A DNA stretch of 64,000 nt from Candidatus Woesearchaeota archaeon (GTDB taxonomy: Archaea; Nanobdellota; Nanobdellia; Woesearchaeales; SKIA01): assembly GCA_043771635.1 (NCBI GenBank), contig JAYVHA010000007.1, forward strand, positions 2,233-66,232. The letters are read 5' to 3'. The notes under the pieces were generated by a model. It made no database searches. It had not been told where the DNA came from and was given only the letters and a program-made list of their open reading frames with translations. Below, piece by piece: positions 1 to 64,000 of the stretch. Made by a program: the position numbers and the translations under genes. Numbering within the stretch: the first letter of the stretch is position 1; every line of letters begins with the position of its first letter.

Positions 1-3000
1 TGCTCTCACAGATCCAATAGATAATAAACAAACTGCCTCACAGCGTTCTGAACCCAGCTCACGATCCCTTTTAATAGGTGAACACCCTCACCCTTGGCCG
101 CTTGTGCACGGCCAGGATAGGAAGAGCCGACATCGATGTAGCAAGCCGCGCCGTCGATTTGAGCTCTCGGGCGCGACAACTCTGTTATCCCCGGAGTAAC
201 TTTTCGGTCATACCTAACTCCCATCAAGGAAGTATAGGGGTTCGCTAGGCCACGGTTTCCCGACTGGAATCTGTCTTGTTATGATTCCAGTTAAGCTGAC
301 TTTTACCCTTGCATTCTACGTCCGATTTCTGTCCGGACTGAGTCAACCATTGGGCACCATCGATACCGTTTCGATGGTGTGCCACCCCAGCCAAACTGTC
401 CACCTGCAGGTGTTCTCTTGTGGAGTAAGCGATGTAATAATCGAAGGGTAGTCTTACACCTTTCGCCTCCCCGTTACCTGGCGGCAACGGATCGACAGCT
501 CCTACCTATACCTCTACAACAATCATCACACCACAGCTACAGGCTACAGTAAAGTTTCACGGGGTCTTCACTTCCCATTGGATCTCTCTGGCTTTTGCAC
601 CAGAAAAGAGTTTTCGGAGGGTTCCAGATGGGGACAGTGGGAATCTCGTTGCGCCATTCATGCAGGCCGTCAATTAAACGGCAAGGCATTTCGCTCTGAT
701 TTGTTACTGTCTTCGTAAGAAGAACTGGCATACTAATTTCTTGCACGCTCAGAAGTAAAACTTCTGGCGTCCCGAAACTTTCGTTTCGTGGATGCTCTGC
801 ATATCGCTATGCAGGTCGGACTCTATCTTCACACTTGCGTGCGTTCAGCGTATTAGTCTCTGAGGATTCTGTACTTGCGTACAGTCTTTCCTGCTGATTG
901 GCTCCAGCACACGAATTGTCACTGCTCTTTCGAGCGAGTATCGGTGCATACTATGAATTTGTTACAATTCACGTACAAGAAATCTCTATTTCTGTGTACC
1001 GAGCTTTTCCAGCATATGGCTGAATTAACACTCACAGCCTCGCGGCCATGGTGCAGAAGTTCTTGCGAAATCCTTATATCTCGAATTACTTGGCGCGTCT
1101 GTTTGTTTAACAAGCAACTACTCGAGTCTTAAAGCAACGATTTACCTTAAGAGAGTTATAGTTACCCCCGCCGTTTACCAGCCCTTAGCTCGGTTGAACC
1201 CGAGTTTTAGGTACTGGCACTGGGCAGACGTCACCAGCTATACTCACCCTTACGGGCTTGCAGCTAGTTGTGTTTTTGTTAAACAGTCGGACCCCCCTAG
1301 TCACTGCGCCCTGCGCTCGCCTTGCGACGAGTACAGGGACCCCTTATGCCGAAGGCACGGGGCTATTTTGCCGAGTTCCCTCACCTGGATTGATCCCTTC
1401 ACACCTAAGGCTTCTCACCTAGGGGCACCTGTGCCGGTTCTGGGTACGGACAGAGTGGACTTGTATGCACTCCTTTTTCATGGGCACCAGGCATCAGCGT
1501 AATACAACTTGCGTCATACCATTCCTATGATTACTCCTCCGCTCATCGCTACGATACTTGGAGGACTTGCCATAGTTAGCGGCTCATCGCCGTACACCTA
1601 GCCCGATGCGTCAGTAGTTGCAATTTCGTTGCCGACTACCACTCCGGTTCCGGACTATTAACCGGATTCCCTTTCCGCGATACCTCGTTTTCCGAGGTTC
1701 GTTAGGACCGACTAACCCTCGGCTGATTTACATTGCCGAGGAACCCTTGCCCTTTCGGTGACGTGGATTCTCACCACGCTTTGATCCTACTATCACCAGG
1801 ATGCTCATTCCTGCGCGCTCCACCACAACTCACGAAGTGGCTTCTACGCACGCAGGACGCCTTACCTACCGCACACCCAATGGGTGGCCTAATGTATCGG
1901 TGAGCAGTTTAAGCCCCGTCCGTTTTAGGCGCCCGCGCTCTTGACGAGTAAGCTGTTACGCACTTTTTAAAGGATGGCTGCTTCTAAGCCAACCTCCTCG
2001 CTGTCTGTGAGCGCAGACAACCTTCACCCTTTAACACTGAACTGCTACTGTGGGACCTTAACATTAGTCTGGGTTGTTCCCCTCTCCCAGCGCAAGTTTA
2101 CCCCGCGCCGGCGTCTCCGGACGTCTACGATGTCCACGCATTCGGAGTTGGACAAGAGCCCGAACCCTTTCGAGTCCTGAAGCCCCAATCCGTCGCTCTA
2201 CCGCGCAGACTATCTCAGTCCAGGCTTGACTACGGCCAACTTTGGTAGGAACCAGCTATCACGGTTCTCGATTGGCTTTTTACCCCTACTCCCAGGTCAG
2301 AAGAACACTTGTACGTAGAACCTCTGCGGCCCTCCACGCAGTTTTACCCGCGCTTCAGCCTGCCCAGGGGTAGATCGAACCGCTTCGGGTCGTAAATCTG
2401 TGACTGCAGGCACTTTCATACCTCGCCCCTCATTGCTTGCGGGCTTGTCGCTTTCGCTACGCATACCTCTCTTCGAGTTATGCTTGCCACTGACATACAC
2501 TCCCTGGCTCGTTATTCAAAACGAACGATGCACGACCAATCTTTCGGCCGCGCATCACACTATCAGTAATTGGTTTCAGATTCTTTTCACTCCCTGTTAC
2601 GGGTTCTTTTCAGCTTTCCCTCGCGGTACTATTCGCTATCGGACTCTATTTGTGTTTAGCGTTAGAGGTTGATGCCCCCTATCTTCATGCCTCATATCCA
2701 AGAGGCACTACTCTTGTGCAACCATTACCCTTCCGCATACCCCTACGGGTCTGTCACCCTCTCAGGAGCCTCGTTCCAGAGGACTTCGGGTCTGCGGTGT
2801 CGGGTAGGCGATGCACCCACATCTCCTGCATATTTCTATGCACGATTCAGTTTGCGCTGTGCCGTGTTCAGTCGCCCTTACTAGCGGCATCTCAATTGAT
2901 TTCTCTTCCTGCGGTTACTAAGACGTTTCAATTCACCGCGTTCGCTATCCTTTCGGATTCCATGGCGAGGTCGCATTCGGATATCCCGGGTTCAATCCCC

Positions 3001-3100
3001 GCGTGCGGGTCGCCCGGGCTTTGTGCAGCTTGCCACATCCTTCTTCGCCAATAGAGCCAAGCCATCCACCAATTACTATCATTATCAGATCATTTAATTA
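1..3100 (-). rRNA. rrl: 23S rRNA, partial (3' end lies left of window); contains ~445-nt intervening sequence
   Basis: Reverse complement of 1-230 reads GGGGATAACAGAGTTGTCGC...CATCGATGTCGGCTCTTCC (23S domain V). rc of ~540-565 gives AAGACCCCGTGAAAC. rc of 3040-3095 gives GGTGGATGGCTTGGC..GGCGAAGAAGGATGTGGCAAGCTGC (23S 5' region). Boundaries approximate. Confidence 0.9.
696..1142 (-). other. intervening sequence/intron inside 23S rRNA (no ORF), inserted in the helix 69-71 region
   Basis: Exon sequence on the rRNA sense strand reads ..GTAACTATAACTCTCTTAAGGTA | ~445 nt | AGCGAAATGCCTTGCC..CCTGCATGAATGG. The universally contiguous GGTAGCGAAAT is interrupted. Junctions are approximate to a few nt. 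Confidence 0.6.
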
Positions 3101-3380
3101 TCACCAAAGGTGTTATTTCCGAAATTCTACGGTATTGCTACTGTAAAATCCAGTCTTAACTTATATTGGAATCATCCCTGCCTATGCACGACCACATGAA
3201 CGTAATGTTGGACATTCGTTTAGGTCCTGTGAGCCACAAGTTTCCTTGTGACTGGCACCCCAATCTCTCTTTGGGGACACGCACGTATTGCGCCTGGTTT
3301 GGTCATTTAACTTTCGTTATTTGACCGATGGACTCGCCGGTAACCGCGCACTTTCGTGCTTGGGAACCGTCTTCGTCCGA

Positions 3381-3452
3381 TGGACTCGCCGGGATTTGAA
3401 CCCGGAGCCTCCCGCGTGCAAGGCGGGCGCTCTACCGTTGAGCTACGAGCCC
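3381..3452 (-). tRNA. tRNA-Ala (anticodon TGC) in 16S-23S spacer
   Basis: rc = GGGCTCGTAGCTCAACGGTAGAGCGCCCGCCTTGCACGCGGGAGGCTCCGGGTTCAAATCCCGGCGAGTCCA. Cloverleaf with 7-bp acceptor stem (one G-T), anticodon loop CTTGCAC, T-loop TTCAAAT. No encoded CCA. Confidence 0.85.
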
Positions 3453-3631
3453 TTCCTTGCGGAGGCTTCTCCATCCTGCTGTTTCCAGCCGGACGGCAGA
3501 GTCCTAAAATATATACACGGAAAGTCTTTCGAAAATTCACCTTAGTTACCACGCCACGTGTTTAACTAAAGTTCAACCTCTCATTTACTGACAATCATCG
3601 CCCGAAAGCGCGACTATCTTAAAATAGAGTG

Positions 3632-5102
<1,471 letters not shown>

Positions 5103-5743
5103 GTTAGAATTGTACGTTACGTCTTTATGGACGCACGACTGCACACTAAAACTTTAATCGATTGACTTTCCGTGTACCCGTACTAGACACTGCTGTCTGG
5201 CACGTTTTTTTATGTTACGAAGACTTCGAAAAGCCTTCTAAGCATATCCCGATAGCGCGAGGCTGTTGGGAGTGTGGCGCGGATGATTTCGCAATTGAAT
5301 GCGATACTCGATGGAACTCGGCCCCTTTTATAAGCTTATCGGCGCAGCTATTTTGCATGATATTTCTGCAAGCACATACATTCGCTGTGGCGCATTAGTT
5401 TAACAAATTTGTGATTTACCCTCGGAGAAATGTCGCTTGTAAGCGGAGACCTGTGCGGAATTTATGCAGAGTACGCAGAACTTGAAGCGCATTGAAGTGC
5501 ATTCCGGACAAAATTTCAAGTAATTATTACAGCAATTTATACCTAAATTTTACGCTGACAAAATCATGAAAAAATGTACTAACCTATTGATTAGCTGAAA
5601 CAGTCATCAATAATCCCTATTATTTGTGCACATCAGTTATGAAGATAGATAGTAAATAGCATTCAGTCTGGCAGGAAGCGGAATCAATAGATAGTACTGA
5701 GCACACGTAGTAGTCTTAAAGGTATAATAGCGCACGCAAACAC
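5103..5743 (-). promoter_or_regulatory. rRNA operon upstream/promoter region (AT-rich, non-coding)
   Basis: 640 bp non-coding AT-rich stretch immediately 5' (in transcript sense) of the 16S start. No individual promoter mapped. Confidence 0.4.
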
Positions 5744-6433
5744 TCAAAAGCGCTCGTATCCTGATTGGCTTTCAGCATGCAGGTACCAAGACGCAGCAAG
5801 CCCAGTTTGAGTAGAACCTCTAGTTACTGCGTGTGAAATATCATCAAGCGTTGCGAGCGCATAGATTGGAACGGAGTGGCCTGCCAAGTCAGAGAATCGC
5901 TCATGCAGCTGATTTAGAGTTTTTTCTCGACGCTTTGCGCGCTCAGTAGCTAGTAGTGAAATAACGCCACGGCAAGACTTCAGCGAACGCGAACCTAAGT
6001 TAGACTTAGTAACTAAATTCCGCGCACCTTTTGCAGTATGGGCGTCCAAGTACACAATCCCTCTCGCCTCTTCAACGAAGTCGTCATTTGCTGCCCCAGC
6101 AATAATAGACATATAATTTGTAGCGCGCATAGGAACGAACGCGTTTCCAAGTAAATGAAAAGTACTTGCCGCACTTCTTAGGGATGTGACCAATTGCTCA
6201 AGACTCTTTGGAGCGGTAAGCGGTACTGCAGAGAAACATAGCTCTTTGGGATGGACCGGCTCGTTAAAATCCGGACCTACTCCATCTTGAAAGCCTATAG
6301 CGCCACTAGAAATAAGCAAACTAACGTAGTCGCTGTGTCCAGGCCAGTCCGCAGTACCGTTCTTCATTTTAAACCGGAGCGACTCCTGATTTATAGGAGT
6401 TATGCTATTGTCTAAATTGAATACGCTACACAA
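5744..6433 (-). CDS. hypothetical protein (229 aa)
   Basis: Long ORF with protein-like composition. No motif recognised with confidence. Confidence 0.4.
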   Translation of the reverse strand: MCSVFNLDNSITPINQESLRFKMKNGTADWPGHSDYVSLLISSGAIGFQDGVGPDFNEPVHPKELCFSAVPLTAPKSLEQLVTSLRSAASTFHLLGNAFVPMRATNYMSIIAGAANDDFVEEARGIVYLDAHTAKGARNLVTKSNLGSRSLKSCRGVISLLATERAKRREKTLNQLHERFSDLAGHSVPIYALATLDDISHAVTRGSTQTGLAASWYLHAESQSGYERF

Positions 6434-6661
6434 ACCAACACTAGAATAAGTAGATTAACTACTTACTTGTTGCGACGACGGCGCTTCTCTTTCTTCATAC
6501 GCTTACGCTGCCACTTCCAGCGCATCTGGCCTTTCTTCTTCCAGCGTCGTGAACTTCGCTTCATCAATTCCTGAGGAAAAATTGTCGGTTTATAAAGCTA
6601 TGGGTGCGGTGCATTTTAGAATGAAATTATTAACGTTCTATCAGGACTGCCGTCGCTGCGC

Positions 6662-7384
6662 TTATCGCTTTTTTTTACTCCGCCGTCCTTCTTGCAGTAA
6701 ATCTATCTCCATTTCTTGCATCTCAAGTAGGCGATGCCACTGCTGTTGCGTCAGATAATCAATCTTTTCGTGCAACTGCCGTATCTGTAGTTCCGCCTTG
6801 AGATTAACTTTGTAATCGTTTTCAGCGCGCAGTTCACTGCGCTTGCTCTGTACGTTTTGACTAATCATAATGAACGTAGCTAGAAAGATTGCCTCGAGTG
6901 AAACCACCATAGTTAACAGACCATACGGGAAAGGATCGAACACAAGACCCGCGCCAAAATGCCCGTCGTTTACCAGAATCCAAGCTATAAACCAAACGAT
7001 ATGTAAGCAAACAAAAAGCATGGAGCCGGAGAACGCAGTAATCGCATCAGAGATACGGATACCAATAGTGCGTTTGCGCGCTATCTGTGCATCAATGTTG
7101 CGTGCAAGAGTCTCGTGATTTATTAGACTCTTAATAACCTCGTGATCAATTTTTGTCAGTTCACCTTTTTCTGCAAGAAGTACATTTTCAATGTGCTTTT
7201 GTCTAAAAGTAACGAGGTCACGTCGACAAACATAGTCCGTCACCTTAAGTTTTGGATAGCGCTGCGCAACTAGTTCTGCAACACTTGGACGAATGCTCTC
7301 GAAAATGCGACACTCTGAGGCGAGCTTATCTTTACCGCATATTCCGCAAACTACGACGCGCCGCGGTACAAGTATTTTGCTCAT
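6662..7384 (-). CDS. DUF1003-family membrane protein with N-terminal Cys-rich (zinc-ribbon-like) segment
   Basis: Motif FDPFPYGLLTMVVSLEAIFLATFIMISQNVQSKRSELRAENDYKVNLKAE. N-terminal CGICGK..C. 4-nt overlap with upstream paralog. Confidence 0.55.
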   Translation of the reverse strand: MSKILVPRRVVVCGICGKDKLASECRIFESIRPSVAELVAQRYPKLKVTDYVCRRDLVTFRQKHIENVLLAEKGELTKIDHEVIKSLINHETLARNIDAQIARKRTIGIRISDAITAFSGSMLFVCLHIVWFIAWILVNDGHFGAGLVFDPFPYGLLTMVVSLEAIFLATFIMISQNVQSKRSELRAENDYKVNLKAELQIRQLHEKIDYLTQQQWHRLLEMQEMEIDLLQEGRRSKKKR

Positions 7385-8238
7385 ACGTCTGAGCCGTCCA
7401 TGTCACGAATACGCTCCTCTTTTGCATCCTCCTTACGGCGCTTAAGTTGCTCGAGGCGCTCTGCCAGCTGCGGCTTACTTTCTTTAGGGTGGAGTTGCGC
7501 GCGTAGCTGCTCTTCCTCGACTAGATCTTCTTGCTCTTTAAGTTCGCGCAGGAGCGCAAGAATCTCAGCCACTCCTTTCTCAGACTTTATGTTCGTTTGA
7601 TAATCAAGTTCTGCGCGTAGTTCACTACGCTTATTCTGTACGTTTTGGCTAATCATAATGAACGTAGCTAGAAATATTGCCTCAAGCGACACTATCATAG
7701 TTAGTAGACCATACGGAAACGGATCAAACACAAAGTCAGCACCGAACTGACCACCATTAAGCGCAATCCAAAAACCGAACCAAGCAATGTGGACATACAC
7801 AAACGTCATGCTGCCCGCAAAATTGGTAATAAGTTCTGCGATGCGTACCTGCACAGTTTCTACTTTTTCATATTCTACGTTCAGGTTTTTTGCTATGAAG
7901 TCAATAAGATTGTCAGTTGGTACCCAGCTAACTGCATCCGGCGCAACTTCTCCCTCGTCAGGAACTGTAAAATGCTCGCCTTTTTTGTACGCTTTCAGTT
8001 CATCGTTTTCTAGGCATTCGTACACTCCTGAGAAGGGTACAGTGTCGCCTACCGAATACTCACTCTTTCTGAGTAAGCCTAGATGGTATCGTCCGCGTTT
8101 TGCTGCGACGTTAACATCTCCAATAAGTTCGTCAGCCGATGGTATCGCGCCATTTGACGAACTAGATTTTGCTCCATCAGGCGAGGCGACTTGAGTCGGA
8201 GTTGCTTTTAAATCCTGATGTTCGCGATCGTCACTCAT
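7381..8238 (-). CDS. DUF1003-family membrane protein (paralog); start taken at internal Met (MSDDREHQ..)
   Basis: FDPFPYGLLTMIVSLEAIFLATFIMISQNVQNKRSELRAELDY near C-terminus. The maximal ORF runs to 8409 but would overlap the divergent gene at 8379. Confidence 0.5.
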   Translation of the reverse strand: MSDDREHQDLKATPTQVASPDGAKSSSSNGAIPSADELIGDVNVAAKRGRYHLGLLRKSEYSVGDTVPFSGVYECLENDELKAYKKGEHFTVPDEGEVAPDAVSWVPTDNLIDFIAKNLNVEYEKVETVQVRIAELITNFAGSMTFVYVHIAWFGFWIALNGGQFGADFVFDPFPYGLLTMIVSLEAIFLATFIMISQNVQNKRSELRAELDYQTNIKSEKGVAEILALLRELKEQEDLVEEEQLRAQLHPKESKPQLAERLEQLKRRKEDAKEERIRDMDGSDV

Positions 8239-8378
8239 AATAAATTGTGGAACTTGCGCTTTTAAACCGTTCCGGTTTATGTGTAAATTCTCAGCGGGAA
8301 TCCTTGGAGAGATTGACTCGGCCCAATAACGCAAGCGACATCCATAACACCTATAAACGCAGCCTTCTCCATACCTGC

Positions 8379-8876
8379 ATGAATTCGCGAAAATCAAACA
8401 AAAATCCAAATTTTATTGTGTTCGCGACACTTATGCTCATAGCACTATTTGTTTCGGCTTGCTCACAGAGTACGCCCCTGACCTCACCAGTAATCCCTAA
8501 TTCTTCGACACCAGCCCCAATAGTTCCGACACCAGAGGTTCGACCTCCAATAGTTCCAACACCAGTCATACCAGGTGCTCCTGAGGAGAAACCAGTATCG
8601 CCACCTATTGTTACTGAGCCCGCACCTACAAAATCAGAAAGTATTACGGCCGCGGAACTTGCCTCTCACAATACCCGCAGTGACTGTTGGGTCGGATTTC
8701 AAGGAAACGCATACGATGTTACAGCTTGGCTTCCCAGGCATCCTGGAGGAGTTAGTTCAATCGCACGATATTGTGGAACTGCAAATGAGTTTGCTCAAGC
8801 ATTCGCGAATAAGCACGGAAGTGGAAAGGTCAATCTTCTGAAGAAAGAAGGTACACTAATGGGCGCGCTAGCCTGA
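8379..8876 (+). CDS. secreted/lipoprotein-like cytochrome b5-like heme-binding domain protein with Pro/Thr-rich linker
   Basis: Signal-like MNSRKSNKNPNFIVFATLMLIALFVSAC. PT-rich repeat (PIVPTP). C-terminal b5 fold motif DCWVGFQGNAYDVTAWLPRHPGG. Confidence 0.55.
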   Translation: MNSRKSNKNPNFIVFATLMLIALFVSACSQSTPLTSPVIPNSSTPAPIVPTPEVRPPIVPTPVIPGAPEEKPVSPPIVTEPAPTKSESITAAELASHNTRSDCWVGFQGNAYDVTAWLPRHPGGVSSIARYCGTANEFAQAFANKHGSGKVNLLKKEGTLMGALA

Positions 8877-8887
8877 GTCATAATAAA

Positions 8888-9832
8888 TTACTTTGAGCTC
8901 GAAGACGCGCGGCCTGTCGAAACATAATGCGTTATTGTGCCACGCTCGTTAGTAACGGGAGTGATTTTCTTTTCTTCATAGTAGAGTTCTCCGTTCTTTT
9001 TCTTGTCTATAAATATTTCTTGAAACGTCTTTCCTGCCTTAATGGTTTTCCAAAGCCGCTCGTAAAATTCTCGCCCGTACACACCTGACTTCAGCACACG
9101 CGGGTTTTTCCCTAGCAACTCGCGCTGCGTATATCCCGATGACTTCTCAAATGCTTCATTCACATATTCTATGCTGCCCTTGCTATCAGTAATGCAAATA
9201 ATTTGTTCTGAATCCTTTATCGCCGCTAGTGCCGACGCAAGTTCGTCACGAATTGAGCATAGTCGAGTGCGGTTTTCTACAAGAATAATTAGCAATGGCT
9301 TGTCTCCATTTAAGCGCGTAATTGTAAGTCGGACTAATGAATCAAACTTATCTTTTAGCTCCGGCGATGCGCTCACTCCAGAATCAAACTGTCGTAATAG
9401 TAGTTTGCGCAGAGAAACGCTGGGCTTCGCCGTAAGAGTTTGGGCAAATGCTTTTCCAAGGCCACCATATACTTCCTGAAAGGCCGCATTTGCACGGCAC
9501 ACCATAAGACTATGATCGACTATTGCAAAACCTGTCGGCACTTCTTCAGTTACTTGGGCAAGCAATTGCCTCGTAAGCGGTAATGCAGACGATAGTGATC
9601 CTGATTGTAGCGGCGAGCTAGGATACCAAAGCGTCGCTGCACCCACTTTTCGATGTATCGCAATCCCTTCGATTTCTAGAAAGTGCAGATGCTTGGCCAT
9701 TGTGTGACGCTCCATCCCAAGCGTCTGCGCAAGACGCATCGTTGTGATTCCATCCAGTTTGTGTGTAAAAAGTGCCCTAACAATCGTTTCATGTCGCCAA
9801 GATGTTCGTACCATAAACACACTAGTATTCAC
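8888..9832 (-). CDS. transcriptional regulator, N-terminal winged-helix HTH plus PAS sensor domains
   Basis: N-terminal HTH-like region (MRLAQTLGMERHTMAKHLHFLEIEGIAIHRK). PAS-like blocks (ELLGKNPRVLKSGVY..FYERLW.., ITPVTNERGTITHYV). Confidence 0.55.
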   Translation of the reverse strand: MNTSVFMVRTSWRHETIVRALFTHKLDGITTMRLAQTLGMERHTMAKHLHFLEIEGIAIHRKVGAATLWYPSSPLQSGSLSSALPLTRQLLAQVTEEVPTGFAIVDHSLMVCRANAAFQEVYGGLGKAFAQTLTAKPSVSLRKLLLRQFDSGVSASPELKDKFDSLVRLTITRLNGDKPLLIILVENRTRLCSIRDELASALAAIKDSEQIICITDSKGSIEYVNEAFEKSSGYTQRELLGKNPRVLKSGVYGREFYERLWKTIKAGKTFQEIFIDKKKNGELYYEEKKITPVTNERGTITHYVSTGRASSSSK

Positions 9833-9919
9833 GTATTTAAATAAACTACCTGTACTGGTAATAAATTGAATTATAGCTTATATAGTTACTAGATTTTACC
9901 AGTATATGAGGGGATACAT

Positions 9920-12900
9920 ATGAGCAAAGTATCTGCGAGTAGCTTTTTCGCAATGTTTATACTGCTAATTTCAACCGCAGGTGTAAGCGCGCTTCCCGCG
10001 GGCTTTGAGCAAGTAAATGTTTTTACGGGCCTTGACAGCCCTGTGGCTGTGCGCTTCGCACCTGATGGTAGCGCGTTCGTTGCGGAGAAAGGGGGCAAGA
10101 TACAGTATTTTGCAAATCTAACAGCGACTAAAGTACTTACTGCTGACTTTAGTGCTGATGTGTATTCAAATGATGGCACCGATACAGGCTTGCTCGGTCT
10201 TGCTGTACACCCTCAGTACGGCGCCGGCAAAAATTATGTCTATGCACTATACACTCGCGAAAATTCTGTCTATCCTAGCGGACGACTTGTCAAACTGACA
10301 GTCAACCCACTCACAGGAATTATGCTTGACAGCGAAACAATTCTTGAAGGTTGGTGCCAAATGTCAAACACGCACTCCATTGGAGACTTACACTTCGGTC
10401 CCGACGGCGCACTTTATGTAAGCGGCGGGGAGGGCGCAAGTGCAGATAGCCTTGACTATGGACAAGTCGACTCGTCATCATACCCAGGTCAAACGTGCCA
10501 AGATCCGTTTGACGAAGCTGCAAACATACGCGAAGGCGGCTCGCTACGAAGCCAAGATATGATGACGGACACAGACCCGACAGGTCTCTCAGGTGCCATC
10601 CTTCGCATTGATCCGGAAACGGGACTTGCTATGCCAGGAAACCCTAACTACGGCAATGCTGATGAGAACAAAGCACGCATAATTGCATTCGGAGAACGTA
10701 ACCCCTACCGATTCACATTCCACCCACAAACAGGAGAAATTTGGACACAGAATACGGGCTGGTATAGCTGGGAAGAACTAAACCGCATTGAAGACCCAAC
10801 AGACGCCGTCATTGAAAACTTCGGCTGGCCGTGTTTCGAAGGCGACGTAGCTCAACCTGAATTTAAAACTAAGAACATAAGCATTTGTAATGCGCTTTAC
10901 GCAGATGATACTACGACTAAACCACATATTAAATTTACGTATGGCGATCGAAGATCCAGCTCAGGCCTTGCCTTCTACGAAGGAAGCACGTATCCTGCCG
11001 AATATAATGGAGCTCTGTTTGTAGCGGACGTAATTGGATACTTCACGCAAACTGATACTATCAGAGTAATTTATCCTGATGCTGATGGCTTGCCTGACGC
11101 GAGCCACATAGAATCCTTCGCAGGCCCATCCCTCGGACCTGTAGACTTGCAACTCGGTCCGGACGGTCTCATTTACGCAGCAGACATTTCTACATACACA
11201 ATTGTTCGAATTGAATATCATGCAGCAAACCCAGAAAGCTTTGGTACGCTCGCAATAACCAGTACTCCTCAAGGTGCAAGCATATCAATCGACGGAGCAC
11301 CACAAATTAACAGAACACCTACATCATTTGTGCTGCCGCAAGGAAATTATAGCATTACGTTAAGCATGACTGGTAGAAAAGATGCTACAGTTTCTACTAC
11401 TATAACCGCAAACAAGACAACGGACGTGCCTGTTTTGCTTGCAGTGGTAGATACTGGTATGCGATTTAATGCGGGCGGGCCAACCTATATTGACACGCAA
11501 GCTCGAACTTGGGCGCCCGACACAGCATACGTCATTGAACCAAGCGACTTTTTCACAAATCCCGCACCTATTTCTGATTCAGTTGAAGACGCACTATATC
11601 AAAGTGAGCGCTCGGCAATTCCAGGTAGCACTCAACTGGGTTACGAGTTTCCCGTACCAAATGGTAATTACATCGTCACACTACACTTCGCCGAAATTGA
11701 TTCTGCATTTCACCTTGAAGGGCTACGCGTATTCGATGCCTATGCTGAAGGAGAGGTAGTTAAGAACGACCTAGATATTTATGCGATTAGCGGCGCAGAC
11801 ACATCTAGTTCATACTTTACAACCGTGCCAGTTAGCGACGGAAACCTTTCAATTAACTTTGATGCCTCTGCAGGGTATCCTAAAGTTTCCGCAATTGAAA
11901 TTGTTCCGGTAGCAAATCAGTACACGTGCGCAGCAATCCATCAACATGACGATCCACTTACGGATTGCTGGCTCGTAGTTGACAGCTCTGTTTTTGACGT
12001 TACTGAAGCCTCGAAGTGGCATCCCGCAGCATACCACTGTGGAGAGAACATATCGGAAAATTATCATAGCAATCACGGACTTGTTATTAGGCCGCAGATG
12101 CTCAAGTTTCAAATCGGAATAACTGCCGATGTATGTCTGGCATACCAGCCAGAAGTAAACAATACTGATCCTAATCCAGTCACTGAACTATTTGTGCCTG
12201 AAGGCAGCTGGAACCCGCTTGAACTTATTAGTATTGTAGAGAGTACCAGCCACTCACTCCTGTTTGTTGACGGCACAACACACTCGCCAGTAGCGAGAAT
12301 TCATGATATTGGTGATAGACCCCACACTTCAGTATTCAGCCCTGAGGGCGATTTAATGTACATAATTTCGCGAGACGGATGGCTCTCAAAAATTGACTTG
12401 ACAACCTTAAAAGTAGCAGATTCAGCGCACGTTGGTGAGGACGCGCGCGGCACAGCAATAACTTCAGACGGCGCCATAGTGGCGGTCGGCAACTACGATC
12501 CACGCACAGTCGTACTGTTGAGCACACAAACTCTATCGACACTTGCAACATTCGAGCTAGTAGTAGAGCAGAATGGCACTAACGTAACATCACGCGCTGG
12601 TGCGCTGCTTGAGGATGGCGACAATATAATCGTTGCGCTTAAAGACGTAAATAGCGTATGGGTTATTGATGCTAAGACACTAACAGTTACACACAAGTAC
12701 TATAACATCGGCTCAAGCCAAACCCCACTTCACGATGGATTCGTCACGCCGAACGGTCAATACTTTATCGTAGCGGCGCAAGGCTCGAACACTGCATGGG
12801 TGCTAGACCTGGATACAATGACGCCTGTCGGTGAAGTACCCACAGGCCGTACGCCGCACACCGGCCGCGGCGCAGTATGGGGCGACTACGCGTTCGTTCC

Positions 12901-15250
12901 TGCGCTCGGCGAAGGCAATATTACCGCAATTGACATGCGCACTTGGGAGCCCGCAGCATACATTGCAACGGGTGGCCCTGGACTCTTTGTTCGAAGCTAT
13001 GATGCAAATCCACTGTATCCTTACGTGTGGGCTGACACCTCATTTGGGGAGCACCGCGACGAAATATATGTTATTGACGGTGCGAGCCTTAAGATTGTGA
13101 AAACACTCGTGCAAATTCAAGGCAATACTTCCATGCAACCAGAATTTACGAGAGATGGACGTTACGTGTACATTGCAGTGACTGACGGTGACGCAGTATA
13201 CGTATATGATTCGCTCACGTTTGAAATCGTAGCTACACTTGAGGCTACTACGCCGACCGCTATTTCCGCTATTGGAACCAGATTGCCTGTGCATTCACCA
13301 GTAACAGACAATAACATAATTGCGCGCATAAATGTCGGCGGCAATGCTTACAATGATTCGCATGGACAGCAATGGTCGGCAGACACTTATCCGCTTGATA
13401 CACATACCGTATCATCCAGCGCCAACATTAAGGGAACTGTTGATCACGCAATTTATCAGAACGCGCGGCGTACGGACGCGGACGCGCTCACGTACGCATT
13501 TGCAATTCCTGATGGGAAATACCAAGTTAGATTACATTTTGCAGAACTAGGTGCCTTTGAAGCAGGAATTAACGTATTTGACATTATAATCGAAAACGAA
13601 GTGGTGGAAAACAATTTTGACATCTTTGCAGCGGCAGGTATGGCGGCCGCCGTAGTTAAGGAGTACTCAACCACCGTTTCAGACGGAGTATTAACTGTCG
13701 CACTTAATCATAAAGAAGGCGAGCCGCTACTTGCCGGCATTGAAATTATTGCGCAAGATGCTGCGTGCTACGAACCGCAACCAGGCACTTATGTCGCGAA
13801 CGGCGATGATATAGTGGCCGCAACTAATTGGAACCTGACGCAAACTGTGACTGTTGAACTTGGCGAATTCTCCTTTAGTCCAAGTATACTGGCGCTCGAA
13901 GTAGGGCAGCCATACAAAATTATACTTAACAACACAGGACTAATCAAACATGAATTCGAGGCGGAAGAATTCTTCCGCACAGTTGCCTTGCACAAAGCGC
14001 AAGACACACATGCAGAAGTCAAGACAGCGTACTTTAGTGAAATTGAAGTATTTGCAGGAGAACAAGTTGAACTGTATGTAGTTCCATTAATCACAGGCAC
14101 CTATGCTATGGACTGCGCTATTACAGGCCACCACGAAGCAGGAATGTTCGGAAGCATAATCGTGACTGGTTCCGCGACTATTAGCCCGGCTCCGGTTATT
14201 GCACAGGTCTCAGATGGCGACTGGGTGCAGAATGCCGCTAACGTGATAGCAGGTGCGAATTGGACCAACATGCAAACTGTACGCATAGAACTTGATGAGT
14301 TCTCATTTAGTCCGAACAGCCTCGCGTTTGAAGTTGGAAAACCGTACAAGGTCGAGATAGTAAATATAGGAGTCACGCAGCACGAATTTGAAGCGGAAAG
14401 TTTCTTTAGAACTACCGCATTCAGAAAAGCTCAAGACGAAGCAGGCGAATTCAAATCACCATTCGTGCGCGAAGTTGAAGTATTCCCAAGTCAGCAATTG
14501 GATCTTTACTTCATACCCACTAAAGCCGGAACGTTTGGACTTGACTGCGCCATTGCAGGCCACCACGAAGCAGGAATGTTCGGCACAATTACTGTGAGCG
14601 GAAGCGACCTTGAGCAACTTACTTGTGCGCGTCCAACCGGCGCTATGCGTGTAATGTCTTCACCAGCTGGCGCAGCTGTGTTTGTCGACGGCATAAACAT
14701 AGGTGCTGCGCCGGCGACATACAACGCAATTCCGGGCGAGCACACAGTACAATGCGAACTCTCAGGATACACTAGCAGCACAGTCGCCGTGACTATTACC
14801 ATAGGAAGTACAACTGAAGTGGACTGCGACTTACAACGAATAATTAAGCGCAGTTCTGGTGGAGGCGGCGGTGGAGGAAGCAGTAAGCGCATAACAGCCA
14901 TCAATGTAACAAACAATACAGCAGCTGTGCCGCCAGTGAATACTGAAACGGCACCACCCGCACCGCCAGTTGATAAATTACCAACCTCTGACGCGACCTC
15001 AGGCGAAGGAGCTGCAGTTACAGCTAGTGACGCGCAAGCACAGAATGAATTGCAAGGGAGTACAGCACGCGCACCTAATAGCGAGCAAGAAAGTCCTTCA
15101 GCACTCACAGGCGCAGTAACTGGGGAACCTAGCGAATCCACGCAAGGGATTAAGTGGAGGTACGTGTACTATGCCCTGGGAGCAGCAGTAATACTTGGCG
15201 CCGCAGCGCTGGTATTCCGCGCAAGGCGATTGAAACGTAGGCAGGCTTAA
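9920..15250 (+). CDS. giant (1776 aa) C-terminally membrane-anchored multidomain surface protein: GSDH-like beta-propeller, PEGA, malectin-like x2, cyt b5-like, YVTN beta-propeller, cupredoxin x2
   Basis: Signal peptide MSKVSASSFFAMFILLISTAGVSA. LPAGFEQVNVFTGLDSPVAVRFAPDGSAFVAEKGGKI (glucose/sorbosone dehydrogenase family). ARINVGGNAY..YQVRLHFAE (malectin-like). Two CAI(T/A)GHHEAGMFG type-1 copper motifs. PEGA-like MRVMSSPAGAAVFVDGINIGAAP. Gly7 and PT-rich linker. Terminal TM plus RRLKRRQA. Confidence 0.85.
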   Translation: MSKVSASSFFAMFILLISTAGVSALPAGFEQVNVFTGLDSPVAVRFAPDGSAFVAEKGGKIQYFANLTATKVLTADFSADVYSNDGTDTGLLGLAVHPQYGAGKNYVYALYTRENSVYPSGRLVKLTVNPLTGIMLDSETILEGWCQMSNTHSIGDLHFGPDGALYVSGGEGASADSLDYGQVDSSSYPGQTCQDPFDEAANIREGGSLRSQDMMTDTDPTGLSGAILRIDPETGLAMPGNPNYGNADENKARIIAFGERNPYRFTFHPQTGEIWTQNTGWYSWEELNRIEDPTDAVIENFGWPCFEGDVAQPEFKTKNISICNALYADDTTTKPHIKFTYGDRRSSSGLAFYEGSTYPAEYNGALFVADVIGYFTQTDTIRVIYPDADGLPDASHIESFAGPSLGPVDLQLGPDGLIYAADISTYTIVRIEYHAANPESFGTLAITSTPQGASISIDGAPQINRTPTSFVLPQGNYSITLSMTGRKDATVSTTITANKTTDVPVLLAVVDTGMRFNAGGPTYIDTQARTWAPDTAYVIEPSDFFTNPAPISDSVEDALYQSERSAIPGSTQLGYEFPVPNGNYIVTLHFAEIDSAFHLEGLRVFDAYAEGEVVKNDLDIYAISGADTSSSYFTTVPVSDGNLSINFDASAGYPKVSAIEIVPVANQYTCAAIHQHDDPLTDCWLVVDSSVFDVTEASKWHPAAYHCGENISENYHSNHGLVIRPQMLKFQIGITADVCLAYQPEVNNTDPNPVTELFVPEGSWNPLELISIVESTSHSLLFVDGTTHSPVARIHDIGDRPHTSVFSPEGDLMYIISRDGWLSKIDLTTLKVADSAHVGEDARGTAITSDGAIVAVGNYDPRTVVLLSTQTLSTLATFELVVEQNGTNVTSRAGALLEDGDNIIVALKDVNSVWVIDAKTLTVTHKYYNIGSSQTPLHDGFVTPNGQYFIVAAQGSNTAWVLDLDTMTPVGEVPTGRTPHTGRGAVWGDYAFVPALGEGNITAIDMRTWEPAAYIATGGPGLFVRSYDANPLYPYVWADTSFGEHRDEIYVIDGASLKIVKTLVQIQGNTSMQPEFTRDGRYVYIAVTDGDAVYVYDSLTFEIVATLEATTPTAISAIGTRLPVHSPVTDNNIIARINVGGNAYNDSHGQQWSADTYPLDTHTVSSSANIKGTVDHAIYQNARRTDADALTYAFAIPDGKYQVRLHFAELGAFEAGINVFDIIIENEVVENNFDIFAAAGMAAAVVKEYSTTVSDGVLTVALNHKEGEPLLAGIEIIAQDAACYEPQPGTYVANGDDIVAATNWNLTQTVTVELGEFSFSPSILALEVGQPYKIILNNTGLIKHEFEAEEFFRTVALHKAQDTHAEVKTAYFSEIEVFAGEQVELYVVPLITGTYAMDCAITGHHEAGMFGSIIVTGSATISPAPVIAQVSDGDWVQNAANVIAGANWTNMQTVRIELDEFSFSPNSLAFEVGKPYKVEIVNIGVTQHEFEAESFFRTTAFRKAQDEAGEFKSPFVREVEVFPSQQLDLYFIPTKAGTFGLDCAIAGHHEAGMFGTITVSGSDLEQLTCARPTGAMRVMSSPAGAAVFVDGINIGAAPATYNAIPGEHTVQCELSGYTSSTVAVTITIGSTTEVDCDLQRIIKRSSGGGGGGGSSKRITAINVTNNTAAVPPVNTETAPPAPPVDKLPTSDATSGEGAAVTASDAQAQNELQGSTARAPNSEQESPSALTGAVTGEPSESTQGIKWRYVYYALGAAVILGAAALVFRARRLKRRQA

Positions 15251-15432
15251 TGTTAGTAGTGGAATTATGGAAGCATGAGTTTCGCAAGCAACTCAGAATA
15301 TACATATGCAAGTATACTATTTAATTTTTCATATCCTGAATTTACAATTAGAGCTATAGCACTTAATATTGCTAGCATGATATGAATTCATCACAAATAC
15401 ATAGTTCTATGTTAGCAGCTAATTACTTGCCT

Positions 15433-16461
15433 TTAGCCTTGACGCTTTTTCTGACGTACAGGTACACGCTTAGATTTCCGCGTTTTAGCGACGGAAATGC
15501 TTTCCGGCACAATAGCTGCTTTGGGCATGCCAAACTCTCGAATGACGGCGCGAATTATTTTATCGCGAACGCCATGGCGCGCGGCCTCGCTTGTATGCGT
15601 TTCTACAAAAACGACTAGCTTATCACGAGTTATATCAAGTTCAACACGGGGCGAGGGATGCTCGCGAGAAAGATCTGCTCGCACACGCTCAAGGCGCACA
15701 TCAATGTCTGTAGTGAACTCAGTGAACGGCACGCGCACTTGCACAAGCAACTCTTCATGACCATAGTTGTAAAATGATTGTTGCAGAAAGCGTTGGTTTG
15801 GAACTCTAATGTAGTCTGCACGCGTGTCCGGATTTTCATCTAGAACGACATAGAATGTGCCGATGTGCATTACGCGCCCTTCATCTTCACCAATGCGAAT
15901 GTAATCACCCATGCGGAAAGGCTTTTTTGTCAGTAGCATAAACCAGATGAAGTATGCGCCGATAATGTCCCGCATTGCAAACGCAACACCCGTTGTTGCG
16001 AGGCCGAGAAACACTGTTAGATTGCTTGCAGATAACCCGAGCCGCCATAGTATTACTAGGGTTGCAACTATATACGCCGCTAGAATGTAGAATTTTCTGA
16101 CAATGAGTAGCTGTTCAATATGATTCTCGATTGAGAAAATACGCACACCTGCATGAACGGTAAAACGAACAAAAAGTGAAGCTAGCAAATACACACCTGC
16201 AATAACTGCTAATGTTGCTATAGGTGACGCCAGGGAATCCGGCAAGCGCCATGAAGTGTACAGCTGTAGCCCGCGCATACCTAACAATACTACAAGGGCA
16301 AGAATGAAAACAAGAATCCAAGCATTTAGCCCGCGAAGTACGGCACGCTTAGGCTGCACAGTTGATGCAACACCATTCACTCTGGCGCCGTTTGATTCTG
16401 CAACTACCATAACTAATTTTGGCAGAGTGCGATTTATATGTGTGCTCGCAACTTTTCTCAC
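15433..16461 (-). CDS. mechanosensitive ion channel, MscS family
   Basis: Multiple TM helices then MscS signature RMGDYIRIGEDEGRVMHIGTFYVVLDENPDTRADYIRVPNQRF. Confidence 0.8.
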   Translation of the reverse strand: MRKVASTHINRTLPKLVMVVAESNGARVNGVASTVQPKRAVLRGLNAWILVFILALVVLLGMRGLQLYTSWRLPDSLASPIATLAVIAGVYLLASLFVRFTVHAGVRIFSIENHIEQLLIVRKFYILAAYIVATLVILWRLGLSASNLTVFLGLATTGVAFAMRDIIGAYFIWFMLLTKKPFRMGDYIRIGEDEGRVMHIGTFYVVLDENPDTRADYIRVPNQRFLQQSFYNYGHEELLVQVRVPFTEFTTDIDVRLERVRADLSREHPSPRVELDITRDKLVVFVETHTSEAARHGVRDKIIRAVIREFGMPKAAIVPESISVAKTRKSKRVPVRQKKRQG

Positions 16462-16474
16462 TCAGACTTAGTAG

Positions 16475-17461
16475 TTACGCTTGTGTACCGCACGCGCGCT
16501 GCTGCGCTTCTCTTTCACGGCGCGCGTGCTCATTCAAACAAAATCTTGAACAAAAGCCTTGCAGACGTTCAATGCACTTGCTGCAGCCAATAAGTCGCTT
16601 ATCGCACAGTACACGACGACAGTTGTAGTAAGTGTCAGCTGGCAAATGACAATCATGGCATGAAGCTATGGGCTCACTCTGCCCTTCCGGATGAATTGCA
16701 ATGCTGCCGCGTGTGTCAAACACAAAGCAGCGCCCTTCCCAATGGTCGTTGCCGACTTCCTCACCATAGCGAATAATTCCTCCATGAAGTTGCTGTACAT
16801 CAGTAAAGCCGCGCTCCTTGAGTACTGCGCTTGCTTTCTCACAGCGAATACCGCCAGTACAATAGGTAACTATTTTCTTATTCTTGAGTTTACTTAACTC
16901 GTCGGCAACGTCAGTAAATTTGCGAAACACAGAGATGTCAGGCGTAATCGCATTCTTGAAGCGACCTATCGCACTTTCGTAATTATTACGAGCGTCGAGC
17001 AAAATAACCTCCTCTCCACTCTCAAGCAATGCCTTGAGTTCGTTTGCCTCTATGTATGGAGCAGCATTTGTTAAGTTCACTGTTGTACTCGACGTCACTA
17101 TCTCTGGTCGTACCCGCACGATTGTTTTACGAAAACCGTGCTCAGACGCGGGCGTATCCTTAAACTCTAAATCCGCAAATCGCGAATCTGTGCGCATAGC
17201 CGCTTTGTAGTTCTCAGCGTCTTGCTCCGCACCAGTAATGCAACCGTTAATTCCTTCTCGTGCAACGAAGACTTTTCCTTTTAGATTCAGGGATCGCAGA
17301 AGCTGCAAATGCTCGTCCCGAAACGCGTCAGGGTCGACGATTTCGACGTACTTGTAGTACAATAAGTTGCGCATAATAACAAGAGAACACCATAGGTTAA
17401 AAGCGTTTTGCCATGCACGCACAAGACTGTTAAATACCGTAACATGTAGCATCTCATGCAC
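16475..17461 (-). CDS. rhodanese-domain protein, UPF0176/TrhO (tRNA U34 hydroxylase)-like
   Basis: Rhodanese active-site YCTGGIRCEKASAVLKERGF. C-terminal Cys cluster CHDCHLP..C..C. Typical 328 aa length. Confidence 0.7.
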   Translation of the reverse strand: MHEMLHVTVFNSLVRAWQNAFNLWCSLVIMRNLLYYKYVEIVDPDAFRDEHLQLLRSLNLKGKVFVAREGINGCITGAEQDAENYKAAMRTDSRFADLEFKDTPASEHGFRKTIVRVRPEIVTSSTTVNLTNAAPYIEANELKALLESGEEVILLDARNNYESAIGRFKNAITPDISVFRKFTDVADELSKLKNKKIVTYCTGGIRCEKASAVLKERGFTDVQQLHGGIIRYGEEVGNDHWEGRCFVFDTRGSIAIHPEGQSEPIASCHDCHLPADTYYNCRRVLCDKRLIGCSKCIERLQGFCSRFCLNEHARREREAQQRACGTQA

Positions 17462-18133
17462 TTCACAATTCTACTGCCTCCAAGTGAAGGGAAAGTGCTG
17501 CGCGGAACGGGCGCCGCAAAAACCTATTGGACAGCACTCTCACGACACCTACTTCAAGAGTGCACTAGCGGAGATCCTGAAAAACTTTACTCCACTCGGC
17601 GCGCAGAGGCTGTAAGTCTTAACGCAGATGCTTTAACAGCACCGACAATGCCTGCTATTGAGCGATATTCTGGAGTCGTATACAAAGCGCTTGATTACAA
17701 CTCCCTGGAAGCGAAGGAGCAAGAGTACATAAACAATCATGTGCGTATTGAATGCGCACTTTTTGGCCTTGTGCCACCGCAAGAACCAATTCCGAATTAT
17801 GTGCTCAGCATAACTAAACTTCAATGCGCAAAACTATGGTTGGACACAAACTCACGTCTTCTGCACAAAAGTTTTGTTCTGGATTTGCTTCCCGCCGCGC
17901 ACCGCAAGGCAGTTTTGTACCGAAACGGACTAGCTATCGACTTTACAACAAACCGTAATGGCTCGACTAAGCTTACAGGACACGAAGGCAAACGTATCAA
18001 AGGTGTTTACGTACGCTGGCTTGCACAGAACTTAGTTACTTCACAGGACCAGGCGCTACAATTTAGTGAAGACGGTTACAAATGGAACGGAAAAACATTT
18101 CACCAAAATAATGCGCCCAAAAAAAAGCAATAG
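17456..18133 (+). CDS. YaaA/DUF328 (UPF0246) family protein
   Basis: N-terminal MHFTILLPPSEGK and central ECALFGLVPPQEPIPNYVLSI resembling the YaaA family. Confidence 0.5.
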   Translation: MHFTILLPPSEGKVLRGTGAAKTYWTALSRHLLQECTSGDPEKLYSTRRAEAVSLNADALTAPTMPAIERYSGVVYKALDYNSLEAKEQEYINNHVRIECALFGLVPPQEPIPNYVLSITKLQCAKLWLDTNSRLLHKSFVLDLLPAAHRKAVLYRNGLAIDFTTNRNGSTKLTGHEGKRIKGVYVRWLAQNLVTSQDQALQFSEDGYKWNGKTFHQNNAPKKKQ

Positions 18134-18204
18134 CAACCATAAGCTAAACCACTATAGTGACTTCAAGGAGCAACCTTTAAAACTCAGCACAAGTATACCA
18201 TGTT

Positions 18205-19662
18205 ATGGCAGATGAACTCGGCATTCGCGAAAAAAAAGAGCAAGATCCTAACGCATGGTACACAGAAATAGTTACTAAAGCCGAACTAATCGATTATACA
18301 GAAGTTTCCGGATGCTACATTTTAAGGCCTAAGGCGCAGTATATCTGGGACACTATTCGTACAGTTATGGACGCGCGCCTAAAAGAGCGCGGCGTCAAAA
18401 ACGCGTCTTTCCCGTTACTTATTCCTGAGCGACTTCTTAAGACTGAAGAAGAGCACGTTGAAGGCTTCACTCCTGAAGTCGCATGGGTTACGCACGCAGG
18501 TGAGACTCTACTGCCTGAACGACTTGCTATTCGTCCTACTTCTGAAACTATTATGTACCCAGCATACGCTAAGTGGATTCGCTCACACAAGAATTTACCG
18601 CTAAAGCTCAATCAGTGGTGCTCTGTTGTGCGCTGGGAATTCAAACACCCTATGCCGTTTCTTCGGTCCCGTGAATTTTTATGGCAGGAAGGCCACACCG
18701 CGTTTGCCACACAGCAGGAAGCAGAAGAAGAAGCAATGGATATTTTGATTGGCGTGTACAAGTACGTGTACGAAGAGCTGCTTGCAGTTCCGTGTATTGC
18801 AGGCATCAAAACACTTCGAGAAAAGTTCGCAGGCGCAACACACTCACTCTCTTGCGAATGCTATTTGCCAATCGGCAAAGCAGTGCAAGGCTGCACGTCG
18901 CACTACCTGGGCACTAACTTCGCTAAAGCGTTTAACATTACGTACACCGCAGAAGATCAACAAACGCATCACGTCCATCAAAACAGTTGGGGCTTCTCAA
19001 CACGCGCAATTGGCGTGACAGTTATGATGCACTCTGACAATAAAGGGCTAATTTTACCTCCGCGAGTAGCTCAAAATCGACTTTGCATACTGCCAGTATT
19101 CGGTAAAGTAGTTGACGGTAAATCAAGCAACGCAGACGTAATAGAATACTGCGAAACCCTGGCTGAAATGCTGCGCGAGCATGATCCAATTGTGGACAGT
19201 CGCGAGCAGCACACGTTCGGTTTCCGCATAGCAGACGCAGAATTAAGTGGCGTGCCACTACGACTAGATGTTGGACCGAAAGAAATGGTTGAAGGAAAAG
19301 TAACCCTCGTGCGTCGCGACACCGGCGTCAAAGAAAGCGTATTTGTGCGCGACCTTGTAGCATACATCCCGCAAGTGCTTGATTCAATACACAGTAATCT
19401 GTTTGCGAGAGCAAAAGCGGTGCTTGACGGCGCAATCGTTGAGGAGCACGCAAGCGTTGAGCGCATTGCAGCACTTGTAGCTGAAGGCAAGATTGTACTT
19501 ACACCATACGACGGCGACGGCGCAACCGACGACATGATACGCGAGACAACAGGCGGAAAGACACTGTGTATTCCGTTCGGCAAACATCCTGAAGCTGGCG
19601 CCGTTTGCGTGTTCTCTGGTAAGCCTGCAAGGCACGTTGTTTACATCGGTAAAAGTCTGTAG
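18205..19662 (+). CDS. proS: prolyl-tRNA synthetase (archaeal/eukaryotic type)
   Basis: Class II aaRS motifs, WYTEIVTKAELIDY..GCYILRP, FPLLIPERLL, RWEFKHPMPFLRSREFLWQEGHTA. 485 aa typical for archaeal ProRS. Confidence 0.85.
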   Translation: MADELGIREKKEQDPNAWYTEIVTKAELIDYTEVSGCYILRPKAQYIWDTIRTVMDARLKERGVKNASFPLLIPERLLKTEEEHVEGFTPEVAWVTHAGETLLPERLAIRPTSETIMYPAYAKWIRSHKNLPLKLNQWCSVVRWEFKHPMPFLRSREFLWQEGHTAFATQQEAEEEAMDILIGVYKYVYEELLAVPCIAGIKTLREKFAGATHSLSCECYLPIGKAVQGCTSHYLGTNFAKAFNITYTAEDQQTHHVHQNSWGFSTRAIGVTVMMHSDNKGLILPPRVAQNRLCILPVFGKVVDGKSSNADVIEYCETLAEMLREHDPIVDSREQHTFGFRIADAELSGVPLRLDVGPKEMVEGKVTLVRRDTGVKESVFVRDLVAYIPQVLDSIHSNLFARAKAVLDGAIVEEHASVERIAALVAEGKIVLTPYDGDGATDDMIRETTGGKTLCIPFGKHPEAGAVCVFSGKPARHVVYIGKSL

Positions 19663-21450
19663 TTATTTGCTAACCGTAATTGGGGGCAGTACGCCATCGA
19701 AAAAGTATGACGGTGTCGTGGTGTAAGTTACTATTAACGTCTCTTTAGCGCGAGACACAGCTACGTACAATAGGCGACGCTCTTCTTCTTCACGATCAAG
19801 GTATGCGTCTTTAATTAAATCTACAACCGGATGCTCTGAAACTTTGCATGGAAAGTATCTTGACGTCGCGCCAATAACAATTACTGTGCGAGCTTCGAGA
19901 CCTTTGATTGCGTGAACGGTCGCAAGCACCAGTCCTGATGGAGCGCCCTCATCTTCCTCTTTTTTTATGCTATGCGCGACGCCACCTCTAGTTAGCAGAA
20001 CTGACAAATCCTGGAGTTGACGGTTTGTTCGAGCAAGTACAAATATATCAGTGTTTGTTGCATGCTTAAGAATCGCCGCAACCGCGCCGAGTTCCTCTTC
20101 TTCGCCTGTGTACTTGAGGGTTTGTACGGCGCCACCTGCAGTTTGCGCGGCAACTAATTCAGGCAAGTTCATGCCAGCAATAAGTTTGTTCATGAGAGTT
20201 GCTATCACCGGGCGTGAGCGGTAGTTTGTTTGAAGCTGGATTGTTGAATCGGCAACGAACTCCGTGATGTACCTCAACTGGGAGCCTCGCCATCCAAATA
20301 TGCTTTGCCGAGGATCACCAACTACAAATAAATTCTCGGGCTTAAGCAAATCAATAAGTCTTTGCTGCGCAACATTTACATCTTGATATTCATCTACAAG
20401 GACGTGAGTGTACGCAGGGACAGATATGGACTTATTTCTTAGGAGTGCAAGAATGTCTCGCGTTTGTCCCGAATAGTCGCGCAACCCTCTTACAGTTATT
20501 TCTCTTTCTATACGACGCGCAAGTCCAAGGAGCGTACTTGCAAGTGTTGATTTTCCCTTACTTGGCAAAGCCTCGTCTTCGTTTGAATAGTGATCAATTA
20601 TACTGTACACATCACCCATTAATCGTCGCTCTAACTCCTCTTTTGTTGCGCCTTTACGTTGCGCATCAGTAAAATAATCGAACACAAGTTCGTGTAAATT
20701 AATTCGCTCCGCCGAAAGTGCGTCTTGAAATAAGCGGACGCGTTGCCCATAGTTAACCAATGGTTTTGCATATCCGTGTGAGCGAAGTAACTTCTCACAA
20801 AAACCGTTAAAGGTGGTTACTTCTGCCCCCACACTGCTCAGTCTGGCTTGCATTTCTGCACGAGCTTTGCGAGTGAAAGTGATAGCAAGAATACTACTCG
20901 GCTTTACTCCCCGGTAGGCAACTAAAAACTCGATTCGCTTTGTCAGCACAGTTGTTTTACCTGTGCCCGCTCCCGCAACACACAATATTTTTTTAGCAGG
21001 AGAAACAATTGCGTGCTGCTGCTGCACATTATAGGACTTCAGAAAAAATTGGAACTGCTGCATTAATTGCTTAGACAATTCATCCGGCTCACTTATCCCG
21101 AAGCTACTTGCGTAAGTAGTTTTACCAATTTTAGGCGCCTTAAGTTCTCCAATTCCTTTTGCAGTAATTTCTATCACGCGCATGTGTGACTGGCCGCGGG
21201 GATGCACTAGCGCCAAGTGTCCGCTTGCTACAAGACGGTCTATTGTTTGCTCAATTCGGATTTGCGGGTAGGCAGACAGCGCGCTGTACGAATCAAGTTC
21301 CATGTACGTGTCGTTGCTAACCATTTTCTTGCTTACAGCGCCGACGAGTAGCTCGCTTAAGGTTCCTTTTCCCACGGAGAAAGGCAACTCTTGCACCGCA
21401 GCCAGAATTACTGCATGATCCAGGTCCTCCGCATTATTCATTTCATACAA
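19663..21450 (-). CDS. UvrD/PcrA-family superfamily 1 DNA helicase
   Basis: Walker A CVAGAGTGKTT. Motif II VLVDEYQDVN. Motif VI TVHAIKGLEARTVIVIG. Confidence 0.8.
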   Translation of the reverse strand: MYEMNNAEDLDHAVILAAVQELPFSVGKGTLSELLVGAVSKKMVSNDTYMELDSYSALSAYPQIRIEQTIDRLVASGHLALVHPRGQSHMRVIEITAKGIGELKAPKIGKTTYASSFGISEPDELSKQLMQQFQFFLKSYNVQQQHAIVSPAKKILCVAGAGTGKTTVLTKRIEFLVAYRGVKPSSILAITFTRKARAEMQARLSSVGAEVTTFNGFCEKLLRSHGYAKPLVNYGQRVRLFQDALSAERINLHELVFDYFTDAQRKGATKEELERRLMGDVYSIIDHYSNEDEALPSKGKSTLASTLLGLARRIEREITVRGLRDYSGQTRDILALLRNKSISVPAYTHVLVDEYQDVNVAQQRLIDLLKPENLFVVGDPRQSIFGWRGSQLRYITEFVADSTIQLQTNYRSRPVIATLMNKLIAGMNLPELVAAQTAGGAVQTLKYTGEEEELGAVAAILKHATNTDIFVLARTNRQLQDLSVLLTRGGVAHSIKKEEDEGAPSGLVLATVHAIKGLEARTVIVIGATSRYFPCKVSEHPVVDLIKDAYLDREEEERRLLYVAVSRAKETLIVTYTTTPSYFFDGVLPPITVSK

Positions 21451-21650
21451 GCAGTTTTAGGGTTTATAAGCGCTGAGGTCGTTTGACTAGTGGCTAGCAC
21501 AATTGTATTACTAGTTGGCAACAGACACTTACGGATTCTACTAAGCATAAGTGCGTAACTTTGATTTAATATAGAATAAGCTGAGTCGACCTTATGTACT
21601 TCAGTTTTATAACTTCAAAGAATTTCTGGCGACATAGGATAAACTAAAGT

Positions 21651-22466
21651 ATGGCAAACTGGGATAAAATTCAAGAACGAGGAAGGGTCGACGACAGACG
21701 AGGCGCGCCCAAGATGGTTATGGGAGGAATGGGCCTCGGAATGGTAGCGGTTGCCATCATATTTAGTTTAATTTCGGGCGCAGATCCAAGTCAAGTCCTC
21801 GAAAGCGTCTCGCAAGCGAGTGCGAACCAGCCACCACAAACAACCGATACTGGCGAATACGCTGGCCTTGATAGTTACGAAGTTTATGTTTCGAGCGTCA
21901 CAGGTTCTGCGAACACAATGTGGAGTGCAGCATTTGCTAACTCTAACTTACAGTATCGCGAGCCTAACACTGTTCTATTTCGAGGCGCCACAGACTCCGC
22001 CTGCGGTGGCGCGGATTCGCGTTCAGGACCGCACTATTGCCCAGCGGACGAAACAATCTACCTAGATGAAACTTTCTTTGATGAACTCACTAAGCGCTAT
22101 GGTGCGCGCGGCGGGGACGTCGCGGAAGCTTATGTACTCGCGCACGAAGTTGGTCACCACGTGCAAAATCTTCTCGGCGCAACTAAGAATGTTAAAACCA
22201 ATGAAGCATCAATTGCACTAGAGCTGCAGGCGGACTGCTACGCAGGTGTTTGGGCAAAATCAATTGAAGATAGAGGAGTTATCACTTTAGAAGAATTGGA
22301 TCAAGCAATCGATGCCGCTGCCGCAGTTGGCGACGACCGAATACAAAAATCCACGACAGGACGCATTAATCCGGAAACCTGGACACATGGCTCTTCGGCG
22401 CAGCGCAAAGAGTGGTTTCTAACTGGGTTCACAACTGGAGACCCAAGTAAGTGCAAAACCAGTTAA
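21651..22466 (+). CDS. YpfJ-like putative neutral zinc metallopeptidase
   Basis: N-terminal RGRVDDRRG, single TM, HEVGHHVQNLLG (HExxH), LQADCYAGVW. Confidence 0.7.
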   Translation: MANWDKIQERGRVDDRRGAPKMVMGGMGLGMVAVAIIFSLISGADPSQVLESVSQASANQPPQTTDTGEYAGLDSYEVYVSSVTGSANTMWSAAFANSNLQYREPNTVLFRGATDSACGGADSRSGPHYCPADETIYLDETFFDELTKRYGARGGDVAEAYVLAHEVGHHVQNLLGATKNVKTNEASIALELQADCYAGVWAKSIEDRGVITLEELDQAIDAAAAVGDDRIQKSTTGRINPETWTHGSSAQRKEWFLTGFTTGDPSKCKTS

Positions 22467-22511
22467 GCCTTGTTTGTCAGTAGAAATAGTATTCTTGGAC
22501 TGAAGTTTGTG

Positions 22512-23210
22512 CTACAATACATACCACAGCATGAGCCAGAAATGGCAGAAGCTGCCTGCAATAACGAATAAATGCCAAACATCGTGCATGCCGAACCAGC
22601 GCGGATGCCAGCGAATATGATCAAAGCCGAATACAACTGCGCCCACCGTGTAGCAAAGGCCACCTGCAAGTAGCCATAGAAACCCGCCAAGCGAAAGCTG
22701 CTCGCGTAGCGGAATAAAAGCTATTATGACAAGCCAACCCATTAGCACATAGAGCACTGTTGAGACTACCGGGTGATGCGTGCGCCATACAGACTTCCAG
22801 ACAATCCCACTGATTGCAAGCGCCCAAATAATACTGAAAAGAGTCCAACCCCAAGCGCCACGTAGCGTAATAAGACAAATGGGCGTGTACGTTCCGGCAA
22901 TAAGTACATAGATCATGGCGTGGTCGACCTTGCGCATTATTCGTTTTGCGTTTGCAGTAACGGGCAGGAAATGGTAGATCGTGCTCGCCAAATACAGTAA
23001 CACGCAGCTCACCCCGAAAACTGTAAACCCGACAACATGCCACACCGTGCCTTCAAGCACGGCAAAGATCACCAATAGTATAAGTCCTGCAAGCGCGAGC
23101 AGAAAGCCAATAAAATGCGTCAGCGCACTCATTGGTTCATTCTCATCGTACACCATAGCACAATTTACACGCACAAGTTCATTACTTTTGTGGCCGAGCG
23201 GCGGCGACAC
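22512..23210 (-). CDS. hemolysin III / PAQR-family 7-TM channel protein
   Basis: 7 predicted TM helices with His-rich conserved positions (HFIGFLL.., ..DHAMIYVLIAGTYTP.., ..HDVWHLFV). Confidence 0.7.
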   Translation of the reverse strand: MSPPLGHKSNELVRVNCAMVYDENEPMSALTHFIGFLLALAGLILLVIFAVLEGTVWHVVGFTVFGVSCVLLYLASTIYHFLPVTANAKRIMRKVDHAMIYVLIAGTYTPICLITLRGAWGWTLFSIIWALAISGIVWKSVWRTHHPVVSTVLYVLMGWLVIIAFIPLREQLSLGGFLWLLAGGLCYTVGAVVFGFDHIRWHPRWFGMHDVWHLFVIAGSFCHFWLMLWYVL

Positions 23211-23294
23211 TTACGCACGCCTACGAAGCGCAAGTAATTCACAGAGGATTGAAGTTGAATACTTTACGATTATCTGGTTGAGAACAAGTAAACA

Positions 23295-23846
23295 CTAAGC
23301 CGCGTTCCGTCGCTTCTTGTGCGACTCAACGTAAACCGCCGTTAAGTACGCAACAGCGAGCGCAAGACCGTACAAGAACAAGTATAGAAGCGCCGAGTAA
23401 TCAATCGTCTTTGTCAGGGAAAGTACAACAATCGCGAACCAGGTGACCACTGATACGCTGCCGGCAAGCGCAGCTCTCTTCATTAATGCTGGAGGGTAAA
23501 CGCCTGTGAGTACGCTTCGCTTAACTTTTGGCCAAAGTATGCGATGAAGAATATAGCCATTAATAGTCACTATAACGACTAGCGCGAGCTTAAGTTGGAA
23601 TAAACTATTACTCATGATAGAGGGTTTTGCCCATATAAGCAGCGCGCCCGTTACATAAATTATTGCTAAGCAGAGAATTATCAATTTGGATAGTACGGGA
23701 TACAAAAACAAGGATTGTTTCTCGAACCTAGCGCTGCGTAAACCAAGAATATGTATGTAGTCAGTGACAGTTACAGACCCGACCGCAATCATTACAGCTA
23801 GGATATGTATAACTAAAACTTTAGTTATTAGAAGCTCTAGCACCAC
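23295..23846 (-). CDS. hypothetical polytopic membrane protein
   Basis: Hydrophobic ORF with 4-5 TM segments. Confidence 0.4.
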   Translation of the reverse strand: MVLELLITKVLVIHILAVMIAVGSVTVTDYIHILGLRSARFEKQSLFLYPVLSKLIILCLAIIYVTGALLIWAKPSIMSNSLFQLKLALVVIVTINGYILHRILWPKVKRSVLTGVYPPALMKRAALAGSVSVVTWFAIVVLSLTKTIDYSALLYLFLYGLALAVAYLTAVYVESHKKRRNAA

Positions 23847-23879
23847 TCTACGCAGAACGGTCTGTTTATAATATTTAAC

Positions 23880-23932
23880 CTGACGGATTAACTGCTCCAG
23901 CCGACGTATCGATCTGGCAGGTCACGAATCTT
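23880..23932 (+). repeat. dispersed repeat, 5'-block-only copy A
   Basis: ctgacggattaactgctccagccgac...ctggcaggtcacgaatct. Confidence 0.55.
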
Positions 23933-24000
23933 TTGTTTGAGGTCTGTTTCTTGTGGTTCGCCGCAGCGTTAGTCCGGGAGCGTAAACCGATCAAGGACAG

Positions 24001-24495
24001 CTAGATTTCTACGGCAACTTCGTTTCTGCGAAGAAACGGCAACGTCCACGGAGCGTTGTAGCCGAGGACAAACGGCGCTCCCTTCACCCGTATTTTTTCA
24101 GCCGCGAGTATCGCGAGAAGGCGAGCTATCTGCTCGTCTGTTTTCTGTTCAGAAGTAAATCCTGAGAAACGAAGAGCGGCTATGGTGCGCGCAGGAACGG
24201 ATTCAAGTTTCACTGCAGCGGAAATAGGCGCGGGCAACGACTGTTTAGAGTACTCTTCCGGCATAATAAACGCCATAGTGAATGTTTTTATCTTATGACT
24301 CATAACTACAGGAGCCGTCATCGCTATCTGCTTCTTCTCTTTGTTGCCGCCGAAAATATACGAGGCCACCTGCCGAAACGCCAGATTACGATCATCCAGC
24401 GGAAGTTCGGTCTTTGCCATTACGCACGCAGTATATGCGCGCACCTCTACTTCACCAAGCGTTCGTAGAAGGGTGTATTTCGCCTGTTCAACCAC
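24001..24495 (-). CDS. SOUL/HBP heme-binding family protein
   Basis: YTLLRTLGEVEVRAY..IAMTAPVV pattern typical of SOUL domain. 164 aa. Confidence 0.6.
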   Translation of the reverse strand: MVEQAKYTLLRTLGEVEVRAYTACVMAKTELPLDDRNLAFRQVASYIFGGNKEKKQIAMTAPVVMSHKIKTFTMAFIMPEEYSKQSLPAPISAAVKLESVPARTIAALRFSGFTSEQKTDEQIARLLAILAAEKIRVKGAPFVLGYNAPWTLPFLRRNEVAVEI

Positions 24496-24603
24496 ATGAG
24501 AAAAAAGGGACTACTCCGTATAAAGATGCTGAATCATACAGTCATTACTGCAGAGCAAAAGAAGCGATACTAAATCCCCATTCAATAGGGAAAAGACTTG
24601 ATA

Positions 24604-24850
24604 GGTTAACTGCTCCGGCCGGACACAAATACTTCTTGTCCCGAGCAGGGATGTGATGATAAAAAATAGAAAAACTAGTGGTTAACACAATTTTATGAAT
24701 GCTTTTCACCATAAGAAGTCAACCTCAAGCAGACTTCACGGAAAAATACGCTGGCTCAGATTAAAGTTCTGAATCGGCGAGAAAACCGTACAACATCGAC
24801 AAAGACTGACCTGAAGCAGAGTTTATATATTTCTAGACAGTTCTCAACAC
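24604..24850 (+). repeat. dispersed repeat, diverged copy D ending in TATA for gene 24851
   Basis: ggttaactgctccggccggac ... gatgtgatgataaaaaatagaaaaactagtggttaacaca ... gagtttatatatttc. Confidence 0.45.
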
Positions 24851-25954
24851 ATGAACTTACCGACAACCATGCTTAAAACTTACTTGCATGATTCGGGGTG
24901 GCGCACGCATACGTGCAACTCATGTGGAACCGAGGCACTAAAAAAAACAACGGAAGTATGTCTCAATGCCACCTGTCCGCAAGCCGGCTTTATTCCGAGA
25001 ACGACATTCATGAGTCTTGCCGAAGCAGCCGGTAAATTCGACGGCATCCTCGAACATTCACACACAAAACTTTCCCCTGCACCAATCGTTCACCCCACAT
25101 ACTCCTCTCTCTTTGCCAGTGCAGGCGTCAATGCAGTACACGAGACGATTTTTTCGGAAACTGCCGATGAGTATCGTCGAGTATATGTTATACAGCCAGT
25201 TATTCGAACACAGTTCTTTGACGCAGTCTCGTCCAAAGGTTCATCTACATCCTTTGTCAACCCAAGCTTCATGCAACTAACGGCTTCTCCTGACGACCAC
25301 ATATATGGAATTGAACGACTTTTCGACTGTCTCTCTGGTCTTGGCATCTATGTAGGCAATATGGCCCTTTCACTCAGCGAACGAACTTCTCAGTGGGGAA
25401 TAAGTCCTCACCGAAAATTACAGCTCGATGTACACTACCGAGGGTTACAAATTGCTGACGCAATATATACTTCGGAATTTCCTCAAAGCACACGAGATTC
25501 GCTGTCAATGTCAGATATAGGTATCGGTTTGGAACGTGCAGTGTGGCTCGTGAACGGTTCACCATCTTACTTCGATGCAATAGGTCCTCACGCGCACGCC
25601 CTGACACACGCACCTGAATTGCTTGATGGCGTCCGCACTATGACCCTCATGGCATTAGGAGGTGTAACGCCTGGTCGGACGAACCAAGGATACCAATTCA
25701 GAAGACTCGCGAAGCGAACAGCCTCATTACTAACGGTTCCCGACGTGCGTAAGCTTGCGGAGCACTACTCACGACAGTGGCAAACCTATGGCCCTTCAAC
25801 AGTTAGCGACGCAGATGCAATCGCGACTGTCGAGTCCGAGGTAGATAAACAGTTCGCAAACGCGCTCGCAGCAGAAACCGGGTTCACAAAGCAAACGCCG
25901 GATGAAAACACTGAAACGTTCCTGCAACGTTTGCTCCTCCGAGGGTCCACATGA
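24851..25954 (+). CDS. hypothetical protein with class-II aaRS (AlaRS-like) catalytic-core resemblance
   Basis: FASAGVN (cf AlaRS FTNAGMN), IQPVIRTQFFD, DIGIGLERAVWLV (cf AlaRS DTGMGLERL). No tRNA-binding or editing domain. Leaderless start 26 nt after tttatata. Confidence 0.4.
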   Translation: MNLPTTMLKTYLHDSGWRTHTCNSCGTEALKKTTEVCLNATCPQAGFIPRTTFMSLAEAAGKFDGILEHSHTKLSPAPIVHPTYSSLFASAGVNAVHETIFSETADEYRRVYVIQPVIRTQFFDAVSSKGSSTSFVNPSFMQLTASPDDHIYGIERLFDCLSGLGIYVGNMALSLSERTSQWGISPHRKLQLDVHYRGLQIADAIYTSEFPQSTRDSLSMSDIGIGLERAVWLVNGSPSYFDAIGPHAHALTHAPELLDGVRTMTLMALGGVTPGRTNQGYQFRRLAKRTASLLTVPDVRKLAEHYSRQWQTYGPSTVSDADAIATVESEVDKQFANALAAETGFTKQTPDENTETFLQRLLLRGST

Positions 25955-26670
25955 GGGGTTCCTCATCTGGGTCGATTTTTCTTGCAGGCGGCGGCGATGA
26001 ACTCCAGTCACGTGCAGTGGACGAACTGTTCCTCTCCGCACTTCCTCATAAGCGGGTCGCGTACCTTCCTATAGCGCTCGATTCAAAAAAACACCCATAC
26101 GATGACTGTTTGCGCTGGCTATCCGGCGCATTTGAAGCTATTGGACCTGTTTCCATTACGCTTTGGCCATCTCTTACAGGCAAGACGCTCGCCGACCTCG
26201 AGCCATTCGATGCTCTCTATGTGGGCGGAGGAAACACGTACGCGCTTCGCCAAGCGCTACGCGAGGCGAATTTCGACCAAGTCATACAAGAATTCATTCA
26301 GCGCGGCAAGACAGTCTATGGCGGGAGCGCAGGCGCCATTGTTTTAGGGAACTCTATAACCCCGGCCAGCGTCGGCATAGAGGCCGATATCAACACAGTC
26401 GGACTAGCCAACCTGTCCGGGCTGCAGCTACTCGGGCGGTGGAGCGTCCACTGCCACTACCATTCTGTCGATGACGACGAACTGATTCGATTGAGCGAAC
26501 GCGGCCCAATTATGGCGATTCCCGAACATGCAGGCGTCCACATGCACGCAGGCACGTTTTTCGTAATCGGCAGCTCTATCGCGGTATTCGTTACCGGTAC
26601 GAAGTCCTTCCATAAACCGGGCACTCAGATCAGCATAACCGCAGGCGATCTTCGAGGAAATCAATCGTAA
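25951..26670 (+). CDS. peptidase S51 family (dipeptidase E / cyanophycinase-like)
   Basis: LYVGGGNTYAL and VYGGSAGAIVLG (GxSAG nucleophile elbow). Confidence 0.65.
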   Translation: MRGSSSGSIFLAGGGDELQSRAVDELFLSALPHKRVAYLPIALDSKKHPYDDCLRWLSGAFEAIGPVSITLWPSLTGKTLADLEPFDALYVGGGNTYALRQALREANFDQVIQEFIQRGKTVYGGSAGAIVLGNSITPASVGIEADINTVGLANLSGLQLLGRWSVHCHYHSVDDDELIRLSERGPIMAIPEHAGVHMHAGTFFVIGSSIAVFVTGTKSFHKPGTQISITAGDLRGNQS

Positions 26671-27955
26671 TAGATGGAATATTAGAAAGTTCCTCAAGCG
26701 CTATGCGTCGAAGCTCATCCAATCCAGGATTTTTGCCTACAGTGTTGATGATTACCTGCCACGGCTGCGTAAGTGGCTGGCCAGTCTGGCTCGAAAGGAA
26801 CACTTCAACTGAAGTGCCGAGCTCAGCGAAAATACGCTGCGCTATTCGTTGCGCGGCGACGCTGTAGAGCATGCCGATATGATACACAGGATTCTTCCCA
26901 CAAGCACCCTCCATACTATAGGGACGGTTCATATCAATGACACCATTCACCCTATTTCCCCTGCCTACGAAGCCTTCGTCACCCATCTCGATGGACGAAC
27001 CGGTCAGCGTTAGATAAAGTTCAAGCATATCATAGTTGTCGCGCATATTCAGCGATACTTCCGTGCGCAATTCAGGATGTGCAGCGTTTGCAATGCGGAG
27101 GATTTCCACACGAGCAGTTTCTAGGTTTATCTTGTACTGCTGCACATCAAGTACATTCAGACATAGTTGTGGAATGCACGCAGTAATGTGGAGTTCCGTC
27201 CCACAGCGAACGCCTGTGAGCTTGATGTCTGTTCCTATCCAAGGATGCTGCTCACGAAAGTCAGACCCAGTCATATGCGTCTCGATCGTGAGAAGCAAGC
27301 TCGCCGTATTCGTAAGCGGAGCATAACCTGCTCCTGTCGACGTGTCGTTCGCGAACAGCGATCGCAAATATGGCAAATCCGCTTCGTCACGTGGGGCGAA
27401 CCAGTGCGAGCGCGTCGAAGGTGCATCAGCGACATGCACCTGGCCAGGACTACTCCCCGTTTGTACCTCATAGAGGATTATAATATCCCTATCTGCGTCA
27501 ACGTTCGGAAGACGCTGCACTAGGAACGCTCGCGCAGCTCCTTCAAGGAGCTGCCGGACCGGAATTAACCTATCTCCAAACGATACGGACGCTCGGCCGT
27601 TGATAAGAACGCGAATTGGTGCACGCATGATTCCTTTGCCGAATGAGACGAACGCCTTACCGCCCATCAAGCCAACCTTATCGAAGTTGTGATGTAAGAT
27701 GAAACCAAAGTTCTCTATACAGTATGTAGAATATACCCTGGACAGATGCATGGCAAGCATATCAGCTAGCGTGTCAGGATGTCCTACACCTTTTCGTTCA
27801 GCGACCTCGACATTCTCATAGGCATTTCGATGCGAGAACTGGAAAGTAATCTTTTCAGGATTATTTGCATGTAACGAAATGCGATCAGAGAATGATTTGA
27901 GATGATTCATATTTGAAATTAACGCGACCTCTATTTTATGCTTTGCGTTTAACAA
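26630..27955 (-). CDS. mat: S-adenosylmethionine synthetase, archaeal type
   Basis: VEVAERKGVGHPDTLADMLAMHLSRVY..FGFILHHNFDKVGLMGGKAFVSFGKG..LINGRAS and MGDEGFVGRGNRVNG..GKNPVYHIGMLY match archaeal MAT. Confidence 0.85.
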   Translation of the reverse strand: MLNAKHKIEVALISNMNHLKSFSDRISLHANNPEKITFQFSHRNAYENVEVAERKGVGHPDTLADMLAMHLSRVYSTYCIENFGFILHHNFDKVGLMGGKAFVSFGKGIMRAPIRVLINGRASVSFGDRLIPVRQLLEGAARAFLVQRLPNVDADRDIIILYEVQTGSSPGQVHVADAPSTRSHWFAPRDEADLPYLRSLFANDTSTGAGYAPLTNTASLLLTIETHMTGSDFREQHPWIGTDIKLTGVRCGTELHITACIPQLCLNVLDVQQYKINLETARVEILRIANAAHPELRTEVSLNMRDNYDMLELYLTLTGSSIEMGDEGFVGRGNRVNGVIDMNRPYSMEGACGKNPVYHIGMLYSVAAQRIAQRIFAELGTSVEVFLSSQTGQPLTQPWQVIINTVGKNPGLDELRRIALEELSNIPSITIDFLEDRLRLC

Positions 27956-28095
27956 TTCGGAAAATTTTCGGAAAATTCTGACACAGTAAACAGAGTTTTA
28001 CTTGAGATATATCACTGTAACACACATTTTTAAGATGGTGTTCTATAGTGGATAAAGCTGTTGAAAAGAATCCTTTGCTGGGACAAAAAGTATTA

Positions 28096-28379
28096 CTGAT
28101 CCAGCCGACCGCCCGACCTGACAGGTCTCAAGTCTCAGTCTTTCGGGATATTTTTGGCAGTTGTAGGTTCGCCGTAGGCGGCACTTTCGGACGGAAGAAC
28201 AAAGCGTCAAATTCCTCACCTGTTTTTCTCAGAGCGGCCATCCCTCGAGCAAAAGTTGAGATGATATAATAGAGGAACTCCGAGTCTGTAATACAAACCC
28301 GAAAAAACACATGAAAAAACGTTATACAAATATGAGCCTCGTATAAGATTTATAAGCACCTACAGCGCAACCAAATGAG
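28096..28379 (+). repeat. dispersed intergenic repeat, copy C (conserved 5' block, variable middle, conserved 3' block with bidirectional promoters)
   Basis: 5' ctgatccagccgaccgcccgacctgacaggtctcaagtctc. 3' gagatgatataatagaggaactccgagtctgtaatacaa...gatttataag. Aligns to 38834-39116. Confidence 0.7.
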
Positions 28380-28670
28380 ATGGTTGAATTTCCTATCTTT
28401 AAAGTGGACTTCAGCAATCTTGCAAAGTTGTTTCGTCGTGGAAAAATCGACGTGGTATACAACAAGATGTACTCAACTGCATGCGAGTTGGCAGTCTTTG
28501 AAACCCGAAAATTTGCTTCCAGTTTTAAGGAGCCCAATCATACTAACGTTAGAAGCGCGATGGAAGCCCACTTCGACAAAGTATCCAAGTATCAACAGCG
28601 CCGAATTGCTCACCATATGAATGAAATGAAGGATCTGCTAAGAATGCATCTCGAACTTGAAAAAAAGTGA
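28380..28670 (+). CDS. small hypothetical protein (96 aa), leaderless
   Basis: Charged helical ORF starting ~26 nt after TATA 'gatttataa' (28346) at the 3' end of a dispersed repeat copy. Confidence 0.3.
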   Translation: MVEFPIFKVDFSNLAKLFRRGKIDVVYNKMYSTACELAVFETRKFASSFKEPNHTNVRSAMEAHFDKVSKYQQRRIAHHMNEMKDLLRMHLELEKK

Positions 28671-28684
28671 ATAGCCGCAGGGCG

Positions 28685-29464
28685 CTACTGCTTGTTAGCA
28701 ATTCTTTGCGCATGCATTTCTATAAGAATGTCTAGAAGGCTCGCGAAGAACTCAAATGATTTATCGATTAGACCTTGCGTAAACTGTTCTATTTCAACTT
28801 CGGAATCCGAATATCCTAATGCATCTTTCAAAGAATGAGGAACGCTGACAATAATTCGCTCAAAATATTCCGCTACCCCCAGCTGATTTCGATTCATGCG
28901 AAGTTCCATGCTAACGCGCGCTGTTTGAGAGTGATGGTGAAAGACCTTTCCTCGAAAGTCCTTTATCTTTCCAATCCAATCCCAGTTAGCGATAATGATT
29001 TGTGCCACTTTCGACTCTATTGTGTGTTCGTGACTCAATTGCTTTTTCGCGGCCTTAAGGCTCATATCTGAGCTTACCGTCGATTGAAAAACACTTATTA
29101 TTTTAGGCAGATTTTCGAAGGCACTCAGTAGATGGTGAATAGCGTCCTCCAATAGACAAGTAAACTGAAAACGAACTTTTCTTTCAAAAGCCAGCGCCCG
29201 CTGAGTATTACGGGGCACCATAAGAAGCTCATGATTATTGTGCAGTTCTTCTGCTATTATACGCTCAATTTCTCGTTTGGTTTTACGAATCAAGTCAATG
29301 TGGAATACAGTAGCTGCGCATTTATGTCTAAACGTATCTCTAAAGGCCACAATTTGACGGACAGCACGGTCCTGATCAATATCAACACCTATGCTCCAGC
29401 CGCTGATGAGAGATTGGACTTTTGCGATAAGCTCTTCCACCTGCATGCATATGTGAAACAGCAT
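28685..29464 (-). CDS. hypothetical protein (259 aa)
   Basis: Long ORF, no recognisable motif. Confidence 0.4.
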   Translation of the reverse strand: MLFHICMQVEELIAKVQSLISGWSIGVDIDQDRAVRQIVAFRDTFRHKCAATVFHIDLIRKTKREIERIIAEELHNNHELLMVPRNTQRALAFERKVRFQFTCLLEDAIHHLLSAFENLPKIISVFQSTVSSDMSLKAAKKQLSHEHTIESKVAQIIIANWDWIGKIKDFRGKVFHHHSQTARVSMELRMNRNQLGVAEYFERIIVSVPHSLKDALGYSDSEVEIEQFTQGLIDKSFEFFASLLDILIEMHAQRIANKQ

Positions 29465-29541
29465 GCACTTAAATGACTTGAGCTGACGCTAGCCAGACAT
29501 ATAGACGTTGAATTCATAAAGAAGGAGCGACACACTCATTC

Positions 29542-30144
29542 ATGTCCCAGCAGAAAGACGTTGGCCTGCTAAAGAGCATCTCTAAGACCATTCTCAGCCT
29601 AATTCTTGCAGTAGGAATCTTGCTGCTGGGCGCGATCCTAATTGCAGGTGCAGCGTACGGCATGATCTCGGTATTCGCGGCTCCTGAAACGTTGTCAGCA
29701 GCAGACACTACTATAATCGGCTTCATCATATTTGCACTAACGTTGGCAGGTCTAAGCTACGGGGCTGGCTCTAGTCAAGCCCAGGAGCTTAAGCAAGAGT
29801 ACGTTGCCAGAGGAGGCTCCTTTAGCATCGATGCAATTCTTCTGTTTGCAGCATATGCCATATTCCGGGCCGCTCCATTGGCGCAACATGATGTGCTAAC
29901 TCCTTGGATGGGCACGGTATTTCTATGGATGGGACTTTCAGGCGTAATTATCTTCCTGTTTAAATTTCCCCTTGGCTTACTGCAGTTTGTTCTACTGCAG
30001 GCTGGCCTGCAAAAGATGACTTACGAGTGGTTCACGTCGCTTGCCAAGTCCCTTCGAAGTGAACGTGGGATTGTAGCGTATGCAATCTTGCTCTTGCTAG
30101 CTCTAATTATAGGATTGCTGCTTCAGCATTTCATTCCCAAATGA
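29542..30144 (+). CDS. hypothetical membrane protein (200 aa, ~5 TM)
   Basis: Hydrophobic segments throughout. Confidence 0.45.
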   Translation: MSQQKDVGLLKSISKTILSLILAVGILLLGAILIAGAAYGMISVFAAPETLSAADTTIIGFIIFALTLAGLSYGAGSSQAQELKQEYVARGGSFSIDAILLFAAYAIFRAAPLAQHDVLTPWMGTVFLWMGLSGVIIFLFKFPLGLLQFVLLQAGLQKMTYEWFTSLAKSLRSERGIVAYAILLLLALIIGLLLQHFIPK

Positions 30145-30620
30145 GAGAATGCGGGATAGGTTTCCAATACGGATGGGAGAACTCATGGAACGTCTATAAT
30201 TTTACAACTATATCGGGCGCGCCAGAATTCAAAGGAGAAGTTTCTGTAGAATCGGGCGGCGTTCTCCTCCCGACAAATGACGGCGGTAACAGGCTTGGAA
30301 GCGTTATGACGTACATTGGAGCAAGCGGCCTAGCAGGAAGCACATTAATGGTGCAGGCTCGAACAGGAGGCTTTACAAAAAACGGAAGTCCTGTGATTGA
30401 TGTGGAAGCAGTCTTGCGCCTCAACGGCACCAACGTTAAGGACGTTATGCGCCAACAACTACCATTTCACCAACTTACCGACGTTGAGAAATTGAAACAG
30501 CATGGCTTTCGAGTCGCGACGTTTATTGATGGCGAAGTTGTTCCAGGCACTGTCAAAGAATACACACCGGAAACCATTCAAGCGGCGTACACTGAATCAA
30601 TTAAGTGGGTGACTTTTTAG
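30141..30620 (+). CDS. hypothetical protein (159 aa)
   Basis: ATGA overlap with the upstream gene suggests co-translation. Confidence 0.4.
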   Translation: MRECGIGFQYGWENSWNVYNFTTISGAPEFKGEVSVESGGVLLPTNDGGNRLGSVMTYIGASGLAGSTLMVQARTGGFTKNGSPVIDVEAVLRLNGTNVKDVMRQQLPFHQLTDVEKLKQHGFRVATFIDGEVVPGTVKEYTPETIQAAYTESIKWVTF

Positions 30621-30924
30621 CACAAGCTTGCCTTAACGCTTGTTCAGCATAGATGTCCATCTCGACAAGTTTCTGCTGCTCGGCTGGCGACAGTAGTTCC
30701 CAGCTGTGCAGGAGGATTTCTTTGAATTTGTCTACGTCTAGTGTTACAGTGCGTTGTATCATAACTTGTCTTTGATCGTTGACAGTTTTATGTCTTGTCG
30801 TCGGAGACAATGCTCCGCCCGAGCAGTATACCCGGCCACTTAATGTTTCGGGTTTAGATCGCAAGCTGTTCCAGATTTTATCAATTGCAATGCTTTGGGG
30901 AAAGTATATACTTTGGACTTCCAC
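30601..30924 (-). CDS. small hypothetical protein; source gene of the dispersed repeat family (fragments elsewhere)
   Basis: Peptide ..KPETLSGRVYCSGGAL.. and ..KFKEILLHSWELLSPAEQQKLVE... Nucleotide-level relatives at 28096-28136, 38834-39013 (encodes MNEPTITLSVSKFKAILIHSWDLLSPQEQQKLV), 23880, 24604 and 31591. The 5' portion overlaps the 30840-31484 ORF. Confidence 0.35.
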   Translation of the reverse strand: MEVQSIYFPQSIAIDKIWNSLRSKPETLSGRVYCSGGALSPTTRHKTVNDQRQVMIQRTVTLDVDKFKEILLHSWELLSPAEQQKLVEMDIYAEQALRQACAKKSPT

Positions 30925-31484
30925 TTCGAGTCGTTTGCGCTGTAAACTTCGGCGAAATTTGCCTTAAACGAATTGCGAAGCTTTTTCCAAAAAGTAGAAG
31001 TTGATTTATTAGGAACCAGACCAATAGCGCTGTAACGATTTCCAATCCAGCCAACGCCAGACATGCCGATCGATTTCTTGTTTCCCGTATGAATCGTTAG
31101 TAGAAAAACTCCTGGCCAGCCGGCGCCAAAGTACGGAACATAACTGTTTGCTCCGGTTCTCAACTCAGTCCAGCCTCTAAACGGGTCTTCTATCCAGGAC
31201 TGTTTGCCATCCAATTGCAAAAGCGGTAGAGCGCCACTTGGAATGTGCCACAGGTAAAAGACACTACTAGACTTTAGTTCAAATTTACCACTTGCAATCC
31301 ACTGGTGCGGACCATTTGGTAGGATGGCAGCAAGTTCGCCTGACGAGCTAAGCAAGCCGCCAAGAGCTGCTAAATCATCTTCAGTCAAGCAAAGATCAAT
31401 CTGAGGCACTTCGTCATATGCGAAAGGCACTATAAAAAATATTCCAGGCACAAAATACGCCGAGCATGGTACCCGAGCGTCCAA
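30840..31484 (-). CDS. hypothetical protein (214 aa)
   Basis: Long ORF. Start context next to repeat copy E. Confidence 0.35.
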   Translation of the reverse strand: MDARVPCSAYFVPGIFFIVPFAYDEVPQIDLCLTEDDLAALGGLLSSSGELAAILPNGPHQWIASGKFELKSSSVFYLWHIPSGALPLLQLDGKQSWIEDPFRGWTELRTGANSYVPYFGAGWPGVFLLTIHTGNKKSIGMSGVGWIGNRYSAIGLVPNKSTSTFWKKLRNSFKANFAEVYSANDSKWKSKVYTFPKALQLIKSGTACDLNPKH

Positions 31485-31590
31485 AGTCCCACCACTAGTT
31501 TCGGAAGAACGAGCCTAGATACCGAAGACCATCCGGACCAAACGGACCACTTCCGACCAAACTGGAAGATTTCCGGTAAAACGAGAAAAA

Positions 31591-31747
31591 TCTGAGAATG
31601 TATTACAACTGCTCCAGCCGGTCCCCAGGGCAAACAGGTCCTGAACCGGACGTATAAAACCCTCCTAAGCACTTCTGGGCTTTTAAAGCCGAAAATCCTT
31701 CGAATTTTCGCAGCGGGTTTAATAAGGTCGAAACGGCTCCACCCCCC
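31591..31747 (+). repeat. dispersed repeat copy E upstream of the biosynthetic operon
   Basis: tctgagaatgtattacaactgctccagccggtcc ... caggtcctgaa ... gggtttaataagg (TATA ~32 nt before ATG 31748). Confidence 0.45.
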
Positions 31748-32797
31748 ATGGACGCCACTTTCAACCAACGAGTCGTGTGTGGCAAAGGAATAACGGCGCA
31801 GGAGCTTGCTCAGCTACCCTCCGCATGCGTGATTTCAACAAAGTCAGCAGTACGGGCCTTCAAGCAGTATTTGCCAGAAAGCGATTACCCAACGATTATT
31901 ATTCGTTCAAACAACCAAACAGAGATTGAGCGAGTAGTTATCCAAATCCAAGGCAGCAACTGCGAGACCATCATCGGGCTTGGCACGGGCTCGGCGATCG
32001 ATGTCTCCAAAGTAGTTGCGGATGCTGTGAACAAACCACTTGTATGTATTCCAACCGGTCTATCGTGCAATGTCTTTGCAACAAATAAATCCGTGATTTG
32101 TAAGCAGTCTGCTATTTGCACGATTGTTTCCAAAATCCCCGAGATAGTGATCGTGGACACAAATTTACTATCTCTCTCCGACCTTCGCTACACCATTGCA
32201 GGAATCGGCGATGTGCTATCTGTGTACACTGCAATGCATGACTGGGATCTTGCGCGAGTTCATAGCGATGAACCTGACAATTTCACAATACGAACGGTAG
32301 CTGAATCTTTGATAGACCCGATGGTACAGTTAGTTCCAAAGCTTATCCAAAATGATCCGTCGGCAATAGAGCAACTCACGCAACTACTACTGCTTTCTGG
32401 ATACCTGACGAATATGTACGGCTCAGGCCGCCCTGAAAGCGGATCAGAGCACATGTTTGCACGCGCTATAGAAACAGATCCAGTATTCGGTAAACGATTG
32501 CTTCATGGAGAAGCAGTTCTCCTTGGCATCCTTCTCAGTGCAGAACTTCAGGGACGCCCAAGCGACGCAATTCTAGGTATTGCACAAATGAGTGGCTTAA
32601 GGGCGCGCTATGAAGACGCTGAACTAACCGAAAACGATATGGTGAAGTTCTTAATAACAGCGAGTACAATCAGACCTGAACGGTTCTCAATTTTCAACAT
32701 TGTCCACCTAGACGCTACACTCGCACACGATATCGTGAAGCGTGTGCTGGCGAAGCTTTCGGTGCCACATGTCATTCCTGCAGCTACCACACTTTAA
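31748..32797 (+). CDS. DHQS/iron-ADH superfamily enzyme; glycerol-1-phosphate dehydrogenase (EgsA)-like or sugar-phosphate cyclase-like
   Basis: GLGTGSAIDVSKVVA (nucleotide-binding), PTGLSCNVFATNKS, metal-ligand-like SGSEHMFARAIE and HGEAVLLG. 349 aa. Confidence 0.5.
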   Translation: MDATFNQRVVCGKGITAQELAQLPSACVISTKSAVRAFKQYLPESDYPTIIIRSNNQTEIERVVIQIQGSNCETIIGLGTGSAIDVSKVVADAVNKPLVCIPTGLSCNVFATNKSVICKQSAICTIVSKIPEIVIVDTNLLSLSDLRYTIAGIGDVLSVYTAMHDWDLARVHSDEPDNFTIRTVAESLIDPMVQLVPKLIQNDPSAIEQLTQLLLLSGYLTNMYGSGRPESGSEHMFARAIETDPVFGKRLLHGEAVLLGILLSAELQGRPSDAILGIAQMSGLRARYEDAELTENDMVKFLITASTIRPERFSIFNIVHLDATLAHDIVKRVLAKLSVPHVIPAATTL

Positions 32798-33683
32798 ACT
32801 GGACGGCAACAGAGTGATCTTTCTGAACCAATACGAATATCTCAGCACACCGGAAAGGCTTTCGGTGAATAACCCGTTACACCAAAAAGTACTTGTTGAC
32901 GAAGGCATCATTGTCGGTCCTCCACCGCCTGCACCTGCTACAACAAAGTTGCCAGTGCTGTTCATTGAACCTCACTACGATGACATTGCACTATCCTGTG
33001 CGAATGCACTTCTTGTACATCGTGCTAACGGGCATCCCGTGCACGTCGCAACGTTGTTCCCTCGTACTGCGATAGCGACGTTTCCATGGCGAGCACAAGT
33101 TACATTGTCGGCTGAGGCGTATCATAAGCTGCGGCAGGCTGAAGGCTCTGGAGCTATGCATGCTTACCTAGGGGGTACGGTCCACTCATTTGACGAGCGG
33201 GGCGCAAGCCTGCGGGGATCAAAAGAACCATTCGGCCAATATGAAACCGGCGATCAAATTGTTGTTGAACGGCTGTTAGAAGGAGTTGAAGCACTTATAC
33301 AGGAGATAAAGTGCAATAATGTATTTGCGCCTATGGGATTTGGTATGCACCGCGATCACCGCGTGGCTCATGAAATCGGCCTTGCGTTAGCGAACCGCGG
33401 CCATCAAGTACAATTTTACGAAGATCAGCCCTATGCAAGCAACCGGTTCACATTTGCCACCACACTCGGATCGCAATGGCAAATGCACTACACAGACAGT
33501 GGCCCGAACCTTGATTCGATAGCAAATCTCATCACTATGTATCGCTCCCAATTTGACGATAGTACACGATCACAAACACTTGCAACTCTTAAGTGTCAAG
33601 CACGTACAGCGGCAGTTGAAGGTCGAGGCGCCCACGAATTCGGGGATGCAGAGTTTGCTGAACGGACACGGGTGCTTAGATGA
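32742..33683 (+). CDS. LmbE/PIG-L family N-acetylglucosaminyl deacetylase
   Basis: LFIEPHYDDIALSC (PIG-L HPDDE-type metal site) and MHRDHRVAHE. Confidence 0.65.
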   Translation: MCWRSFRCHMSFLQLPHFKLDGNRVIFLNQYEYLSTPERLSVNNPLHQKVLVDEGIIVGPPPPAPATTKLPVLFIEPHYDDIALSCANALLVHRANGHPVHVATLFPRTAIATFPWRAQVTLSAEAYHKLRQAEGSGAMHAYLGGTVHSFDERGASLRGSKEPFGQYETGDQIVVERLLEGVEALIQEIKCNNVFAPMGFGMHRDHRVAHEIGLALANRGHQVQFYEDQPYASNRFTFATTLGSQWQMHYTDSGPNLDSIANLITMYRSQFDDSTRSQTLATLKCQARTAAVEGRGAHEFGDAEFAERTRVLR

Positions 33684-35002
33684 GAATCGCGTTCATCGAT
33701 GACGAACCAGAGATATATCCGCATTCGTACGGTGGAAAAGCACGGACAATACGAACACTTGCAAACGCACTAGCAAATACGCCTTCAGTAGATAAGGTGC
33801 TTATCGCAAGTCGAAGTATCCGAGACTCACGGAAAATATTCTATGAAGAGGGCGTACAGTTTCAATTGCTCGAGGGCTACGGCATAGCAAGTGAGTTGCG
33901 AAGAATCACTCATGAATATGACATTGTAAACGTTCATACTTGCTCGTTTACATTCCCACAGGTGCTTGATACGCCAGCGCGTATTATCAACCACCTCCAT
34001 GATGTTATCTACGCAACATGCGACGCAGGAAGTCATCTTGACAAAGCCCTCGGCGGCCAATGGAGCGGAATTATAGCGCCATCCGAATTCGCAGCTCAAA
34101 CCGCACGGAATGTTGGCTGGTGGAACCTGAGCCTAGACGATATTGCTGTAATTCCTCGCATCATTGACGCCAATCGATTTTTTTTGATGGACCAGAGTGC
34201 TGCACGCCAAGCGCTCGCAGAAGTACTACCGAAGCACGCGCAAGTAATTCGGGACAGCTATCCGTTACTTGCATTTCCGAATCGACCAACCGCAGGAAAA
34301 GGCGGCGCCATACTCGCTGAATTACATGAATTACTCCGTGAAGAATTTGAATCGCCGCTTATTATCACAACCGGCGGCGACAGCGATTCGCATGCAATCA
34401 GTAGCGGCTGGTTGCAAACCAATCAGCTTCGCGCACTGTATGCAGCGGCAGATATATGCCTTGTCCCATCACTTCTTCCTGAGTCATTCTCTCAAGTTCC
34501 TCTGGAAGCAGTTATGTGCGGAACACCAACCATCTCTACGCGATTTGGTAATCTTGGACTGCTTGCAGACACTGTACCGGGAATATACGAAGCGAAACCT
34601 TCAGCAGCACACATTAGAGAGCGAGTGCATGAAGTGCTTGCTGAAGGGAAAGAAGCAGCAGCAGAAGGCCGCACCAGAATTATGACGCAGTATAGCGCAC
34701 GCAGCGTTATTGTAAAACTGCTTGCTGCGTATGATTCGATGCCCGCACATCCAAAACCCGCAGTAACACATAGTTCTCTGGACGCACGGTGGTTTACATC
34801 CCCTCTCCTTGCAGTCTACGGGACAGAGGCATTCCTGGGAACTGACGGTTTGCCTCAGGCAATTGCACTAACAGAGAACGATCGCTCCCTTCTGCAGTAT
34901 TGCGCACGCGCACGAACACAAATCGACTTGAGTCGTTCGGGCCTAGAATACACACAAAGCGTGCGACGGCTCAGTGAAGCAGGAGCACTCATCAAGGCAT
35001 AA
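33680..35002 (+). CDS. glycosyltransferase, GT-B fold (GT4-like)
   Basis: C-terminal ADICLVPSLLPESFSQVPLEAVMCGTPTIST (GT1/GT4 E-x7-E region). Confidence 0.65.
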   Translation: MRIAFIDDEPEIYPHSYGGKARTIRTLANALANTPSVDKVLIASRSIRDSRKIFYEEGVQFQLLEGYGIASELRRITHEYDIVNVHTCSFTFPQVLDTPARIINHLHDVIYATCDAGSHLDKALGGQWSGIIAPSEFAAQTARNVGWWNLSLDDIAVIPRIIDANRFFLMDQSAARQALAEVLPKHAQVIRDSYPLLAFPNRPTAGKGGAILAELHELLREEFESPLIITTGGDSDSHAISSGWLQTNQLRALYAAADICLVPSLLPESFSQVPLEAVMCGTPTISTRFGNLGLLADTVPGIYEAKPSAAHIRERVHEVLAEGKEAAAEGRTRIMTQYSARSVIVKLLAAYDSMPAHPKPAVTHSSLDARWFTSPLLAVYGTEAFLGTDGLPQAIALTENDRSLLQYCARARTQIDLSRSGLEYTQSVRRLSEAGALIKA

Positions 35003-35005
35003 AAC

Positions 35006-36136
35006 ATGGTACAAAAAACTCCCTTCGTCATTAATGACATATTGTTCTTAGAAGAATTCTGCAATCTCGCATGCGGTTACTGTGAAGGTTTCTACCCGAC
35101 TGAATTCAAGTTCAAACCCCGAGAAGGCAAACTCCGTATGCCAACTTCATGGAAAGCCATGGTTGAAGCGGATCAGTCACTGCAAACACGCCTAAGCAGC
35201 GAACCAACTGTTGACAGTTTATTCGATGTCGGAAGAGAAGTGCTTGAGCGCATGAATGAAAAAGCAACCTACCCTATTCTGAAACTTTCAGGAGGCGAAA
35301 TATTTCTCTATGATAAGCTCGTTTCATTTGTTGAATCTATTCATGATCAATACTCAGGCGTTCAGTTACTCACGAATGGCGTTCTCTTTGGTGCCGCCGA
35401 GGTTGACCGTTTAGCGTCACTCGGGAACGTTTACTTTCAAATATCTCTAGATGGCGTTACACCACAAACAAACTCCTCGCGCTCTAAAAGTGGCGCAACA
35501 CTTGATCGAATACTACGGAACATCGATCGCATTCAAGATGCCGGCATGGGACTCGAAATAAACTGTGTATTAACGAATACAAACACTGATTCTTTCCTAC
35601 ATCTTGCGGAATACATGGCGCACCGCGGCACGTCTATTGTAATGCCTCGCCCAGTACGCGGACCACCTGCAAAAACGCAAGCGGCAAGCGATGAACAAGT
35701 GCGCGCATTTGCAACGGTTCGTGAGCGATATAATGATATTGGACACGTGCTTCCACCTGAAGCGTATCTTGATCGAGTCATTAGCGTACTCGAACGTAAG
35801 CAACGAAGTTGGGATTGTTTCGTGCCCTTTTTCGTACTCGGAGAAAACTATTACGGAAAAATTAACACCTGTACTTGTAGTGGAGCTTTACCGGTTCTTG
35901 GAAACGCACTTGACAAGGATACAACCGCATTCCACACACTGAGCACTCGTGCACAATACGATGCAAAGAGTAAGCCCGAGCCATGCGCAGACTGCATAAC
36001 GCAATACGAAGTGTTCAATCTGTATGCAGAAGGAAAAGTGACTGATGCCGAGCTTACCAAACTCGCGACATTCCGTGTACCAAACGCACTTGCAACAGCA
36101 CAGAGAATTAAAGCAGAGCTGCATACTTCGCGATGA
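35006..36136 (+). CDS. radical SAM enzyme (possible SPASM/twitch auxiliary cluster)
   Basis: CNLACGYC (CxxxCxxC). Extra Cys near C-terminus (CTCSG..CADC). Confidence 0.7.
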   Translation: MVQKTPFVINDILFLEEFCNLACGYCEGFYPTEFKFKPREGKLRMPTSWKAMVEADQSLQTRLSSEPTVDSLFDVGREVLERMNEKATYPILKLSGGEIFLYDKLVSFVESIHDQYSGVQLLTNGVLFGAAEVDRLASLGNVYFQISLDGVTPQTNSSRSKSGATLDRILRNIDRIQDAGMGLEINCVLTNTNTDSFLHLAEYMAHRGTSIVMPRPVRGPPAKTQAASDEQVRAFATVRERYNDIGHVLPPEAYLDRVISVLERKQRSWDCFVPFFVLGENYYGKINTCTCSGALPVLGNALDKDTTAFHTLSTRAQYDAKSKPEPCADCITQYEVFNLYAEGKVTDAELTKLATFRVPNALATAQRIKAELHTSR

Positions 36137-37305
36137 AAACTCTTGTACATATTCCATGGAGTTTGCAGCCAGGGTTTATTGGCGGCACCGAACGCTTTGC
36201 AATCGATCTTACGAAGGGACTGCGCAAGCAAGGCAACGATGCGACAATTGTTTGTTCCAACCTTGAAGAGCAATTAATTATCGAAGGCGTACCGGTGTTC
36301 GGACGCATTCCAGCACAATATCGAGATAAAGTTAAAAACTATGGCGCAGCCGACGAACACTTCTTTCGGAACGAAGTGCTTCGCGGATCAGAGCCAGGTT
36401 TCTGTGAACGCATGTCGGCATATGTTGCACAGCAAATAGAAGGGTTTGATTTCGACATCATTCATTTTAACAATATGATCGGCGCGGCAAAATTACCACC
36501 AGCGCTTCTTCGTCGTTCGATTGTAAGCGTACATGACTGTCCTGAAGAGCTAACAAACTATTGGAAAATGCCGTACGAGACAATACGACGCGCTGTGGAC
36601 CAAAATGGCGAACTAGTGCAAGCCGGTGCGCTCGTCGCAAGTACTCAGCACTATGCTGCTCGATTTAGTGCCGACCTCAATTTCACGTTTGCTGTTATTC
36701 CACTTGGTGTGCAACCAAGCGCAGTTACTCAATCCCAACGGAACCCTTCTGAGCCACCCACCATTCTTTTGCCCGCGCGATTTGATGTAAACCAAAAGGG
36801 ACAAGACATTGCCGTGCGAGCGCTTAGTATGCTGAAAGCATGGAACGTACCCGCACGCATGATACTGAGCGGATACCAGCCTGAAACGTATGCTCGCGAT
36901 AAAAAGATGATTGATACACTTATTGCTGAGTGCGGCGCCGAGGAAGAAATAACCATAACCCGATTCGAGCGACGAAGTGATGCATATGCAGCCGCTGACA
37001 TTGTTGTTTCCCCGGAACGTTTTTGTACGTTTGGACTTTCTATAGCTGAATCATTAGCAGAAGGGATACCAACTGTACTTGCACCAATTCCAACGTATCA
37101 GGAAATAACGAAGGGTGCCCCTCATGCATCCTTCGCTGTCGATCACACTCCACTTGCGTTTGCGAATGCACTACGTACCGTGATTCGGAGCGGATACTTA
37201 CGCGATCCTGTAGCTGCAAAACAGTTCCAAGCCGATCACTCGTTTGCAACAACAGTAAACCGCTATAGCGATTTGTATGCCGCAGTTCTGCGGCGAGCAC
37301 AATGA
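36133..37305 (+). CDS. glycosyltransferase family 4
   Basis: N-terminal GGTERFAIDLTKGLRKQGNDATIV. C-terminal GLSIAESLAEGIPTVLAP. Confidence 0.65.
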   Translation: MKTLVHIPWSLQPGFIGGTERFAIDLTKGLRKQGNDATIVCSNLEEQLIIEGVPVFGRIPAQYRDKVKNYGAADEHFFRNEVLRGSEPGFCERMSAYVAQQIEGFDFDIIHFNNMIGAAKLPPALLRRSIVSVHDCPEELTNYWKMPYETIRRAVDQNGELVQAGALVASTQHYAARFSADLNFTFAVIPLGVQPSAVTQSQRNPSEPPTILLPARFDVNQKGQDIAVRALSMLKAWNVPARMILSGYQPETYARDKKMIDTLIAECGAEEEITITRFERRSDAYAAADIVVSPERFCTFGLSIAESLAEGIPTVLAPIPTYQEITKGAPHASFAVDHTPLAFANALRTVIRSGYLRDPVAAKQFQADHSFATTVNRYSDLYAAVLRRAQ

Positions 37306-37943
37306 TTCGTGCAGTACTATTCGACATGGACGGAGTACTCATCAACTCGGAAGAATTATGGCATAGCATCGAACCTGAAATCCTTCGTACTATAGTACCT
37401 GAGTGGAACGAAGCCTTGCAAAAACACATTACGGGCATGAGTTCGCGAGGCGTGTACGCTTATCTCTGTGCTGAGCACGGCGTTACGGAATCGTTTTCCG
37501 TGTTTGAAGGACGCTACCGCGCTGCAGCAAAACGCATTTACGGGAAGGAAGGAGCGCTATACCCTGGTGTGCGTGAAGCACTGGTTATGGCGAGTAAAGA
37601 CGGTCGAAAAATCGCGATTTGCTCATCTTCACCCACAGCCTGGATACAGATGATGGTGGAACACCTCAACATTAAGGATTGTTTCGATGCAGTAGTAAGC
37701 GCAGACCGCATTGGCGGAAAAGGCAAACCTGCACCTGATGTATATTTGCTTACCTGTCAGACACTTGCTGTGAAACCAGCCGAATGTATTGCAATTGAAG
37801 ACTCAAGAAACGGAATCGCATCAGCGAAGGCTGCTGGGATATTCACGTATGGATATCTAAATGGCTTCAACACGCTAGAAGATTTGGCTAACGCGGACGC
37901 CATAATCACAGACTTCGCGCAGATCGAATGGAACAAGCAATAG
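37302..37943 (+). CDS. HAD-superfamily hydrolase (subfamily IA, beta-phosphoglucomutase-like)
   Basis: AVLFDMDGVLINSE motif I. IAICSSSP. IEDSRNGIASAKAAG. Confidence 0.7.
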   Translation: MIRAVLFDMDGVLINSEELWHSIEPEILRTIVPEWNEALQKHITGMSSRGVYAYLCAEHGVTESFSVFEGRYRAAAKRIYGKEGALYPGVREALVMASKDGRKIAICSSSPTAWIQMMVEHLNIKDCFDAVVSADRIGGKGKPAPDVYLLTCQTLAVKPAECIAIEDSRNGIASAKAAGIFTYGYLNGFNTLEDLANADAIITDFAQIEWNKQ

Positions 37944-38727
37944 CGTTGCGCAGCGCAGGTGCATGTTCAGAAAGCAACGCGAGTTTCGTGCGAGCTGAAG
38001 CAGTAATCGATTTCGACGACGCATCACGTTTCTTTCCGAACTCTGCAATTAAATCCCTATTGCGTTTCTTCATTAAGGGCAGCACCTTAGCAGCTTCTAC
38101 TCTATTCAGTGGAAACACGCCGTCATAAGCGCCGAGAAACACTGTTAAACCTTTCAGGTCCAGGCCGTTAGTGCGGGTGATGAATAGCTGTGTGCTGGCA
38201 ATTGCTAGGTCTTGAACTACTGTAGCGCTATGAGCGTCACCAAAGTCAATGAATACTATGCCTCCCTGAGTTCGAATACTATTTTCCCGAGTGATGTCTG
38301 CGTGAATGGTGGCCCGTCGAAGCGAGTTTGGAGCGTTTGAACTTCCCCCAATCGCGCTAAGCGCACGGTGCAGCATCCCAAGAGACTTGCCCACAGCCTT
38401 TGCTACCGGAGTCGAGATTCGCAAGCCAAGCGGTTCACCCTGTACGTATGAAAGAAGCAAAGCCGAACAGTTCTGGTCCACAGTAAAGAGTTTTCCGGCC
38501 TTCGTAGGTATTACTGCAGGCACCGGCGCTGAATGCCCAGTTAGCGCTGCCAGAAGCACCCCTTGTGCTCGCAGCGTTTTGCTCGTTTTTGCAAACCGGA
38601 GTACGTAATCGCGCTTACCGGCAGTGACCTTGAATACAGCGTCCGGACCTCGATTAAGGCGTTTAATCGCGCTTGCGGAAATTCCATACTGCCGCAATAC
38701 TAATTGCACGATTCGGACAGTTGCCAT
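37906..38727 (-). CDS. aminoglycoside/choline-kinase-like phosphotransferase (APH family)
   Basis: IHADITRENSI and FIDFGDA (Brenner and DFG-like motifs of the PF01636 family). Confidence 0.6.
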   Translation of the reverse strand: MATVRIVQLVLRQYGISASAIKRLNRGPDAVFKVTAGKRDYVLRFAKTSKTLRAQGVLLAALTGHSAPVPAVIPTKAGKLFTVDQNCSALLLSYVQGEPLGLRISTPVAKAVGKSLGMLHRALSAIGGSSNAPNSLRRATIHADITRENSIRTQGGIVFIDFGDAHSATVVQDLAIASTQLFITRTNGLDLKGLTVFLGAYDGVFPLNRVEAAKVLPLMKKRNRDLIAEFGKKRDASSKSITASARTKLALLSEHAPALRNAIACSIRSARSL

Positions 38728-38833
38728 GACAACTTGCTTCTAGCAGTGAATTAAAATGTGCCTATCCTGCAAAACGGGAAAAAACGCACTAGTGTCACGA
38801 GAAAGTAGTCAGGAGAGTCTCTGTGAATCTGAC

Positions 38834-39116
38834 CTGACGGGTTAACTGCTCCAGCCGACCCCACGACCTGGCAGGTCTCAAGTCTCCGGGAAAAGGCCAA
38901 TGGCCACTAGCTTTTGTTGCTCTTGGGGTGAGAGCAAGTCCCAGCTGTGGATTAGAATAGCTTTGAACTTCGAAACACTCAGAGTTATGGTAGGTTCGTT
39001 CATACCACCTCTAAAGGTAAGATGATATTTAGCGGGAACTCCGAGTCCGTATAACACGCGACGAAAAACGGCCTAAAAACCGTATAACATATTCGAGATT
39101 TATAAAGGATCAATTC
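38834..39116 (+). repeat. dispersed intergenic repeat, copy B
   Basis: 5' ctgacgggttaactgctccagccgaccccacgacctggcaggtctcaagtctc. 3' gtaagatgatatttagcgggaactccgagtccgtataacac...gatttataaagg. Minus strand retains a 41-codon remnant MNEPTITLSVSKFKAILIHSWDLLSPQEQQKLV.. with SD agaggtgg. Confidence 0.7.
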
Positions 39117-39156
39117 GAGTTTGCATTTGCGGCTCTACTCAGCGTCAAAGTGCTGT

Positions 39157-39726
39157 TTATAATACGCTTCTTCGCTTTAATTCAAAAAAGCATTTTGCAC
39201 ACATTGCTACATCAACTTTTGCATCGTGAGCACCAGAAAATTCACTATCAAACAATTTTTTGTGTAGTTCTTTGAGCGCCGGCCATTTAAATCCTCGATC
39301 GGTTTTTATCGCACAGTATTCAGTGGTTGTTAACATCGTGCATGTTCTAATTGAGTCCCCGAACGGAAATAATAATTCACAACGTATAAACTCTGCGTGA
39401 ATTACTGGTTCATCAAAACTCAAATTATGGGCAATAATGTTCTTAGACTTCTTTACATCTTCTGAAAACATAATAAGTGCTTCTTTTAACAAAATACCTT
39501 CTTGCAGGGCTCTTTCAGTAGTAACGCCATGAATGCGAGAAGCCTCCAAAGGTATAGTATAACCCTCTGGATAAATTATGAAATCCTCTTGTTTGACTAA
39601 GGAGCCCTCACCATCATATAGTTGCCAAGCAAGCTGAACAACCCGAGGCCAGTTTTGCAAATCAGATGGAAGACCTTTGTAGTTTTTTGGTAAACCGGTA
39701 GTTTCAGTGTCGAAAATGAGAAACAT
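39157..39726 (-). CDS. DEDDh 3'-5' exonuclease (DnaQ/RNase T-like)
   Basis: Exo I FDTETTGLP, Exo II HNLSFDEPVI, Exo III HDAKVDVAMCAKCF. Confidence 0.8.
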   Translation of the reverse strand: MFLIFDTETTGLPKNYKGLPSDLQNWPRVVQLAWQLYDGEGSLVKQEDFIIYPEGYTIPLEASRIHGVTTERALQEGILLKEALIMFSEDVKKSKNIIAHNLSFDEPVIHAEFIRCELLFPFGDSIRTCTMLTTTEYCAIKTDRGFKWPALKELHKKLFDSEFSGAHDAKVDVAMCAKCFFELKRRSVL

Positions 39727-39851
39727 TTATTCGGGACTCATTTTTGATTTATATTACTTAACTGAACCCGGCAAGTTAATTACGATCGCACGGAGAACGG
39801 CTCCCGACGCATAATGAGTAAGTATTTAACTCTCAAAACGACAGGCAGAGC

Positions 39852-41603
39852 ATGAAACTAGTAGGGTTAAAACTAGCCTACATTAAGTCTTTTAAAACTC
39901 TGGATTGGAATATAGCCCGAACTAAGGTAATAATTGGTCAAAATGATCATGGCAAGTCCTCAATTCTTAAGATACTAAATTTTGTTCTGAACGAGATTAC
40001 CGACTATCATCTGGATCAAGGATTTTTGGAGCCTGCACTAGCAGAAAAACTAATTCCTGCATTTAGTACGAGCGCTCGCGCCAGGCGCATAACATTAATT
40101 GTGCAAGAAAAAAGCAAATATAAAGAACTGTATATTGATATTGGACGCAATTACTCCATAAAAGTTCATGATAAAATAACGCGGGGCGCTAAAACTACTC
40201 CTGCAGGCAAGAAGCTATTCACAAAGATACGTAGTAAAAATAGGTTTGAACTGGTACCAGCGATAAGAGACGTATCGTCAGAGATATATAAGCAGCTTTT
40301 TTCTACAACGCTACAGCAACACGGACTTTCAAAACTAAAACCCAAAGCCGCGGGTGGAACACAGAGAGAATACAGAGAACTACTAGCTATTAGAAATAGC
40401 ATCGATGAAATTATCCAGCCGTATGTACATAAACGATTGCTGCCCAAGTTAAGTGACGAATTTGGTTTCACGCCACAGCACGAACTTCTTCTAACATTCA
40501 ATAAGGATACAGAGGCAATTGCCGAATGGATTCAAAGCAACCTACAACTTGGTTTCAAATTAGGCAAGGAAGCAGAAGAATATATTTCAATTGATGAAGC
40601 GGGAACAGGAATACAAAGTGCCTTGCTCCTTGCGCTCATAAGATTAAAAAATAGAAGTGAAGCTGACAAGAATGTTCATTTTTTTCTTGCCATCGAAGAA
40701 CCGGAGACATTTCTACATCCACAAAAACAAAAAGAGCTTTACTCTAGCATCAAGGGATTGGAGTCTGATAACCTAACCATAATTATCACGACGCACAGCC
40801 CATACATTGTTTCTGAATCTAAATTTTCTAGCTTAGGGATAGTTCGCAAAGACGACAAGTTCTCAAACCTCCACACTGTGAAGAGCGTGCCACCAAAAGA
40901 TATGGACATATTTGACAGCTATAGTGGTGAAGTAAATTCACAATTGTTTTTTGCGGATAAAGTCATACTCGTAGAAGGAGAAAGCGATAAAAGAGTTATA
41001 GAAACAATTTTACACCGCAAATTTGGAGCCAAGTCATTTAGGTATACAGTAATTTCGGCGGCAGGCAACAGAAATTTTTCGCCATATCTAAAAATGATCA
41101 ACTGTTGGAAAGAATTGAAGATTCCTCATCTAGTTGTTACTGATTTTGATTCATTAACGGCGGGTAGCGATAGAGCCATGAATACTGGCGCAAAGGCCGC
41201 AGGATATTTGCTAAATGCTGAGCAACTGTTAAATCAAAACGTAGACGACGCGATTCAAAAAGATGAAGGCGAGTATAGAAAAATAGCCATTCAAGCAGCC
41301 AATTTCTATGCTCGTTCAGGATTAGAAGTATTCATTTGGACTTGTGACTTGGAGTATGCACTAATTTCGGATAGCAAAATAGACCCAATAGTTCGGGAAT
41401 TAAGTGCAGCGAACAATTCAAGCTATTCAGGCTACACTTGCGCTCAACTGCGTACATTAATCGGAAGCAAAGGCATCCCTCTAAACAGCGGATCAGATGC
41501 ATTAAAGAAACCGTACATACATCAAAAATTGTCGTGGCATTTAGACCTGGATGACACTGAAAGTGATGTATATCGTCTGATTCAAGCAATAAATAAGTTA
41601 TGA
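39852..41603 (+). CDS. OLD-family nuclease: N-terminal ABC-type ATPase + C-terminal Toprim
   Basis: Walker A GQNDHGKSSILK. Walker B/H-loop FLAIEEPETFLHP. Toprim ILVEGESDKRVIE and HLVVTDFDSL. Confidence 0.75.
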   Translation: MKLVGLKLAYIKSFKTLDWNIARTKVIIGQNDHGKSSILKILNFVLNEITDYHLDQGFLEPALAEKLIPAFSTSARARRITLIVQEKSKYKELYIDIGRNYSIKVHDKITRGAKTTPAGKKLFTKIRSKNRFELVPAIRDVSSEIYKQLFSTTLQQHGLSKLKPKAAGGTQREYRELLAIRNSIDEIIQPYVHKRLLPKLSDEFGFTPQHELLLTFNKDTEAIAEWIQSNLQLGFKLGKEAEEYISIDEAGTGIQSALLLALIRLKNRSEADKNVHFFLAIEEPETFLHPQKQKELYSSIKGLESDNLTIIITTHSPYIVSESKFSSLGIVRKDDKFSNLHTVKSVPPKDMDIFDSYSGEVNSQLFFADKVILVEGESDKRVIETILHRKFGAKSFRYTVISAAGNRNFSPYLKMINCWKELKIPHLVVTDFDSLTAGSDRAMNTGAKAAGYLLNAEQLLNQNVDDAIQKDEGEYRKIAIQAANFYARSGLEVFIWTCDLEYALISDSKIDPIVRELSAANNSSYSGYTCAQLRTLIGSKGIPLNSGSDALKKPYIHQKLSWHLDLDDTESDVYRLIQAINKL

Positions 41604-42045
41604 TACTAAAAACCGGCAATGACCTGATTATGCATGGCAAATAAGTACCCGAATTTCAGCTTTTGGGTTCGCTAGAAAAAACAAATCAAAGCTAAATTTG
41701 ACGGAAGTTACGGCGCCCGGCATGGGAGGCAACTCGCGCGCGGGAGCCTCGTATATGGCACAGAATCAGAACAGAGTATTTTCGGGAATGATAAATGGCT
41801 ACGGTTTCGAGCGCTTGCGCAGAAGATTCTAGTACTAAGAAAAGAATCGAAATCTCGTTAATAGCACGTTATCGCATCGTAAACATAATGATAGACGTAC
41901 ACATAACTTCAATTATACGCACACTATGCTGTGTAAGAAATAATGTAGTAACTACTTTGTAGAATCATACTAGCTTATATTTGAATCAATGATTTGCATG
42001 TAATTCTCCCAAAAAGGTTATAACTAAGCGAATCACGGAAATAAT

Positions 42046-45000
42046 TTGGGTGGGCAGATAATCTGCCAAAGAGTGATAGAAGCAACAAGAAAAAACGTAC
42101 TACTCTTTATTGCATTAGTTGCACTTTTTTCTTGCGTATTTTCAGTGCGGGCTGCGGAATATAGTACTGCTACAGCTTTTCCGACAATTCCAGGCTTAGG
42201 ATTGAATACAGGTGTTGTTGCGGCTGCAGATCAGAACACTGGTGCTTTCGCATATAGTTACCAGTTTACAGTCCCTGAAGGTCCTGGCGGTTTAAAACCT
42301 GAGGTAGTACTGTCATATAATTCTCAGGCTGCTCGTGAACAGCGAGGAAACCAAGCAGCTGGCTGGGTTCTTAATAACGAGTATATTGACCGATTCCAAA
42401 ACTATACTCCATACATACTAACGGATGACGAATTCTACTTAGTATCTGGAAACGGGCGTGAGAAACTCATGTACAATGGATCTGGGACTAATAGATGGCA
42501 TACTCAGCACGAGACATTTACTTACATACAGAACTTAACATCAACTTCCAACAACTTTGGGATGTACTGGTCGATAAAGTATCCTGATGGTACAACAAAA
42601 CGTTATGGAGAATCTAGTAGTGAAGAATATGAAACCACTTACGGTGTAATGGCGAAACGCTATCATCTCGACCAGACAAATGACACATATGGCAATAAAC
42701 TACAGTTCCACTATCAACCAGCTGGAGTATTCACCTTAGACTACATAACTTATGGCGGTTCTACCCCAAGAACAGTTCAATTCGTGTATGAACCAAGACA
42801 ATATCCTAGGACCACTTACTATAATGGCTTTGAAGAACAATACACAGCTAGGCTTGCTGGAGTACAAACTACATACGGCGGAACACAAGTAAGATACTAC
42901 GATTTGAACTACTCAGTATCTGATTATTTGGAGCTATTACAATCAATAACTGAGTTATCAGCAACGAATAGCACATCATTACCAGCTACCACATTTAGCT
43001 ACTACTCAGCAACCGGGTGGATCAATCTAACCAGTCCATGGAGTCTTAACCCGCTATACTTCTTTGAATTCGAAGATGGTAAGGATTCAGGCGCCAGGGT
43101 AATTGACATAACTGGAGATGGCTTAGCTGACTACATACGACAAGTAATGTGCAATTCAAGCGCCTATAATAATACGCCTAACGTAAGTACAGCATATATG
43201 CGACAATTCCCTGGCGCAAGCAAAATAACTGTAACGGCGCAAGCATATGGAAATAGTTCTAACATGCAAAACTATGCCGTATCAGCAGGATTTCCACTAA
43301 CTGCAGCTCACAACCTTACGCAATCAGGCATTCTCAGCATCACTAATCAAGAGTATGGTCTTTACATAACTCCGAATAGAAACATATCGCTTCACCGCGT
43401 CAATGGTGATGGAATAGGTGCACCTTTCGAAATTGAGGTATTCAATGTATCATCAAGGATAGAAATCGCATCAGCTATAGGATCGAATGGCTATGCACAA
43501 TTTGACTCAGGCGTAAATTTATTCGCGCACCAGCGATATAGAGTGAGCTTTAAAGGAGCATCGCAAACGTATAGATATGGATCAGGTACAGGAGAGACTG
43601 TCAATTCAACATATCTTGCTATTGAGTGCGGCTACAGATATAATGATCCAAATGAAGGGTACTGCTATTCAATAGCATCATTCTCTATAGAGGAGCTATT
43701 TGAAAACAGCACCACTACAGGTTCCACTACCCTGAATCTAAACAACGGCGTGTACAATGGCAGGATACTTGCGGAAAACCACACGACAAAAACCTTTACG
43801 CTCACAGTTAACGGAACAGGTACGCAGCATGTATCAGATGTAGTTACCTCAAACGACTACTGTGCACCTGTACTGATAAACAACGGAAGCGGATACAACC
43901 TAGACGATGGCACTTGGAGAGTACCTACAAACTACTCGTTCGTGGACAATGGCACTGATTTAGGCACAAGATTTGCAGACATAAATGGAGATGGCCGCGT
44001 TGATCTCGTGCGAAGCGACTGCACCGCCGGAAAAACATTCAACGGAGTGATGCTAAACAATGGAGCTGGCTGGACTGCAACAAACTGGACTGTTCCAGCG
44101 GGTTACTGCATCATAGATGCCGGTTACAACGCAGGAACAGAACTTCTTGACGTAAACGCAGACGGAAGAGCAGATCTAGTAAACGGACGCGATCAAGCGC
44201 CGCTTATACTAAAAACAGCACTAAACACAGGATCTGGCTGGTCTAACTCAACTCAATTTACTCCACCAGTAGCCACAATGACCTACCTTGGAGGAGACGA
44301 CAGTGTGCGATACGTTGATATGAATGGAGATAATCTCGTGGATGTTCTTCAGCAATGCGGAGCTACAGCTTGCAGATCCTCTTACTTGAATAATGGTTCT
44401 GGCTGGAAATCAACGCAGGTATGGTGGACGCCTACCACGTACGCGTTTACTAACGGAATAACTGACGAGGGACTGCGACTAGTGGATCTTAACGGAGACG
44501 GGCTAACCGACATATTGAGGAGAAAGAATTGCACCTCCATTAACTGCTATGGAGTGCTGTTCAACAATGGAAGTGGCTGGATACAAGATACTTCAACATT
44601 ATGGATACCAAACAATACAATGGCGTTTACCATCGGTGAAAAAAACAAAATAATTCGACTAACAGACATAGATGGAGACGGAGCAGTAGATCTTGTTAAA
44701 CGAGATTTGTGTACAACCGCGGACTGTAATACTACACTGCGAAGCTTAGGAGCTAATAACAACCTGCTGCAATCAATAAAGTACAGCACCGGCGGAAACG
44801 TGACCGTTACGTACAACTACTCTGCTCGCAAAAAGAACCTCGGAACAGACAATATCGCAGACATGCCCTACTCTCTACCCGTGGTCGAAACGATAACGCA
44901 GGCAAATGGTATTAGCGGGGCGTCCCAAAGACAAGAAACGACAGGTTACAACTATTCGGGTGCCGTTTACGCAAGAAACGCTTGGACAAGTGAGTTCCGA

Positions 45001-47106
45001 GGATTCGCCACCACAAACCAAACTATAGGTAGAAAAAGAATCTCGACAAACTGGTTCCAATCAACAGGTCTCGAAGGCCGAATTAAGTATCGCGAAACAC
45101 ACGACGGCAGCACAAGGCTCAGAAACGAATCAAGCGACACATTTGTGCACAACTCATCCTATATTTACAAAGCGGTAACGCTGGGCGTTACAACAGCCCA
45201 ATACGATGGAAACTCAACACCTTGGACGACAATAACGAACTTTACGTACGACCAGTACGGAAACGCCCTCACGGAATACTCGCAAGGCGACACAGCAATA
45301 ACTGGTGATGAGCGTCTAAAGAATAAAACTTACACTGCGAACACCGCATTATGGATCATTAATACAGTCAATAAAGAGCAGCTACTGGCTGCAAATAACG
45401 TAACAATTCTGCGGCAAACTAACTACAGCCGAAACACACAAGGATCAGTCAGCGGAGAAGAAAAATTCCTATCTGGAGGAACGAACACGTACAAGAACTA
45501 CACGTACGATGCGTACGGCAACATAAACAGAACAGCAGACGAAAGAGGATACGTAACAGCACAAACGTACGACTCATCCGGAACATTCCCCCTGACAACG
45601 CTTAATGCCCTCGGACAGTACACATACAGAACCTGGAACTCATCGCTTGGCACCTTAATTAGCGAAAACGACAGTAACAACTACTCGACAAACCACATGT
45701 ACGACGCATTCGCAAGAAAACTAACAACAACAAAACCGTACGACACAACAGCATCACCAACAGTATCGCACAGCTATTCATTTGACGGAGTAAGCCCCGA
45801 ATCAATTACAACTACGACAAAGATAAACGCAACAACAAACGCAGTAACAATCCAGTACCTGGACGGCCTAGGAAAAGTAGTACAAACCAAACAACTAGCA
45901 GAAGATGCACTGTACGCAGTACAAGACTTCACGTACGACACTCAAGCACGACTAAACCAAACAACAAACCCATACTACTCAAACAACAGCAGCTACGCAC
46001 ACCCCATACTAACCAACGGTTACTCGGGAATAACATACGACGCACAAGACAGACCAACACAACTAAGGTACGCAGATAGTAGGACAAAAAACACAACCTA
46101 CGCCAAGAACGTCACAACCAGTTATGATGAAAACGCGGAAAGAACAGACACGGTAAAAGATGCATACGCAAATACTATACGGATACTAGAGTACTTGAAC
46201 GGAACTGCATACGCGACTTCGTACACGTATGACGCAGTAAGCCAGCTACTAACAATTGAAGATGCACAAGGCAACGACATAACGTTCAGCTACGACACGT
46301 TTGGCCGAAAGACCTCACTTGTCGATCCTGACCTCGGAACTTGGAACTACACCTACGATGCTGCAGGTAACTTAGTTTCTCAACGTGACGGCCGCGGCGT
46401 GACAGTATCCCTCTCGTACGACGCACTGAACAGGGTAACTCGCAAAAACGGAACATCAAGCGCAATGGACTTCACATACGATACCATCGCAAAAGGAACA
46501 TTGGCAAAAGTGGCTCTGACAAGCGCGAACAAGACATTCGCGTACGACCAACGTTTACGACGCACGCAAGAGAACTTGAGCATAGACGGAATAACATTCA
46601 GCACGAATTATAGCTACGACAGTGCAGACCACCTCATCCAGAAGAATATGACGAATGGGACTAGCATTAGATATACGTATAACGCTTTTAACAAACCTGA
46701 GAGTATTACAGGGATAATTAATGACTTTGATTATGTTGCTGTAGGCCAGCCAAGCGGCCGCGCGTATAACAATACACTCACAACAAACCTGACTTACGAC
46801 ACGAATAGCTTGCGTCTTAGCCGCATATATACGGGCACGAAGCAAAACATGAGTTATAGTTACGATGCTGTTGGAAACATATTGTTAATTACAGATGTCG
46901 CAAATAACGCGTCAGAAACATACACGTACGACGACTTAAACAGAATTAGCACGGCGAACAGAATAGTAAACGGAACAACACAATTTAGTGCAGCATACAC
47001 AGTAAGCCCAATTAACGTAATTACGAAGATAGTCACAAATAGTTGGACTAAGACTTTCAGCTTCGGATCTGCGCCAGTGCATGCTCCAAGCGAGGCAGCA
47101 GAGTGA
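42046..47106 (+). CDS. TcB-like RHS/YD-repeat protein: SpvB-N domain, FG-GAP-like beta-propeller, long YD-repeat shell (no RHS core)
   Basis: Signal-like NVLLFIALVALFSCVFSVRA. SpvB-like PGLGLNTG..YSYQFTVPEGPGGLKPEVVLSYNS..AGWVL. Repeats DINGDGRVDLV, VDLNGDGLTDIL, TDIDGDGAVDLV with NNGSGW. Dozens of YD repeats (YTYDAAGNLVSQRDGRG, YDALNRVTRK). Start codon uncertain (TTG/GTG). Confidence 0.85.
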   Translation: MGGQIICQRVIEATRKNVLLFIALVALFSCVFSVRAAEYSTATAFPTIPGLGLNTGVVAAADQNTGAFAYSYQFTVPEGPGGLKPEVVLSYNSQAAREQRGNQAAGWVLNNEYIDRFQNYTPYILTDDEFYLVSGNGREKLMYNGSGTNRWHTQHETFTYIQNLTSTSNNFGMYWSIKYPDGTTKRYGESSSEEYETTYGVMAKRYHLDQTNDTYGNKLQFHYQPAGVFTLDYITYGGSTPRTVQFVYEPRQYPRTTYYNGFEEQYTARLAGVQTTYGGTQVRYYDLNYSVSDYLELLQSITELSATNSTSLPATTFSYYSATGWINLTSPWSLNPLYFFEFEDGKDSGARVIDITGDGLADYIRQVMCNSSAYNNTPNVSTAYMRQFPGASKITVTAQAYGNSSNMQNYAVSAGFPLTAAHNLTQSGILSITNQEYGLYITPNRNISLHRVNGDGIGAPFEIEVFNVSSRIEIASAIGSNGYAQFDSGVNLFAHQRYRVSFKGASQTYRYGSGTGETVNSTYLAIECGYRYNDPNEGYCYSIASFSIEELFENSTTTGSTTLNLNNGVYNGRILAENHTTKTFTLTVNGTGTQHVSDVVTSNDYCAPVLINNGSGYNLDDGTWRVPTNYSFVDNGTDLGTRFADINGDGRVDLVRSDCTAGKTFNGVMLNNGAGWTATNWTVPAGYCIIDAGYNAGTELLDVNADGRADLVNGRDQAPLILKTALNTGSGWSNSTQFTPPVATMTYLGGDDSVRYVDMNGDNLVDVLQQCGATACRSSYLNNGSGWKSTQVWWTPTTYAFTNGITDEGLRLVDLNGDGLTDILRRKNCTSINCYGVLFNNGSGWIQDTSTLWIPNNTMAFTIGEKNKIIRLTDIDGDGAVDLVKRDLCTTADCNTTLRSLGANNNLLQSIKYSTGGNVTVTYNYSARKKNLGTDNIADMPYSLPVVETITQANGISGASQRQETTGYNYSGAVYARNAWTSEFRGFATTNQTIGRKRISTNWFQSTGLEGRIKYRETHDGSTRLRNESSDTFVHNSSYIYKAVTLGVTTAQYDGNSTPWTTITNFTYDQYGNALTEYSQGDTAITGDERLKNKTYTANTALWIINTVNKEQLLAANNVTILRQTNYSRNTQGSVSGEEKFLSGGTNTYKNYTYDAYGNINRTADERGYVTAQTYDSSGTFPLTTLNALGQYTYRTWNSSLGTLISENDSNNYSTNHMYDAFARKLTTTKPYDTTASPTVSHSYSFDGVSPESITTTTKINATTNAVTIQYLDGLGKVVQTKQLAEDALYAVQDFTYDTQARLNQTTNPYYSNNSSYAHPILTNGYSGITYDAQDRPTQLRYADSRTKNTTYAKNVTTSYDENAERTDTVKDAYANTIRILEYLNGTAYATSYTYDAVSQLLTIEDAQGNDITFSYDTFGRKTSLVDPDLGTWNYTYDAAGNLVSQRDGRGVTVSLSYDALNRVTRKNGTSSAMDFTYDTIAKGTLAKVALTSANKTFAYDQRLRRTQENLSIDGITFSTNYSYDSADHLIQKNMTNGTSIRYTYNAFNKPESITGIINDFDYVAVGQPSGRAYNNTLTTNLTYDTNSLRLSRIYTGTKQNMSYSYDAVGNILLITDVANNASETYTYDDLNRISTANRIVNGTTQFSAAYTVSPINVITKIVTNSWTKTFSFGSAPVHAPSEAAE

Positions 47107-50100
47107 ATCGAATGTTCCTTGCTGTCATGTTCGTTGCATTAGCATTAGCAATTCCTTCGGCATTAGCTGATAACATCACTAATGAAACGAACAACTCAAT
47201 TCCAATACTATTACCGAACGGCACGATCAACACAACAGCCCCAGTAATTATACTCGTGCCAACAGAGAATGTAGTAGAACAGCCTGCTGTAACAATATCA
47301 GAACCAAACCCTAAGCCTGCCGATGAGCCACAAGTAATTGAGGCTCTAGAACTTGTTGTAGCTCCTACTGAACCTCGTGACGCGCCCACACGCGACCCAG
47401 CAACAGTAGACGCACCCATACCTTATTGCGGACATAAGTCATGCGCAAAGGAGATTCTGACTACTGTGCGTGTTTCTGAAACAGCGTTTGGACGGCAGGA
47501 GATACTACAGCTAGAAAAAGATCCAAATTACCCGTGTACCATCGAAGAAGGCGGATTTGTAGTATGCGAGCCAATAACTCCTCAAGGAGAAGCAGCATTA
47601 AGGGCTGCATACGACCTCTCCGAAGGAATTCCCACTACAGACTACCGCCAGCCAGTTTACGAAGGATATTCAAGCCAACTGAGTACAGGCATCGTACGCG
47701 GAGTGAGAATTGGTTCTTACAAACGATCCACGATCAACCCTACCGTCCGGCAAAGATTCGAAATTAACGCTTCCGAACCTGGCGTATTCGTCGTAGGATT
47801 CGCCTCAAACGTCTTTGTCGTGTCAGACTTTAATTACGGTACGTGCGAGAACTGCTCAATTGGCACAACACAAGTAACACTTGAAAACTACCACTCGACA
47901 GACGCAGCACAAGCGCTTTCATGGCGTTTCTCAGGAAACGGACTAGACAGCTCAGGAAACGCAAACACAGCAACATTCGGCGGAGCAGCATACGTAAACA
48001 ACACATTTGCTGATGGTTTCGCGTTTAATGATGCCAATAAACTATCAGCTCCAGATGCCGCTAGCCTTGATATTTCAAACATGACGTTGTCTTTCTGGGT
48101 TCGGTTTAAATCCCTAACAGAAAACCAAACACTGATTTACCGCTACACATCAACAAACGGGTACTTATGCGAATTCGCTAAATACGACACAACAGGAATT
48201 CAATGCTACACAAGAAACTCAACAGCAGGAGGTGCTGCATGGGTACAGACAGGAGGAGCTAGCGAGACACAAAACCCTGACTATGAAATAAACAAATGGT
48301 ACCACATAGTACTAACCTATAACCTAAGCTCAGGAAACCTAAGCATATACCAAGACGGAACACTAAAGCACTCAAAAATTGCAACAAACCACAGCATGTC
48401 GTCAACAGCTTCATTCAAATGGGGAGCGGACTACTTCGACGCGTTCAACGGAACTGTAGACGAAATAAACCTCTACAGCAGAACATTCTCAGCAACAGAA
48501 GTAACATCCCTGTACAACTCGGGCTTATACCTAGTAAACCCATCATACGGAAACTACACAAGCATGATTGACCTCGGCCAATCATCGACTGTTTCAAGTG
48601 TGTCTTGGACTGGAAGTGGAAACCTAACAATAGCAGCAAGAACCGGAGACTATGCAAAACCAGGATTAACAGATACTGGACTATTCGGGTACTGGCCACT
48701 AAACCAATCACTGCTTTGTAAGGATGCGAACAGCCGTTATAACGGAACAGCATCATCAGGAGTAATCTGTGGAAACGTATCAGGACCATTCGTGCTAGAA
48801 AACGCAACATGGTTTGACAGCGACACCGACAAAATAACTCTACCACTCGCGACAAACTTCACCAACTGGTCTGTGCAAGTATGGGTGCGAAGCGATGGCA
48901 CATGTGTCGACGGACAAAACATATTCGCAAAAGGATGGGACTACCGAATATACACAACAAGCTCTTGCGGCATAACCATAGTATCAGCGAACAGCAGTGG
49001 CTCAAACAAATCAATGTCGTCCGTATGCTCAATATCCGACGGCCGATGGCACTCACTAGCATACGTATACAACGACACAGCAAAGACCGCGTACGCGTAC
49101 TGCGACGGAGTACAAAAGTCTAGCGTGACTCAGCAAGGCACAGCAACCTCATCAACTAACTTCACAATCGGCGGAGGAACTTCCGGCTTGACCTTCAGAG
49201 GATCCGTAGCGCAAGTATCATTATGGAATAAGACACTAGCACCAGCAGACCTAGTAGCATGGAACACGTGGAGCAGCACGCTCACATCAGGAAACGACCC
49301 AGGACTAACAGACGGCAGGTATGTACAATATTCAGCAATACTGCGCACGAACGATACTCGCAATACTTCGATGCTGACTAGCGTAAGCGTAGGCACAAGC
49401 AGTTCTTGCTCACTTTCAAACGGAGGTTACAACGTAACCCTAATGAACGGCGCATCAACAGGAAGCGGATACGCAACACTAGATGGAACTGATGATAGAA
49501 TAGATACTGACCTAAATGTTAGTTCTGTACTTAATAACGGAAGCTTCACACTTGCCATGTGGGTGAAAAGTGATGTCGACAGTGGGCAGCGAGCATTCTG
49601 GAGCGCGGACAGTAGCGGAACAGATAGATTCTATTTACGACAGAGCGATATAAGCTCAAACCAAGTAGTGCTCGGCGCCAGTAGCTGGAATCCGGTGTTG
49701 ACAGGTTATGGTGCTTTGAGTAACTGGACACATTACGTCCTGATTATTAACGGAACTAGTGGCCTATTCTACCGTAACGGGTTGAACGTTGCTAACACAA
49801 CAGGAATAACAAAGAACTATCCAGGAAAATACTTACGATTCGGCGCTAACGGCGATACACTAGCAGAAACACACGACGGAAACATAGACGGGATAAACCT
49901 ATACAACCGAGCACTAACATTAACAGAAGTTAGCCAGCTGTACACAAACATAACTGTAACAACCGGTCAAATACTTAGCATAGAATTCAATACCTGCAGC
50001 GCAACAACGAGTTTAACATACGACCCTAACGGAAACATGGTTTACGACGGTACGTATACCTACGAGTATGATTCATTCAATAGGTTGACCAAAATCTGGC

Positions 50101-51218
50101 TTGGTTTAGCGAATACTACCAACGTGTCAGCGTACTTGTATGACGACGAAGGAATTAGAATCAGAAAAATAGAATACAACACCACATCAGGTGCCATTCT
50201 TTCTAGAACATATTACCCTGACGATGACTTTGTACGCGTTTACAACGCAAGCAATCAAACCACTGACGAGGTTTACTATCGTGTCGACGGAACATTGCTC
50301 GCACAAATGAAAGGGAACAACTTGACCTTTATTCATACTAACCATTTGGGAACGCCTGACCTCGTCACGAGCACAACCGGTAGCACGATCGAGACGACAA
50401 AACTCGACCCTTACGGAAACGACATAACAGGGGGGAACAGTCGCTATGTTTTTACTGGCCATGAACGTGATACAGAAACTGGGCTAGATTACATGAAGGC
50501 AAGGCACTATAGTCCAGACCTCGCGATGTTTGTACAACCGGATAGTTTACTAGAAGATATATACTCTCCGCAAAAATTGAATAGATATGCGTATGTTTCA
50601 AACAGGCCGACGATTTATACAGATCCGACCGGGCAGTACAGTTGTGATGCAACGGGAGGATGCATTAGTTTCTGTGTGGGGTTCATATGTCCAATAATGA
50701 ATGCAGTTCCAGATGAAGGAGACAATCCTGACGTAGGTTTATACAACGGCAAAAATGTTCGTTTTGCTAACCAGGAACAAAATGCCTTTATGAGTGCTGT
50801 TATTTCGTTAACAACTATGGGAGGAGTTAGATCGTTTGGATTAGCCTCTAGTACTAAAGTTACCGGCAATAATGCTGTGAATTACGCAGATCTTCCTGAG
50901 GATGTCCAAAACACCCTGGCCAAAGTCAAATCCGGAGAAAAGTTACCCTATGCCAAGGATGGAACAATATATCAAAATAGAAACGAAGCTCTTCCAAAAC
51001 AAGCCGCTAATTATTACCGCGAGTATACAGTCCAAGCAGACCCTGCAAAAGGTAGAGGGACCAATAGGTTGGTAGTTGGAAATAATGGAGAGACTTACTA
51101 CACAACAAACCATTATGGCTCATTCAAAAGGGTCACCTCTGAGCCTGACCGCACTAATTTTAATCAAGCGTATAAAATGCTACAGAGAGCAGTAAATAGA
51201 ATTGGAGGCAATAAATGA
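47103..51218 (+). CDS. secreted LamG x3 - RHS-repeat - RHS core - barnase-family RNase toxin (polymorphic toxin)
   Basis: Signal MFLAVMFVALALAIPSALA. Three ConA/LamG-like domains. YD repeats. RHS core RYVFTGHERDTETGLDYMKARHYSPDLAMFVQPDS..YVSNRPTIYTDPTGQ. C-terminus GTIYQNRNEALPKQ..YREYTVQ..GRGTNRLVV..YYTTNHYGSFKRV aligns to barnase (GDIFSNREGKLPG..WREADI..RNSDRILY..YKTTDHYQTFTKI). Confidence 0.85.
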   Translation: MNRMFLAVMFVALALAIPSALADNITNETNNSIPILLPNGTINTTAPVIILVPTENVVEQPAVTISEPNPKPADEPQVIEALELVVAPTEPRDAPTRDPATVDAPIPYCGHKSCAKEILTTVRVSETAFGRQEILQLEKDPNYPCTIEEGGFVVCEPITPQGEAALRAAYDLSEGIPTTDYRQPVYEGYSSQLSTGIVRGVRIGSYKRSTINPTVRQRFEINASEPGVFVVGFASNVFVVSDFNYGTCENCSIGTTQVTLENYHSTDAAQALSWRFSGNGLDSSGNANTATFGGAAYVNNTFADGFAFNDANKLSAPDAASLDISNMTLSFWVRFKSLTENQTLIYRYTSTNGYLCEFAKYDTTGIQCYTRNSTAGGAAWVQTGGASETQNPDYEINKWYHIVLTYNLSSGNLSIYQDGTLKHSKIATNHSMSSTASFKWGADYFDAFNGTVDEINLYSRTFSATEVTSLYNSGLYLVNPSYGNYTSMIDLGQSSTVSSVSWTGSGNLTIAARTGDYAKPGLTDTGLFGYWPLNQSLLCKDANSRYNGTASSGVICGNVSGPFVLENATWFDSDTDKITLPLATNFTNWSVQVWVRSDGTCVDGQNIFAKGWDYRIYTTSSCGITIVSANSSGSNKSMSSVCSISDGRWHSLAYVYNDTAKTAYAYCDGVQKSSVTQQGTATSSTNFTIGGGTSGLTFRGSVAQVSLWNKTLAPADLVAWNTWSSTLTSGNDPGLTDGRYVQYSAILRTNDTRNTSMLTSVSVGTSSSCSLSNGGYNVTLMNGASTGSGYATLDGTDDRIDTDLNVSSVLNNGSFTLAMWVKSDVDSGQRAFWSADSSGTDRFYLRQSDISSNQVVLGASSWNPVLTGYGALSNWTHYVLIINGTSGLFYRNGLNVANTTGITKNYPGKYLRFGANGDTLAETHDGNIDGINLYNRALTLTEVSQLYTNITVTTGQILSIEFNTCSATTSLTYDPNGNMVYDGTYTYEYDSFNRLTKIWLGLANTTNVSAYLYDDEGIRIRKIEYNTTSGAILSRTYYPDDDFVRVYNASNQTTDEVYYRVDGTLLAQMKGNNLTFIHTNHLGTPDLVTSTTGSTIETTKLDPYGNDITGGNSRYVFTGHERDTETGLDYMKARHYSPDLAMFVQPDSLLEDIYSPQKLNRYAYVSNRPTIYTDPTGQYSCDATGGCISFCVGFICPIMNAVPDEGDNPDVGLYNGKNVRFANQEQNAFMSAVISLTTMGGVRSFGLASSTKVTGNNAVNYADLPEDVQNTLAKVKSGEKLPYAKDGTIYQNRNEALPKQAANYYREYTVQADPAKGRGTNRLVVGNNGETYYTTNHYGSFKRVTSEPDRTNFNQAYKMLQRAVNRIGGNK
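48495..50530 (+). repeat. ~2-kb direct repeat copy 1 (inside main RHS gene), partner at 51609-53650
   Basis: acagaagtaacatccctgtacaactcgggcttatacctagtaaacccatcatacgg.. recurs at 51609 with ~95% identity. Identity decays after the conserved RHS core. Confidence 0.85.
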
Positions 51219-51541
51219 CAAAGGAAAAAACACTGACTAAGAATTTGAACGCAGACATCCTTGTTAATTTGTCCAATGTGGCAAGTAAAAAAAAAGTGTT
51301 CGAGATATTTAGTTCAGAACTATTTTTTCCAGAGTATTTCGGACACAACTGGGATGCGCTATATGACTGCTTAACAGACCTTGTTTGGCTTCCAAAAGTT
51401 AAAACAACTATTACAGTCTGTCTTCCAAAAAGGCTTTCTAACAATGATAAACTCGTTTTAGTAAGATTGCTTCAGGATGTAGACGCCTACTGGGAGCAGG
51501 AAAAGAGACATATTAGGGTCAAAATTGGTAATAACAATTAG
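51215..51541 (+). CDS. barstar-family immunity protein
   Basis: ELFFPEYFGHNWDALYDCLTDLVWLP versus barstar [26 protein letters not shown]. ATGA overlap with the toxin stop. Confidence 0.8.
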   Translation: MTKEKTLTKNLNADILVNLSNVASKKKVFEIFSSELFFPEYFGHNWDALYDCLTDLVWLPKVKTTITVCLPKRLSNNDKLVLVRLLQDVDAYWEQEKRHIRVKIGNNN

Positions 51542-54269
51542 GTCATTAAATTCTGTATTAGAAGCCTGCATAGAGGGAGTTGCACAGTACAATCGCACTA
51601 GATCTATGACAGAAGTAACATCCCTATACAACTCAGGCTTATACCTAGTAAACCCATCATACGGAAACTACACAAGCATGATAGACCTCGGCCAATCATC
51701 GACTGTTTCAAGTGTGTCTTGGACAGGCAGCGGAAACCTAACAATAGCAGCAAGAACCGGAGACTACGCAAAACCAGGATTAACCGATACAGGACTATTC
51801 GGGTACTGGCCACTAAACCAAACACTGCTTTGTAAGGATGCGAACAGCCGTTATAACGGCACAAATTCAAGTGGGGTCATATACGGCAATGTTACAGGCC
51901 CATTTGTTCTAGAGAACGCAACGTGGTTTGACAGTGACACTGACAAAATAACTCTACCACTCGCGACAAACTTCACAAACTGGTCTGTGCAAGTATGGGT
52001 AAGAAGCGATGGCACATGTGTCGACGGACAAAACATATTCGCAAAAGGATGGGACTACAGAATATACACAACAGGTTCGTGTGGCATAACCATGGTATCA
52101 GCAAACAGTAGCGGATCAAACAAAACAATGGCATCAGTGTGCTCAATTTCAGACGGCCGATGGCACTCACTTGCATACGTATACAACGACACAGCAAAGA
52201 CCGCGTACGCGTACTGCGACGGAGTACAAAAGTCTAGCGTTACTCAGCAAGGCACAGCAACCTCATCAACTAACTTCACAATCGGCGGAGGAACATCCGG
52301 ACTAACCTTCAGAGGATCAGTTGCGCAAGTATCGTTATGGAACAAGACACTAGCACCGGCAGATCTAGTAGCATGGAACACGTGGAGCAGCACACTAACA
52401 TCAGGAAACGACCCTTTACTTTCTGACGGAAGATATGTGCAATACAGCGCAATACTGCGCACGAACGACACTCGCAATACTTCGATGCTGACCAGCGTAA
52501 GCGTAGGAACAAGCAGCTCCTGCTCACTATCAAACGGAGGATACAACGTAACCCTAATGAACGGCGCATCAACAGGAAACGGCTACGCAACACTAGACGG
52601 CGTTGACGACCGCATATCAACAGACATGAATGTTAGTTCCGCTCTTAGCAACGGAAGCTTCACGATATCTATGTGGGCAAAAAGCGACGCAGACGCTGGC
52701 CAACGAACGTTCTGGAGCGCAGACACAAACGGCTCCGATAGATTCTACTTCCGTCAATCAGACGTAAGTTTAAACCAAGTTGTACTGGGCATGAGCAGTT
52801 GGAATACAGTATTGACAGGCTACGGGGCTTTGAGTAACTGGACGCACTATGTGCTAGTAATTAGCGGCACGAGCGGAACGTTGTATCGCAATGGCGTAAA
52901 TATCGCAAACATGAGCGGCATAACAAAGAACTATCCTGGAAAATACTTACAACTAGGAGCAAACGCTGAATGGTACGCAGAAACGATGGACGGGAACATG
53001 GATCGAGTTGCAATATACACTCGCGCATTAAACAACACAGAAGTAGCTCAACTATACGCAAATACGAGCGTGAGCAGCGGACGCATATTCAACTTAGATT
53101 TCGACCCTTGCAACGGCAGCACTAGCCTAACATACGATGCCAACGGAAACATGGTTTACGACGGTACGTTCACTTACGAATATGATTCATTCAATAGATT
53201 GACCAAAATCTGGCTTGGATTAGCAAATACTACCAACGTGTCGGCGCACTTGTATGACGACGAAGGAATTAGAATCAGAAAAATAGAATACAACACCACA
53301 TCAGGCGCCGTTCTTTCTAGAACATACTACCCAGACGATGACTTTGTACGCGTTTACAACGCGAGCAATCAAACCACAGACGAAGTTTACTATCGTGTCG
53401 ACGGAACATTACTTGCTCAAATGAGAGGCAACAACCTAACGTACATCCATCCAAACCATCTAGGTACACCTGATTTGGTGACAAACAGTTCTGGAGGAAC
53501 CGTAGAGGTCACAAAACTGGACCCCTACGGAAATGACATAACTGGTGGAAATGGCAGATATGCTTTCACTGGCCATGAACGAGACACAGAAACTGGGCTA
53601 GATTACATGAAGGCAAGGCACTATAGCGCAGATCTTGCGATGTTCGTGCAGCCAGATTCGATTAAAGAGAATGTGTACGATCCACAAACACTAAATCCAT
53701 ACGGCTACGTTAGAAATAATCCGACTAACAAAGTTGACCCGACCGGCATGTTTAGCTCTCAACTCCTCGGACTAGGAGTCTTTATGGCAAGTGCTAATAC
53801 TGGTGCTGCGCTATACGGAGGTCCGTTCGGAATTGGTTTTGCAGCAATAGAAGGCCCAATAACCATTTCAGTTATTGCGACTTCATTCATTATTGATGAA
53901 GATGAGACTGATGAGTATGCTCGTGCTTTTGCTGCAGGTTCGATTTCGGCAGAATTCTTGGTCACTGCCAAGGACATATATAATACGGGATCTGTTTCAG
54001 GAGTGCCATTCACAGGACCAGCAGGCCAAGCGTTATACGGCACATATGGCAATAATAGACGGCAGACCTTCCTGAAAGAAGCACAAGCACGCCAGGACTC
54101 TCAACGAGACAAATCTATCGAGAGGGAGTACAAAGGCAAATCCATGAGTACTCCTAGTGGCAAGGAGGCAAAAATAGATAAAGTGCTGCGAGGTAATAGT
54201 GGTAAGATCTGGGTTATTAGTGAACCCTATAAAAAAAATTCTAATGGCAGTAGTAGGGACAAGAAATGA
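51525..54269 (+). CDS. orphan RHS C-terminal cassette (LamG x2 - YD repeats - RHS core - alternative C-terminal toxin CT2); may lack an authentic start
   Basis: From nt 51609 it is ~95% identical to 48495 onward of the main gene. RHS core RYAFTGHERDTETGLDYMKARHYSADLAMFVQPDS..NPTNKVDPTGMF. Divergent tail with Gly-rich hydrophobic segment GLGVFMASANTGAALYGGPFGIGFAAIEGPITISVIATSFII. Confidence 0.6.
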   Translation: MVITIRSLNSVLEACIEGVAQYNRTRSMTEVTSLYNSGLYLVNPSYGNYTSMIDLGQSSTVSSVSWTGSGNLTIAARTGDYAKPGLTDTGLFGYWPLNQTLLCKDANSRYNGTNSSGVIYGNVTGPFVLENATWFDSDTDKITLPLATNFTNWSVQVWVRSDGTCVDGQNIFAKGWDYRIYTTGSCGITMVSANSSGSNKTMASVCSISDGRWHSLAYVYNDTAKTAYAYCDGVQKSSVTQQGTATSSTNFTIGGGTSGLTFRGSVAQVSLWNKTLAPADLVAWNTWSSTLTSGNDPLLSDGRYVQYSAILRTNDTRNTSMLTSVSVGTSSSCSLSNGGYNVTLMNGASTGNGYATLDGVDDRISTDMNVSSALSNGSFTISMWAKSDADAGQRTFWSADTNGSDRFYFRQSDVSLNQVVLGMSSWNTVLTGYGALSNWTHYVLVISGTSGTLYRNGVNIANMSGITKNYPGKYLQLGANAEWYAETMDGNMDRVAIYTRALNNTEVAQLYANTSVSSGRIFNLDFDPCNGSTSLTYDANGNMVYDGTFTYEYDSFNRLTKIWLGLANTTNVSAHLYDDEGIRIRKIEYNTTSGAVLSRTYYPDDDFVRVYNASNQTTDEVYYRVDGTLLAQMRGNNLTYIHPNHLGTPDLVTNSSGGTVEVTKLDPYGNDITGGNGRYAFTGHERDTETGLDYMKARHYSADLAMFVQPDSIKENVYDPQTLNPYGYVRNNPTNKVDPTGMFSSQLLGLGVFMASANTGAALYGGPFGIGFAAIEGPITISVIATSFIIDEDETDEYARAFAAGSISAEFLVTAKDIYNTGSVSGVPFTGPAGQALYGTYGNNRRQTFLKEAQARQDSQRDKSIEREYKGKSMSTPSGKEAKIDKVLRGNSGKIWVISEPYKKNSNGSSRDKK
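51609..53650 (+). repeat. ~2-kb direct repeat copy 2 (orphan RHS cassette)
   Basis: See copy 1. Confidence 0.85.
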
Positions 54270-54556
54270 ATTCAAAGCAATTTCCCGTGCGTGTGCGACC
54301 AACTCAGTTAATTGCCGGGGCAGTATTCTTTTTCGGCTTTTTGGGACTATTGTTTGCCTTCAAGTATCTGCCACTCCAATCGGCTATCGGATTGACAATG
54401 GTCTACGTAGTGATATTTGCTTTGGTTGTGGCTAACATCAAGAAGTTAATTTTATACGTTGAAAGCGGACTTCTTTATAGACTTCTGGTTTGGTTATTGA
54501 GCCTAATCTTCTTTATACTCTTCATCTTGCAAGTTATTAAGTTACTTTCTAATTAA
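54266..54556 (+). CDS. small 3-TM membrane protein, candidate immunity protein for orphan toxin CT2
   Basis: ATGA overlap with the orphan cassette stop. 96 aa, three hydrophobic helices. Confidence 0.5.
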   Translation: MNSKQFPVRVRPTQLIAGAVFFFGFLGLLFAFKYLPLQSAIGLTMVYVVIFALVVANIKKLILYVESGLLYRLLVWLLSLIFFILFILQVIKLLSN

Positions 54557-55002
54557 GATTCTATTGTGTCTCTCGAACTAGTGTGCTTAGCCCTCAATAT
54601 CTTTAATAGCTACTACGGCGCGCATGATGAGCGGAATACTATTTGTTCTTTATAGCTTAGTAATCCTGGGTTGAGCATTGTTCGTATTTGGTTCTTGTGA
54701 AAGCCTAAGGTATACTTTGACATCCAAAACTTTCCTAAGAAAATACTTTGCAGAGTCGCTTTTATCAGCTGCTTTATTGTTTAAACATTTGAGCGGCTGG
54801 TAGAATTGGCTCTGCCGGTAGAATTTATTTTTCACAGCCCCTGTAAAGTTTATACAGTTAGTTGCCCACTTACAGTTTGGACCGACTTCAGTTACTATCT
54901 TAAACCTCTGCAAATAAGTAATTTACATTTATGTGCGCATTTTGTGGTAGCGTTTTTGGGTACATTTTTGTGTCCTAACTCTATGTTAATTATGACAACC
55001 AT

Positions 55003-55188
55003 ATGTTATGTATGGTTAAAACGCGTCTTGTGGGTTTTCGCGTGAGTGAGGAGCAGTATTTTTTGCTTCGTTTGTGGGCGCGACAGGATGGCTTGGGGGT
55101 TTCTAGCTACGTCAGAATGCGTTTTTTTAGGAAGGAGCGGGCTGCGGGCAAGGAAATGGCCTCTGAGGGCGAGAAAAATGGATATTGA
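55003..55188 (+). CDS. ribbon-helix-helix (CopG/Arc-like) DNA-binding protein
   Basis: TRLVGFRVSEEQYFLLRLWARQDGLGVSSYVR resembles the RHH beta-strand plus two helices. Confidence 0.45.
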   Translation: MLCMVKTRLVGFRVSEEQYFLLRLWARQDGLGVSSYVRMRFFRKERAAGKEMASEGEKNGY

Positions 55189-55351
55189 GTTGCTTCGTGG
55201 TGAGCGGCGTTGCTTTTACTGCACAAATACTGTATGGAACGCCATGTGCGCTTACACCGAGGATTGTATGTCCCGGTCTGAATTCATCCGTGTTGCGATA
55301 GAGGAGAAGCTTCTTCGTGATTCGGAGAATTTACGGGAAAAACGCAAATGA
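55178..55351 (+). CDS. ribbon-helix-helix (CopG-like) DNA-binding protein
   Basis: MSRSEFIRVAIEEKLLRD RHH motif. Start taken at internal ATG 55178 of ORF 55046-55351. Overlaps the previous RHH gene by 11 nt. Confidence 0.45.
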   Translation: MDIELLRGERRCFYCTNTVWNAMCAYTEDCMSRSEFIRVAIEEKLLRDSENLREKRK

Positions 55352-55477
55352 GCATATAAAACTCATTAGCTTAGTTGAAATCACAATGAAGGCTATAGTT
55401 GAACTTTCCAATGAAGAATATGAGACGCTTGCAAAGAATTTCGACGAAGGAACCGGTACACGTATTCGAATGTTTAT

Positions 55478-56269
55478 TCATCTAAATTGAGAGTTAGTAC
55501 GTAGCTGCTTACTCCGCCTTCTAATAGTTACTTCGACGACTCCAGTGTAGCGTGTAAACAGTCTCTGTGCGCGGTATTCGCCTGTTGTTTGCATCGCGAC
55601 GTACAGGCTTGTTGCTGCGAGCGTACTTGGCTTAAGGCCGTTACTGGCATTCATTCCTGCGTATTGTATTGCTAGAGTTACTGTGTTGCTTGGCAGCCGT
55701 AGTCTTGTTGCGAACCGCGGTATGAGGTCTATTGCTTCTATCGTGCCCGTTCTTATTTTTAGAGCTCTTTGAATGTGTTTTGCAGCCTTAAGCAATTCAG
55801 CTTTAGGTATTTCTGTGTGCGCAGTAATTTCTAGCGCTGTTTGCGGCGTTCCGGCGTCGATGCATGCAATGTATACTGCTGCGTATGCAAATGCCTGATT
55901 GCTTCTGCCGATTGTTATTTCTTTATTGGTTACTTCGAGGAACATTCTTTTTGCTTCTGCCGCTACGGTTTTAGGTGCTTTAATTCTTGATACTAGAAGG
56001 TCTATTTCGCTGCATGTTGCTCGGAAGTTTTTTTGTTTGGTTGTTAATAGCCATGATTCTGTTAGGTGTCTTCCGTTTGTGTTGAAGGTGCCTGCTTGCG
56101 CTAAGGCTGGATGTGATGCGTGGCTGCCTTCGGATAACAAGGTACTTTGTTCTATTCTGTTGTCTTCAAGCACTAACCCGCAGCCTAGGCACACTAGCTC
56201 TCCTTGGGATTCTCTAAATCTCTTTTCCGCGCATTCAGAGCACCGCATTAGAATCTTCGCCTCCTTCAT
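55478..56269 (-). CDS. tfb: transcription initiation factor TFB (TFIIB) homologue, short form
   Basis: N-terminal Zn ribbon CSECAEKRF..GELVCLGCGLVLED. Cyclin-fold region NQAFAYAAVYIACIDAGTPQTALEIT. Confidence 0.7.
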   Translation of the reverse strand: MKEAKILMRCSECAEKRFRESQGELVCLGCGLVLEDNRIEQSTLLSEGSHASHPALAQAGTFNTNGRHLTESWLLTTKQKNFRATCSEIDLLVSRIKAPKTVAAEAKRMFLEVTNKEITIGRSNQAFAYAAVYIACIDAGTPQTALEITAHTEIPKAELLKAAKHIQRALKIRTGTIEAIDLIPRFATRLRLPSNTVTLAIQYAGMNASNGLKPSTLAATSLYVAMQTTGEYRAQRLFTRYTGVVEVTIRRRSKQLRTNSQFR

Positions 56270-56507
56270 CGGTAAAGTATAGTAGTACTGGCATTGTCTT
56301 CTGTTCGGAGAGTTTTTCGAGCCTGCTTAGCACTTGTTCTTTGCTTAGGCATAGCTCCATAACGTATTCTACTTTTGAGCTGCTTGAGCTGAATAGCTGT
56401 CGCACGGGTAATTTTAGATCTATTCTTCTTCGGCTATCGTTGTAGAGTACTTTCCCTGTTATGGTTACGATTTTGTTTGTTGTGCCGAATAGTATTTTTT
56501 CTCCCAT
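56235..56507 (-). CDS. hypothetical protein (90 aa)
   Basis: ORF lying between the ATPase and TFB genes in the same orientation. Confidence 0.3.
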   Translation of the reverse strand: MGEKILFGTTNKIVTITGKVLYNDSRRRIDLKLPVRQLFSSSSSKVEYVMELCLSKEQVLSRLEKLSEQKTMPVLLYFTDEGGEDSNAVL

Positions 56508-56617
56508 CCCGTATACATATACTGTATTTCATAATTTATCTACTTTCGCGTGATAATTTCAATGTATTTCCGGCGTTTCCGGATTACCGACGGCGCCACC
56601 CCTAAATCCAGGCCTAA

Positions 56618-59617
56618 TCACTCTTTTACGGCGTGCACAGGCCGTGCGCCACCCCTAATTCTTGCAGGAGATCTATGGGAGAACAGATTAGAAAGTAGGC
56701 CTGGTACTTCGTTGCGTACGAGTATTGGTCGCTCGAGGGTACGCTCGTAGGCTCGTTTGAACTCTGCGTCTGTCAATACTATGTGTACTTCGTCGTACTG
56801 CTCGTCTAGGTCAGCGAATTTTTGTTGTATGTTTCTTCTGTTCTTTTTGTATTGAGATCCTGTTTCTACTTCTATCGCTATATTTCGTCCTCTTGTGTCC
56901 TTGAATACCACGTCTGCGTCGCTTACAATGTTTACTTCTACTTCTTGCGTGTGTTGCTTGATGTGTTCTTTGATGTTTTGTACTAGGAACGTGTGCGCTA
57001 TTGTCTCTACTTTGTTTGTTTTTACCCAGCATTCTTCTTGCCTTGGCTTTCCTATAGGCACGAACATTCCTTTCACGTATCCGTTGTGTACTAGGTAGTT
57101 TTTGTCTGCGAAGCTCATTCCTGTGCCGTATATGAGTCCTTTCTCTGTGTTTACGGTTATGTCTACTTCTTTTTTTTCATCTGGTTTTGTTATTGTCTTT
57201 GTTTTTTCGTTCGGGTTTGTTGTAATTAATTCGTGTTCTTTCTCTGAGGCTATTACGCTTAGTTCCTGGTGGTCGTTGTCGAGTATGAGAATTCCTTTTC
57301 CTTGTGTTGCTGTGAGTAGGTAGTTCTTTTCTGGTGTGCTAAGGTGGAATGTTCGCACTACGCTGTCTATTATGGCTGGTTTTTGTCTTAGGAGAAATGT
57401 GTAGCTGCTGTTCGCTAGTACCGCGTGTCCTGCGTTGCTGTTCACTAGGTCTGCCACGTCTTGTGTTATTAGGAGTAGTCCCATGTTGAATTTTCTACAG
57501 GTTTTTACTATTTCGAATAGGTATCCTGCTTCTTCTGTGTGGCTTAGAAGGCTCCATGCTTCGTCCACGACAAGCATTTTCTTGCCTGGACGGGTCTTCA
57601 TGTTCATGTATGCGTAGTCAAGAATTAGGAACATTACTATTGGCTTGACTTGTTTTGGCATGTCGCCTATGTTGAAGCATACGAAATTGTTTTCGTAGTT
57701 GATGTTTGTTTGTCTGTTAAGAAAGTTGTATACTCCGTCAGTGTACATGTAGAGTCTGTTGATGAGTGCTCTGTACGTTATTTTCTCTGATTGCGCGGCT
57801 TTCCTGTCCATTTCGACGAGTGTTTTGTATAAGTCTTTGAGAATGGGTGGTTTGTTCTTTTTTCCGCGGTCAGCTGTTATGCCTTTTCTTGCGTACGTCT
57901 CGTTTACTGCCTTGTCGAGTATGCTCTTTTGAACTTCGCTTAGCTCCCCGAACATTATTCTGAACAAGTCCATTAGTGCCAGTCGTTTCTCGATATAGTC
58001 GTGTCCCATTAAATCCAAGGGGTTAATCATCGTCTTGCTGGTGCGACTTATGCTGATCTGCTCTCCGTTGCATGCTTGCACGAGCCCCGTATACTCTCCT
58101 TGGGGGTCGATGACGGTTACGCTTGTTCCATTGAGTATTTGGCGGCTTACAAGGAGCTTTGTGAAGTAGCTTTTCCCTGCGCCACTCGTTGCCAATACTA
58201 TTCCGTTTGCGTTGTTTAGGTTGAATATGTCTTTGATGTACGGCACGTTATTTTTGTTGAGACCTAGAAGGGTTCCGCTTAACTCCATTGTTAGGAACGG
58301 GCTTGTGAATGGGAAGAACGCGCTTAAGGCGCCGGTTGTAACGTTTCTTCGCTCTCCCAGGTAGTTTTTGCCGAACGGCATCATTGACTTGTATGCCGCA
58401 AGCTGCCGAAAGAGCGGCGCTTTCGGGATAATCATTATGCTGTGCAGCTCTGCTTCGACTTTTCTTGTGAGCAGGTTAAGCTCTTCTTTCGTGTTGGCTT
58501 TGCAGGCTATGAGAAGGCTTACGTTGAATAGTTTCTCTTCGCCCTTTTGAAGGGCTTCAAGGACTTTGAGTGTGTCTCGGTACTTAATTTCAAGGCTCGG
58601 GTTAATACTCTTTCTCTGCTCTTCAGAGTACAGGTCGGCTCTTTGCTTTTGGAGTTCTTGGTTTAGAATAAGCATGGTTGTTTCTATGCTGAAAGGCTCT
58701 ACGTGAATGCTTATGTCATAGTCTTCGTTACTGCTAATTATTTTATCTAGGAACCCGCTTTCCACATTTCTAGGATACCCTGTCGCGACCACTACGCGCA
58801 CAAGCTTCCCGTCAACGTCCAGGTAATCAGCGTGATCCTTGATTCTTCCCGGCGCTACAAGGGAATGCACTCCTTTTACGCTGCTAGGGTGCTCTGACGG
58901 TTTAGTATTGTAGGATTGCGCCAAGAACTCTAGCAACGCATTCTGCCCTAGCCGCTCTACTTGCAAGCCCATGCTTTCAAGCCTATCTTGACATAGCTTA
59001 GATTGAATACTGAGATCTGCTCTTTTTGGTATTATGACGAAAAACTCTCTGTTTCTTTGCGTTGCTGTTTTGGCATTTATGTACATTGAAAACTCTTCGA
59101 ACCGTTGTTTGTCTTTAGTTCGCTCCTCTAAGCTCGCGAGGTATTTGTCAAGGTTCAGAGTTTGCGTGTTTACTAGTATTTGTACTGGAAAGTCAAGGCT
59201 GTTCAGGAACTTTTGGAAACCAGCTATAATGCCTTCCTTCTCCGCATCAGTTTTTATGCCGAAGTTGATAGTGGCAACTCTTAGAACAGCGACGCTATCC
59301 TCAGCGATTATGGTGTCGTTTACGACTTCTTTAATGGGAAAAGCCTGGCTCATGTGCTTTGTACCGAGAAGTACTTCTCTGTGGCGTATGTAACCTATTG
59401 CGTTCCTTACCCATGACCACATGTTAAAGAAAATAAACAGTACGCCAAGCACTATCGGCACAACTGCCACACCCATCTTAACGTACAGCGATAGATTACT
59501 TGCGAGCGCGGCAAGTACGAAGAACCCGAAGAATGCAGCCCAGCCAAGCTGCGTAAACGTCAGGCCAAAAACTATTCGCTCTTTGTGCTGAAGCTGCTGC
59601 GGAATTTCGTAACTCAT
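56618..59617 (-). CDS. VirB4/TrbE/CedB-like (HerA-FtsK superfamily) DNA-transfer ATPase with N-terminal TM segments and C-terminal PD-(D/E)xK-like nuclease-like domain
   Basis: N-terminal TM helices. Walker A IVLATSGAGKSYF. Walker B KKMLVVDEAWSLL. ..LLLITQDVADL. C-terminal ~200 aa with DADVVFKD..RNIAIEVETGSQYKK (D..E.K-like). Confidence 0.75.
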   Translation of the reverse strand: MSYEIPQQLQHKERIVFGLTFTQLGWAAFFGFFVLAALASNLSLYVKMGVAVVPIVLGVLFIFFNMWSWVRNAIGYIRHREVLLGTKHMSQAFPIKEVVNDTIIAEDSVAVLRVATINFGIKTDAEKEGIIAGFQKFLNSLDFPVQILVNTQTLNLDKYLASLEERTKDKQRFEEFSMYINAKTATQRNREFFVIIPKRADLSIQSKLCQDRLESMGLQVERLGQNALLEFLAQSYNTKPSEHPSSVKGVHSLVAPGRIKDHADYLDVDGKLVRVVVATGYPRNVESGFLDKIISSNEDYDISIHVEPFSIETTMLILNQELQKQRADLYSEEQRKSINPSLEIKYRDTLKVLEALQKGEEKLFNVSLLIACKANTKEELNLLTRKVEAELHSIMIIPKAPLFRQLAAYKSMMPFGKNYLGERRNVTTGALSAFFPFTSPFLTMELSGTLLGLNKNNVPYIKDIFNLNNANGIVLATSGAGKSYFTKLLVSRQILNGTSVTVIDPQGEYTGLVQACNGEQISISRTSKTMINPLDLMGHDYIEKRLALMDLFRIMFGELSEVQKSILDKAVNETYARKGITADRGKKNKPPILKDLYKTLVEMDRKAAQSEKITYRALINRLYMYTDGVYNFLNRQTNINYENNFVCFNIGDMPKQVKPIVMFLILDYAYMNMKTRPGKKMLVVDEAWSLLSHTEEAGYLFEIVKTCRKFNMGLLLITQDVADLVNSNAGHAVLANSSYTFLLRQKPAIIDSVVRTFHLSTPEKNYLLTATQGKGILILDNDHQELSVIASEKEHELITTNPNEKTKTITKPDEKKEVDITVNTEKGLIYGTGMSFADKNYLVHNGYVKGMFVPIGKPRQEECWVKTNKVETIAHTFLVQNIKEHIKQHTQEVEVNIVSDADVVFKDTRGRNIAIEVETGSQYKKNRRNIQQKFADLDEQYDEVHIVLTDAEFKRAYERTLERPILVRNEVPGLLSNLFSHRSPARIRGGARPVHAVKE

Positions 59618-61638
59618 TAGATTACTCCGCCGAGATACTTCGCAGCTTGAGCGACGCTTCCTCCCATGTCGCCTAGAGCCGACTTAGTGATGATGTGCTT
59701 GCCGAGAACCAAGAATAGCAAGTTAACGAGCAGAAAGCACGTTATCATGATAACTATCTTGAAATTTTGAAACAATTCAACTTGTACGAGCATACTGCTT
59801 GCAAGAATGATAATGGAAGCTAGAAACGTACTGAAAATTGCCATGCCAAGCAAGTTAAGAATGAGCTTACCATAACTGCGGAGCGGAGGCACGAAGTAGC
59901 AGAAAATACCAACAGGAGCAAATATGACACCCGCAGCAACCACCAAGTACCGAAGCGTAAGAACCACGATCGTGGCGAGCAAAACCACGGCGTAGGTGAG
60001 AACGAGCAAGAACTCAAGAGCAACATTCACCACGTTATCTGCAGTTAACTGAAAGAACGCAGGATCAACTTGCACTAGCACCGTACTTGCGAGAGCGGAA
60101 CCGAGCTCAAGCATAAGACCGTACAAGTAAAAGCTAGCTTGAACGAAAATAATTAGCAAAATAGCATTCTTTAGCGACTCCTTAGCAAGCTCGCGCTTAA
60201 CTACATCATGACCACTCGTCATAAACTGATAACCAGCGTACAAAAACAAGAAACCATAAAGAATACTCAGCAACGCTACAATTACTTGCCACACGCCTTG
60301 AAACAATGCGATACTTGGCGGATTCTCGATGAGACTGCGCGTAAAGTCAAGCAAAGGCTGCAAAGGAGCATTCAAAGCGCCAATCAGGAACTCGAAGAAC
60401 TTCTGGGGAATACACGTCGCAAGATTGGTTATACCACAATCATCCGCTCGGACACCAGGAAGAGCTGCAATAGCTGCCAGAACGACGCCGAACAGCGGCG
60501 GGAACTTCTTACGAGCAAATCGTATCAAAACAAGTATCAAGAGAATGAGAAGAAGCAGCTTGAAACCGAACTTAAGATCGGACGAGAATCTAGTTTGTTT
60601 GAACGGCGTGAAAATAGCACCAGTAATATTTCTCGCGCAAGACAAAGTCTTAGTGTCGAAGAAGTCGCTAAGAACGAGGTTGCAAGCGCTCGAGTCCTTA
60701 ACCGTTACCGACCCATTACTGTAAAACAGGTTCGTAGGATACTCTTGACGCTGCCTCGTGGCTTGCAATGCAATAAAGTCGTACGGTGCCTTTGTGAAAT
60801 TAGCAGAGTAAACGAACTCACCAACAAGTAGATGGCTTTGGTTAAAATCTAAACGGACATACGTCAGATTGTCTTTGGTAAGCTCTCCGCCAACACTATC
60901 TGCGTATTGCGTGGTGAGAATGAAAGATGCGTTAGGTGAATGATTGTATGCCGCGACAGTTTGGTAATCCTGAAGAGTCAGGTTATCTAATTTGTACGTA
61001 GTGAGACTGAATGAACAACTATAGCAAGTGCTTTCGCACGCTAACCCGCAACACCGGGCAGTTGTACGGTACGTATCAACTTTAGTTGTAGCTGACAATT
61101 CTAAATTTGCTCGTATAACTGAATCTACAGGCACGGAGAAATTACTTATTTTATTTGAACCAACCGTTTCACCGTTTAGTACAATACTATAATTCTCTTG
61201 CGTATCCTCTAGCGAATATAGTATTTTGCAAATGCTACCTGTGACGCGGTTTGAATTTCTATAATCTGGCGGCAGTTCAATGGAGTAACCGTACTCGCTC
61301 CGCGCAGTTACTATTGCGGGAACATACGTGCGCCCCTCAAATAACATACTCGGCTGAATGGAGAGCAGTACAAGCCAAGCGTCTTTAATAACACCCTCAG
61401 AAGTATTTTGATAACCTTCTGGGGGACCGGTAACGATGATTCCATCATTGTACGACGCAACAAACTCGTGATCTGGCGAGCTAGTGTTCGTATAGATAAG
61501 GTTAGCAATCGCGCCAGGCGATGTTACGCTCAGCGCAAGACACGCCTCGTAACTGGGCGAAGCGAATAGCGAACAATCAAAAGCGTAAACTCCACCAACA
61601 AGCGACGACAAAAATAGAAGAAAAATAAATGATTTCAT
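59617..61638 (-). CDS. VirB6/TrbL/CedA-like polytopic membrane protein with N-terminal glycosylated Cys-rich extracellular domain
   Basis: Signal MKSFIFLLFLSSLVGGVYA. ~340-aa sequon-rich ectodomain with CCGLACESTCYSC. 6-7 TM helices in the C-terminal half. TAATG overlap with the ATPase start. Confidence 0.6.
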   Translation of the reverse strand: MKSFIFLLFLSSLVGGVYAFDCSLFASPSYEACLALSVTSPGAIANLIYTNTSSPDHEFVASYNDGIIVTGPPEGYQNTSEGVIKDAWLVLLSIQPSMLFEGRTYVPAIVTARSEYGYSIELPPDYRNSNRVTGSICKILYSLEDTQENYSIVLNGETVGSNKISNFSVPVDSVIRANLELSATTKVDTYRTTARCCGLACESTCYSCSFSLTTYKLDNLTLQDYQTVAAYNHSPNASFILTTQYADSVGGELTKDNLTYVRLDFNQSHLLVGEFVYSANFTKAPYDFIALQATRQRQEYPTNLFYSNGSVTVKDSSACNLVLSDFFDTKTLSCARNITGAIFTPFKQTRFSSDLKFGFKLLLLILLILVLIRFARKKFPPLFGVVLAAIAALPGVRADDCGITNLATCIPQKFFEFLIGALNAPLQPLLDFTRSLIENPPSIALFQGVWQVIVALLSILYGFLFLYAGYQFMTSGHDVVKRELAKESLKNAILLIIFVQASFYLYGLMLELGSALASTVLVQVDPAFFQLTADNVVNVALEFLLVLTYAVVLLATIVVLTLRYLVVAAGVIFAPVGIFCYFVPPLRSYGKLILNLLGMAIFSTFLASIIILASSMLVQVELFQNFKIVIMITCFLLVNLLFLVLGKHIITKSALGDMGGSVAQAAKYLGGVI

Positions 61639-61964
61639 GCGACCAAGTACTGGATAACATAAGGAGCTATCCAGATCACCCCTAGGCCAACAATAACATA
61701 GCCAGCCATCTTCTTAGCCTGAGAACGCGCAGCCTGATCATCACCACTAGTGATAAAAGTAACACCAGCAAAGACCAAGAACAAAACCGCAATTACGGAA
61801 GCAGCGTACTTAATGAAATTATAGACCTTCATAACAGGCGACAAAATCAAATCGAAAGTAGCCTGATCCTGCGCACTAATAACCTGATTATAATCAACAG
61901 CAAAAGCAGCAGGCAACAAAACAAATAATACAGCCAAAATACCATACAATAACTTCTTCATCAT
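61635..61964 (-). CDS. VirB2/TrbC-like pilin candidate (signal peptide + two TM helices)
   Basis: 109 aa. MMKKLLYGILAVLFVLLPAAFA signal, then two hydrophobic helices. Strong SD AAGGAGGTGG before ATG. ATGA overlap with the downstream gene. Confidence 0.5.
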   Translation of the reverse strand: MMKKLLYGILAVLFVLLPAAFAVDYNQVISAQDQATFDLILSPVMKVYNFIKYAASVIAVLFLVFAGVTFITSGDDQAARSQAKKMAGYVIVGLGVIWIAPYVIQYLVA

Positions 61965-62426
61965 TCCACCTCCTTAAGCTCCATATGAGCTATGGCATCC
62001 AAAAGCCGCAAATATGCCTCGACAGAACCATACTTCCAAGTCAGAAAAGCAGCACAAGAAAAGCAAAAAGCAACATCAGAACCAGCAAGCCGTCCACCAC
62101 ACAAAGCACATTCAGCTACAAACACCATACAAACCTAAGAATTGCGATGACTAAAGTAAGGAACTCAGAGAATGTATAACAAAGCCGGCACTTATCTAGA
62201 GCTAACTCGCTGCCAACGGCGACTGCATTTTTTACATGTATAATCTGTTCGAAAATCCGTTACAGCAACAGGTCTAGATTCTGTTCGAACAACAGACCAG
62301 TTAGAATGCCGCGACTATGTTCAAATCATAACCATTCTAACTCGGAGAATGTAATACGCATGACTGTAACATACCTGTCGCATACCCGACAAGCTTTAAT
62401 TCGCATAACACTTTTAGGTTAATGTC

Positions 62427-62882
62427 ATGCTGTCCACACTCGAAAAAGAAGTTAACGCAGAACTAAGCAGAACCGATGAGAACTTTCGGCAGTTGGACAA
62501 CAAGATATCGCAAATAACAGCAGTAAACACGGGTTTAATCGTATTATTTACGAGCATAATCAAGCTTAACGAGTTGGAGGGTCTTGCTACCGTCGGCTTC
62601 TCGATAGGAATCTTGGGGTATATAGCGTCTTTGATAGTGTTGATTGTAGCTTACACTCCACGATCGTCCGAGGCAATAGACACTTTCAAACTGCTTGCGA
62701 AATTTGAAAAAAAAGGATTCAAGAGCGAAGATGAACTTAGAAAAGCCATTTTGGGTGGCCTCGCAGAGTCCACCAGTCAAACAAAAAAGCACAGCAGTAA
62801 GAAAAGCAAGCTGCTAACTTGGGGCATTGCTATATGCCTTTCGTCCACAATCTTGCTTAGCATCATACTTACGGTAAAATAA
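62427..62882 (+). CDS. hypothetical membrane protein (151 aa)
   Basis: Two hydrophobic helices. Divergent from the transfer operon. Confidence 0.35.
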   Translation: MLSTLEKEVNAELSRTDENFRQLDNKISQITAVNTGLIVLFTSIIKLNELEGLATVGFSIGILGYIASLIVLIVAYTPRSSEAIDTFKLLAKFEKKGFKSEDELRKAILGGLAESTSQTKKHSSKKSKLLTWGIAICLSSTILLSIILTVK

Positions 62883-63095
62883 TGACGGAAGAACCTAAAC
62901 CAAATAGAAAGCCTCCCTTCTACGACCCTGAGATAATGGGGACAAGAGACGAAACGCTTCAATACAAGTCGAACGATCCTCGTAAGGGCAAAGATTCAAA
63001 ATAATTTTTAACTTCTTTTACACTTTCAAAGCAGAAAGATATGAGCGCAACCTAGAATGTGAAGCATCAGACATTCGTTCAACGTTGGGCGCCCA

Positions 63096-63809
63096 CTACA
63101 CATCTATACGTCTTTGAGCTGCCTTGACGAATTCGGGGCTGAGTTCGCACCCTAGGAAGTCTCTTCCGCTGATTTTGGCCGCTACAGCTGTACTACCAAT
63201 CCCTATAAACGGGTCAAGAACCACATCGCCCTCTTGGCTACTTGTCTCAATAAGTCTCTTGAGAACGCTCAATGGTTTTTGAGTGGGGTGAAATGCCATT
63301 CCGTTTTCTTGCTTTAATCTTTCTCTGCCTTGAAGCGCCGGTGTAATGAAAATGTTTTTCATGGCGGGTTGACTTTCGAAATTGAATGTTATTTTGTTGA
63401 GTTTTGTTTTGTCGTTTATTGCGTATATGATGTATTCGTTTGCGAATACCCAGTTCGTTTTACTTAATCGAGGCGGAGGGTTCGTCTTACTCCATACGAG
63501 AAGGTTTCTGAAGAACCAGTTTTCTTGGAATATTTTCATATATACTGGGATTTGTTCTGTGCTGCAGAACACGTAGATTTGCCCGTTTGGTTTTAAGACT
63601 CGTTTGATTTCGCGCATTACTGGCACCGGATCAAAGTTGTAGTCCCACTCACCAAAATCTTTACGGATTACTCGTCCCTGAAATAATATGTTGGTTTTGC
63701 GCGATACGTTGTATGGTGGATCCGTCACGACGAGATCTACACAATTGTCAGGAAGTGTTTTCAAGTACTCCAGACAATCCATGCAAGCGATCGTGTTAAG
63801 TGCGAACAT
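63096..63809 (-). CDS. beta-class N6-adenine/N4-cytosine DNA methyltransferase
   Basis: Motif IV DLVVTDPPYNV precedes motif I VVLDPFIGIGSTAVAA (beta-class order). Confidence 0.8.
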   Translation of the reverse strand: MFALNTIACMDCLEYLKTLPDNCVDLVVTDPPYNVSRKTNILFQGRVIRKDFGEWDYNFDPVPVMREIKRVLKPNGQIYVFCSTEQIPVYMKIFQENWFFRNLLVWSKTNPPPRLSKTNWVFANEYIIYAINDKTKLNKITFNFESQPAMKNIFITPALQGRERLKQENGMAFHPTQKPLSVLKRLIETSSQEGDVVLDPFIGIGSTAVAAKISGRDFLGCELSPEFVKAAQRRIDV

Positions 63810-63841
63810 AGAAGCATAAAGTTCGCCTTAACCTATATCAA

Positions 63842-63864
63842 GAACTCAGAGAATGTATAACACT
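63842..63864 (-). promoter_or_regulatory. conserved promoter/operator motif upstream of methyltransferase gene (GTTATACA TATA + ACTCnGAGT palindrome)
   Basis: Minus strand reads gtgTTATACAttctCTGAGTTcttgatatagg..ATG. 46 nt from the TATA end to the ATG, identical spacing to repeat copies B and C. Related copies at 62161-62182 and 62338-62360. Confidence 0.45.
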
Positions 63865-64000
63865 AAATGAATCAGTTTAGCATACTTCAAATATAGCGTG
63901 TATTCGTGTCGCTCCTGTGATGTGATTCTAAAGAGGGTATACTCTCCAAAGATAAGTTTCCTGTTCGCGTGCTTTTTATCCACAATGCCAGCGTCTCAGG

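Follow-up and report, generated by a model that had tools for sequence, protein, structure and literature searches.

An ORF-less insert at L1931 of the 23S rRNA gene of a probable DPANN archaeon is most likely a group I intron

Analysis of a 64,000-nt stretch of DNA (the window hereafter) revealed that the 23S rRNA gene at its left end is interrupted by 448 extra nucleotides. Very probably, this insert represents a group I intron without an ORF, located at L1931 in a DPANN-type archaeon, and it most likely removes itself by the group I reaction. The evidence comes from the position of the insert, from its match to the group I family, from the pairings at both splice sites and from covariation among homologous introns at the same site.

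The archaeal rRNA operon occupies the left end of the window on the minus strand (Table 1). When the gene was aligned with the Rfam archaeal LSU model, posterior probabilities were about 1 through this region, and just one stretch, some 450 nt long, stayed unaligned as an insertion, with ...CUCUCUUA on one side and AGCGAAAU on the other; the extra bases were found to interrupt the gene between ...CUCUCUUAAGGU and AGCGAAAU.... An earlier reading made from the letters of this DNA (the sequence-only reading) had reported extra sequence in the 23S rRNA and had proposed such a covariance-model alignment, which, once run, confirmed the report with its one insertion. The same reading was also right that the insertion falls within the conserved GGUAGCGAAAU sequence 3' of helix 69. 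One A at the junction is ambiguous and can be assigned to either side. The choice was made by the rules for group I introns (a U as the last base of the 5' exon, a G as the last base of the intron). Combined with the LSU model insertion, these rules gave an intron of 448 nt that starts at window position 1143 and stops at 696 (minus strand), so that intron nucleotide i is window position 1144-i. U1144, which ends the 5' exon, is the equivalent of E. coli U1931, and A695, which opens the 3' exon, that of E. coli A1932. Numbering by alignment of the spliced exons to an annotated E. coli 23S gene, with the count beginning at the gene start, put the insertion site between positions 1931 and 1932, which is L1931. 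The spliced junction would read ...CUUAAGGU joined to AGCGAAAUGCC, and the uninterrupted 23S stretch without the intron is ...TAAGGTAGCGAAATGCC....

The coordinates first proposed for the insert, 696-1142, hold at the 696 end, but the upstream boundary was one base short of the 1143 given by the group I rules, and the ambiguous A had been written on both sides of the junction. Similarly, the description of the site as an I-PpoI-type hot spot fits the neighbourhood but not the exact site. We take L1925, six bases upstream of L1931, to be the site of the Physarum polycephalum intron PpLSU3, which presumably belongs to a different subgroup and encodes the His-Cys box endonuclease I-PpoI. The two introns share the same 23S neighbourhood, while the window intron lies at L1931 and has no ORF. 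The exon sequence CTCTCTTAAGGTAGC presumably matches the I-PpoI recognition sequence, and we take the insertion site to be part of the conserved stretch just 3' of helix 69, at the subunit interface.

Table 1. Positions in the window of the rRNA operon genes, the intron and its elements (intron numbering runs from the 5' splice site)
Feature	Window position	Strand	Basis or remark
16S rRNA gene	3635-5102	-	rRNA operon at left window end
tRNA-Ala gene	3381-3452	-	rRNA operon at left window end
23S rRNA gene	1-3093	-	3' end cut by window edge; Rfam archaeal LSU model, 2252 bits
5' exon strand of P1 (UCUUAAGGU)	1144..1152	-	complementary to intron nt 9-17; U.G at splice site
Whole group I intron, 448 nt	696..1143	-	LSU model insertion, RF00028, splice-site rules, L1931 mapping
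P10 guide (UCGUU, intron nt 4-8)	1136..1140	-	pairs with 3' exon AGCGA, window 691-695; sequence read directly
Internal guide sequence, P1 3' strand (GCUUUAAGA, intron nt 9-17)	1127..1135	-	9 bp with exon
P2 hairpin domain with conserved GUUAAACA motif, intron nt 18-64	1080..1126	-	closing helix CUCGA/UCGAG
Window-specific P2.1-like hairpin, 45 nt, GCGA tetraloop, intron nt 73-117	1027..1071	-	predicted fold
P3 5' strand (UUCAGC), intron nt 120-125/295-300	1019..1024	-	pairs with window 844-849 (GCUGAA)
P4 5' strand (UGCUGG), intron nt 130-135/247-252	1009..1014	-	pairs with window 892-897 (UCAGCA)
P5 and enlarged P5 extension, intron nt 140-243	901..1004	-	three predicted hairpins, one with GAAA tetraloop
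P6/P6a hairpin, GCAA tetraloop, intron nt 253-280	864..891	-	covariation
P7 5' strand GAGACUA, intron nt 284-290 with 321-326	854..860	-	pairs with window 818-823 (GAGUCC)
P8 hairpin, GCAA tetraloop, intron nt 301-314	830..843	-	covariation
J8/7 and P7 3' strand (AAGAUAGAGUCC, conserved S element)	818..829	-	RF00028 alignment; alignment A1
P9 hairpin, GCGA tetraloop, intron nt 330-347	797..814	-	covariation
3' peripheral extension, P9.1/P9.2-like hairpins, one GAAA tetraloop	704..796	-	predicted folds; then conserved GUAACA motif
Terminal guanosine (omega-G), last intron nucleotide	696..696	-	sequence; L1931 mapping; intron ends ...AUCAG

An Rfam scan of the whole 64-kb window matched RF00028 on the minus strand at positions 797-1121, with 55.3 bits (gathering score 50) and E = 2.6e-11; the match covers the full length of the model (positions 1-253 of 253). 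Furthermore, the insert folds far better than its shuffled versions (MFE z-score -5.6). These two results show that the insert is not a chance feature. Six hairpins with GNRA tetraloops are found in the predicted fold.

The elements expected at the two splice sites can be read beside this match. The nucleotide at the 5' splice site is U1144, and this terminal exon U forms the wobble pair with G9 of the intron. At exon position -7 the archaeal-type base is U, in contrast to C in bacteria, and its partner in the guide is A15 of the intron. The guide thus fits the archaeal exon and not the bacterial one, and therefore the intron belongs in this gene. The P10 guide, of 5 bp, lies immediately 5' of the P1 guide, and this TCG(Y)T-GC arrangement is common to many bacterial and archaeal L1931 introns. 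Additionally, the P1 pairing is kept in 17 archaeal relatives, all of them selected by a pattern that requires P1.

Relatives at the same site were collected by two scans. The genome scan, in which one genome per species was searched for a G followed by the 3' exon at L1931, gave at least 120 loci; the loci listed are nearly all from bacterial MAGs, with two archaeal ones. All of the loci were chosen for a G directly before the 3' exon, so that conservation of the omega-G is built into this set. Among the matches listed, 97 inserts were extracted, and all four core anchors (P4, P4'/P6, J6/7-P7 and P7') are common to 85 of these 97 other L1931 inserts. The identity of the core to bacterial introns is 72-78% and reaches up to 86% when metagenome relatives are included (blastn). 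Many relatives carry an ORF-sized block of about 440-460 nt in P8 or P6. In the window intron both P6 and P8 are minimal, with no insert of that size, and it therefore does not resemble an ORF-bearing intron that has decayed. The metagenome scan, based on archaeal-type exons and the same guide sequence, found 23 archaeal L1931 loci, which have in common the TCGTT-GCYTTAAG guide, a P2 with GUUAAACA and the GUAACA-N-G ending. Among these 23 metagenome loci none is nearly identical to the window intron (the best match was 86% over 77 nt), so that the peripheral domains are predictions only.

Homologues at L1931 support the fold of the core by covariation. In alignment A1, made up of the core of the window intron and 14 short bacterial relatives and anchored on conserved motifs, which favours the adjacent helices, 96.0% of pair cells are standard in a paired structure that was specified by the analyst, the P3/P7 pseudoknot included. 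Changes on both sides occur in 27 of its 41 pairs, distributed over eight helices including the P7 pseudoknot. As controls, none of 500 shuffles reached the observed values, and when the 3' partners were slid by 1-3 columns only 34-41% of cells were paired. P3 and P4 are paired in 100% of cells; compensatory changes were found in five of the six P3 pairs, and P4 corresponds to the conserved P and Q elements of the RF00028 alignment. P5 is 98% paired over the three pairs counted, and its distal part is predicted only. Covariation was detected at all six pairs of P6a, at six of the seven pairs of P9 (99% of cells paired) and at all five pairs of P8, for which the paired fraction of 82% is lowered by MAFFT misalignment of this hairpin of variable length.

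The P7 helix is 95.6% paired in A1 and has two covarying pairs, while its G-C pairs are invariant in all 15 sequences. Its second base is the bulged A (window 859), which is followed by the pair of the guanosine-binding site, G858-C819. The innermost P7 pair of the window intron is an A.G mismatch, and a standard pair is also missing at this place in 3 of the 14 bacterial relatives in A1. There is also one extra base in J7/3.

Outside the core, three of the four P2 closing pairs covary among 17 archaeal L1931 introns. None of the 16 archaeal relatives aligned in A2 has the P2.1-like insertion, and the P5 domain measures 117 nt (with a 94-nt extension), compared with 47-98 nt in about four-fifths of the relatives. 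The structured 3' extension runs to about intron nt 440, and after it comes GUAACAAAUCAG, whose last base is the terminal G; an ending of the form GUAACA-N(3-5)-G is common to bacterial and archaeal relatives. The peripheral additions (P2.1-like hairpin, distal P5 and P9 extension) are predicted folds. A long-range pairing of nt 75-90 in the window-specific insertion with nt 417-432 in the 3' extension, taken from a constrained fold, was rejected, as its best duplex was not clearly better than those of shuffled sequences (p about 0.08).

The longest ORF in the insert encodes 64 aa in the sense direction (with a TTG start) and 85 aa in the antisense direction. No ORF is therefore longer than 85 aa, and the LAGLIDADG, GIY-YIG, HNH or His-Cys box ORF by which a mobile intron is recognized was not found. 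For the seven ORFs in or overlapping the insert, the Pfam scan gave no match even at E<=10, and on this result a remnant of a homing endonuclease was rejected as well. The ORF list and the Pfam scan agree with the sequence-only reading, which had noted that no LAGLIDADG-like or other homing-endonuclease ORF is present. Lacking a gene for a homing endonuclease, the intron has presumably lost the ability to move by itself and is inherited vertically.

From these elements we infer that the intron is catalytic and is spliced in the organism, by guanosine-initiated self-splicing guided by P1 and P10. In the first step, P1 would form between the guide (intron nt 9-17) and the final nine bases of the exon, its U.G pair would mark the 5' splice site, and a free guanosine would bind the G-C pair beside the bulged A in P7 and attack after U1931. 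In the second step, the terminal G of the intron would replace that guanosine in the binding site, P10 (intron nt 4-8 with AGCGA) would position the 3' exon, and the freed 5' exon would attack after the terminal G, which would join U1931 to A1932. Every sequence and structure element that this mechanism requires is present and conserved.

The rival that remains, which we regard as unlikely, is that the insert descends from group I introns and yet is not spliced. The insert would then be kept in the mature 23S rRNA or, in a variant, be cut out without ligation, which would leave a fragmented 23S rRNA. The A.G mismatch in P7 and the extra base in J7/3 are in its favour. However, the core elements and both exon-guide pairings are all preserved, which suggests selection for splicing and would be hard to explain without it, and the site lies in what we understand to be a conserved stretch 3' of helix 69, at the subunit interface. 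Precedents at L1931 itself point both ways, as far as the titles of the two reports go: that of Everett et al. (1999; PMC93955), 'An unspliced group I intron in 23S rRNA', concerns the Simkania intron at exactly this site, so that a complete core is no guarantee of splicing in vivo, whereas that of Nesbo and Doolittle (2003) states that the Thermotoga L1931 introns self-splice. A Simkania-like state, with the intron kept unspliced in the mature 23S rRNA, or its milder variant, in which the lineage-specific additions (P2.1, P5 and P9) lend the excised RNA a separate function, is in our view very unlikely; if the unspliced state were true, the ribosomes of this DPANN archaeon would carry a folded 448-nt ribozyme-like domain just after helix 69.

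The sequence-only reading had left the choice between a BHB-type and a group I intron. The group I part of this proposal is supported by RF00028, by P1 and P10 and by the core, while the BHB part did not survive. In a BHB intron the tRNA-splicing endonuclease would cut and an RNA ligase would join the exons, possibly acting on a decayed, protein-dependent group I intron. BHB introns are the usual introns of archaeal rRNA and tRNA genes, they coexist with group I introns in some archaeal rRNA genes, and some DPANN endonucleases accept relaxed motifs, according to one report (PMC5829648). Like the window intron, the BHB introns of crenarchaeal 16S and 23S genes, some of which contain LAGLIDADG genes, lie in archaeal rRNA genes; however, they are spliced by proteins at a bulge-helix-bulge and have no ribozyme core, and such a motif cannot form in the window intron. 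When the junction was checked for this fold, 32 registers that fit the mature product were tried, with both possible junction registers covered; none gave the 4-bp central helix with flanking 3-nt bulges, and the best register had three of the four central pairs and hardly any flanking helix. In contrast, the group I core is complete, and it is intact and conserved together with P1, P10 and the terminal G; a BHB intron is accordingly highly improbable. We give even less credence to an assembly artefact or contamination, by which an archaeal contig would have acquired a bacterial intron or rRNA fragment. Such an artefact would suit the metagenomic origin of the assembly and the 72-78% identity of the core to bacterial introns. 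However, the exons on either side are archaeal and run on into a complete operon of archaeal type (16S, tRNA-Ala and 23S), the guide sequence matches the archaeal-type exon, and the identical intron is found in the same operon context in a separately listed ENA assembly (L147). In the ENA record the 23S is complete (3347 nt), and this is its only group I match. The P2 architecture is also shared with archaeal relatives, whereas published bacterial L1931 introns are described without P2; in short bacterial L1931 introns the place of P2 is empty and P1 runs almost straight into P3.

ORF-less group I introns at LSU/1931 in DPANN archaea are a class known since 2018. Nawrocki, Jones and Eddy (2018, NAR; PMC6125680) reported 39 archaeal group I introns, 16 of which are at LSU/1931. 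Nine of these 16 are ORF-less (248-464 nt), and five of the nine are in Woesearchaeota and Pacearchaeota (311-464 nt; PMC6125680). At LSU/1931 they belong to subgroup IB4, with IB4.2-IB4.5 in Woesearchaeota and IB4.6 in Pacearchaeota (PMC6125680). The window intron resembles these archaeal IB4 introns in its site, its DPANN host, the lack of an ORF and its length (448 nt against 311-464 nt). It also has the same P7 layout, GAGACUN/NAGUCC with a bulged second base, and the arrangement of its P7 is the one tabulated for all 39 published archaeal introns (PMC6125680 supplement). By analogy, from this site and P7 layout shared with the published IB4 L1931 introns, it may be placed in subgroup IB4. 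Compared by the tabulated layout, it differs from the 39 published archaeal introns in the A.G at its innermost P7 pair, and compared with its archaeal relatives it has the 45-nt P2.1-like insertion, a larger P5 domain and a longer P9 extension. With the bacterial and organellar L1931 introns (Thermotoga, Synechococcus, Simkania, chloroplasts and mitochondria) it shares the site, a homologous core and the adjoining P10 and P1 on one guide, but it has no ORF, has P2 and the P2.1-like hairpin, and has a guide for the archaeal exon. The bacterial L1931 introns were described by Haugen et al. (2007; PMC1995217) as IC1-like, without P2 and with a gene for a single-motif LAGLIDADG endonuclease.

The host is probably a Woesearchaeota-like DPANN archaeon, as judged from the proteins that the window encodes. 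These include TFB and an archaeal-type SAM synthetase, and the best named hits of its ProRS are from Woesearchaeota, Nanoarchaeota and Pacearchaeota, at no more than 62% identity. In annotation, U1931/A1932 should be entered as the junction of two 23S exons, and primers or probes across this site will fail. The intron adds one more ORF-less LSU/1931 group I intron in DPANN archaea, which matters little alone. In a limited literature search, no report was found of an experimental demonstration of self-splicing by an archaeal group I intron. Well preserved, ORF-less and furnished with extra peripheral domains, the intron could be a test case for archaeal group I self-splicing.

One genome per species was scanned for an insertion ending in G at L1931 (between E. 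coli 23S rRNA positions 1931 and 1932; loci L003-L122). Among the matches listed, at least 118 bacterial species-level MAGs carry such an insertion, from Acidobacteriota, Actinomycetota, Eremiobacterota, Nitrospirota, Proteobacteria and CPR, among other groups, and 85 of the 97 inserts that could be extracted, again among the matches listed, share the group I core of the window intron.

The lineage-specific 5' insertion of the window intron (1027-1071, minus strand) is predicted by constrained folding to form 12 bp with its 3' extension (712-727, minus strand), a pairing that resembles a P13-type clamp. The complementarity between the two segments showed no clear excess over chance (p about 0.08), and no close relative of the intron was found with which to compare it.

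Several further proteins are encoded elsewhere in the window (table below). Taken together, the three giant ORFs, which lie in a row, resemble secreted polymorphic-toxin proteins, here in a DPANN archaeon. The genes at 55478-63809 may represent an integrated mobile element, conjugative or of another kind. OLD-family proteins of the type found here are frequent in anti-phage defence systems, and the 1776-aa multidomain protein is presumably a surface protein.

Further proteins encoded in the window
Feature	Position	Strand	Length	Domains or match
Multidomain protein	9920-15250	+	1776 aa	GSDH and cytochrome-D1-type propellers, two malectin, cupredoxin-like, PEGA
OLD-family protein	39852-41603	+		AAA_15/AAA_21 ATPase, TOPRIM nuclease
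First giant ORF	within 42046-54269	+	1686 aa	FG-GAP/RHS-repeat protein
Second giant ORF	within 42046-54269	+	1371 aa	Laminin_G_3; C-terminal barnase/T1-type 'Ribonuclease' (PF00545, aa 1251-1344)
Third giant ORF	within 42046-54269	+	914 aa	Laminin_G_3 protein
VirB4/TraC/TraG-type ATPase	within 55478-63809	-	999 aa	PrgI-like N-terminus
Protein adjoining the ATPase	within 55478-63809	-	673 aa	no Pfam match
TFIIB-family protein and N6/N4 DNA methylase, beside the ATPase	within 55478-63809	-		

A MAG labelled Methanosarcinales (L060) carries a group I intron of 766 nt at L1931, whose P6 holds an ORF-sized insert, and the same intron recurs in a JGI metagenome contig (L133). The intron in these two loci shows that the L1931 group I family is present outside DPANN. 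Because so many MAG loci were obtained, against just a handful of bacterial rRNA introns in Haugen et al. 2007 (PMC1995217), L1931 introns look much more frequent in uncultured bacteria than older reviews state.

Follow-up and report, generated by a model that had tools for sequence, protein, structure and literature searches.

A predicted surface oxidoreductase mosaic of an uncultured archaeon joins a GSDH-type propeller, a cytochrome b5/d1-type propeller unit and tandem cupredoxins

The 64-kb stretch of archaeal DNA analysed here (the window) carries on its plus strand a single open reading frame for a 1776-aa protein (9920..15250) with zero in-frame stops. The same product was called on seven contigs from Logan, NCBI and ENA assemblies, three of them of 20-50 kb and four of 50-200 kb; the frame, which a sequence-only reading had taken for one intact gene, did not split on re-assembly and was recovered as the same product in independent assemblies. 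Upstream of the ATG are found a Shine-Dalgarno-like GAGGGG, 12 nt 5' of the start, and TATA-like A/T-rich boxes (TATTTAAATA at -86 and TTATATAG at -42). The gene, its domains and the neighbours of interest are the following:

8379..8876, plus strand: stand-alone secreted or anchored cytochrome b5 of 165 aa (Pfam Cyt-b5, E 1e-12)
8888..9832, minus strand: divergent HTH plus PAS protein (Pfam PAS_9 1e-15, PAS 1e-13, weak HTH_11)
9833..9919, plus strand: intergenic promoter/leader common to the gene and the divergent PAS regulator (read from sequence)
9920..15250, plus strand: whole gene, 1776 codons plus stop (ORF read; identical product on 7 contigs)
9920..9991, plus strand: signal-peptide-like N-terminus, residues 1-24 (hydrophobic core 4-29, ...GVSA/LP; hydropathy scan, putative cleavage)
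9992..11227, plus strand: GSDH-type six-bladed propeller, residues ~25-436 (Pfam PF07995; PDB matches 2ISM, 3A9G and sGDH; AF2)
11240..11452, plus strand: PEGA domain 1, residues 441-511 (Pfam PF08308, two stretches)
11453..11905, plus strand: malectin domain 1, residues 512-662 (Pfam PF11721, E 6e-50, two stretches)
11906..12139, plus strand: cytochrome b5 domain, residues 663-740 (homologue profile against PDB; axial His701 and His719)
12197..13285, plus strand: eight-bladed cytochrome-d1-type propeller, residues 760-1122 (Pfam PF02239; phmmer; AF2; Foldseek)
13301..13765, plus strand: malectin domain 2, residues 1128-1282 (Pfam PF11721, best stretch 1134-1264)
13784..14179, plus strand: cupredoxin 1, residues 1289-1420 (PF13473; ligands His1344, Cys1399, His1404 and Met1409)
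14213..14605, plus strand: cupredoxin 2, residues 1432-1562 (PF13473; ligands His1488, Cys1543, His1548 and Met1553)
14627..14845, plus strand: PEGA domain 2, residues 1570-1642 (Pfam PF08308, best stretch 1574-1640)
14846..15154, plus strand: Gly7 hinge and P/T/A/S-rich stalk, residues 1643-1745 (read from sequence)
15155..15247, plus strand: C-terminal transmembrane helix and basic tail RARRLKRRQA, residues 1746-1776 (hydropathy peak 1748-1768)
23295..23846, minus strand: membrane protein of 183 aa (hhalign against the N-terminal transmembrane domain of bacterial b5-propeller proteins)

Judged from its sequence, the product is best read as a type-I membrane-anchored, glycosylated cell-surface oxidoreductase mosaic. 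Three units that elsewhere occur as separate, mostly bacterial proteins are fused in it, namely a GSDH-type propeller, a cytochrome b5 joined to a NirN/NirS-type propeller, and tandem cupredoxins, while the spacers between these redox units consist of two malectins, which are carbohydrate-binding, and two PEGA domains. Pfam and profile comparisons bore out the domain string first proposed (GSDH, two malectins, two PEGA domains, cytochrome b5 and two cupredoxins), the paired malectin (PF11721) and PEGA (PF08308) domains scoring 170 bits (E 6e-50) and 88.7 bits (E 2e-25) in Pfam. The malectins are 39% identical to one another, and of the ARINVGGNAY signature ascribed to both, malectin 2 starts so and malectin 1 reads MRFNAGGPTY. 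The Gly7 run (residues 1647-1653), the P/T-rich stalk, the C-terminal helix and the basic tail are all present by sequence and hydropathy, and the proposed surface anchoring holds. The protein has 18 N-x-S/T sequons and 14 cysteines, none of the latter in CxxC spacing and hence no CxxCH. An extracellular location fits the paired cysteines, the signal peptide, the N-glycosylation sequons and the C-terminal anchor. The suggestion of an electron conduit, if meant in the multihaem sense, had to be dropped, since CxxCH is absent and the protein has a single domain for b-type haem and a single site in the propeller.

The GSDH domain is matched by PF07995 at 114 bits against a cut-off of 25 (E 9e-33), and its AF2 model (pLDDT 83) retrieves 3A9G first in Foldseek (3.9e-21), then 3DAS and 1CQ1, and also the AA12 fold. 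Its His152 is equivalent to the catalytic His144 of sGDH and aligns with the HxGG histidine of 2ISM and 3A9G, while Arg260/Asn261 are equivalent to sGDH Arg228/Asn229 and align with the conserved RNP; these residues are invariant within the GSDH subfamily. Two disulfides, C146/C193 and C305/C323, are probable. The C-terminal Arg-x-Arg (sGDH R406/R408; RIRDV in Asd and 7CDY) is absent here and in the whole subfamily, where the aligned segment reads LGPVDL, and because this motif is missing the use of PQQ by the domain stays putative. Other arginines of the domain are invariant (R122, R210, R229, R253 and R264), and these might substitute for it, by analogy with fungal AA12, in which Arg273 serves in place of Arg-x-Arg (PMC6881789). 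Extracellular sugar oxidation, as originally suggested, therefore remains plausible for a domain that lacks the C-terminal Arg-x-Arg for the PQQ carboxylates.

The block described earlier as b5-like proved to be a cytochrome b5 domain with both axial histidines (profile E 5e-14). As a single sequence it gives 16.7 bits with Cyt-b5 PF00173 (E 7e-3), below the Pfam cut-off of 23.7; a profile of the domain and its homologues, which themselves carry PF00173 matches, finds 1CXY, flavocytochrome b2 and microsomal b5 in the PDB at E 4.7e-14 to 1e-11. The axial His701 (in WHPAA) and His719 (in NHG) align with the b5 ligand positions and the Cys683/Cys707 pair with the two cysteines of bacterial b558 (1CXY), all four residues being invariant in 121 homologues.

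The propeller that follows, first taken for a YVTN propeller, is in fact of the cytochrome d1 type and has eight blades. Cytochrom_D1 (PF02239) scores 209 bits against a cut-off of 25.5 (E 8e-62) over profile positions 2-361 of 368, and the phmmer matches are NirN (3e-54), NirF (6e-36) and NirS (1e-14). With the AF2 model (pLDDT 91.8), the best Foldseek match is NirN (2.7e-32, 32% identity, rmsd 2.4 A over 375 columns), and the top 30 are all NirN, NirS or NirF. The seven-bladed YVTN S-layer propeller 1L0Q was rejected, at E 2e-15 against 3e-54 for NirN and at Foldseek rank 31 with a TM of 0.52. His802, Arg818, His938, Asp939, His980 and Arg983 are the equivalents of H182, R198, H327, D328, H369 and R372 of Pseudomonas aeruginosa NirS, and the first five positions are invariant across 121 homologues whereas that of R372 is not. 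The iron-ligand His802 and the second pocket His980 also align with H48 and H238 of NirF, and the conserved Arg818 and Asp939 with its R65 and D185. The equivalents of the NirS distal histidines, His938 and His980, sit in the motifs LHDG and PHTGRGA; the first of these positions (NirS H327) is occupied by Asp in NirN, by Tyr in NirF and by an invariant His in the b5-propeller family. Arg843 stands at the position of NirF I90, where NirN and NirS also have Arg, and residue 775, equivalent to NirS Arg156, is Ser. The roles of residues in the d1-type pocket, including the NirN/NirS Arg that contacts ring-B oxo/acetate groups, have been described (bioRxiv 10.1101/2020.01.13.904656), and each of the three d1-type propellers known so far has a cytochrome as its working partner (PMC13168839). 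Since the propeller is of the NirN/NirS/NirF type and has the catalytic residues of NirS, our reading of the protein shifts from sugar oxidation or a conduit to a chain that probably ends at a NirS-like reductase site. Proteins that combine b5 with a d1-type propeller and have the catalytic residues of NirS form an uncharacterised family of at least several hundred members.

The two cupredoxins are matched by Cupredoxin_1 (PF13473) in two stretches (49 bits against a cut-off of 27, E 6.5e-13). The type-1 copper ligands noticed in the sequence are complete on alignment, both H/C/H/M sets being invariant in 84 sequences, and the C-x4-H-x4-M loop aligns with the Cys, His and Met of ceruloplasmin T1 sites. 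Described as near-identical, the units are so in their ligand loops and 55% identical overall. A recent internal duplication was rejected as the origin of the pair, given this identity and the retention of the tandem in all homologues.

Among the neighbours, the HTH plus PAS protein is a candidate redox- or ligand-sensing regulator, its association with the gene being suggested by position. The 165-aa stand-alone cytochrome b5, 1 kb upstream, aligns with the fused b5 domain and is of the same subtype (DCW...HPGG...CG...HG); it is a possible partner of the fusion protein. The 183-aa membrane protein has a weak Pfam match to CopD and aligns by hhalign with the N-terminal membrane domain of the bacterial b5-propeller homologues (Prob 94.6%, E 6.7e-8, 164 columns), a domain for which no Pfam match was found; two other membrane proteins used as controls gave a Prob of 0.1%. 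When this CopD-like ORF was compared by BLASTP with one of the bacterial membrane domains, the match fell short of significance (E 0.064), which was reached in the profile comparison alone. The membrane domain thus appears to occur as a separate gene in this archaeon, and the 183-aa protein may be a detached partner. Adjoining the gene for the 183-aa protein, and 8 kb from the fusion gene, is one that encodes a SOUL haem-binding protein. No genes for haem d1 biosynthesis, PQQ biosynthesis or nitrogen-oxide metabolism were found within the 64-kb window, and its sole radical-SAM gene (35006-36136) was rejected as NirJ at 46 bits against a cut-off of 515.

The combination of modules, which had been thought unusual, has no second example among 1.84 billion cluster representatives, which were searched exhaustively. 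A full-length protein search and a scan of GTDB genomes, both dominated by bacterial GSDH relatives that cover 23-35% of the query, returned no full-length homologue. A literature search yielded nothing on fusions of b5 with d1/NirS, nor on Patescibacteria with b5 and nitrite reductase. At the loci inspected, the bacterial b5-propeller genes lie in unrelated housekeeping neighbourhoods where denitrification genes are absent, and the stand-alone tandem-cupredoxin genes lie in varied neighbourhoods, one of them beside a cytochrome b/Rieske cluster. Conserved operon partners were sought for both families at six loci, and nothing recurrent was seen.

The reading that we favour, with a confidence just short of even, is a surface-anchored chain that would carry electrons from a glycan-derived sugar, with haem b5 and blue copper as relays, to a tetrapyrrole site resembling that of NirS, where nitrite, NO or O2 would be reduced. 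The malectins would hold the protein on a glycan while the GSDH domain oxidises an aldose or a reducing end, using PQQ scavenged from the environment. Electrons would then travel via haem b5 and the two blue-copper centres and arrive at a propeller tetrapyrrole in the NirS-like pocket (His802 as ligand, distal His938/His980, Asp939 and Arg818/843/983), where a small oxidant, be it nitrite, NO or O2, could be reduced. In this scheme we infer the identity of the cofactors, the substrates, the direction of electron flow and the coupling within the molecule. Azurin or pseudoazurin are donors to cd1 nitrite reductase. Together with the fungal dehydrogenase CcPDH and the cytochrome-partnered d1-type propellers, this gives each electron-transfer pairing a precedent. 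Against this reading stand the missing Arg-x-Arg motif, the lack of haem d1, PQQ and nitrogen-oxide genes in the window, the unrelated neighbourhoods of the bacterial b5-propeller genes and the Ser at position 775. The propeller sequence as a whole also resembles that of NirN, an enzyme of cofactor maturation, more than that of NirS, and in a protein so long and flexible the order of domains is no proof that electrons pass within the molecule. A bolder version, to which we give little credence, would make the b5-propeller a new, cytochrome-b5-using class of NirS-type reductase, widespread in small-genome bacteria with no obvious respiratory chain, and fused here to a PQQ-type dehydrogenase and two blue-copper relays as a glycan-tethered extracellular sugar:nitrite (or sugar:O2/NO) oxidoreductase.

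It is also conceivable, if somewhat unlikely, that the cofactor-competent modules act independently with external partners and that no path leads from sugar to propeller. As other giant archaeal surface proteins do, this one would then display modules gathered on a single stalk, with the malectin and PEGA spacers parting them. The b5-propeller, the tandem cupredoxin and the GSDH domain (with CBM, PKD or PEGA) each occur alone in bacteria, and a linkage seen in no other protein gives no evolutionary co-occurrence signal for coupling. What weighs against independence is that four different redox cofactor sites, whose known relatives work in pairs (PQQ dehydrogenases and b-cytochromes, cupredoxins and cd1-type enzymes), are unlikely to have come together in a single chain by chance, and that b5 and propeller by themselves already make up a conserved electron-transfer unit.

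The kinship to NirN raises another explanation, in which the b5-propeller processes or captures a tetrapyrrole, in extracytoplasmic maturation or scavenging, and the b5 and cupredoxins serve as electron sinks. NirN, the dihydro-haem d1 dehydrogenase, is closest in both sequence and structure, NirF with NirC also modifies a tetrapyrrole (PMC13168839), and both iron-ligating histidines of NirF are kept in the propeller. A SOUL haem-binding gene is near, beside the membrane-domain homologue, and the ~600-kb contigs that bear homologues suggest small-genome bacteria which may need to scavenge haem. We nevertheless consider this explanation improbable: the His at the NirS His327 position is invariant here (Asp in NirN, Tyr in NirF) and LHDG and PHTGRGA are identical to NirS, a maturation enzyme permanently fused to sugar-binding and sugar-dehydrogenase modules makes little sense, and there is no evident client enzyme such as NirS.

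That the protein merely binds glycans, its catalytic-looking domains being cofactor-free scaffolds, seems very improbable. The two malectins, two PEGA domains, stalk and anchor do resemble the architecture of an adhesin or S-layer protein, the GSDH fold is also found in the non-enzymatic HHIP, and the PQQ Arg-x-Arg motif is missing. H701/H719, H802/H980 and both H/C/H/M sets are, however, retained and invariant in their families, and the GSDH catalytic His152 and Arg260/Asn261 are retained as well. Finally, a chimeric contig or a read-through of adjacent genes, which a metagenomic source and the closeness of an archaeal contig's modules to bacterial relatives might suggest, can hardly be credited, as different assemblies yield the identical 1776-aa product on 7 contigs (20-200 kb) with no in-frame stops, GC and GC3 are alike between the domains and relative to the flanking archaeal genes, and the gene has an archaeal rRNA operon on one side and archaeal genes for ProRS and AdoMet synthetase on the other; the ORF and its domain identities are real.

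Should the electron-transfer chain work as proposed, one protein would bind, oxidise, relay and terminally reduce, all outside the cell; to our knowledge, no such all-in-one extracellular redox design is known in prokaryotes. It would also represent a cytochrome-c-independent relative of cd1 nitrite reductase, and surveys of nitrogen cycling based on nirS would miss such enzymes. The fusion partners, a sugar dehydrogenase and cupredoxins, provide the first contextual clue to the function of the b5-propeller family.

Each unit has known counterparts from which it departs. The soluble PQQ glucose and aldose dehydrogenases (sGDH 1C9U, Asd 2G8S, PaeAsd 3A9G, 3DAS) share with the GSDH domain a fold of six blades, the catalytic His and the Arg-Asn pair by which the quinone oxygens of PQQ are bound; in contrast, identity is 17-24%, the C-terminal Arg-x-Arg is absent here, and two extra disulfides and the motifs EGGxLRSQD and NFGWPC(Y/F)EG are peculiar to the subfamily. 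The Methanosarcina S-layer YVTN propeller (1L0Q) is likewise an archaeal surface beta-propeller and a detectable match (E 2e-15), but it has seven blades and no tetrapyrrole ligands, and the match is far weaker than those of NirN, NirF and NirS. In NirS of P. aeruginosa (1NIR/1BL9), as here, a small N-terminal haem electron-transfer domain precedes an eight-bladed d1-type propeller, and the equivalents of H182, R198, H327, D328, H369 and R372 are accompanied by the motifs LHDG and PH(P/T)GRGA. The haem domain of NirS is a cytochrome c with CxxCH, whereas ours is a cytochrome b5 with none; identity is ~22-23% (Foldseek), NirS R156 is replaced by Ser, and our unit forms part of a surface protein of 1776 aa with no nir genes near. 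Among solved structures that of NirN (6RTD) is closest to the propeller; NirN and NirF (6TV2) alike share with it the two histidines that ligate iron as well as the conserved Arg and Asp. NirN, however, comes with a cytochrome c and NirF lacks any haem domain, and both act in periplasmic haem d1 maturation, encoded next to nir genes.

The nearest relatives of the b5-propeller unit are bacterial proteins of 500-780 aa (P0126-P0245), 50-56% identical across it and with the same invariant ligands, that combine a transmembrane domain, cytochrome b5 and a D1 propeller. They are stand-alone proteins with an N-terminal membrane domain of 5-6 helices and sometimes two b5 domains, and none of them has GSDH, malectin or cupredoxin modules. 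The tandem cupredoxins have their counterparts in Actinomycetota and Chloroflexota (P0246-P0365), which are 50-57% identical across both units and have the C-x4-H-x4-M loop (rusticyanin/ceruloplasmin-type T1) and the upstream HEF histidine; those are stand-alone secreted or lipoproteins of ~320 aa, whereas in the archaeal protein the pair is an internal module. For the design as a whole, the comparison is with fungal CcPDH (AA8-AA12-CBM1) and cellobiose dehydrogenase, which are also extracellular single polypeptides with a b-type cytochrome relay and a carbohydrate-binding module. In CcPDH a six-bladed PQQ dehydrogenase is fused to a b-type cytochrome and to a CBM, and the electrons go to a copper enzyme (PMC4332668, PMC5960967). 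Its cytochrome is an AA8 beta-sandwich with Met/His ligation rather than a b5, its carbohydrate-binding module is a CBM1 rather than a malectin, its copper acceptor (LPMO) is a separate protein, and it has no tetrapyrrole propeller; the resemblance is one of analogy, not orthology.

The mega-protein brings together domains of known kinds in an architecture that is unique in the databases searched. Its domain inventory, built from Pfam and follow-up tests, is:

residues 1-24: signal-like N-terminus
residues ~25-436: GSDH-type propeller
residues 441-511: PEGA 1
residues 512-662: malectin 1
residues 663-740: cytochrome b5
residues 760-1122: cytochrome-d1-type propeller
residues 1128-1282: malectin 2
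residues 1289-1420: cupredoxin 1
residues 1432-1562: cupredoxin 2
residues 1570-1642: PEGA 2
residues 1643-1745: Gly7 and P/T/A/S-rich stalk
residues 1746-1776: transmembrane helix and RARRLKRRQA tail

Since 12 of the 14 cysteines can be read as six pairs from their positions and conservation (the other two are copper ligands), 18 N-x-S/T sequons are present and hydrophobic segments occur only at the two ends, the chain fits an extracellular, glycosylated, type-I anchored protein.

The main correction concerns the central propeller. The sequence-only reading had labelled it YVTN, a label that does not stand: the propeller matches the full Pfam Cytochrom_D1 model (E 8e-62), and a sequence search of the PDB returned the haem d1 maturation proteins NirN (6RTD, E 3e-54) and NirF (6TV2, E 6e-36) and the cd1 nitrite reductase NirS (E 1e-14). 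Far behind these three came the YVTN S-layer propeller of Methanosarcina, and it was rejected. In an AlphaFold model built with 120 homologues (pLDDT 91.8, pTM 0.87), the best 30 Foldseek matches were all NirN, NirS or NirF, with NirN at 32% identity and 2.4 Å rmsd. Aligned with NirS (P. aeruginosa numbering), the propeller has these equivalents:

His802: NirS H182, iron ligand
Arg818: NirS R198
His938: NirS H327, distal His
Asp939: NirS D328
His980: NirS H369, distal His
Arg983: NirS R372

In addition, Arg843 aligns with the NirF Ile90 position, at which an Arg of NirN and NirS contacts the ring-B oxo/acetate groups (bioRxiv 10.1101/2020.01.13.904656). All of these residues except Arg983 are invariant in a 121-sequence family alignment, while NirS R156 is replaced by Ser.

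The adjoining b5 domain scores under the Pfam threshold by itself; a 19-sequence profile matches solved cytochromes b5 (E 5e-14), the best being bacterial b558 (1CXY); in the alignment, His701 and His719 fall at the two axial positions, and the Cys683/Cys707 pair is matched too. The cupredoxin ligand sets are complete on alignment, as had been claimed from their motifs: H1344/C1399/H1404/M1409 and H1488/C1543/H1548/M1553 are invariant in 84 sequences. The two domains share 55% identity, and their C-x4-H-x4-M loop can be aligned with the type-1 sites of ceruloplasmin. Among the relatives with two or four cupredoxins, some (P0252, P0254, P0366) also match PF23509 ("MSMEG_3727, PQQ-associated"), in P0366 at E 8e-10 with no single stretch passing by itself; the family name alone hints that cupredoxins of this type may be connected with PQQ enzymes. 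The nearest structures to the GSDH domain are PQQ sugar dehydrogenases (3A9G, 3DAS, sGDH, 2ISM and Asd), followed by HHIP and fungal AA12. The catalytic His152 and the Arg260/Asn261 pair are kept, and are invariant in the subfamily. The C-terminal Arg-x-Arg that binds the PQQ carboxylates in sGDH and Asd is absent from this domain, being replaced subfamily-wide by GPVDL, yet fungal AA12 indicates that PQQ-binding arginines can shift position within the fold (PMC6881789); PQQ use is therefore possible, not established.

Alignment thus shows intact ligand sets for one predicted b-type haem, one propeller tetrapyrrole and two type-1 coppers, on the same surface-anchored chain as two carbohydrate-binding modules and a sugar-dehydrogenase-type propeller. 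Electrons from sugar would pass to PQQ in the GSDH domain, from there to haem b5 and blue copper, then to the tetrapyrrole in the propeller, with nitrite, NO or O2 as the terminal acceptor. We hold this integrated sugar-to-oxidant chain tentatively, at somewhat under an even chance.

The modules might instead be independent and merely displayed together, which we consider unlikely, if worth serious weight. By homology, the b5-propeller and tandem-cupredoxin units each fall into a family whose members are otherwise stand-alone proteins. The former has hundreds of relatives (50-56% identity over 97% of unit length), typically 500-780 aa long and bearing, at the N-terminus, a membrane domain of 5-6 helices, plus b5 once or twice. 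They lie among bacterial housekeeping genes, with no denitrification genes at the loci inspected; several are on contigs of about 600-645 kb, which suggests bacteria with small genomes. At one such locus (L088), an FAD-linked oxidase (FAD_binding_4/FAD-oxidase_C, D-lactate-dehydrogenase-like; 12327-13994) starts 14 bp past the b5-propeller gene, a possible electron-donor clue from a single locus. Tandem-cupredoxin relatives (~320 aa, 50-57% identity) come from Actinomycetota and Chloroflexota in varied neighbourhoods, one adjoining a cytochrome b/Rieske cluster, and GSDH-domain relatives are bacterial (42-48% identity), some already with malectin or PEGA modules. When residues 441-1640 were searched exhaustively with HMMER against 1.84 billion cluster representatives, all hits carried one kind of module only (b5-propeller, multi-cupredoxin or multi-malectin); no second protein joined b5-propeller to cupredoxin or malectin, nor did the databases searched contain a homologue of 50%-99% identity. 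What was first noted for 9920-15250 is confirmed, and the domain combination is as unusual as supposed; the interpretation is partly supported, with an important relabelling of the propeller.

Tetrapyrrole processing or scavenging of the NirN/NirF kind is rather improbable. Overall sequence is nearest NirN, but the pocket looks NirS-like, since it keeps the NirS-equivalent residues, nearly all invariant, and the motifs LHDG and PHTGRGA (LHDG and PHPGRGA in NirS); at the position of His938, NirN carries Asp and NirF Tyr. The carbohydrate-binding modules would also suit a redox-dead adhesin, a very improbable reading beside the intact ligand sets. An artefact is scarcely credible: the ORF is single and uninterrupted (9920..15250, + strand, 1776 aa), the identical protein called on 7 contigs of 20-200 kb (Logan, NCBI and ENA assemblies) answers the possibility of a split on re-sequencing, and GC and GC3 are alike in all domains and agree with neighbouring genes.

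Upstream of the ORF lie 87 bp of A/T-rich intergenic DNA that include TATA-like boxes, and a GAGGGG element 12 nt 5' of the ATG. The genes of interest nearby are:

8379-8876, + strand: stand-alone cytochrome b5, 165 aa, just upstream
8888-9832, divergent: HTH-PAS gene, just upstream
23295-23846, - strand: CopD-like membrane protein, 183 aa, about 8 kb downstream
24001-24495, - strand: SOUL haem-binding protein (Pfam E 5e-44), directly adjoining the 183-aa ORF

The 165-aa b5 has an N-terminal anchor, a Pro/Thr-rich linker and the Cys-containing subtype of the fused domain. The 183-aa ORF is a homologue of the N-terminal membrane domain found in bacterial b5-propeller proteins (hhalign 94.6%, E 7e-8; two control membrane proteins, 0.1% each), and together with the SOUL gene it may serve the mega-protein as a detached partner or as a pair that handles haem. 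The 64-kb window contains no d1, PQQ or nitrogen-oxide genes.

The contig is archaeal, carrying a 23S-tRNA-Ala-16S operon (1-5102), archaeal-type AdoMet synthetase, ProRS with a ProRS-C_1 domain, TFIIB, and a G1P-dehydrogenase-like gene scoring under the NCBIfam cut-off. The 23S gene (1-3093) contains a group I catalytic intron (797-1121, - strand; Rfam RF00028, 55 bits, E 3e-11); in archaea, a group I intron in this gene has been reported chiefly in Woese-, Pace-, Micr- and Nanohaloarchaeota (PMC6125680). tRNA-Ala(TGC) lies in the 16S-23S spacer (3381-3452), and the complete, archaeal 16S gene (3635-5102, - strand) is unusually divergent at its 5' end (ATCCCCGTTGACCCTGCGGGAG...). With the intron, this makes it reasonable to guess at a DPANN-like host. 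A tandem pair of paralogous DUF1003 membrane proteins (6662-8409, - strand) is encoded between the operon and the b5 gene. Farther on, an OLD-family nuclease (39852-41603, + strand; AAA_15/AAA_21 ATPase and OLD-like TOPRIM) borders a putative mobile region and may serve in defence. Three very large consecutive ORFs follow (42046-54269, + strand; AT skew strongly positive): the first, of 1686 aa, carries FG-GAP and RHS repeats; the second (1371 aa) has Laminin_G_3 three times, plus a ribonuclease domain at its C-terminus; the third (914 aa) also contains Laminin_G_3. They look like an archaeal polymorphic-toxin or contact-dependent surface system. At 55478-63809, where the AT skew reverses, a TFIIB paralogue, a 999-aa VirB4/TraG-type ATPase with a PrgI-like N-terminus, an N6/N4 DNA methylase and a 673-aa ORF without a family match may form an integrated conjugative or mobile element.

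The mega-protein points to an uncharacterised family, b5 plus NirS-like propeller; literature searches found no paper on such a fusion. Because the domain is a b5 and CxxCH is absent from all 1776 residues, this b5-d1-type layout parallels the c-d1 layout seen in NirS and NirN. cd1 reductases take electrons from azurin or pseudoazurin. In the fungal CcPDH, a b-cytochrome is linked to a six-bladed PQQ dehydrogenase and a CBM, and a copper enzyme accepts its electrons (PMC4332668, PMC5960967), and known d1-type propellers all have a cytochrome partner, in cis in NirS and NirN and as NirC for NirF (PMC13168839). Each electron-transfer pairing in the proposed sugar-to-oxidant chain thus has precedent in these known systems.

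Follow-up and report, generated by a model that had tools for sequence, protein, structure and literature searches.

Accretion of ICEs and CIMEs into tandem arrays at tRNA genes is known from bacteria. Excisionases, or recombination directionality factors, and the small ribbon-helix-helix (RHH) regulators of mobile elements provide a second point of comparison for the locus described here. Stacking of tyrosine-recombinase elements at a single site is established, as are archaeal ICEs that encode TFIIB homologues, and archaeal iMGEs and cryptic integrated elements were catalogued for Thaumarchaeota (PMC6563490). Archaeal ICEs in which type IV secretion genes adjoin a gene for a TFIIB/TFB homologue were likewise described (Krupovic et al. 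2019, PMC6563490, citing Makarova et al. 2016).

A stretch of 64,000 nucleotides from a Candidatus Woesearchaeota archaeon (contig JAYVHA010000007.1; hereafter the window) was analysed, in which a short block occurs five times on one strand, at 23873-23931, 24595-24621, 28077-28135, 31607-31640 and 38827-38885 (copies 23880, 24604, 28096, 31591 and 38834, respectively). These copies are very probably attachment-site (att) scars that delimit elements integrated in tandem at the 3' terminus of a single tRNA-Glu(UUC) gene. They were read as scars because their core equals the tRNA-Glu 3' terminus and an integrase homologue adjoins that tRNA; identity of core and tRNA and homology of flank and integrase were observed, as were like architectures elsewhere and a promoter motif confined to element genes.

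The five-copy repeat reported by the first-pass annotation was recovered as regards its short block: scanning with GGCTGGAGCAGTTAA at up to 3 mismatches matched these five sites exclusively, on the minus strand every time. In the alignment of the copies the sole invariant columns form an 11-nt core, CGGCYGGAKCA (minus strand), which in all five is identical to the 3' end of tRNA-Glu(UUC). Outside the core, similarity is uneven. The block at 23873-23931 matches that at 38827-38885 with 81% over 59 nt, and copies 28096 and 38834 have a 42-nt block (90%) and a further 98-nt block (64% identity, E=3e-7) in common. A ~110-nt 3' block, formerly ascribed to all copies, was not found in copies 23880 and 31591, and copy 24604 gave merely a 25-nt match (80%, E=0.5). 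Nor does the family derive from a small gene, as had been proposed, the common part being the tRNA-Glu 3' end plus recombination-arm sequence.

The intact tRNA-Glu(UUC) gene lies on the same contig about 2.8 kb past the end of the window, in the orientation shared by all five scars. Its position is 6934-7008 of L114, the continuation of the window contig beyond the window end (contiguity and identity were checked), which corresponds to approximately 66802-66876 in window coordinates, minus strand. The tRNA overlap of the core is short (11-12 nt), and 5' of the core the scars bear no resemblance to the tRNA body. The 55-nt flank of the core in copy 38834 is homologous to the flank of the intact gene; tRNA end and flank together (L114 6998-7064) match 38857-38791 with 79% over 67 nt (E=2e-12). 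Adjoining the tRNA, with its start 220 nt after it, is a 439-aa ORF. Direct Pfam, NCBIfam and PDB searches returned no match for it; among its 977 homologues, those with ~40% identity (E ~1e-90) either contain PF00589 or bear the name site-specific integrase. It is thus assigned, transitively through these homologues, as a predicted tyrosine integrase, and a putative R..R-H..Y motif may be read in it. The arrangement is the same on every contig with the flanking genes, and none with an empty or partly filled site was found.

Starting from tRNA-Glu, the array runs E5, scar 38857, E4, scar 31620, E3, scar 28107, E2, scar 24621, E1, scar 23903 and chromosome, the scars being named by the first position of their core on the minus strand. 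The attR of the conjugative element E5 (38791..38885) comprises the arm palindrome GACCTGCCAGGTC, the core CGGCTGGAGCA (38857->38847) and the 55-nt flank, and an inverted repeat was detected around this core. The E4/E3 scar has the same core CGGCTGGAGCA (31620->31610) with half an arm palindrome (GACCTGTTTGCCC), and the E3/E2 scar has the arm palindrome GACCTGTCAGGTC and core CGGCTGGATCA (28107->28097). At the E2/E1 scar the core CGGCCGGAGCA (24621->24611) is followed by GTTAACCTATCAAGTC. The outermost scar, between E1 and chromosome, reads GACCTGCCAGATC, core CGGCTGGAGCA (23903->23893), then GTTAATCCGTCAGGTT. Near the E2/E1 scar, at 24772-24796, a weak trace of the promoter block was also seen.

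The segments between the scars measure 7.2 kb (E4, with a glycosyltransferase and radical-SAM cluster), 3.5 kb (E3), 3.5 kb (E2, including SAM synthetase) and 0.7 kb (E1, with a SOUL protein). No integrase was found in E1-E4, which count as cryptic remnants whose integrases were lost. As integrases are missing and some of the genes look like housekeeping ones (SAM synthetase, SOUL protein), a mobile origin of E1-E4 is proposed from the flanking scars.

E5, in contrast to these remnants, spans ~28 kb and carries integrase, methylase, T4SS, TFB, RHS toxins, OLD nuclease and a small gene (sORF-2, below). Its conjugation and regulation genes (55478..61964, minus strand, Pfam matches) comprise a TFB paralogue (55478-56269), a 90-aa ORF, a VirB4/TraC ATPase (56618-59617; PF19044, PF11130), a 673-aa protein and a T4SS pilin (61635-61964; PF18895, PF04956), in an order that is the same in loci L129 and L107. 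Neither a relaxase nor a coupling protein (VirD4) was recognised among the ORFs scanned; a 58-aa ORF gave a weak NikA-like match.

Such an array would arise if the tyrosine integrase recombined the attP of an element with the last bases of the tRNA, sharing a core of 11-12 nt. Each integration would restore the tRNA and move the old 3' end with its trailing DNA to the far side of the newcomer, and repeated use of one tRNA would give the observed order of elements and scars. The order of the integration events is what we infer from this arrangement.

The long block of copies 28096 and 38834 very probably represents the terminal module of the elements, consisting of promoter/leader, a ~40-aa gene reading towards att, and the arm palindrome GACCTGnCAGGTC, which overlaps the stop codon of the small gene. 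The intact 41-aa member in E5, sORF-2 (MNEPTITLSVSKFKAILIHSWDLLSPQEQQKLVAIGLFPET; 38878..39003, minus strand; HMM E=1.6e-23), ends with its stop codon in the arm palindrome in this way. It belongs to an unannotated family of small proteins of ~40 aa (26 representatives / 78 clusters) with the consensus TITLxVxKFKEILLHSWxLLPxEKQxELxxxGIYP and a predicted layout of an extended N-terminus followed by two helices. A 53-aa paralogue with divergent C-terminus, sORF-1 (30601..30762, minus strand; HMM E=9e-22), is followed by no recognisable att scar; the 107-aa ORF at 30601-30924 is an over-extended version of this gene, which starts at 30762. The reported match between the 41 codons of copy 38834 (39003->38878) and the ORF ending at 30601 held, at 61% protein identity, but the copy is a full-length family member and not a decayed derivative. 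Between sORF-1 and sORF-2, pN is 0.23 and pS about 1 (saturated), a pattern that indicates purifying selection on the small protein. In copy 28096 the small-gene slot is occupied by a putative 37-aa ORF, sORF-3 (28128..28241, minus strand), with the same ET-TGA end within the arm; it gave no match to the family HMM, and its sequence is unrelated to the family.

Upstream of sORF-2, its promoter/leader module (39004..39110, minus strand) comprises TTTATAAATC, two TGTTATACGG boxes, the palindrome ACTCGGAGT, ATATCATCT and the SD-like AGAGGTGG. It is similar to 28252-28349 (64% over the 98 nt) within the homologous module at 28242..28349, minus strand, and to the integrase promoter region (78.6% over 56 nt, E=4e-9). 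Five occurrences of the motif GTWWWACAnnCTCnGAG were found in the window, each of them element-associated, as GT(TA/AT)TACAnnCTCnGAGTT at 63861, 62357, 62180, 39055 and 28294 on the minus strand. An ATG follows at +52 from 63861, 62180 and 39055 and at +53 from 28294; of ten unique instances on the window contig and in two other organisms (L111, L127), seven have the ATG at +52. The TATA-like box with ACTCnGAGT palindrome at fixed spacing from an ATG, as first annotated, is therefore real, but only copies 28096 and 38834 carry this promoter, not every copy. Its reported recurrence outside the copies was borne out at two of three sites: the DNA methyltransferase gene (63096-63809) has GTTATACATTCTCTGAGTTC (63842..63861) 52 nt ahead of its ATG, and the identical 20-mer at 62161..62180 lies 52 nt 5' of the ATG of a 55-aa Cys-rich ORF (61961-62128), which heads the T4SS pilin operon, whereas the third copy, GTATTACATTCTCCGAGTTA at 62338..62357, has no ATG at +52. 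All three are on the minus strand. Host genes in the window have a plain TATA ~28 nt before the ATG. The motif is confined to element genes and distinct from the general promoter consensus of the organism, including the general BRE/TATA consensus with which it might have been equated; int, methylase, pilin-operon and small-gene promoters have it in common.

Both palindromes, ACTCnGAGT and that of the arm, are candidate protein-binding sites; at one or both of them the small protein may act as a DNA-binding regulator or a recombination directionality factor. A further-reaching proposal, which we consider speculative and rather unlikely, is that the ~40-aa family constitutes a new type of recombination directionality factor, or of master regulator, in archaea. 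Here, the small gene and the integrase would lie on opposite sides of attP, with the small gene reading into it, the small protein would bind ACTCnGAGT after the TATA of the int, methylase, T4SS and own promoters, and/or GACCTGnCAGGTC, and excision or integration would join or separate small gene and integrase gene. If this were true, the transcription programme of the element would be coupled to its integration state.

Members of the family in other archaeal metagenomes likewise stand next to tRNA 3' fragments, at the element end opposite the integrase. At L128, tRNA-Ser is followed by int and, at the other end, by the small gene and a tRNA-Ser 3' fragment. At L127, int and 9 kb of cargo precede small gene-TGA-GACCTGACAGGTC-...CGGCGGGAGCA, after which a second, longer tRNA-Glu(CUC)-type fragment follows. 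An ICE at L129 (TraC, TFB, NikA-like) leads to the small gene, a tRNA-like fragment and the next integrase. L107 and L108 have differing elements at the same tRNA-Val-derived att beside the small gene, with TGGGCCTGCCCG occurring three times.

The att-bounded units of L127, L128 and L129 contain their own integrase, which speaks against a reading of the array as a cassette platform, where the integrase at tRNA-Glu would insert integrase-less cassettes E1-E4 at att in an integron-like manner. These segments are indeed short (0.7-7 kb), free of integrases and each bounded by an att copy, and two of them kept arm palindrome and promoter module. On the other hand, the integrase is 28 kb from the first 'cassette' and within a complete conjugative element, the cassette genes lie on both strands, and E4 and E5 have homologous arms, as related whole elements would. 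We consider capture of this kind improbable.

Less probable still, and in our view very unlikely, is a ~280-nt non-autonomous, MITE-like cassette with outward promoters on both strands and a repressor operator, spread to intergenic regions and feeding neighbouring genes, which is close to the mobile bidirectional promoter cassette of the first-pass annotation. The copies are intergenic and mostly between divergent genes, genes 28380, 24851 and 31748 have a TATA ~28-31 nt ahead of their ATGs, and the motif with its palindrome exists. However, only two of the five copies have the promoter block, the orientation is one throughout (that of the tRNA), and the common core is the tRNA-Glu 3' end. Neither of the two long copies (28096, 38834) ends in inverted repeats, and their flanks are without target-site duplications. 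Neither 24851 nor 31748 has a plus-strand TATA homologous to the one of 28380; these boxes fit the general leaderless layout of the window, and that of copy 38834 faces no plus-strand gene. Pattern scans of genome, metagenome and viral collections yielded chance matches only and no additional copies. Repetition at this locus very probably comes from serial site-specific integration, not from cassette movement.

Local expansion of a gene family, by which the small gene and its UTRs were duplicated, some copies decayed and the tRNA resemblance is coincidental, has an equally slight chance of being correct: it would suit the two paralogues sORF-1 and sORF-2 and the upstream and downstream blocks shared by copies 28096 and 38834, but synonymous sites of the paralogues are saturated while the att block is 90% identical, so that blocks and genes do not have one common duplication history, three copies lack any small-gene remnant, tRNA flank homology reaches 55 nt past the core, and the small gene stands beside tRNA fragments elsewhere with tRNA-Ser, tRNA-Val and tRNA-Glu(CUC).

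Returning to serial integration at tRNA-Glu, the array was compared with described systems. MITEs resemble the copies as short repeated non-coding blocks in intergenic positions near gene starts, but here there are no terminal inverted repeats, one orientation, a tRNA-derived core and a single array. An integron was rejected as a candidate: the repeats are tRNA-derived and not attC-like, genes lie on both strands and the integrase is inside a 28-kb conjugative element. With excisionases and RHH regulators the small protein has in common its very small size, a gene beside att, and candidate palindromic sites in its own promoter and the adjacent arm; it differs in that its gene and the integrase lie on either side of attP, and no sequence, profile or fold match to RHH, Xis or other families was obtained. 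Archaeal TFB-bearing ICEs agree with E5 in the VirB4/TraC ATPase, pilin, TFB paralogue and integration at a tRNA gene. E5 differs from them in that no ParB coupling was seen and no relaxase or coupling protein recognised, and in its cargo with RHS toxins and OLD nuclease and its shared dedicated promoter motif. Tandem arrays at tRNA genes are the closest match, with an intact tRNA at one end and the integrase beside it, segments bounded by tRNA 3' ends in the same orientation, and older segments without recombination genes. As stacked tRNA-site elements the array is otherwise ordinary; the small-gene family is undescribed, and we did not find a description of a conserved ~40-aa gene reading into an att site opposite the integrase. 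This locus is set apart from such arrays by its short core of 11-12 nt, by the conserved arm palindrome GACCTGnCAGGTC, and by that conserved ~40-aa gene, which reads into att from the end opposite the integrase.

The short block of the repeat, GGCTGGAGCAGTTAA, was recovered by a pattern scan of the 64-kb window (up to 3 mismatches) in five copies, all on the minus strand and at each place where the first-pass annotation had put one (23880, 24604, 28096, 31591 and 38834), with similarity spanning 27–59 nt. A long 3' block, which had been ascribed to all copies, was confirmed for two of them: 28252–28349 (copy 28096) and 39013–39110 (copy 38834) align at 64% over 98 nt (E = 3e-7), and these copies have a further 42 nt in common at 90%. 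Copy 24604 holds a trace of only 25 nt (80%), and window comparison gave no long block in copies 23880 and 31591. Searched with the short-block pattern, the genome collection returned 0 matches, the metagenome collection one chance match, which falls in the ribulose-phosphate epimerase gene of a bacterium, and the viral collection 102 chance matches, none with extended similarity. The repeats were not taken for non-coding RNAs, because an Rfam scan of the window matched no RNA family there; their conserved palindromes, with 1-nt centres, are also poor RNA hairpins.

Protein lookup of the methyltransferase led to L114, a longer version of the same contig that continues beyond the end of the window (its identity with the window was verified). 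About 2.8 kb beyond that end lies an intact tRNA-Glu(UUC), with the 3' end ...GGTTCGAATCCCGGCTGGAGCA. When the tRNA and the five copies were aligned, the sole invariant columns were the last 11 nt of the tRNA, CGGCYGGAKCA, and all five copies have the orientation of tRNA-Glu. Copy 38834 has, after this core, 55 nt that are homologous to the 55-nt stretch 3' of the tRNA (TATAACCAAGCAGGTCACTTTTACAGAGACTTTGCAGACCACTTTAGCGTGACAC), core and flank together matching at 79% over 67 nt (E = 2e-12). The overlap of the copies with the tRNA is short. An ORF of 439 aa with 977 homologues begins 220 nt after tRNA-Glu; its more distant homologues (~40% identity, E ~1e-90) have a PF00589 Phage_integrase domain, and in Woese-, Nano- and Pacearchaeota assemblies some of these bear the name site-specific integrase. 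Neither the 439-aa protein nor a 445-aa one found a match in direct Pfam, PHROG, NCBIfam and PDB sequence searches, so the ORF is called an integrase by transitive homology. A putative box I arginine (SGIRAPKE), R-H (YDFRHNS) and tyrosine (IVYYSEY) can be read in its sequence.

Elements that integrate at a tRNA 3' end regenerate the tRNA at one end and leave a displaced copy of its 3' end at the other, and repeated use of one tRNA by archaeal or bacterial tyrosine-recombinase elements lets such scars pile up as co-oriented direct repeats (PMC6563490). Judged from its sequence, the present locus bears the classical signature of integration into a tRNA 3' end. The repeats would then be att scars, and the array would run from tRNA-Glu through E5, scar 38857, E4, scar 31620, E3, scar 28107, E2, scar 24621, E1 and scar 23903 to the chromosome. 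E5, of ~28 kb, contains the integrase, methylase, pilin operon, VirB4, TFB, RHS toxins, OLD, RNase T and the small ORF sORF-2; the segments E4 (7.2 kb, between scars 38857 and 31620), E3 (3.5 kb, 31620 to 28107), E2 (3.5 kb, 28107 to 24621) and E1 (0.7 kb, 24621 to 23903) are without integrase and best described as cryptic remnants, the scars being the sole indication that they may once have been mobile. A search with three flanking proteins gave no empty-site or variant population, all contigs having the same arrangement.

The window starts in archaeal chromosome, with a 23S-tRNA(Ala)-16S operon on the minus strand (Rfam scan); a group I catalytic intron (RF00028, 55 bits) sits in the 23S rRNA gene at 797–1121 (-). 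The region of the repeats holds ordinary-looking genes on both strands. Their products are a CopD-like protein, a SOUL haem-binding protein, an S51 peptidase, an archaeal SAM synthetase and a number of hypothetical proteins; Fe-ADH, PIG-L, glycosyltransferase, radical SAM and HAD genes form a cluster, and an APH-type kinase and an RNase T-like exonuclease are encoded as well. The archaeal-type SAM synthetase gene (26630–27910, -) sits inside the att-bounded E2, where either it is acquired cargo or the remnant boundaries enclose former chromosomal DNA. From 39.8 kb on, the E5 cargo (39852–54556) comprises an OLD-family ATPase/TOPRIM nuclease (39852–41603) and three consecutive RHS/YD-repeat giant ORFs (42046–54269), with a Barstar-like immunity gene (51215–51541) between them. 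Beyond these lie the TFB paralogue, VirB4/TraC ATPase, type IV secretion pilin and DNA methyltransferase of a conjugative mobile element. Between the methylase gene and the pilin operon, a 151-aa protein (62427–62882, +) has a PycTM domain (PF18967, precomputed annotation), which is known from Pycsar defence effectors.

The 41-codon ORF at 39003→38878 (sORF-2) had been regarded as a relic of the gene ending at 30601. The kinship was borne out (61% protein identity); the relic status was not, as sORF-2 is a complete member of a family with the core consensus TITLxVxKFKEILLHSWxLLPxEKQxELxxxGIYP. Neither an exact lookup with the 107-aa ORF nor a query of a word index with the 53-aa protein returned anything; the family surfaced only by exhaustive HMMER search with two window ORFs as query (26 representatives), extended by a follow-up search to 78 clusters of 35–130-aa proteins, none annotated, and its related loci were retrieved with a trimmed alignment. 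The true sORF-1 is probably the 53-aa ORF starting at ATG 30762. Between sORF-1 and sORF-2, synonymous sites are saturated and pN is 0.23; the protein sequence is under selection. sORF-1 (30601–30762, -) has a divergent C-terminus, DIYAEQ... in place of the family GIYPE; its 3' end overlaps the convergent gene 30141–30620 and is followed by no recognisable att scar, and the site may be a lost element boundary inside E3. In its AlphaFold model (pLDDT 87.5) the small protein has an extended N-terminus followed by two helices, which would fit a ribbon-helix-helix monomer; fold, profile and sequence searches gave no family assignment.

Relatives of the element were found in assemblies labelled Woesearchaeota, Nanoarchaeota and Methanosarcinales, and in four other loci the small gene lies against an att site. 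L128 contains a tRNA-Ser (560–643), an integrase homologue (916–2217), small ORFs and the small gene (4048–4182), after which 4405–4431, AATCCGGCTGTTGGCG, repeats the tRNA-Ser 3' end; perfect 43-nt tandem repeats, each containing the first bases of the tRNA region, stand directly upstream of this tRNA, the integration target (412–504). In L127, an integrase homologue, 9 kb of transporter cargo and a motif promoter with ATG at +52 lead to a small gene whose TGA runs straight into GACCTGACAGGTC, then CGGCGGGAGCA, and ~100 nt further another fragment, longer than the first, has the form of a tRNA-Glu(CUC)-type end (GAATCCCGGCGGGAGCA). L129 is a conjugative element (TraC, TFB, NikA-like) whose end is formed by the small gene plus a tRNA-like fragment; directly after it comes the integrase of a second element, with terminase. 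The fourth, L107/L108, is a pair of loci identical as far as a tRNA-Val 3' fragment 106 nt past the small gene and different beyond, one with an ICE and the other with a 5.9-kb element that extends to the intact tRNA-Val; 3.3 kb upstream the fragment occurs a third time. The 5.9-kb element (L108 10345–16257, another archaeal population) between tRNA-Val and the copy of its 3' end encodes an RVT_1 reverse transcriptase, a HEPN/nucleotidyltransferase pair and a DUF4143 ATPase, and the sister population has the ICE at the same att (L107 10345 onward). In the Woesearchaeota assembly of L122 (1363–1740), a homologue of the window's tRNA-side arm (CAGCAGGTCAGATTCCAGAG...CTTTGTTGTGACA) comes within 200 nt after a tRNA-Glu(CUC), and directly behind it stands a small-gene family member, with no integrase in between. 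The target tRNA and its orientation relative to the small gene differ among loci (L119, L123); constant is that the small gene reads towards the att site, and in the window, L127 and L128 it lies at the element end opposite the integrase.

These loci bear on two other explanations of the array. An integron-like platform that captured E1–E4 is disfavoured, as the att-bounded units of other genomes have their own integrases; a reading of the repeats as integron attC sites was likewise rejected, since the repeats derive from a tRNA and GTTAACC does not conform to GTTRRRY. Simple local duplication of the small gene fails on discordant divergence, synonymous sites being saturated whereas the att block is 90% identical, and on the linkage of the small gene to tRNA fragments across genomes.

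The promoter motif GT(TA/AT)TACAnnCTCnGAGTT was found on the minus strand of the window at 63861, 62357, 62180, 39055 and 28294, which upholds its recurrence at the methyltransferase gene and in the 61965–62426 region; the strict pattern gave 2 matches against 0.06 expected, and the 20-mer GTTATACATTCTCTGAGTTC has two exact occurrences. The proposed fixed spacing was also reproduced, three ATGs standing at +52 from the motif G and a fourth at +53. Across 314 kb (window and related loci), G-TWWWAC-A-nn-CTCnGAG occurs as 10 unique sequences, and 7 of these have an ATG at +52 (+53 once), belonging to three small-gene family members (one in the window, and L111 and L127 in other organisms), the methylase, a pilin-operon leader ORF, the putative sORF-3 (28128–28241, 37 aa) and a 10-codon ORF before the integrase. 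The integrase-side motif copy matches the sORF-2 promoter at 78.6% over 56 nt (E = 4e-9). That 10-codon ORF (MLSRDLVTTK; L114 7201–7233, just outside the window) begins 52 nt past the motif and overlaps the integrase gene start, and its sequence GAGACTTGGTCACC is similar to GAGACTTGAGACC at small-gene ends; the integrase leader looks like the small-gene module minus the gene.

Called host genes of the window have a plain TATA-like box ~26–30 nt before the ATG, as do most first-in-operon host genes at 15433–39852, and mainly leaderless mRNAs are therefore implied. Element promoters, unlike host ones, have a ~22-nt leader with an SD-like sequence, and the predicted transcription start of motif promoters is ~22–25 nt before the ATG, in or close to ATATCATC. 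By this comparison the motif is an element-specific class of promoter and leader, distinct from the general consensus of the organism, and for that reason the motif idea of the first-pass annotation stands. Its plus-strand counterpart, a TATA 26–32 nt before leaderless ATGs, is the general layout of window genes rather than a feature of the repeat: the TATAs of different copies are not homologous, and the one in copy 38834 faces no plus-strand gene. A shared operator or UAS for downstream host genes was rejected on the distance to the next gene start, which varies from 31 to ~196 nt. The further proposal of a mobile, MITE-like promoter cassette fails, the copies being without terminal repeats and in a single orientation, the core tRNA-derived and the promoter missing from three copies.

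The ACTCnGAGT palindrome has the TATA-like box on one side and the likely start site on the other, a position at which archaeal repressors often act; it could be bound by a repressor, the small protein itself or the TFB paralogue of E5. A second palindrome, GACCTGnCAGGTC (up to 2 mismatches), has 8 matches against 1.25 expected, three of them within the arms, shortly before the core in copies 23880, 28096 and 38834. A fourth, at 38831–38843, is the related site ACCCGTCAGGTC after the core in copy 38834, and there the two sites make up an inverted repeat that encloses the core, its arms 23 nt apart. L127 has the same arm palindrome after its small gene. These palindromes are plausible sites for the integrase or an accessory factor.

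With integration at tRNA-Glu, ~43 kb of the contig, from 23.9 kb of the window to the tRNA just past its end, would be regarded as DNA that was acquired horizontally and piled up at a single tRNA gene. This takes in the SAM synthetase, the glycosylation and radical-SAM cluster, the RHS toxins and defence genes, and an acquired origin would alter how they are read in the metabolism of the organism. The small unannotated gene, arm palindrome and tRNA 3' fragment together offer a practical marker of where integrated elements begin and end in archaeal metagenome genomes with poor annotation, and the element-specific promoter class with its fixed 52-nt layout is a potential target of the TFB paralogue or the small protein.

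The att-proximal family of ~40-aa genes, its fixed-geometry promoter common to int, methylase and T4SS genes, and the conserved arm palindrome appear to be undescribed. Already described are tRNA 3'-end integration, att direct repeats, arrays at a reused site and cryptic integrated elements, as well as archaeal ICEs with a TFIIB homologue, and it is with these known tRNA-integrated arrays and ICEs that the locus belongs (PMC6563490).

Follow-up and report, generated by a model that had tools for sequence, protein, structure and literature searches.

What seven tightly packed genes in a Woesearchaeota archaeon make together is the question raised by positions 31748-38727 of the stretch of DNA analysed here (64 kb of an 84-kb contig, hereafter the window). 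The original prediction read them as a carbohydrate pathway built from GT4 glycosyltransferases, a PIG-L/LmbE deacetylase and a radical SAM enzyme, with a 2-deoxystreptamine aminoglycoside, a mycothiol-like compound or an archaeal lipid head group as candidate products. The enzyme classes behind this general idea are confirmed by our analysis, and the cassette probably makes an amino-sugar compound that is neither a membrane lipid nor a classical aminoglycoside.

Gene content and organization

All seven predicted ORFs are present, and they form one coupled operon of six co-directional genes on the plus strand (31748-37943) together with a convergent APH-family kinase gene on the minus strand (37906-38727). 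Searches of Pfam and NCBIfam assign the products, P1 to P7 in order, to the Fe-ADH/G1PDH-like, PIG-L, GT4, Radical_SAM, GT4, HAD-IA and APH families, and for P2 to P7 the earlier domain calls thus recur. On the basis of profiles, PDB match and clade, P1 (31748-32797) is a G1PDH-like, Zn/NAD(P)-dependent polyol-phosphate dehydrogenase of a cassette-specific subfamily, and P2 (32769-33683) is placed by domain, motifs and gene call among the PIG-L/LmbE-family de-N-acetylases. Family profiles identify P3 (33680-35002, GT4a) as a retaining glycosyltransferase, P5 (36133-37305, GT4b) as a second glycosyltransferase, P6 (37302-37943) as a HAD-IA sugar/polyol-phosphate phosphatase of the HxpB/beta-PGM subfamily, and P7 as a small-molecule kinase, and between the two GT4 genes lies that of the radical SAM enzyme P4 (35006-36136), assigned from its Cys motifs and fold.

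Three of the ATGA junctions proposed previously are present, at 33680/33683, 36133/36136 and 37302/37305, but P3 and P4 do not overlap: the TAA of P3 ends at 35002 and is separated by a 3-nt spacer from the P4 ATG at 35006. The true start of P2 is likely the ATG at 32769 rather than the GTG at 32742 that opens the longest ORF, because ortholog N-termini and the public gene call agree with the former; P1 and P2 would then overlap by 29 nt. The 3' ends of P6 and P7 overlap by 38 nt.

Distribution of the cassette

We count about 20 independent loci that have this gene set in synteny, spread over no fewer than six phylum-level lineages, far more than chance would produce. The set occurs in Woesearchaeota, in Patescibacteria/CPR (Saccharibacteria, Buchananbacteria), in TM6, in gut Clostridia, Erysipelotrichaceae and Mollicutes, and in one Bacteroidaceae MAG. 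An invariant block shared by DPANN, CPR, TM6 and Firmicutes runs from PIG-L through GT4a and radical SAM to the kinase, with the GT4a gene invariably between the PIG-L and radical SAM genes. A second, adjoining module consists of the HAD, G1PDH-like and GT4b genes; these stand side by side in Saccharibacteria, TM6 and Firmicutes, GT4b and the G1PDH-like gene are neighbours in every bacterial cassette, and the HAD gene is missing from one widespread Woesearchaeota variant. Clostridia encode the kinase and the radical SAM enzyme as single fusion proteins of ~630 aa, and one distant relative has a HAD-radical SAM fusion. The bacterial cassettes carry extra genes, all of them for sugar-tailoring enzymes: an NDP-N-acetylhexosamine-type 6-dehydrogenase, a ManC-like nucleotidyltransferase, a PHP phosphatase, a GNAT and a methyltransferase.

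Among the genes called inside the cassette loci there is no transporter, flippase, polyprenyl-phosphate glycosyltransferase or lipid-synthesis gene. The lack of an aminotransferase, already remarked on for this locus, extends to every core cassette compared, and DOIS is likewise absent from the window cassette and from all of these. Flanking genes vary in every locus compared. The best explanation is a conserved, laterally mobile cassette, which is rare, self-contained and common to tiny symbiotic archaea, ultra-small bacteria and gut Firmicutes, and of which the searched literature yielded no description.

A divergent paralogue of G1PDH

The product of the first gene had been called DHQS-like. 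The comparison of profiles that was proposed for separating G1PDH (EgsA) from DOIS/DHQS-type cyclases favours the G1PDH side: P1 scores 166.5 bits against the NCBIfam G1PDH model (EgsA, NF002022; equivalog cut-off 413), as opposed to 18 bits against aroB (TIGR01357, cut-off 305) and 16.5 bits against Pfam DHQS_C, which is below the cut-off of 27.6. Its best PDB match, 5fb3, is a G1PDH. As a candidate for the first enzyme, a DHQS/DOIS cyclase is not supported, given the G1PDH match and these marginal DHQS/aroB scores.

P1 is not, however, a canonical G1PDH. It shares with EgsA and bacterial AraM the fold, the Zn ligands (D155/H235/H253), the NAD(P)-binding glycine motif (G79/G81/D85) and the C-terminal Arg pair (R309/R312). 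Unlike them it falls short of the equivalog cut-off, belongs with the P1 proteins of other cassettes to a clade of its own, apart from canonical G1PDH, and in both domains is inherited along with the cassette rather than with genes for lipids. The cassette proteins, whose pocket residues are altered, carry the substitutions D108N, V114K, M221T, A224Y, S227G, C230E and H239K/R. Across 20 cassette sequences, position 108 (the Asp of S-H-D) is N and position 239 (the second His of GSEHxxSH) is K/R, whereas 17-18 of 18 canonical G1PDH/AraM-like sequences have D and H there. As these positions, invariant in canonical G1PDH, differ, the substrate of P1 may not be DHAP/G1P.

The radical SAM enzyme and the kinase

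By its cysteine motifs P4 is a twitch-type radical SAM enzyme with a single predicted auxiliary cluster. The CX3CX2C motif (C19/C23/C26) and the four auxiliary C-terminal Cys (C271, C289, C327, C330) show no variation in sets of 21 and of 20 sequences, and the choice between twitch and SPASM that the original prediction had posed falls to the former, the Cys beyond the core motif amounting to a single invariant group of four and not to the 7-Cys SPASM motif. SkfB and BlsE are the nearest folds, with TM-scores of ~0.5-0.7 for SkfB, BlsE and viperin. The P4 family is a small one, with 186 clusters (50% identity, E<=1e-30) among 1.84 billion representatives, and is without a characterised member. 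Its distant relatives sit in carbohydrate natural-product contexts, next to PIG-L, GT2, DegT aminotransferase, O-methyltransferase, ACP/AMP-ligase and BtrH_N genes, and some belong to aminoglycoside-like clusters that include the BtrH_N acyl-transfer protein.

P7 has the HxDxxxxN and DFGD motifs. Of the two roles suggested for it earlier, resistance or activation, stand-alone resistance is the less likely, given that many bacteria have the kinase and the radical SAM enzyme in one fused protein; a biosynthetic role, or a pro-drug self-protection step, is more likely.

The glycosyltransferases and the deacetylase

The best family matches of GT4a are all UDP-GlcNAc GT4 enzymes, namely GlcNAc-PG synthase, LPS GlcNAc transferase, MshA and BshA, and its best PDB match is a cyanobacterial sucrose-phosphate synthase; that of GT4b is BshA. 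The deacetylase P2 has intact metal motifs (PHxDD and HxDH) and a conserved N-terminal extension of ~60 aa.

An unexpected finding was a C-terminal domain on GT4a (34790-34999, plus strand) whose fold is that of a RiPP recognition element (RRE), of PqqD-like type. The domain is found in the archaeal (DPANN), CPR and TM6 versions, and it gives no match to Pfam PqqD. Other PqqD-like RREs are those of TigE, MibB/NisB, MccB, TglI and the lasso B1 proteins; here the domain is fused to a GT4 enzyme within a sugar cassette, an unusual architecture that may carry peptide recognition beyond the classical RiPP enzymes.

Proposed pathway

We tentatively propose that the cassette makes a soluble GlcN-containing glycoside on a small phospho-polyol, following a logic like that of mycothiol or sucrose-phosphate, which is then tailored by the radical SAM enzyme and the kinase. 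All the enzymes of the cassette score below the equivalog cut-offs of characterised families, and for this reason every substrate is a guess; we likewise infer the order of the steps and the product. In the first module, P1 would form a small polyol phosphate, in the simplest case sn-glycerol-1-phosphate from DHAP, GT4b would glycosylate it, and P6 would strip the phosphate, a succession of phospho-acceptor, glycosyltransferase and specific phosphatase as in sucrose-phosphate, glucosylglycerol and mycothiol synthesis. Acceptor-phosphate, glycosyltransferase and HAD phosphatase functions are likewise encoded together for sucrose-phosphate synthase (GT4) with SPP, for GgpS/GgpP and for GpgS/GpgP, but the GT4 likeness to these is at family level only, and the cassette adds an amino sugar and radical/kinase tailoring. 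In the second module, P3 would transfer GlcNAc from UDP-GlcNAc and P2 would deacetylate it to GlcN, in the manner of MshA/MshB, BshA/BshB and BtrM/BtrD. P4 and P7 may act as a coupled tailoring pair, either combining phosphorylation of a hydroxyl with radical oxidation, elimination or epimerisation, or leaving the product phosphorylated and self-protected.

Alternative products

The RRE-like domain suggests a peptide or the tail of a protein as ligand, and the soluble-glycoside model leaves this unexplained. It may be that GT4a binds a ribosomal peptide or a protein tail through this domain and glycosylates it, and that the PIG-L, radical SAM, GT4b and kinase proteins tailor a RiPP-like or scaffold-peptide glycoconjugate. 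Mycofactocin shows that a molecule derived from a peptide can be glycosylated; its maturase MftC is among the top NCBIfam matches of P4, and the closest solved structure to P4, by both sequence and fold, is the RiPP maturase SkfB. We nevertheless consider a peptide-linked product unlikely. An RRE domain on a modifying enzyme is present, but no associated precursor gene was found: inside and within 2 kb of nine RRE-bearing cassettes there is no conserved small ORF, although a distant or very divergent precursor is possible. The cassette has neither protease nor transporter, and the Firmicute GT4a proteins lack the domain while their cassettes keep every other gene. Peptide maturation offers no evident use for the G1PDH-like reductase, the sugar-phosphate phosphatase or the NDP-sugar enzymes, and the distant relatives of P4 are encoded in sugar clusters.

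The mycothiol-like reading of the original prediction is the closest analogy in logic to the soluble glycoside favoured here. As in the MshA-MshA2-MshB and BshA-BshB routes, a retaining GT4 enzyme would add GlcNAc to a small acceptor, often a phosphorylated one, a phosphatase would take off the phosphate, and a PIG-L/LmbE-family enzyme would deacetylate the sugar to GlcN. It is improbable, however, that the product is itself a low-molecular-weight thiol or a cofactor akin to mycothiol or bacillithiol, with a GlcN-polyol core to which the radical SAM enzyme would, for instance, add sulfur at a later stage. The MshA and BshA models do match both GT4 proteins, BshA is the best structural match of GT4b, and retention in very small genomes would suit a cofactor; but the scores are far below the equivalog cut-offs (28-31 bits against 462 for MshA, and 21-26 against ~274 for BshA), as is that of P2 against BshB1 (16 bits, cut-off 182). 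The core cassette lacks a cysteine ligase of the MshC/BshC type and an acetyltransferase, and a kinase has no role in the mycothiol and bacillithiol pathways, which are also without counterparts of the second GT4, the twitch radical SAM enzyme and the G1PDH-like enzyme. The acceptor, too, differs, presumably a glycerol-phosphate-like polyol here, and inositol-phosphate or malate there.

GT4 enzymes such as TagE glycosylate glycerol-phosphate polymers, and the cassette might make a primer for a cell-envelope glycopolymer (a teichoic-acid-like glycerol-phosphate glycoside) or serve as an anti-phage small-molecule system with a viperin-like radical SAM enzyme and a conflict-system GT4. GT4b scores 46.8 bits against Pfam GT4-conflict, P4 scores 50.6 bits against PADLOC pVip and 44.8 against NCBIfam viperin (cut-off 180), viperin structures align to P4 at TMq ~0.5, and a GajA/OLD-like gene and a DEDDh nuclease gene adjoin the cassette. 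The pVip and viperin matches, however, cover only the generic radical SAM core, and P4 has a 4-Cys auxiliary motif that, to our knowledge, viperins lack. The other six proteins have no PADLOC match, the neighbouring genes change from locus to locus, and membrane, flippase and polymerase genes are absent, which makes either role distinctly improbable.

A true aminocyclitol aminoglycoside of the 2-deoxystreptamine type, with P1 as sugar-phosphate cyclase and P7 as resistance kinase, is very improbable. P1 and DOIS/DHQS do share a superfamily, and the enzyme classes are those of the pseudodisaccharide steps in butirosin and neomycin synthesis (the GT4 BtrM, the PIG-L deacetylase BtrD, the twitch radical SAM dehydrogenase BtrN and an APH), including a single auxiliary 4-Cys motif in the radical SAM enzyme, whose spacing (C-x17-C...C-x2-C) we take to resemble that of BtrN; moreover, a BtrH_N protein adjoins a related radical SAM enzyme. 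The pairing of GT4 with PIG-L, a trait of 2-deoxystreptamine clusters, is kept in every locus, where the P3 and P2 genes adjoin, but matches at family level only. P1 sides strongly with G1PDH, and the absence of DOIS and of an aminotransferase leaves 2-deoxystreptamine chemistry unsupported. The relationship of P4 to BtrN is detectable no further than the superfamily, BtrN being absent both from the PDB structures that the radical SAM profile matches at E<0.1 and from the 50 listed Foldseek matches. The APH of the butirosin and neomycin clusters is a resistance kinase, whereas the fusions suggest a biosynthetic role for that of the cassette.

Least tenable is a housekeeping archaeal lipid operon of canonical G1PDH and GlcN-archaetidylinositol head-group enzymes (a PIG-A-like glycosyltransferase and PIG-L), since, although G1PDH is the top-scoring family for P1 and GT4 with PIG-L is the GlcN-PI pair of eukaryotes and methanogens, the whole cassette including P1 occurs in CPR, TM6, Clostridia, Erysipelotrichaceae and Bacteroidaceae, P1 is sub-threshold and in a separate clade, no GGGPS, DGGGPS, CDP-archaeol, inositol-phosphate or other lipid genes were found in the window, and the radical SAM enzyme, kinase and second glycosyltransferase would be left unexplained.

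Wider implications

DPANN and CPR have minimal biosynthetic capacity; that a seven-gene pathway is nonetheless kept, exchanged and held in common with gut Firmicutes suggests that it likely matters for a symbiotic lifestyle. A more ambitious form of the soluble-glycoside proposal, which we regard as speculative, is that the cassette represents a new aminoglycoside-like pseudo-oligosaccharide pathway transferred between domains among DPANN, CPR, TM6 and gut Firmicutes, in which a repurposed G1PDH paralogue supplies a glycerol-type aglycone, the radical SAM enzyme and kinase provide tailoring or self-protection, and the RRE-bearing GT4 of the symbionts couples the product to a peptide or protein partner. 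If this were true, the "G1PDH homologues" of bacteria and DPANN would in part mark a pseudo-oligosaccharide pathway and not archaeal-type lipids. The existence of the paralogue itself counsels caution in inferring such lipids from G1PDH homologues in either group.

Possible promoter region and repeats

A TATA-box-like TTTAATAA lies on the plus strand at 31718-31725, 30 nt before the P1 ATG, and no Shine-Dalgarno-like sequence is apparent between it and the ATG. This arrangement fits the leaderless or near-leaderless archaeal transcript that had been predicted to start at a promoter from repeat copy E, and such a transcript is plausible. The repeat core upstream of the operon (31608-31640, plus strand), resembling ACTGCTCCAGCCG-N9-CCTGNCAGGTC, has 3 mismatches to the search pattern, and its palindromic half is therefore degenerate. 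A second core on the plus strand just 3' of the cassette (38845-38877) has 0 mismatches, and the pattern search returned 4 copies of the core in the window against 0 expected.

Gene order and distribution of the cassette

All seven genes of the original prediction, together termed the cassette, were borne out by the ORF listing, and Pfam and NCBIfam assign their products to an Fe-ADH/G1PDH-like protein (P1, 31748-32797), a PIG-L protein (P2, 32742 or 32769 to 33683), a GT4 glycosyltransferase (P3, here GT4a, 33680-35002), a Radical_SAM protein (P4, 35006-36136), a second GT4 enzyme (P5, here GT4b, 36133-37305), a HAD-IA protein (P6, 37302-37943), and a convergent APH-type kinase (P7, 37906-38727). 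The ATG at 32769 is preferred as the start of P2, as it agrees with all ortholog N-termini and with the public gene call, and P1 and P2 then overlap by 29 nt. With regard to the tightly coupled junctions proposed for these genes, reading of the sequence upheld the ATGA overlaps at P2/P3, P4/P5, and P5/P6, but P3 and P4 do not overlap, being separated by a 3-nt gap. P6 and P7 overlap tail to tail by 38 nt. The P1 ATG is preceded at 30 nt by a TATA-like TTTAATAA, with no Shine-Dalgarno-like motif between the two, an arrangement that would be compatible with a leaderless P1 transcript. Scans for sigma-70 promoters and terminators, with models that do not apply to an archaeon, returned no more than the shuffled expectation.

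The 16S-tRNA(Ala)-23S operon of the window is archaeal, and a SAM synthetase of archaeal type is encoded nearby. The 23S rRNA gene is interrupted by a group I catalytic intron (797-1121, minus strand; Rfam RF00028, 55 bits).

Further loci were gathered by exact-sequence look-ups and a scan of genome collections, and the seven window proteins served as queries for their annotation. Among the complete genomes with the cassette are GCA_016214025.1 and GCA_942493215.1. The same gene order, convergent kinase included, is present in a Woesearchaeota MAG and in groundwater contigs, and a second Woesearchaeota variant without the HAD gene is widespread. The gene set also occurs in TM6, in Saccharibacteria, Buchananbacteria, Shapirobacteria and other Patescibacteria, and in gut or rumen Clostridia, Erysipelotrichaceae, 'Mollicutes', and one Bacteroidaceae MAG. 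Across these loci the order PIG-L, GT4a, radical SAM enzyme is invariant and the kinase is always next. In DPANN and CPR it is convergent and the two stops overlap, in Erysipelotrichaceae and Mollicutes it runs in the same direction, and in Clostridia it forms a single protein with the radical SAM enzyme (629-651 aa). GT4b directly follows the G1PDH-like gene in all bacterial versions, and a HAD-family phosphatase gene usually directly adjoins this pair. Bacterial cassettes have moreover gained an NDP-sugar 6-dehydrogenase that is most similar to UDP-ManNAc/UDP-GlcNAc dehydrogenases, and other sugar enzymes (a ManC-like nucleotidyltransferase, a HisJ-type PHP phosphatase, a GNAT, and a methyltransferase). 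In the groundwater cassette a gene for a YdjC-family carbohydrate deacetylase, directly upstream of the G1PDH-like gene (locus L002, 4025-4654; locus L003, 269-898), adds a further deacetylase to the pathway.

The genes around the cassette differ in every locus, and thus it behaves as a self-contained, transferable unit. The closest source-named homologues of its proteins are from Nanoarchaeota/Woesearchaeota MAGs, which, taken with the archaeal rRNA genes, makes a DPANN origin of the window likely, probably one close to Woesearchaeales. In a neighbour-joining tree (no support values) the window radical SAM enzyme groups with CPR/TM6 sequences and not with other archaeal ones, a placement that hints at inter-domain transfer.

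A paralogue of G1PDH

The first gene had been viewed as DHQS-like. However, the best NCBIfam match of P1 is the G1PDH equivalog model, over its full length, and the matches to aroB and DHQS_C are marginal; a DHQS/DOIS cyclase was rejected on these grounds. The closest solved structure is the G1PDH of Pyrobaculum (5fb3). In a 38-sequence alignment analyzed by neighbour-joining, without support values, the 20 cassette-associated P1 proteins, from archaea and bacteria alike, group in a single clade separate from canonical G1PDH and AraM-like proteins. In these proteins the Zn-binding residues D155, H235, and H253 are retained, as are the glycine motif that binds NAD(P) and the C-terminal Arg pair (R309, R312), and positions near-invariant in the canonical enzymes are systematically substituted (D108N, V114K, M221T, A224Y, S227G, C230E, H239K/R), substrate contacts being judged from conservation only. 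Given this mixture of kept and replaced residues, P1 most likely remains a polyol-phosphate oxidoreductase that uses Zn and NAD(P)H, with an altered pocket. A housekeeping canonical G1PDH (EgsA) was rejected in view of the match score (166.5 bits, for a cut-off of 413 bits), the separate clade, and the replaced pocket residues. The GlcN-archaetidylinositol operon was rejected, as the whole cassette also occurs in bacteria. The outcome that the original prediction would have taken as its refutation, a sole canonical G1PDH beside characterised GlcN-PI enzymes, was not borne out in those parts that could be tested.

Glycosyltransferases, deacetylase, phosphatase, and kinase

GT4a keeps the E-x7-E pair (E268 invariant, E276 nearly so), which we take to be the GT4 signature, and its best family matches are all UDP-GlcNAc-dependent enzymes; its best PDB match is sucrose-phosphate synthase, and that of GT4b is BshA. 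The PIG-L metal motifs PHxDD and HxDH are intact. P6 belongs to the HxpB/beta-PGM subfamily of sugar-phosphate phosphatases. P7 has the kinase motifs HxDxxxxN and DFGD and is closer to type II homoserine kinases and hydroxylysine-kinase domains than to APH(3'); a PDB search with it gave only spurious repeat-protein matches.

Two of these enzymes carry additional segments. PIG-L has an N-terminal extension of 60 aa (P2 residues 1-60, window 32769-32950), conserved in all lineages with the motif LP[HYF]F...x[FY]L.xY.Y...DEG, that could be a partner- or substrate-binding element; neither this N-terminus nor the C-terminus of the APH protein matched Pfam. Compared with the Firmicute enzyme, GT4a of DPANN, CPR, and TM6 has about 90 additional residues. 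This C-terminal extension has no Pfam match. A confident AF2 model built from 21 sequences (pLDDT 89) places four strands, three helices, and one strand in succession, in a PqqD-like domain with the fold of a RiPP recognition element (RRE-like domain). Presence of this domain coincides exactly with a separate kinase gene; versions with a fused or co-directional kinase lack it. Speculatively, recruitment of a partner protein would also fit, and the ligand is possibly the PIG-L N-terminal extension. Two all-against-all comparisons of small ORFs, run in search of a precursor peptide within 2 kb of nine RRE-bearing cassettes, yielded shadow ORFs or noise only, and no small ORF is conserved with these cassettes.

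The radical SAM enzyme

In an alignment of 21 homologues the CX3CX2C motif of P4 corresponds to C19/C23/C26, and exactly four more Cys are invariant (C271, C289, C327, C330), which are also kept in distant outgroups. The choice between twitch and SPASM types, raised by the original prediction, thus falls to a twitch-type enzyme with a single auxiliary cluster motif, the Cys spacing of which is reminiscent of BtrN. The AF2 model is confident (pLDDT 90), and its TM-scores against SkfB, BlsE, viperin, SuiB, anSME, DesII, and MoaA are only about 0.5-0.7; profile searches of PDB sequences agreed with this, with BtrN absent from the matches at E<0.1. The family is small, with 186 representatives at E<=1e-30 among 1.84 billion clusters. 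The loci of more distant relatives also encode PIG-L, GT2, ROK kinase, O-methyltransferase, DegT aminotransferase, ACP/AMP-ligases, B12-radical SAM enzymes, and a BtrH_N protein, and one such relative is itself fused to a HAD protein. Gene surroundings of this kind belong to carbohydrate natural products.

Some bacterial relatives possess a second radical SAM gene (locus L017, 2467-3354; L030, 5349-6944; L031, 6310-8004 and 14218-16044), that of Erysipelotrichaceae being small and SPASM/twitch-like, and in distant clusters additional B12-binding radical SAM enzymes adjoin ACP, AMP-ligase, and BtrH_N genes. Variants with a second radical SAM gene may help to deduce the chemistry of the pathway.

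A proposed pathway and its alternatives

A soluble glycoside pathway, which we put forward tentatively, best accommodates the enzyme classes, their fusions, and the modular synteny. P1, GT4b, and the HAD protein would build a glycosyl-polyol and then dephosphorylate it, following the phospho-acceptor scheme by which sucrose-phosphate, glucosylglycerol, and mycothiol are made. GT4a and PIG-L would add GlcNAc and then unmask GlcN, a pairing that resembles MshA/MshB, BshA/BshB, and BtrM/BtrD, and the radical SAM enzyme and kinase may jointly provide a tailoring or self-protection step. Substrates, order of steps, and product are all inferred.

A peptide-linked variant of the product is kept alive by the RRE-like domain, although it appears rather improbable. 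It is also unlikely that the product is a thiol cofactor, despite the likeness to MshA/MshB and BshA/BshB, or that the cassette, whose P1 is of the G1PDH type, encodes true 2-deoxystreptamine synthesis. A role in the envelope or in defence is unlikely too. PADLOC returned only generic pVip matches on the cassette, limited to the radical SAM core of P4. The lipid head-group reading, which the family of P1 and the PIG-L gene might recall, is unlikely as well.

No description of the cassette was found in the literature searched. The enzyme families are already known, unlike their combination and cross-domain distribution, the paralogue of G1PDH, the fusion of radical SAM enzyme and kinase, and that of GT4 and RRE. 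The cassette is classed as a glycoside or aminoglycoside-like gene cluster.

Repeats and neighbouring genes

The cassette is bracketed by two of the four copies of an intergenic element of about 45 nt, all on the plus strand (23891-23923, 28095-28127, 31608-31640, 38845-38877), with the core ACTGCTCCAGCCG-N9-CCTG-N-CAGGTC, in which GACCTG/CAGGTC is palindromic. None would be expected by chance in the window, and no DNA-level repeat beyond this core was found in the cassette flanks. The element may act in regulation, encode a small RNA, or be what is left of a MITE. Paralogous small ORFs also flank the cassette (30601-30924 and 38878-39057, both minus strand, the latter directly abutting a repeat core), with a weak third fragment at 28228-28296; they have about 50% amino-acid identity and a common stretch ...KFK.IL.HSW.LLSP.EQQKLV..., lack Pfam matches, are absent from public gene calls, and could mark an insertion or duplication boundary.

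Directly downstream of the cassette are a DEDDh/RNase T-type exonuclease (39157-39726, minus strand) and then a GajA/OLD-like ATPase-TOPRIM protein (39852-41603, plus strand; PADLOC GajA, 138 bits). Together they may form a defence locus of the Gabija/OLD type; a GajB-like helicase was not observed beside them. Three very large consecutive ORFs of 1686, 1371, and 914 aa occupy 42046-54269 (plus strand), the first with YD-shell/RHS/FG-GAP matches. Within this region two 300-nt segments, at 48495 and 49900, have second copies 3114 nt further downstream that are 90% and 80% identical, respectively, suggestive of the duplication of a toxin or surface-protein cassette.
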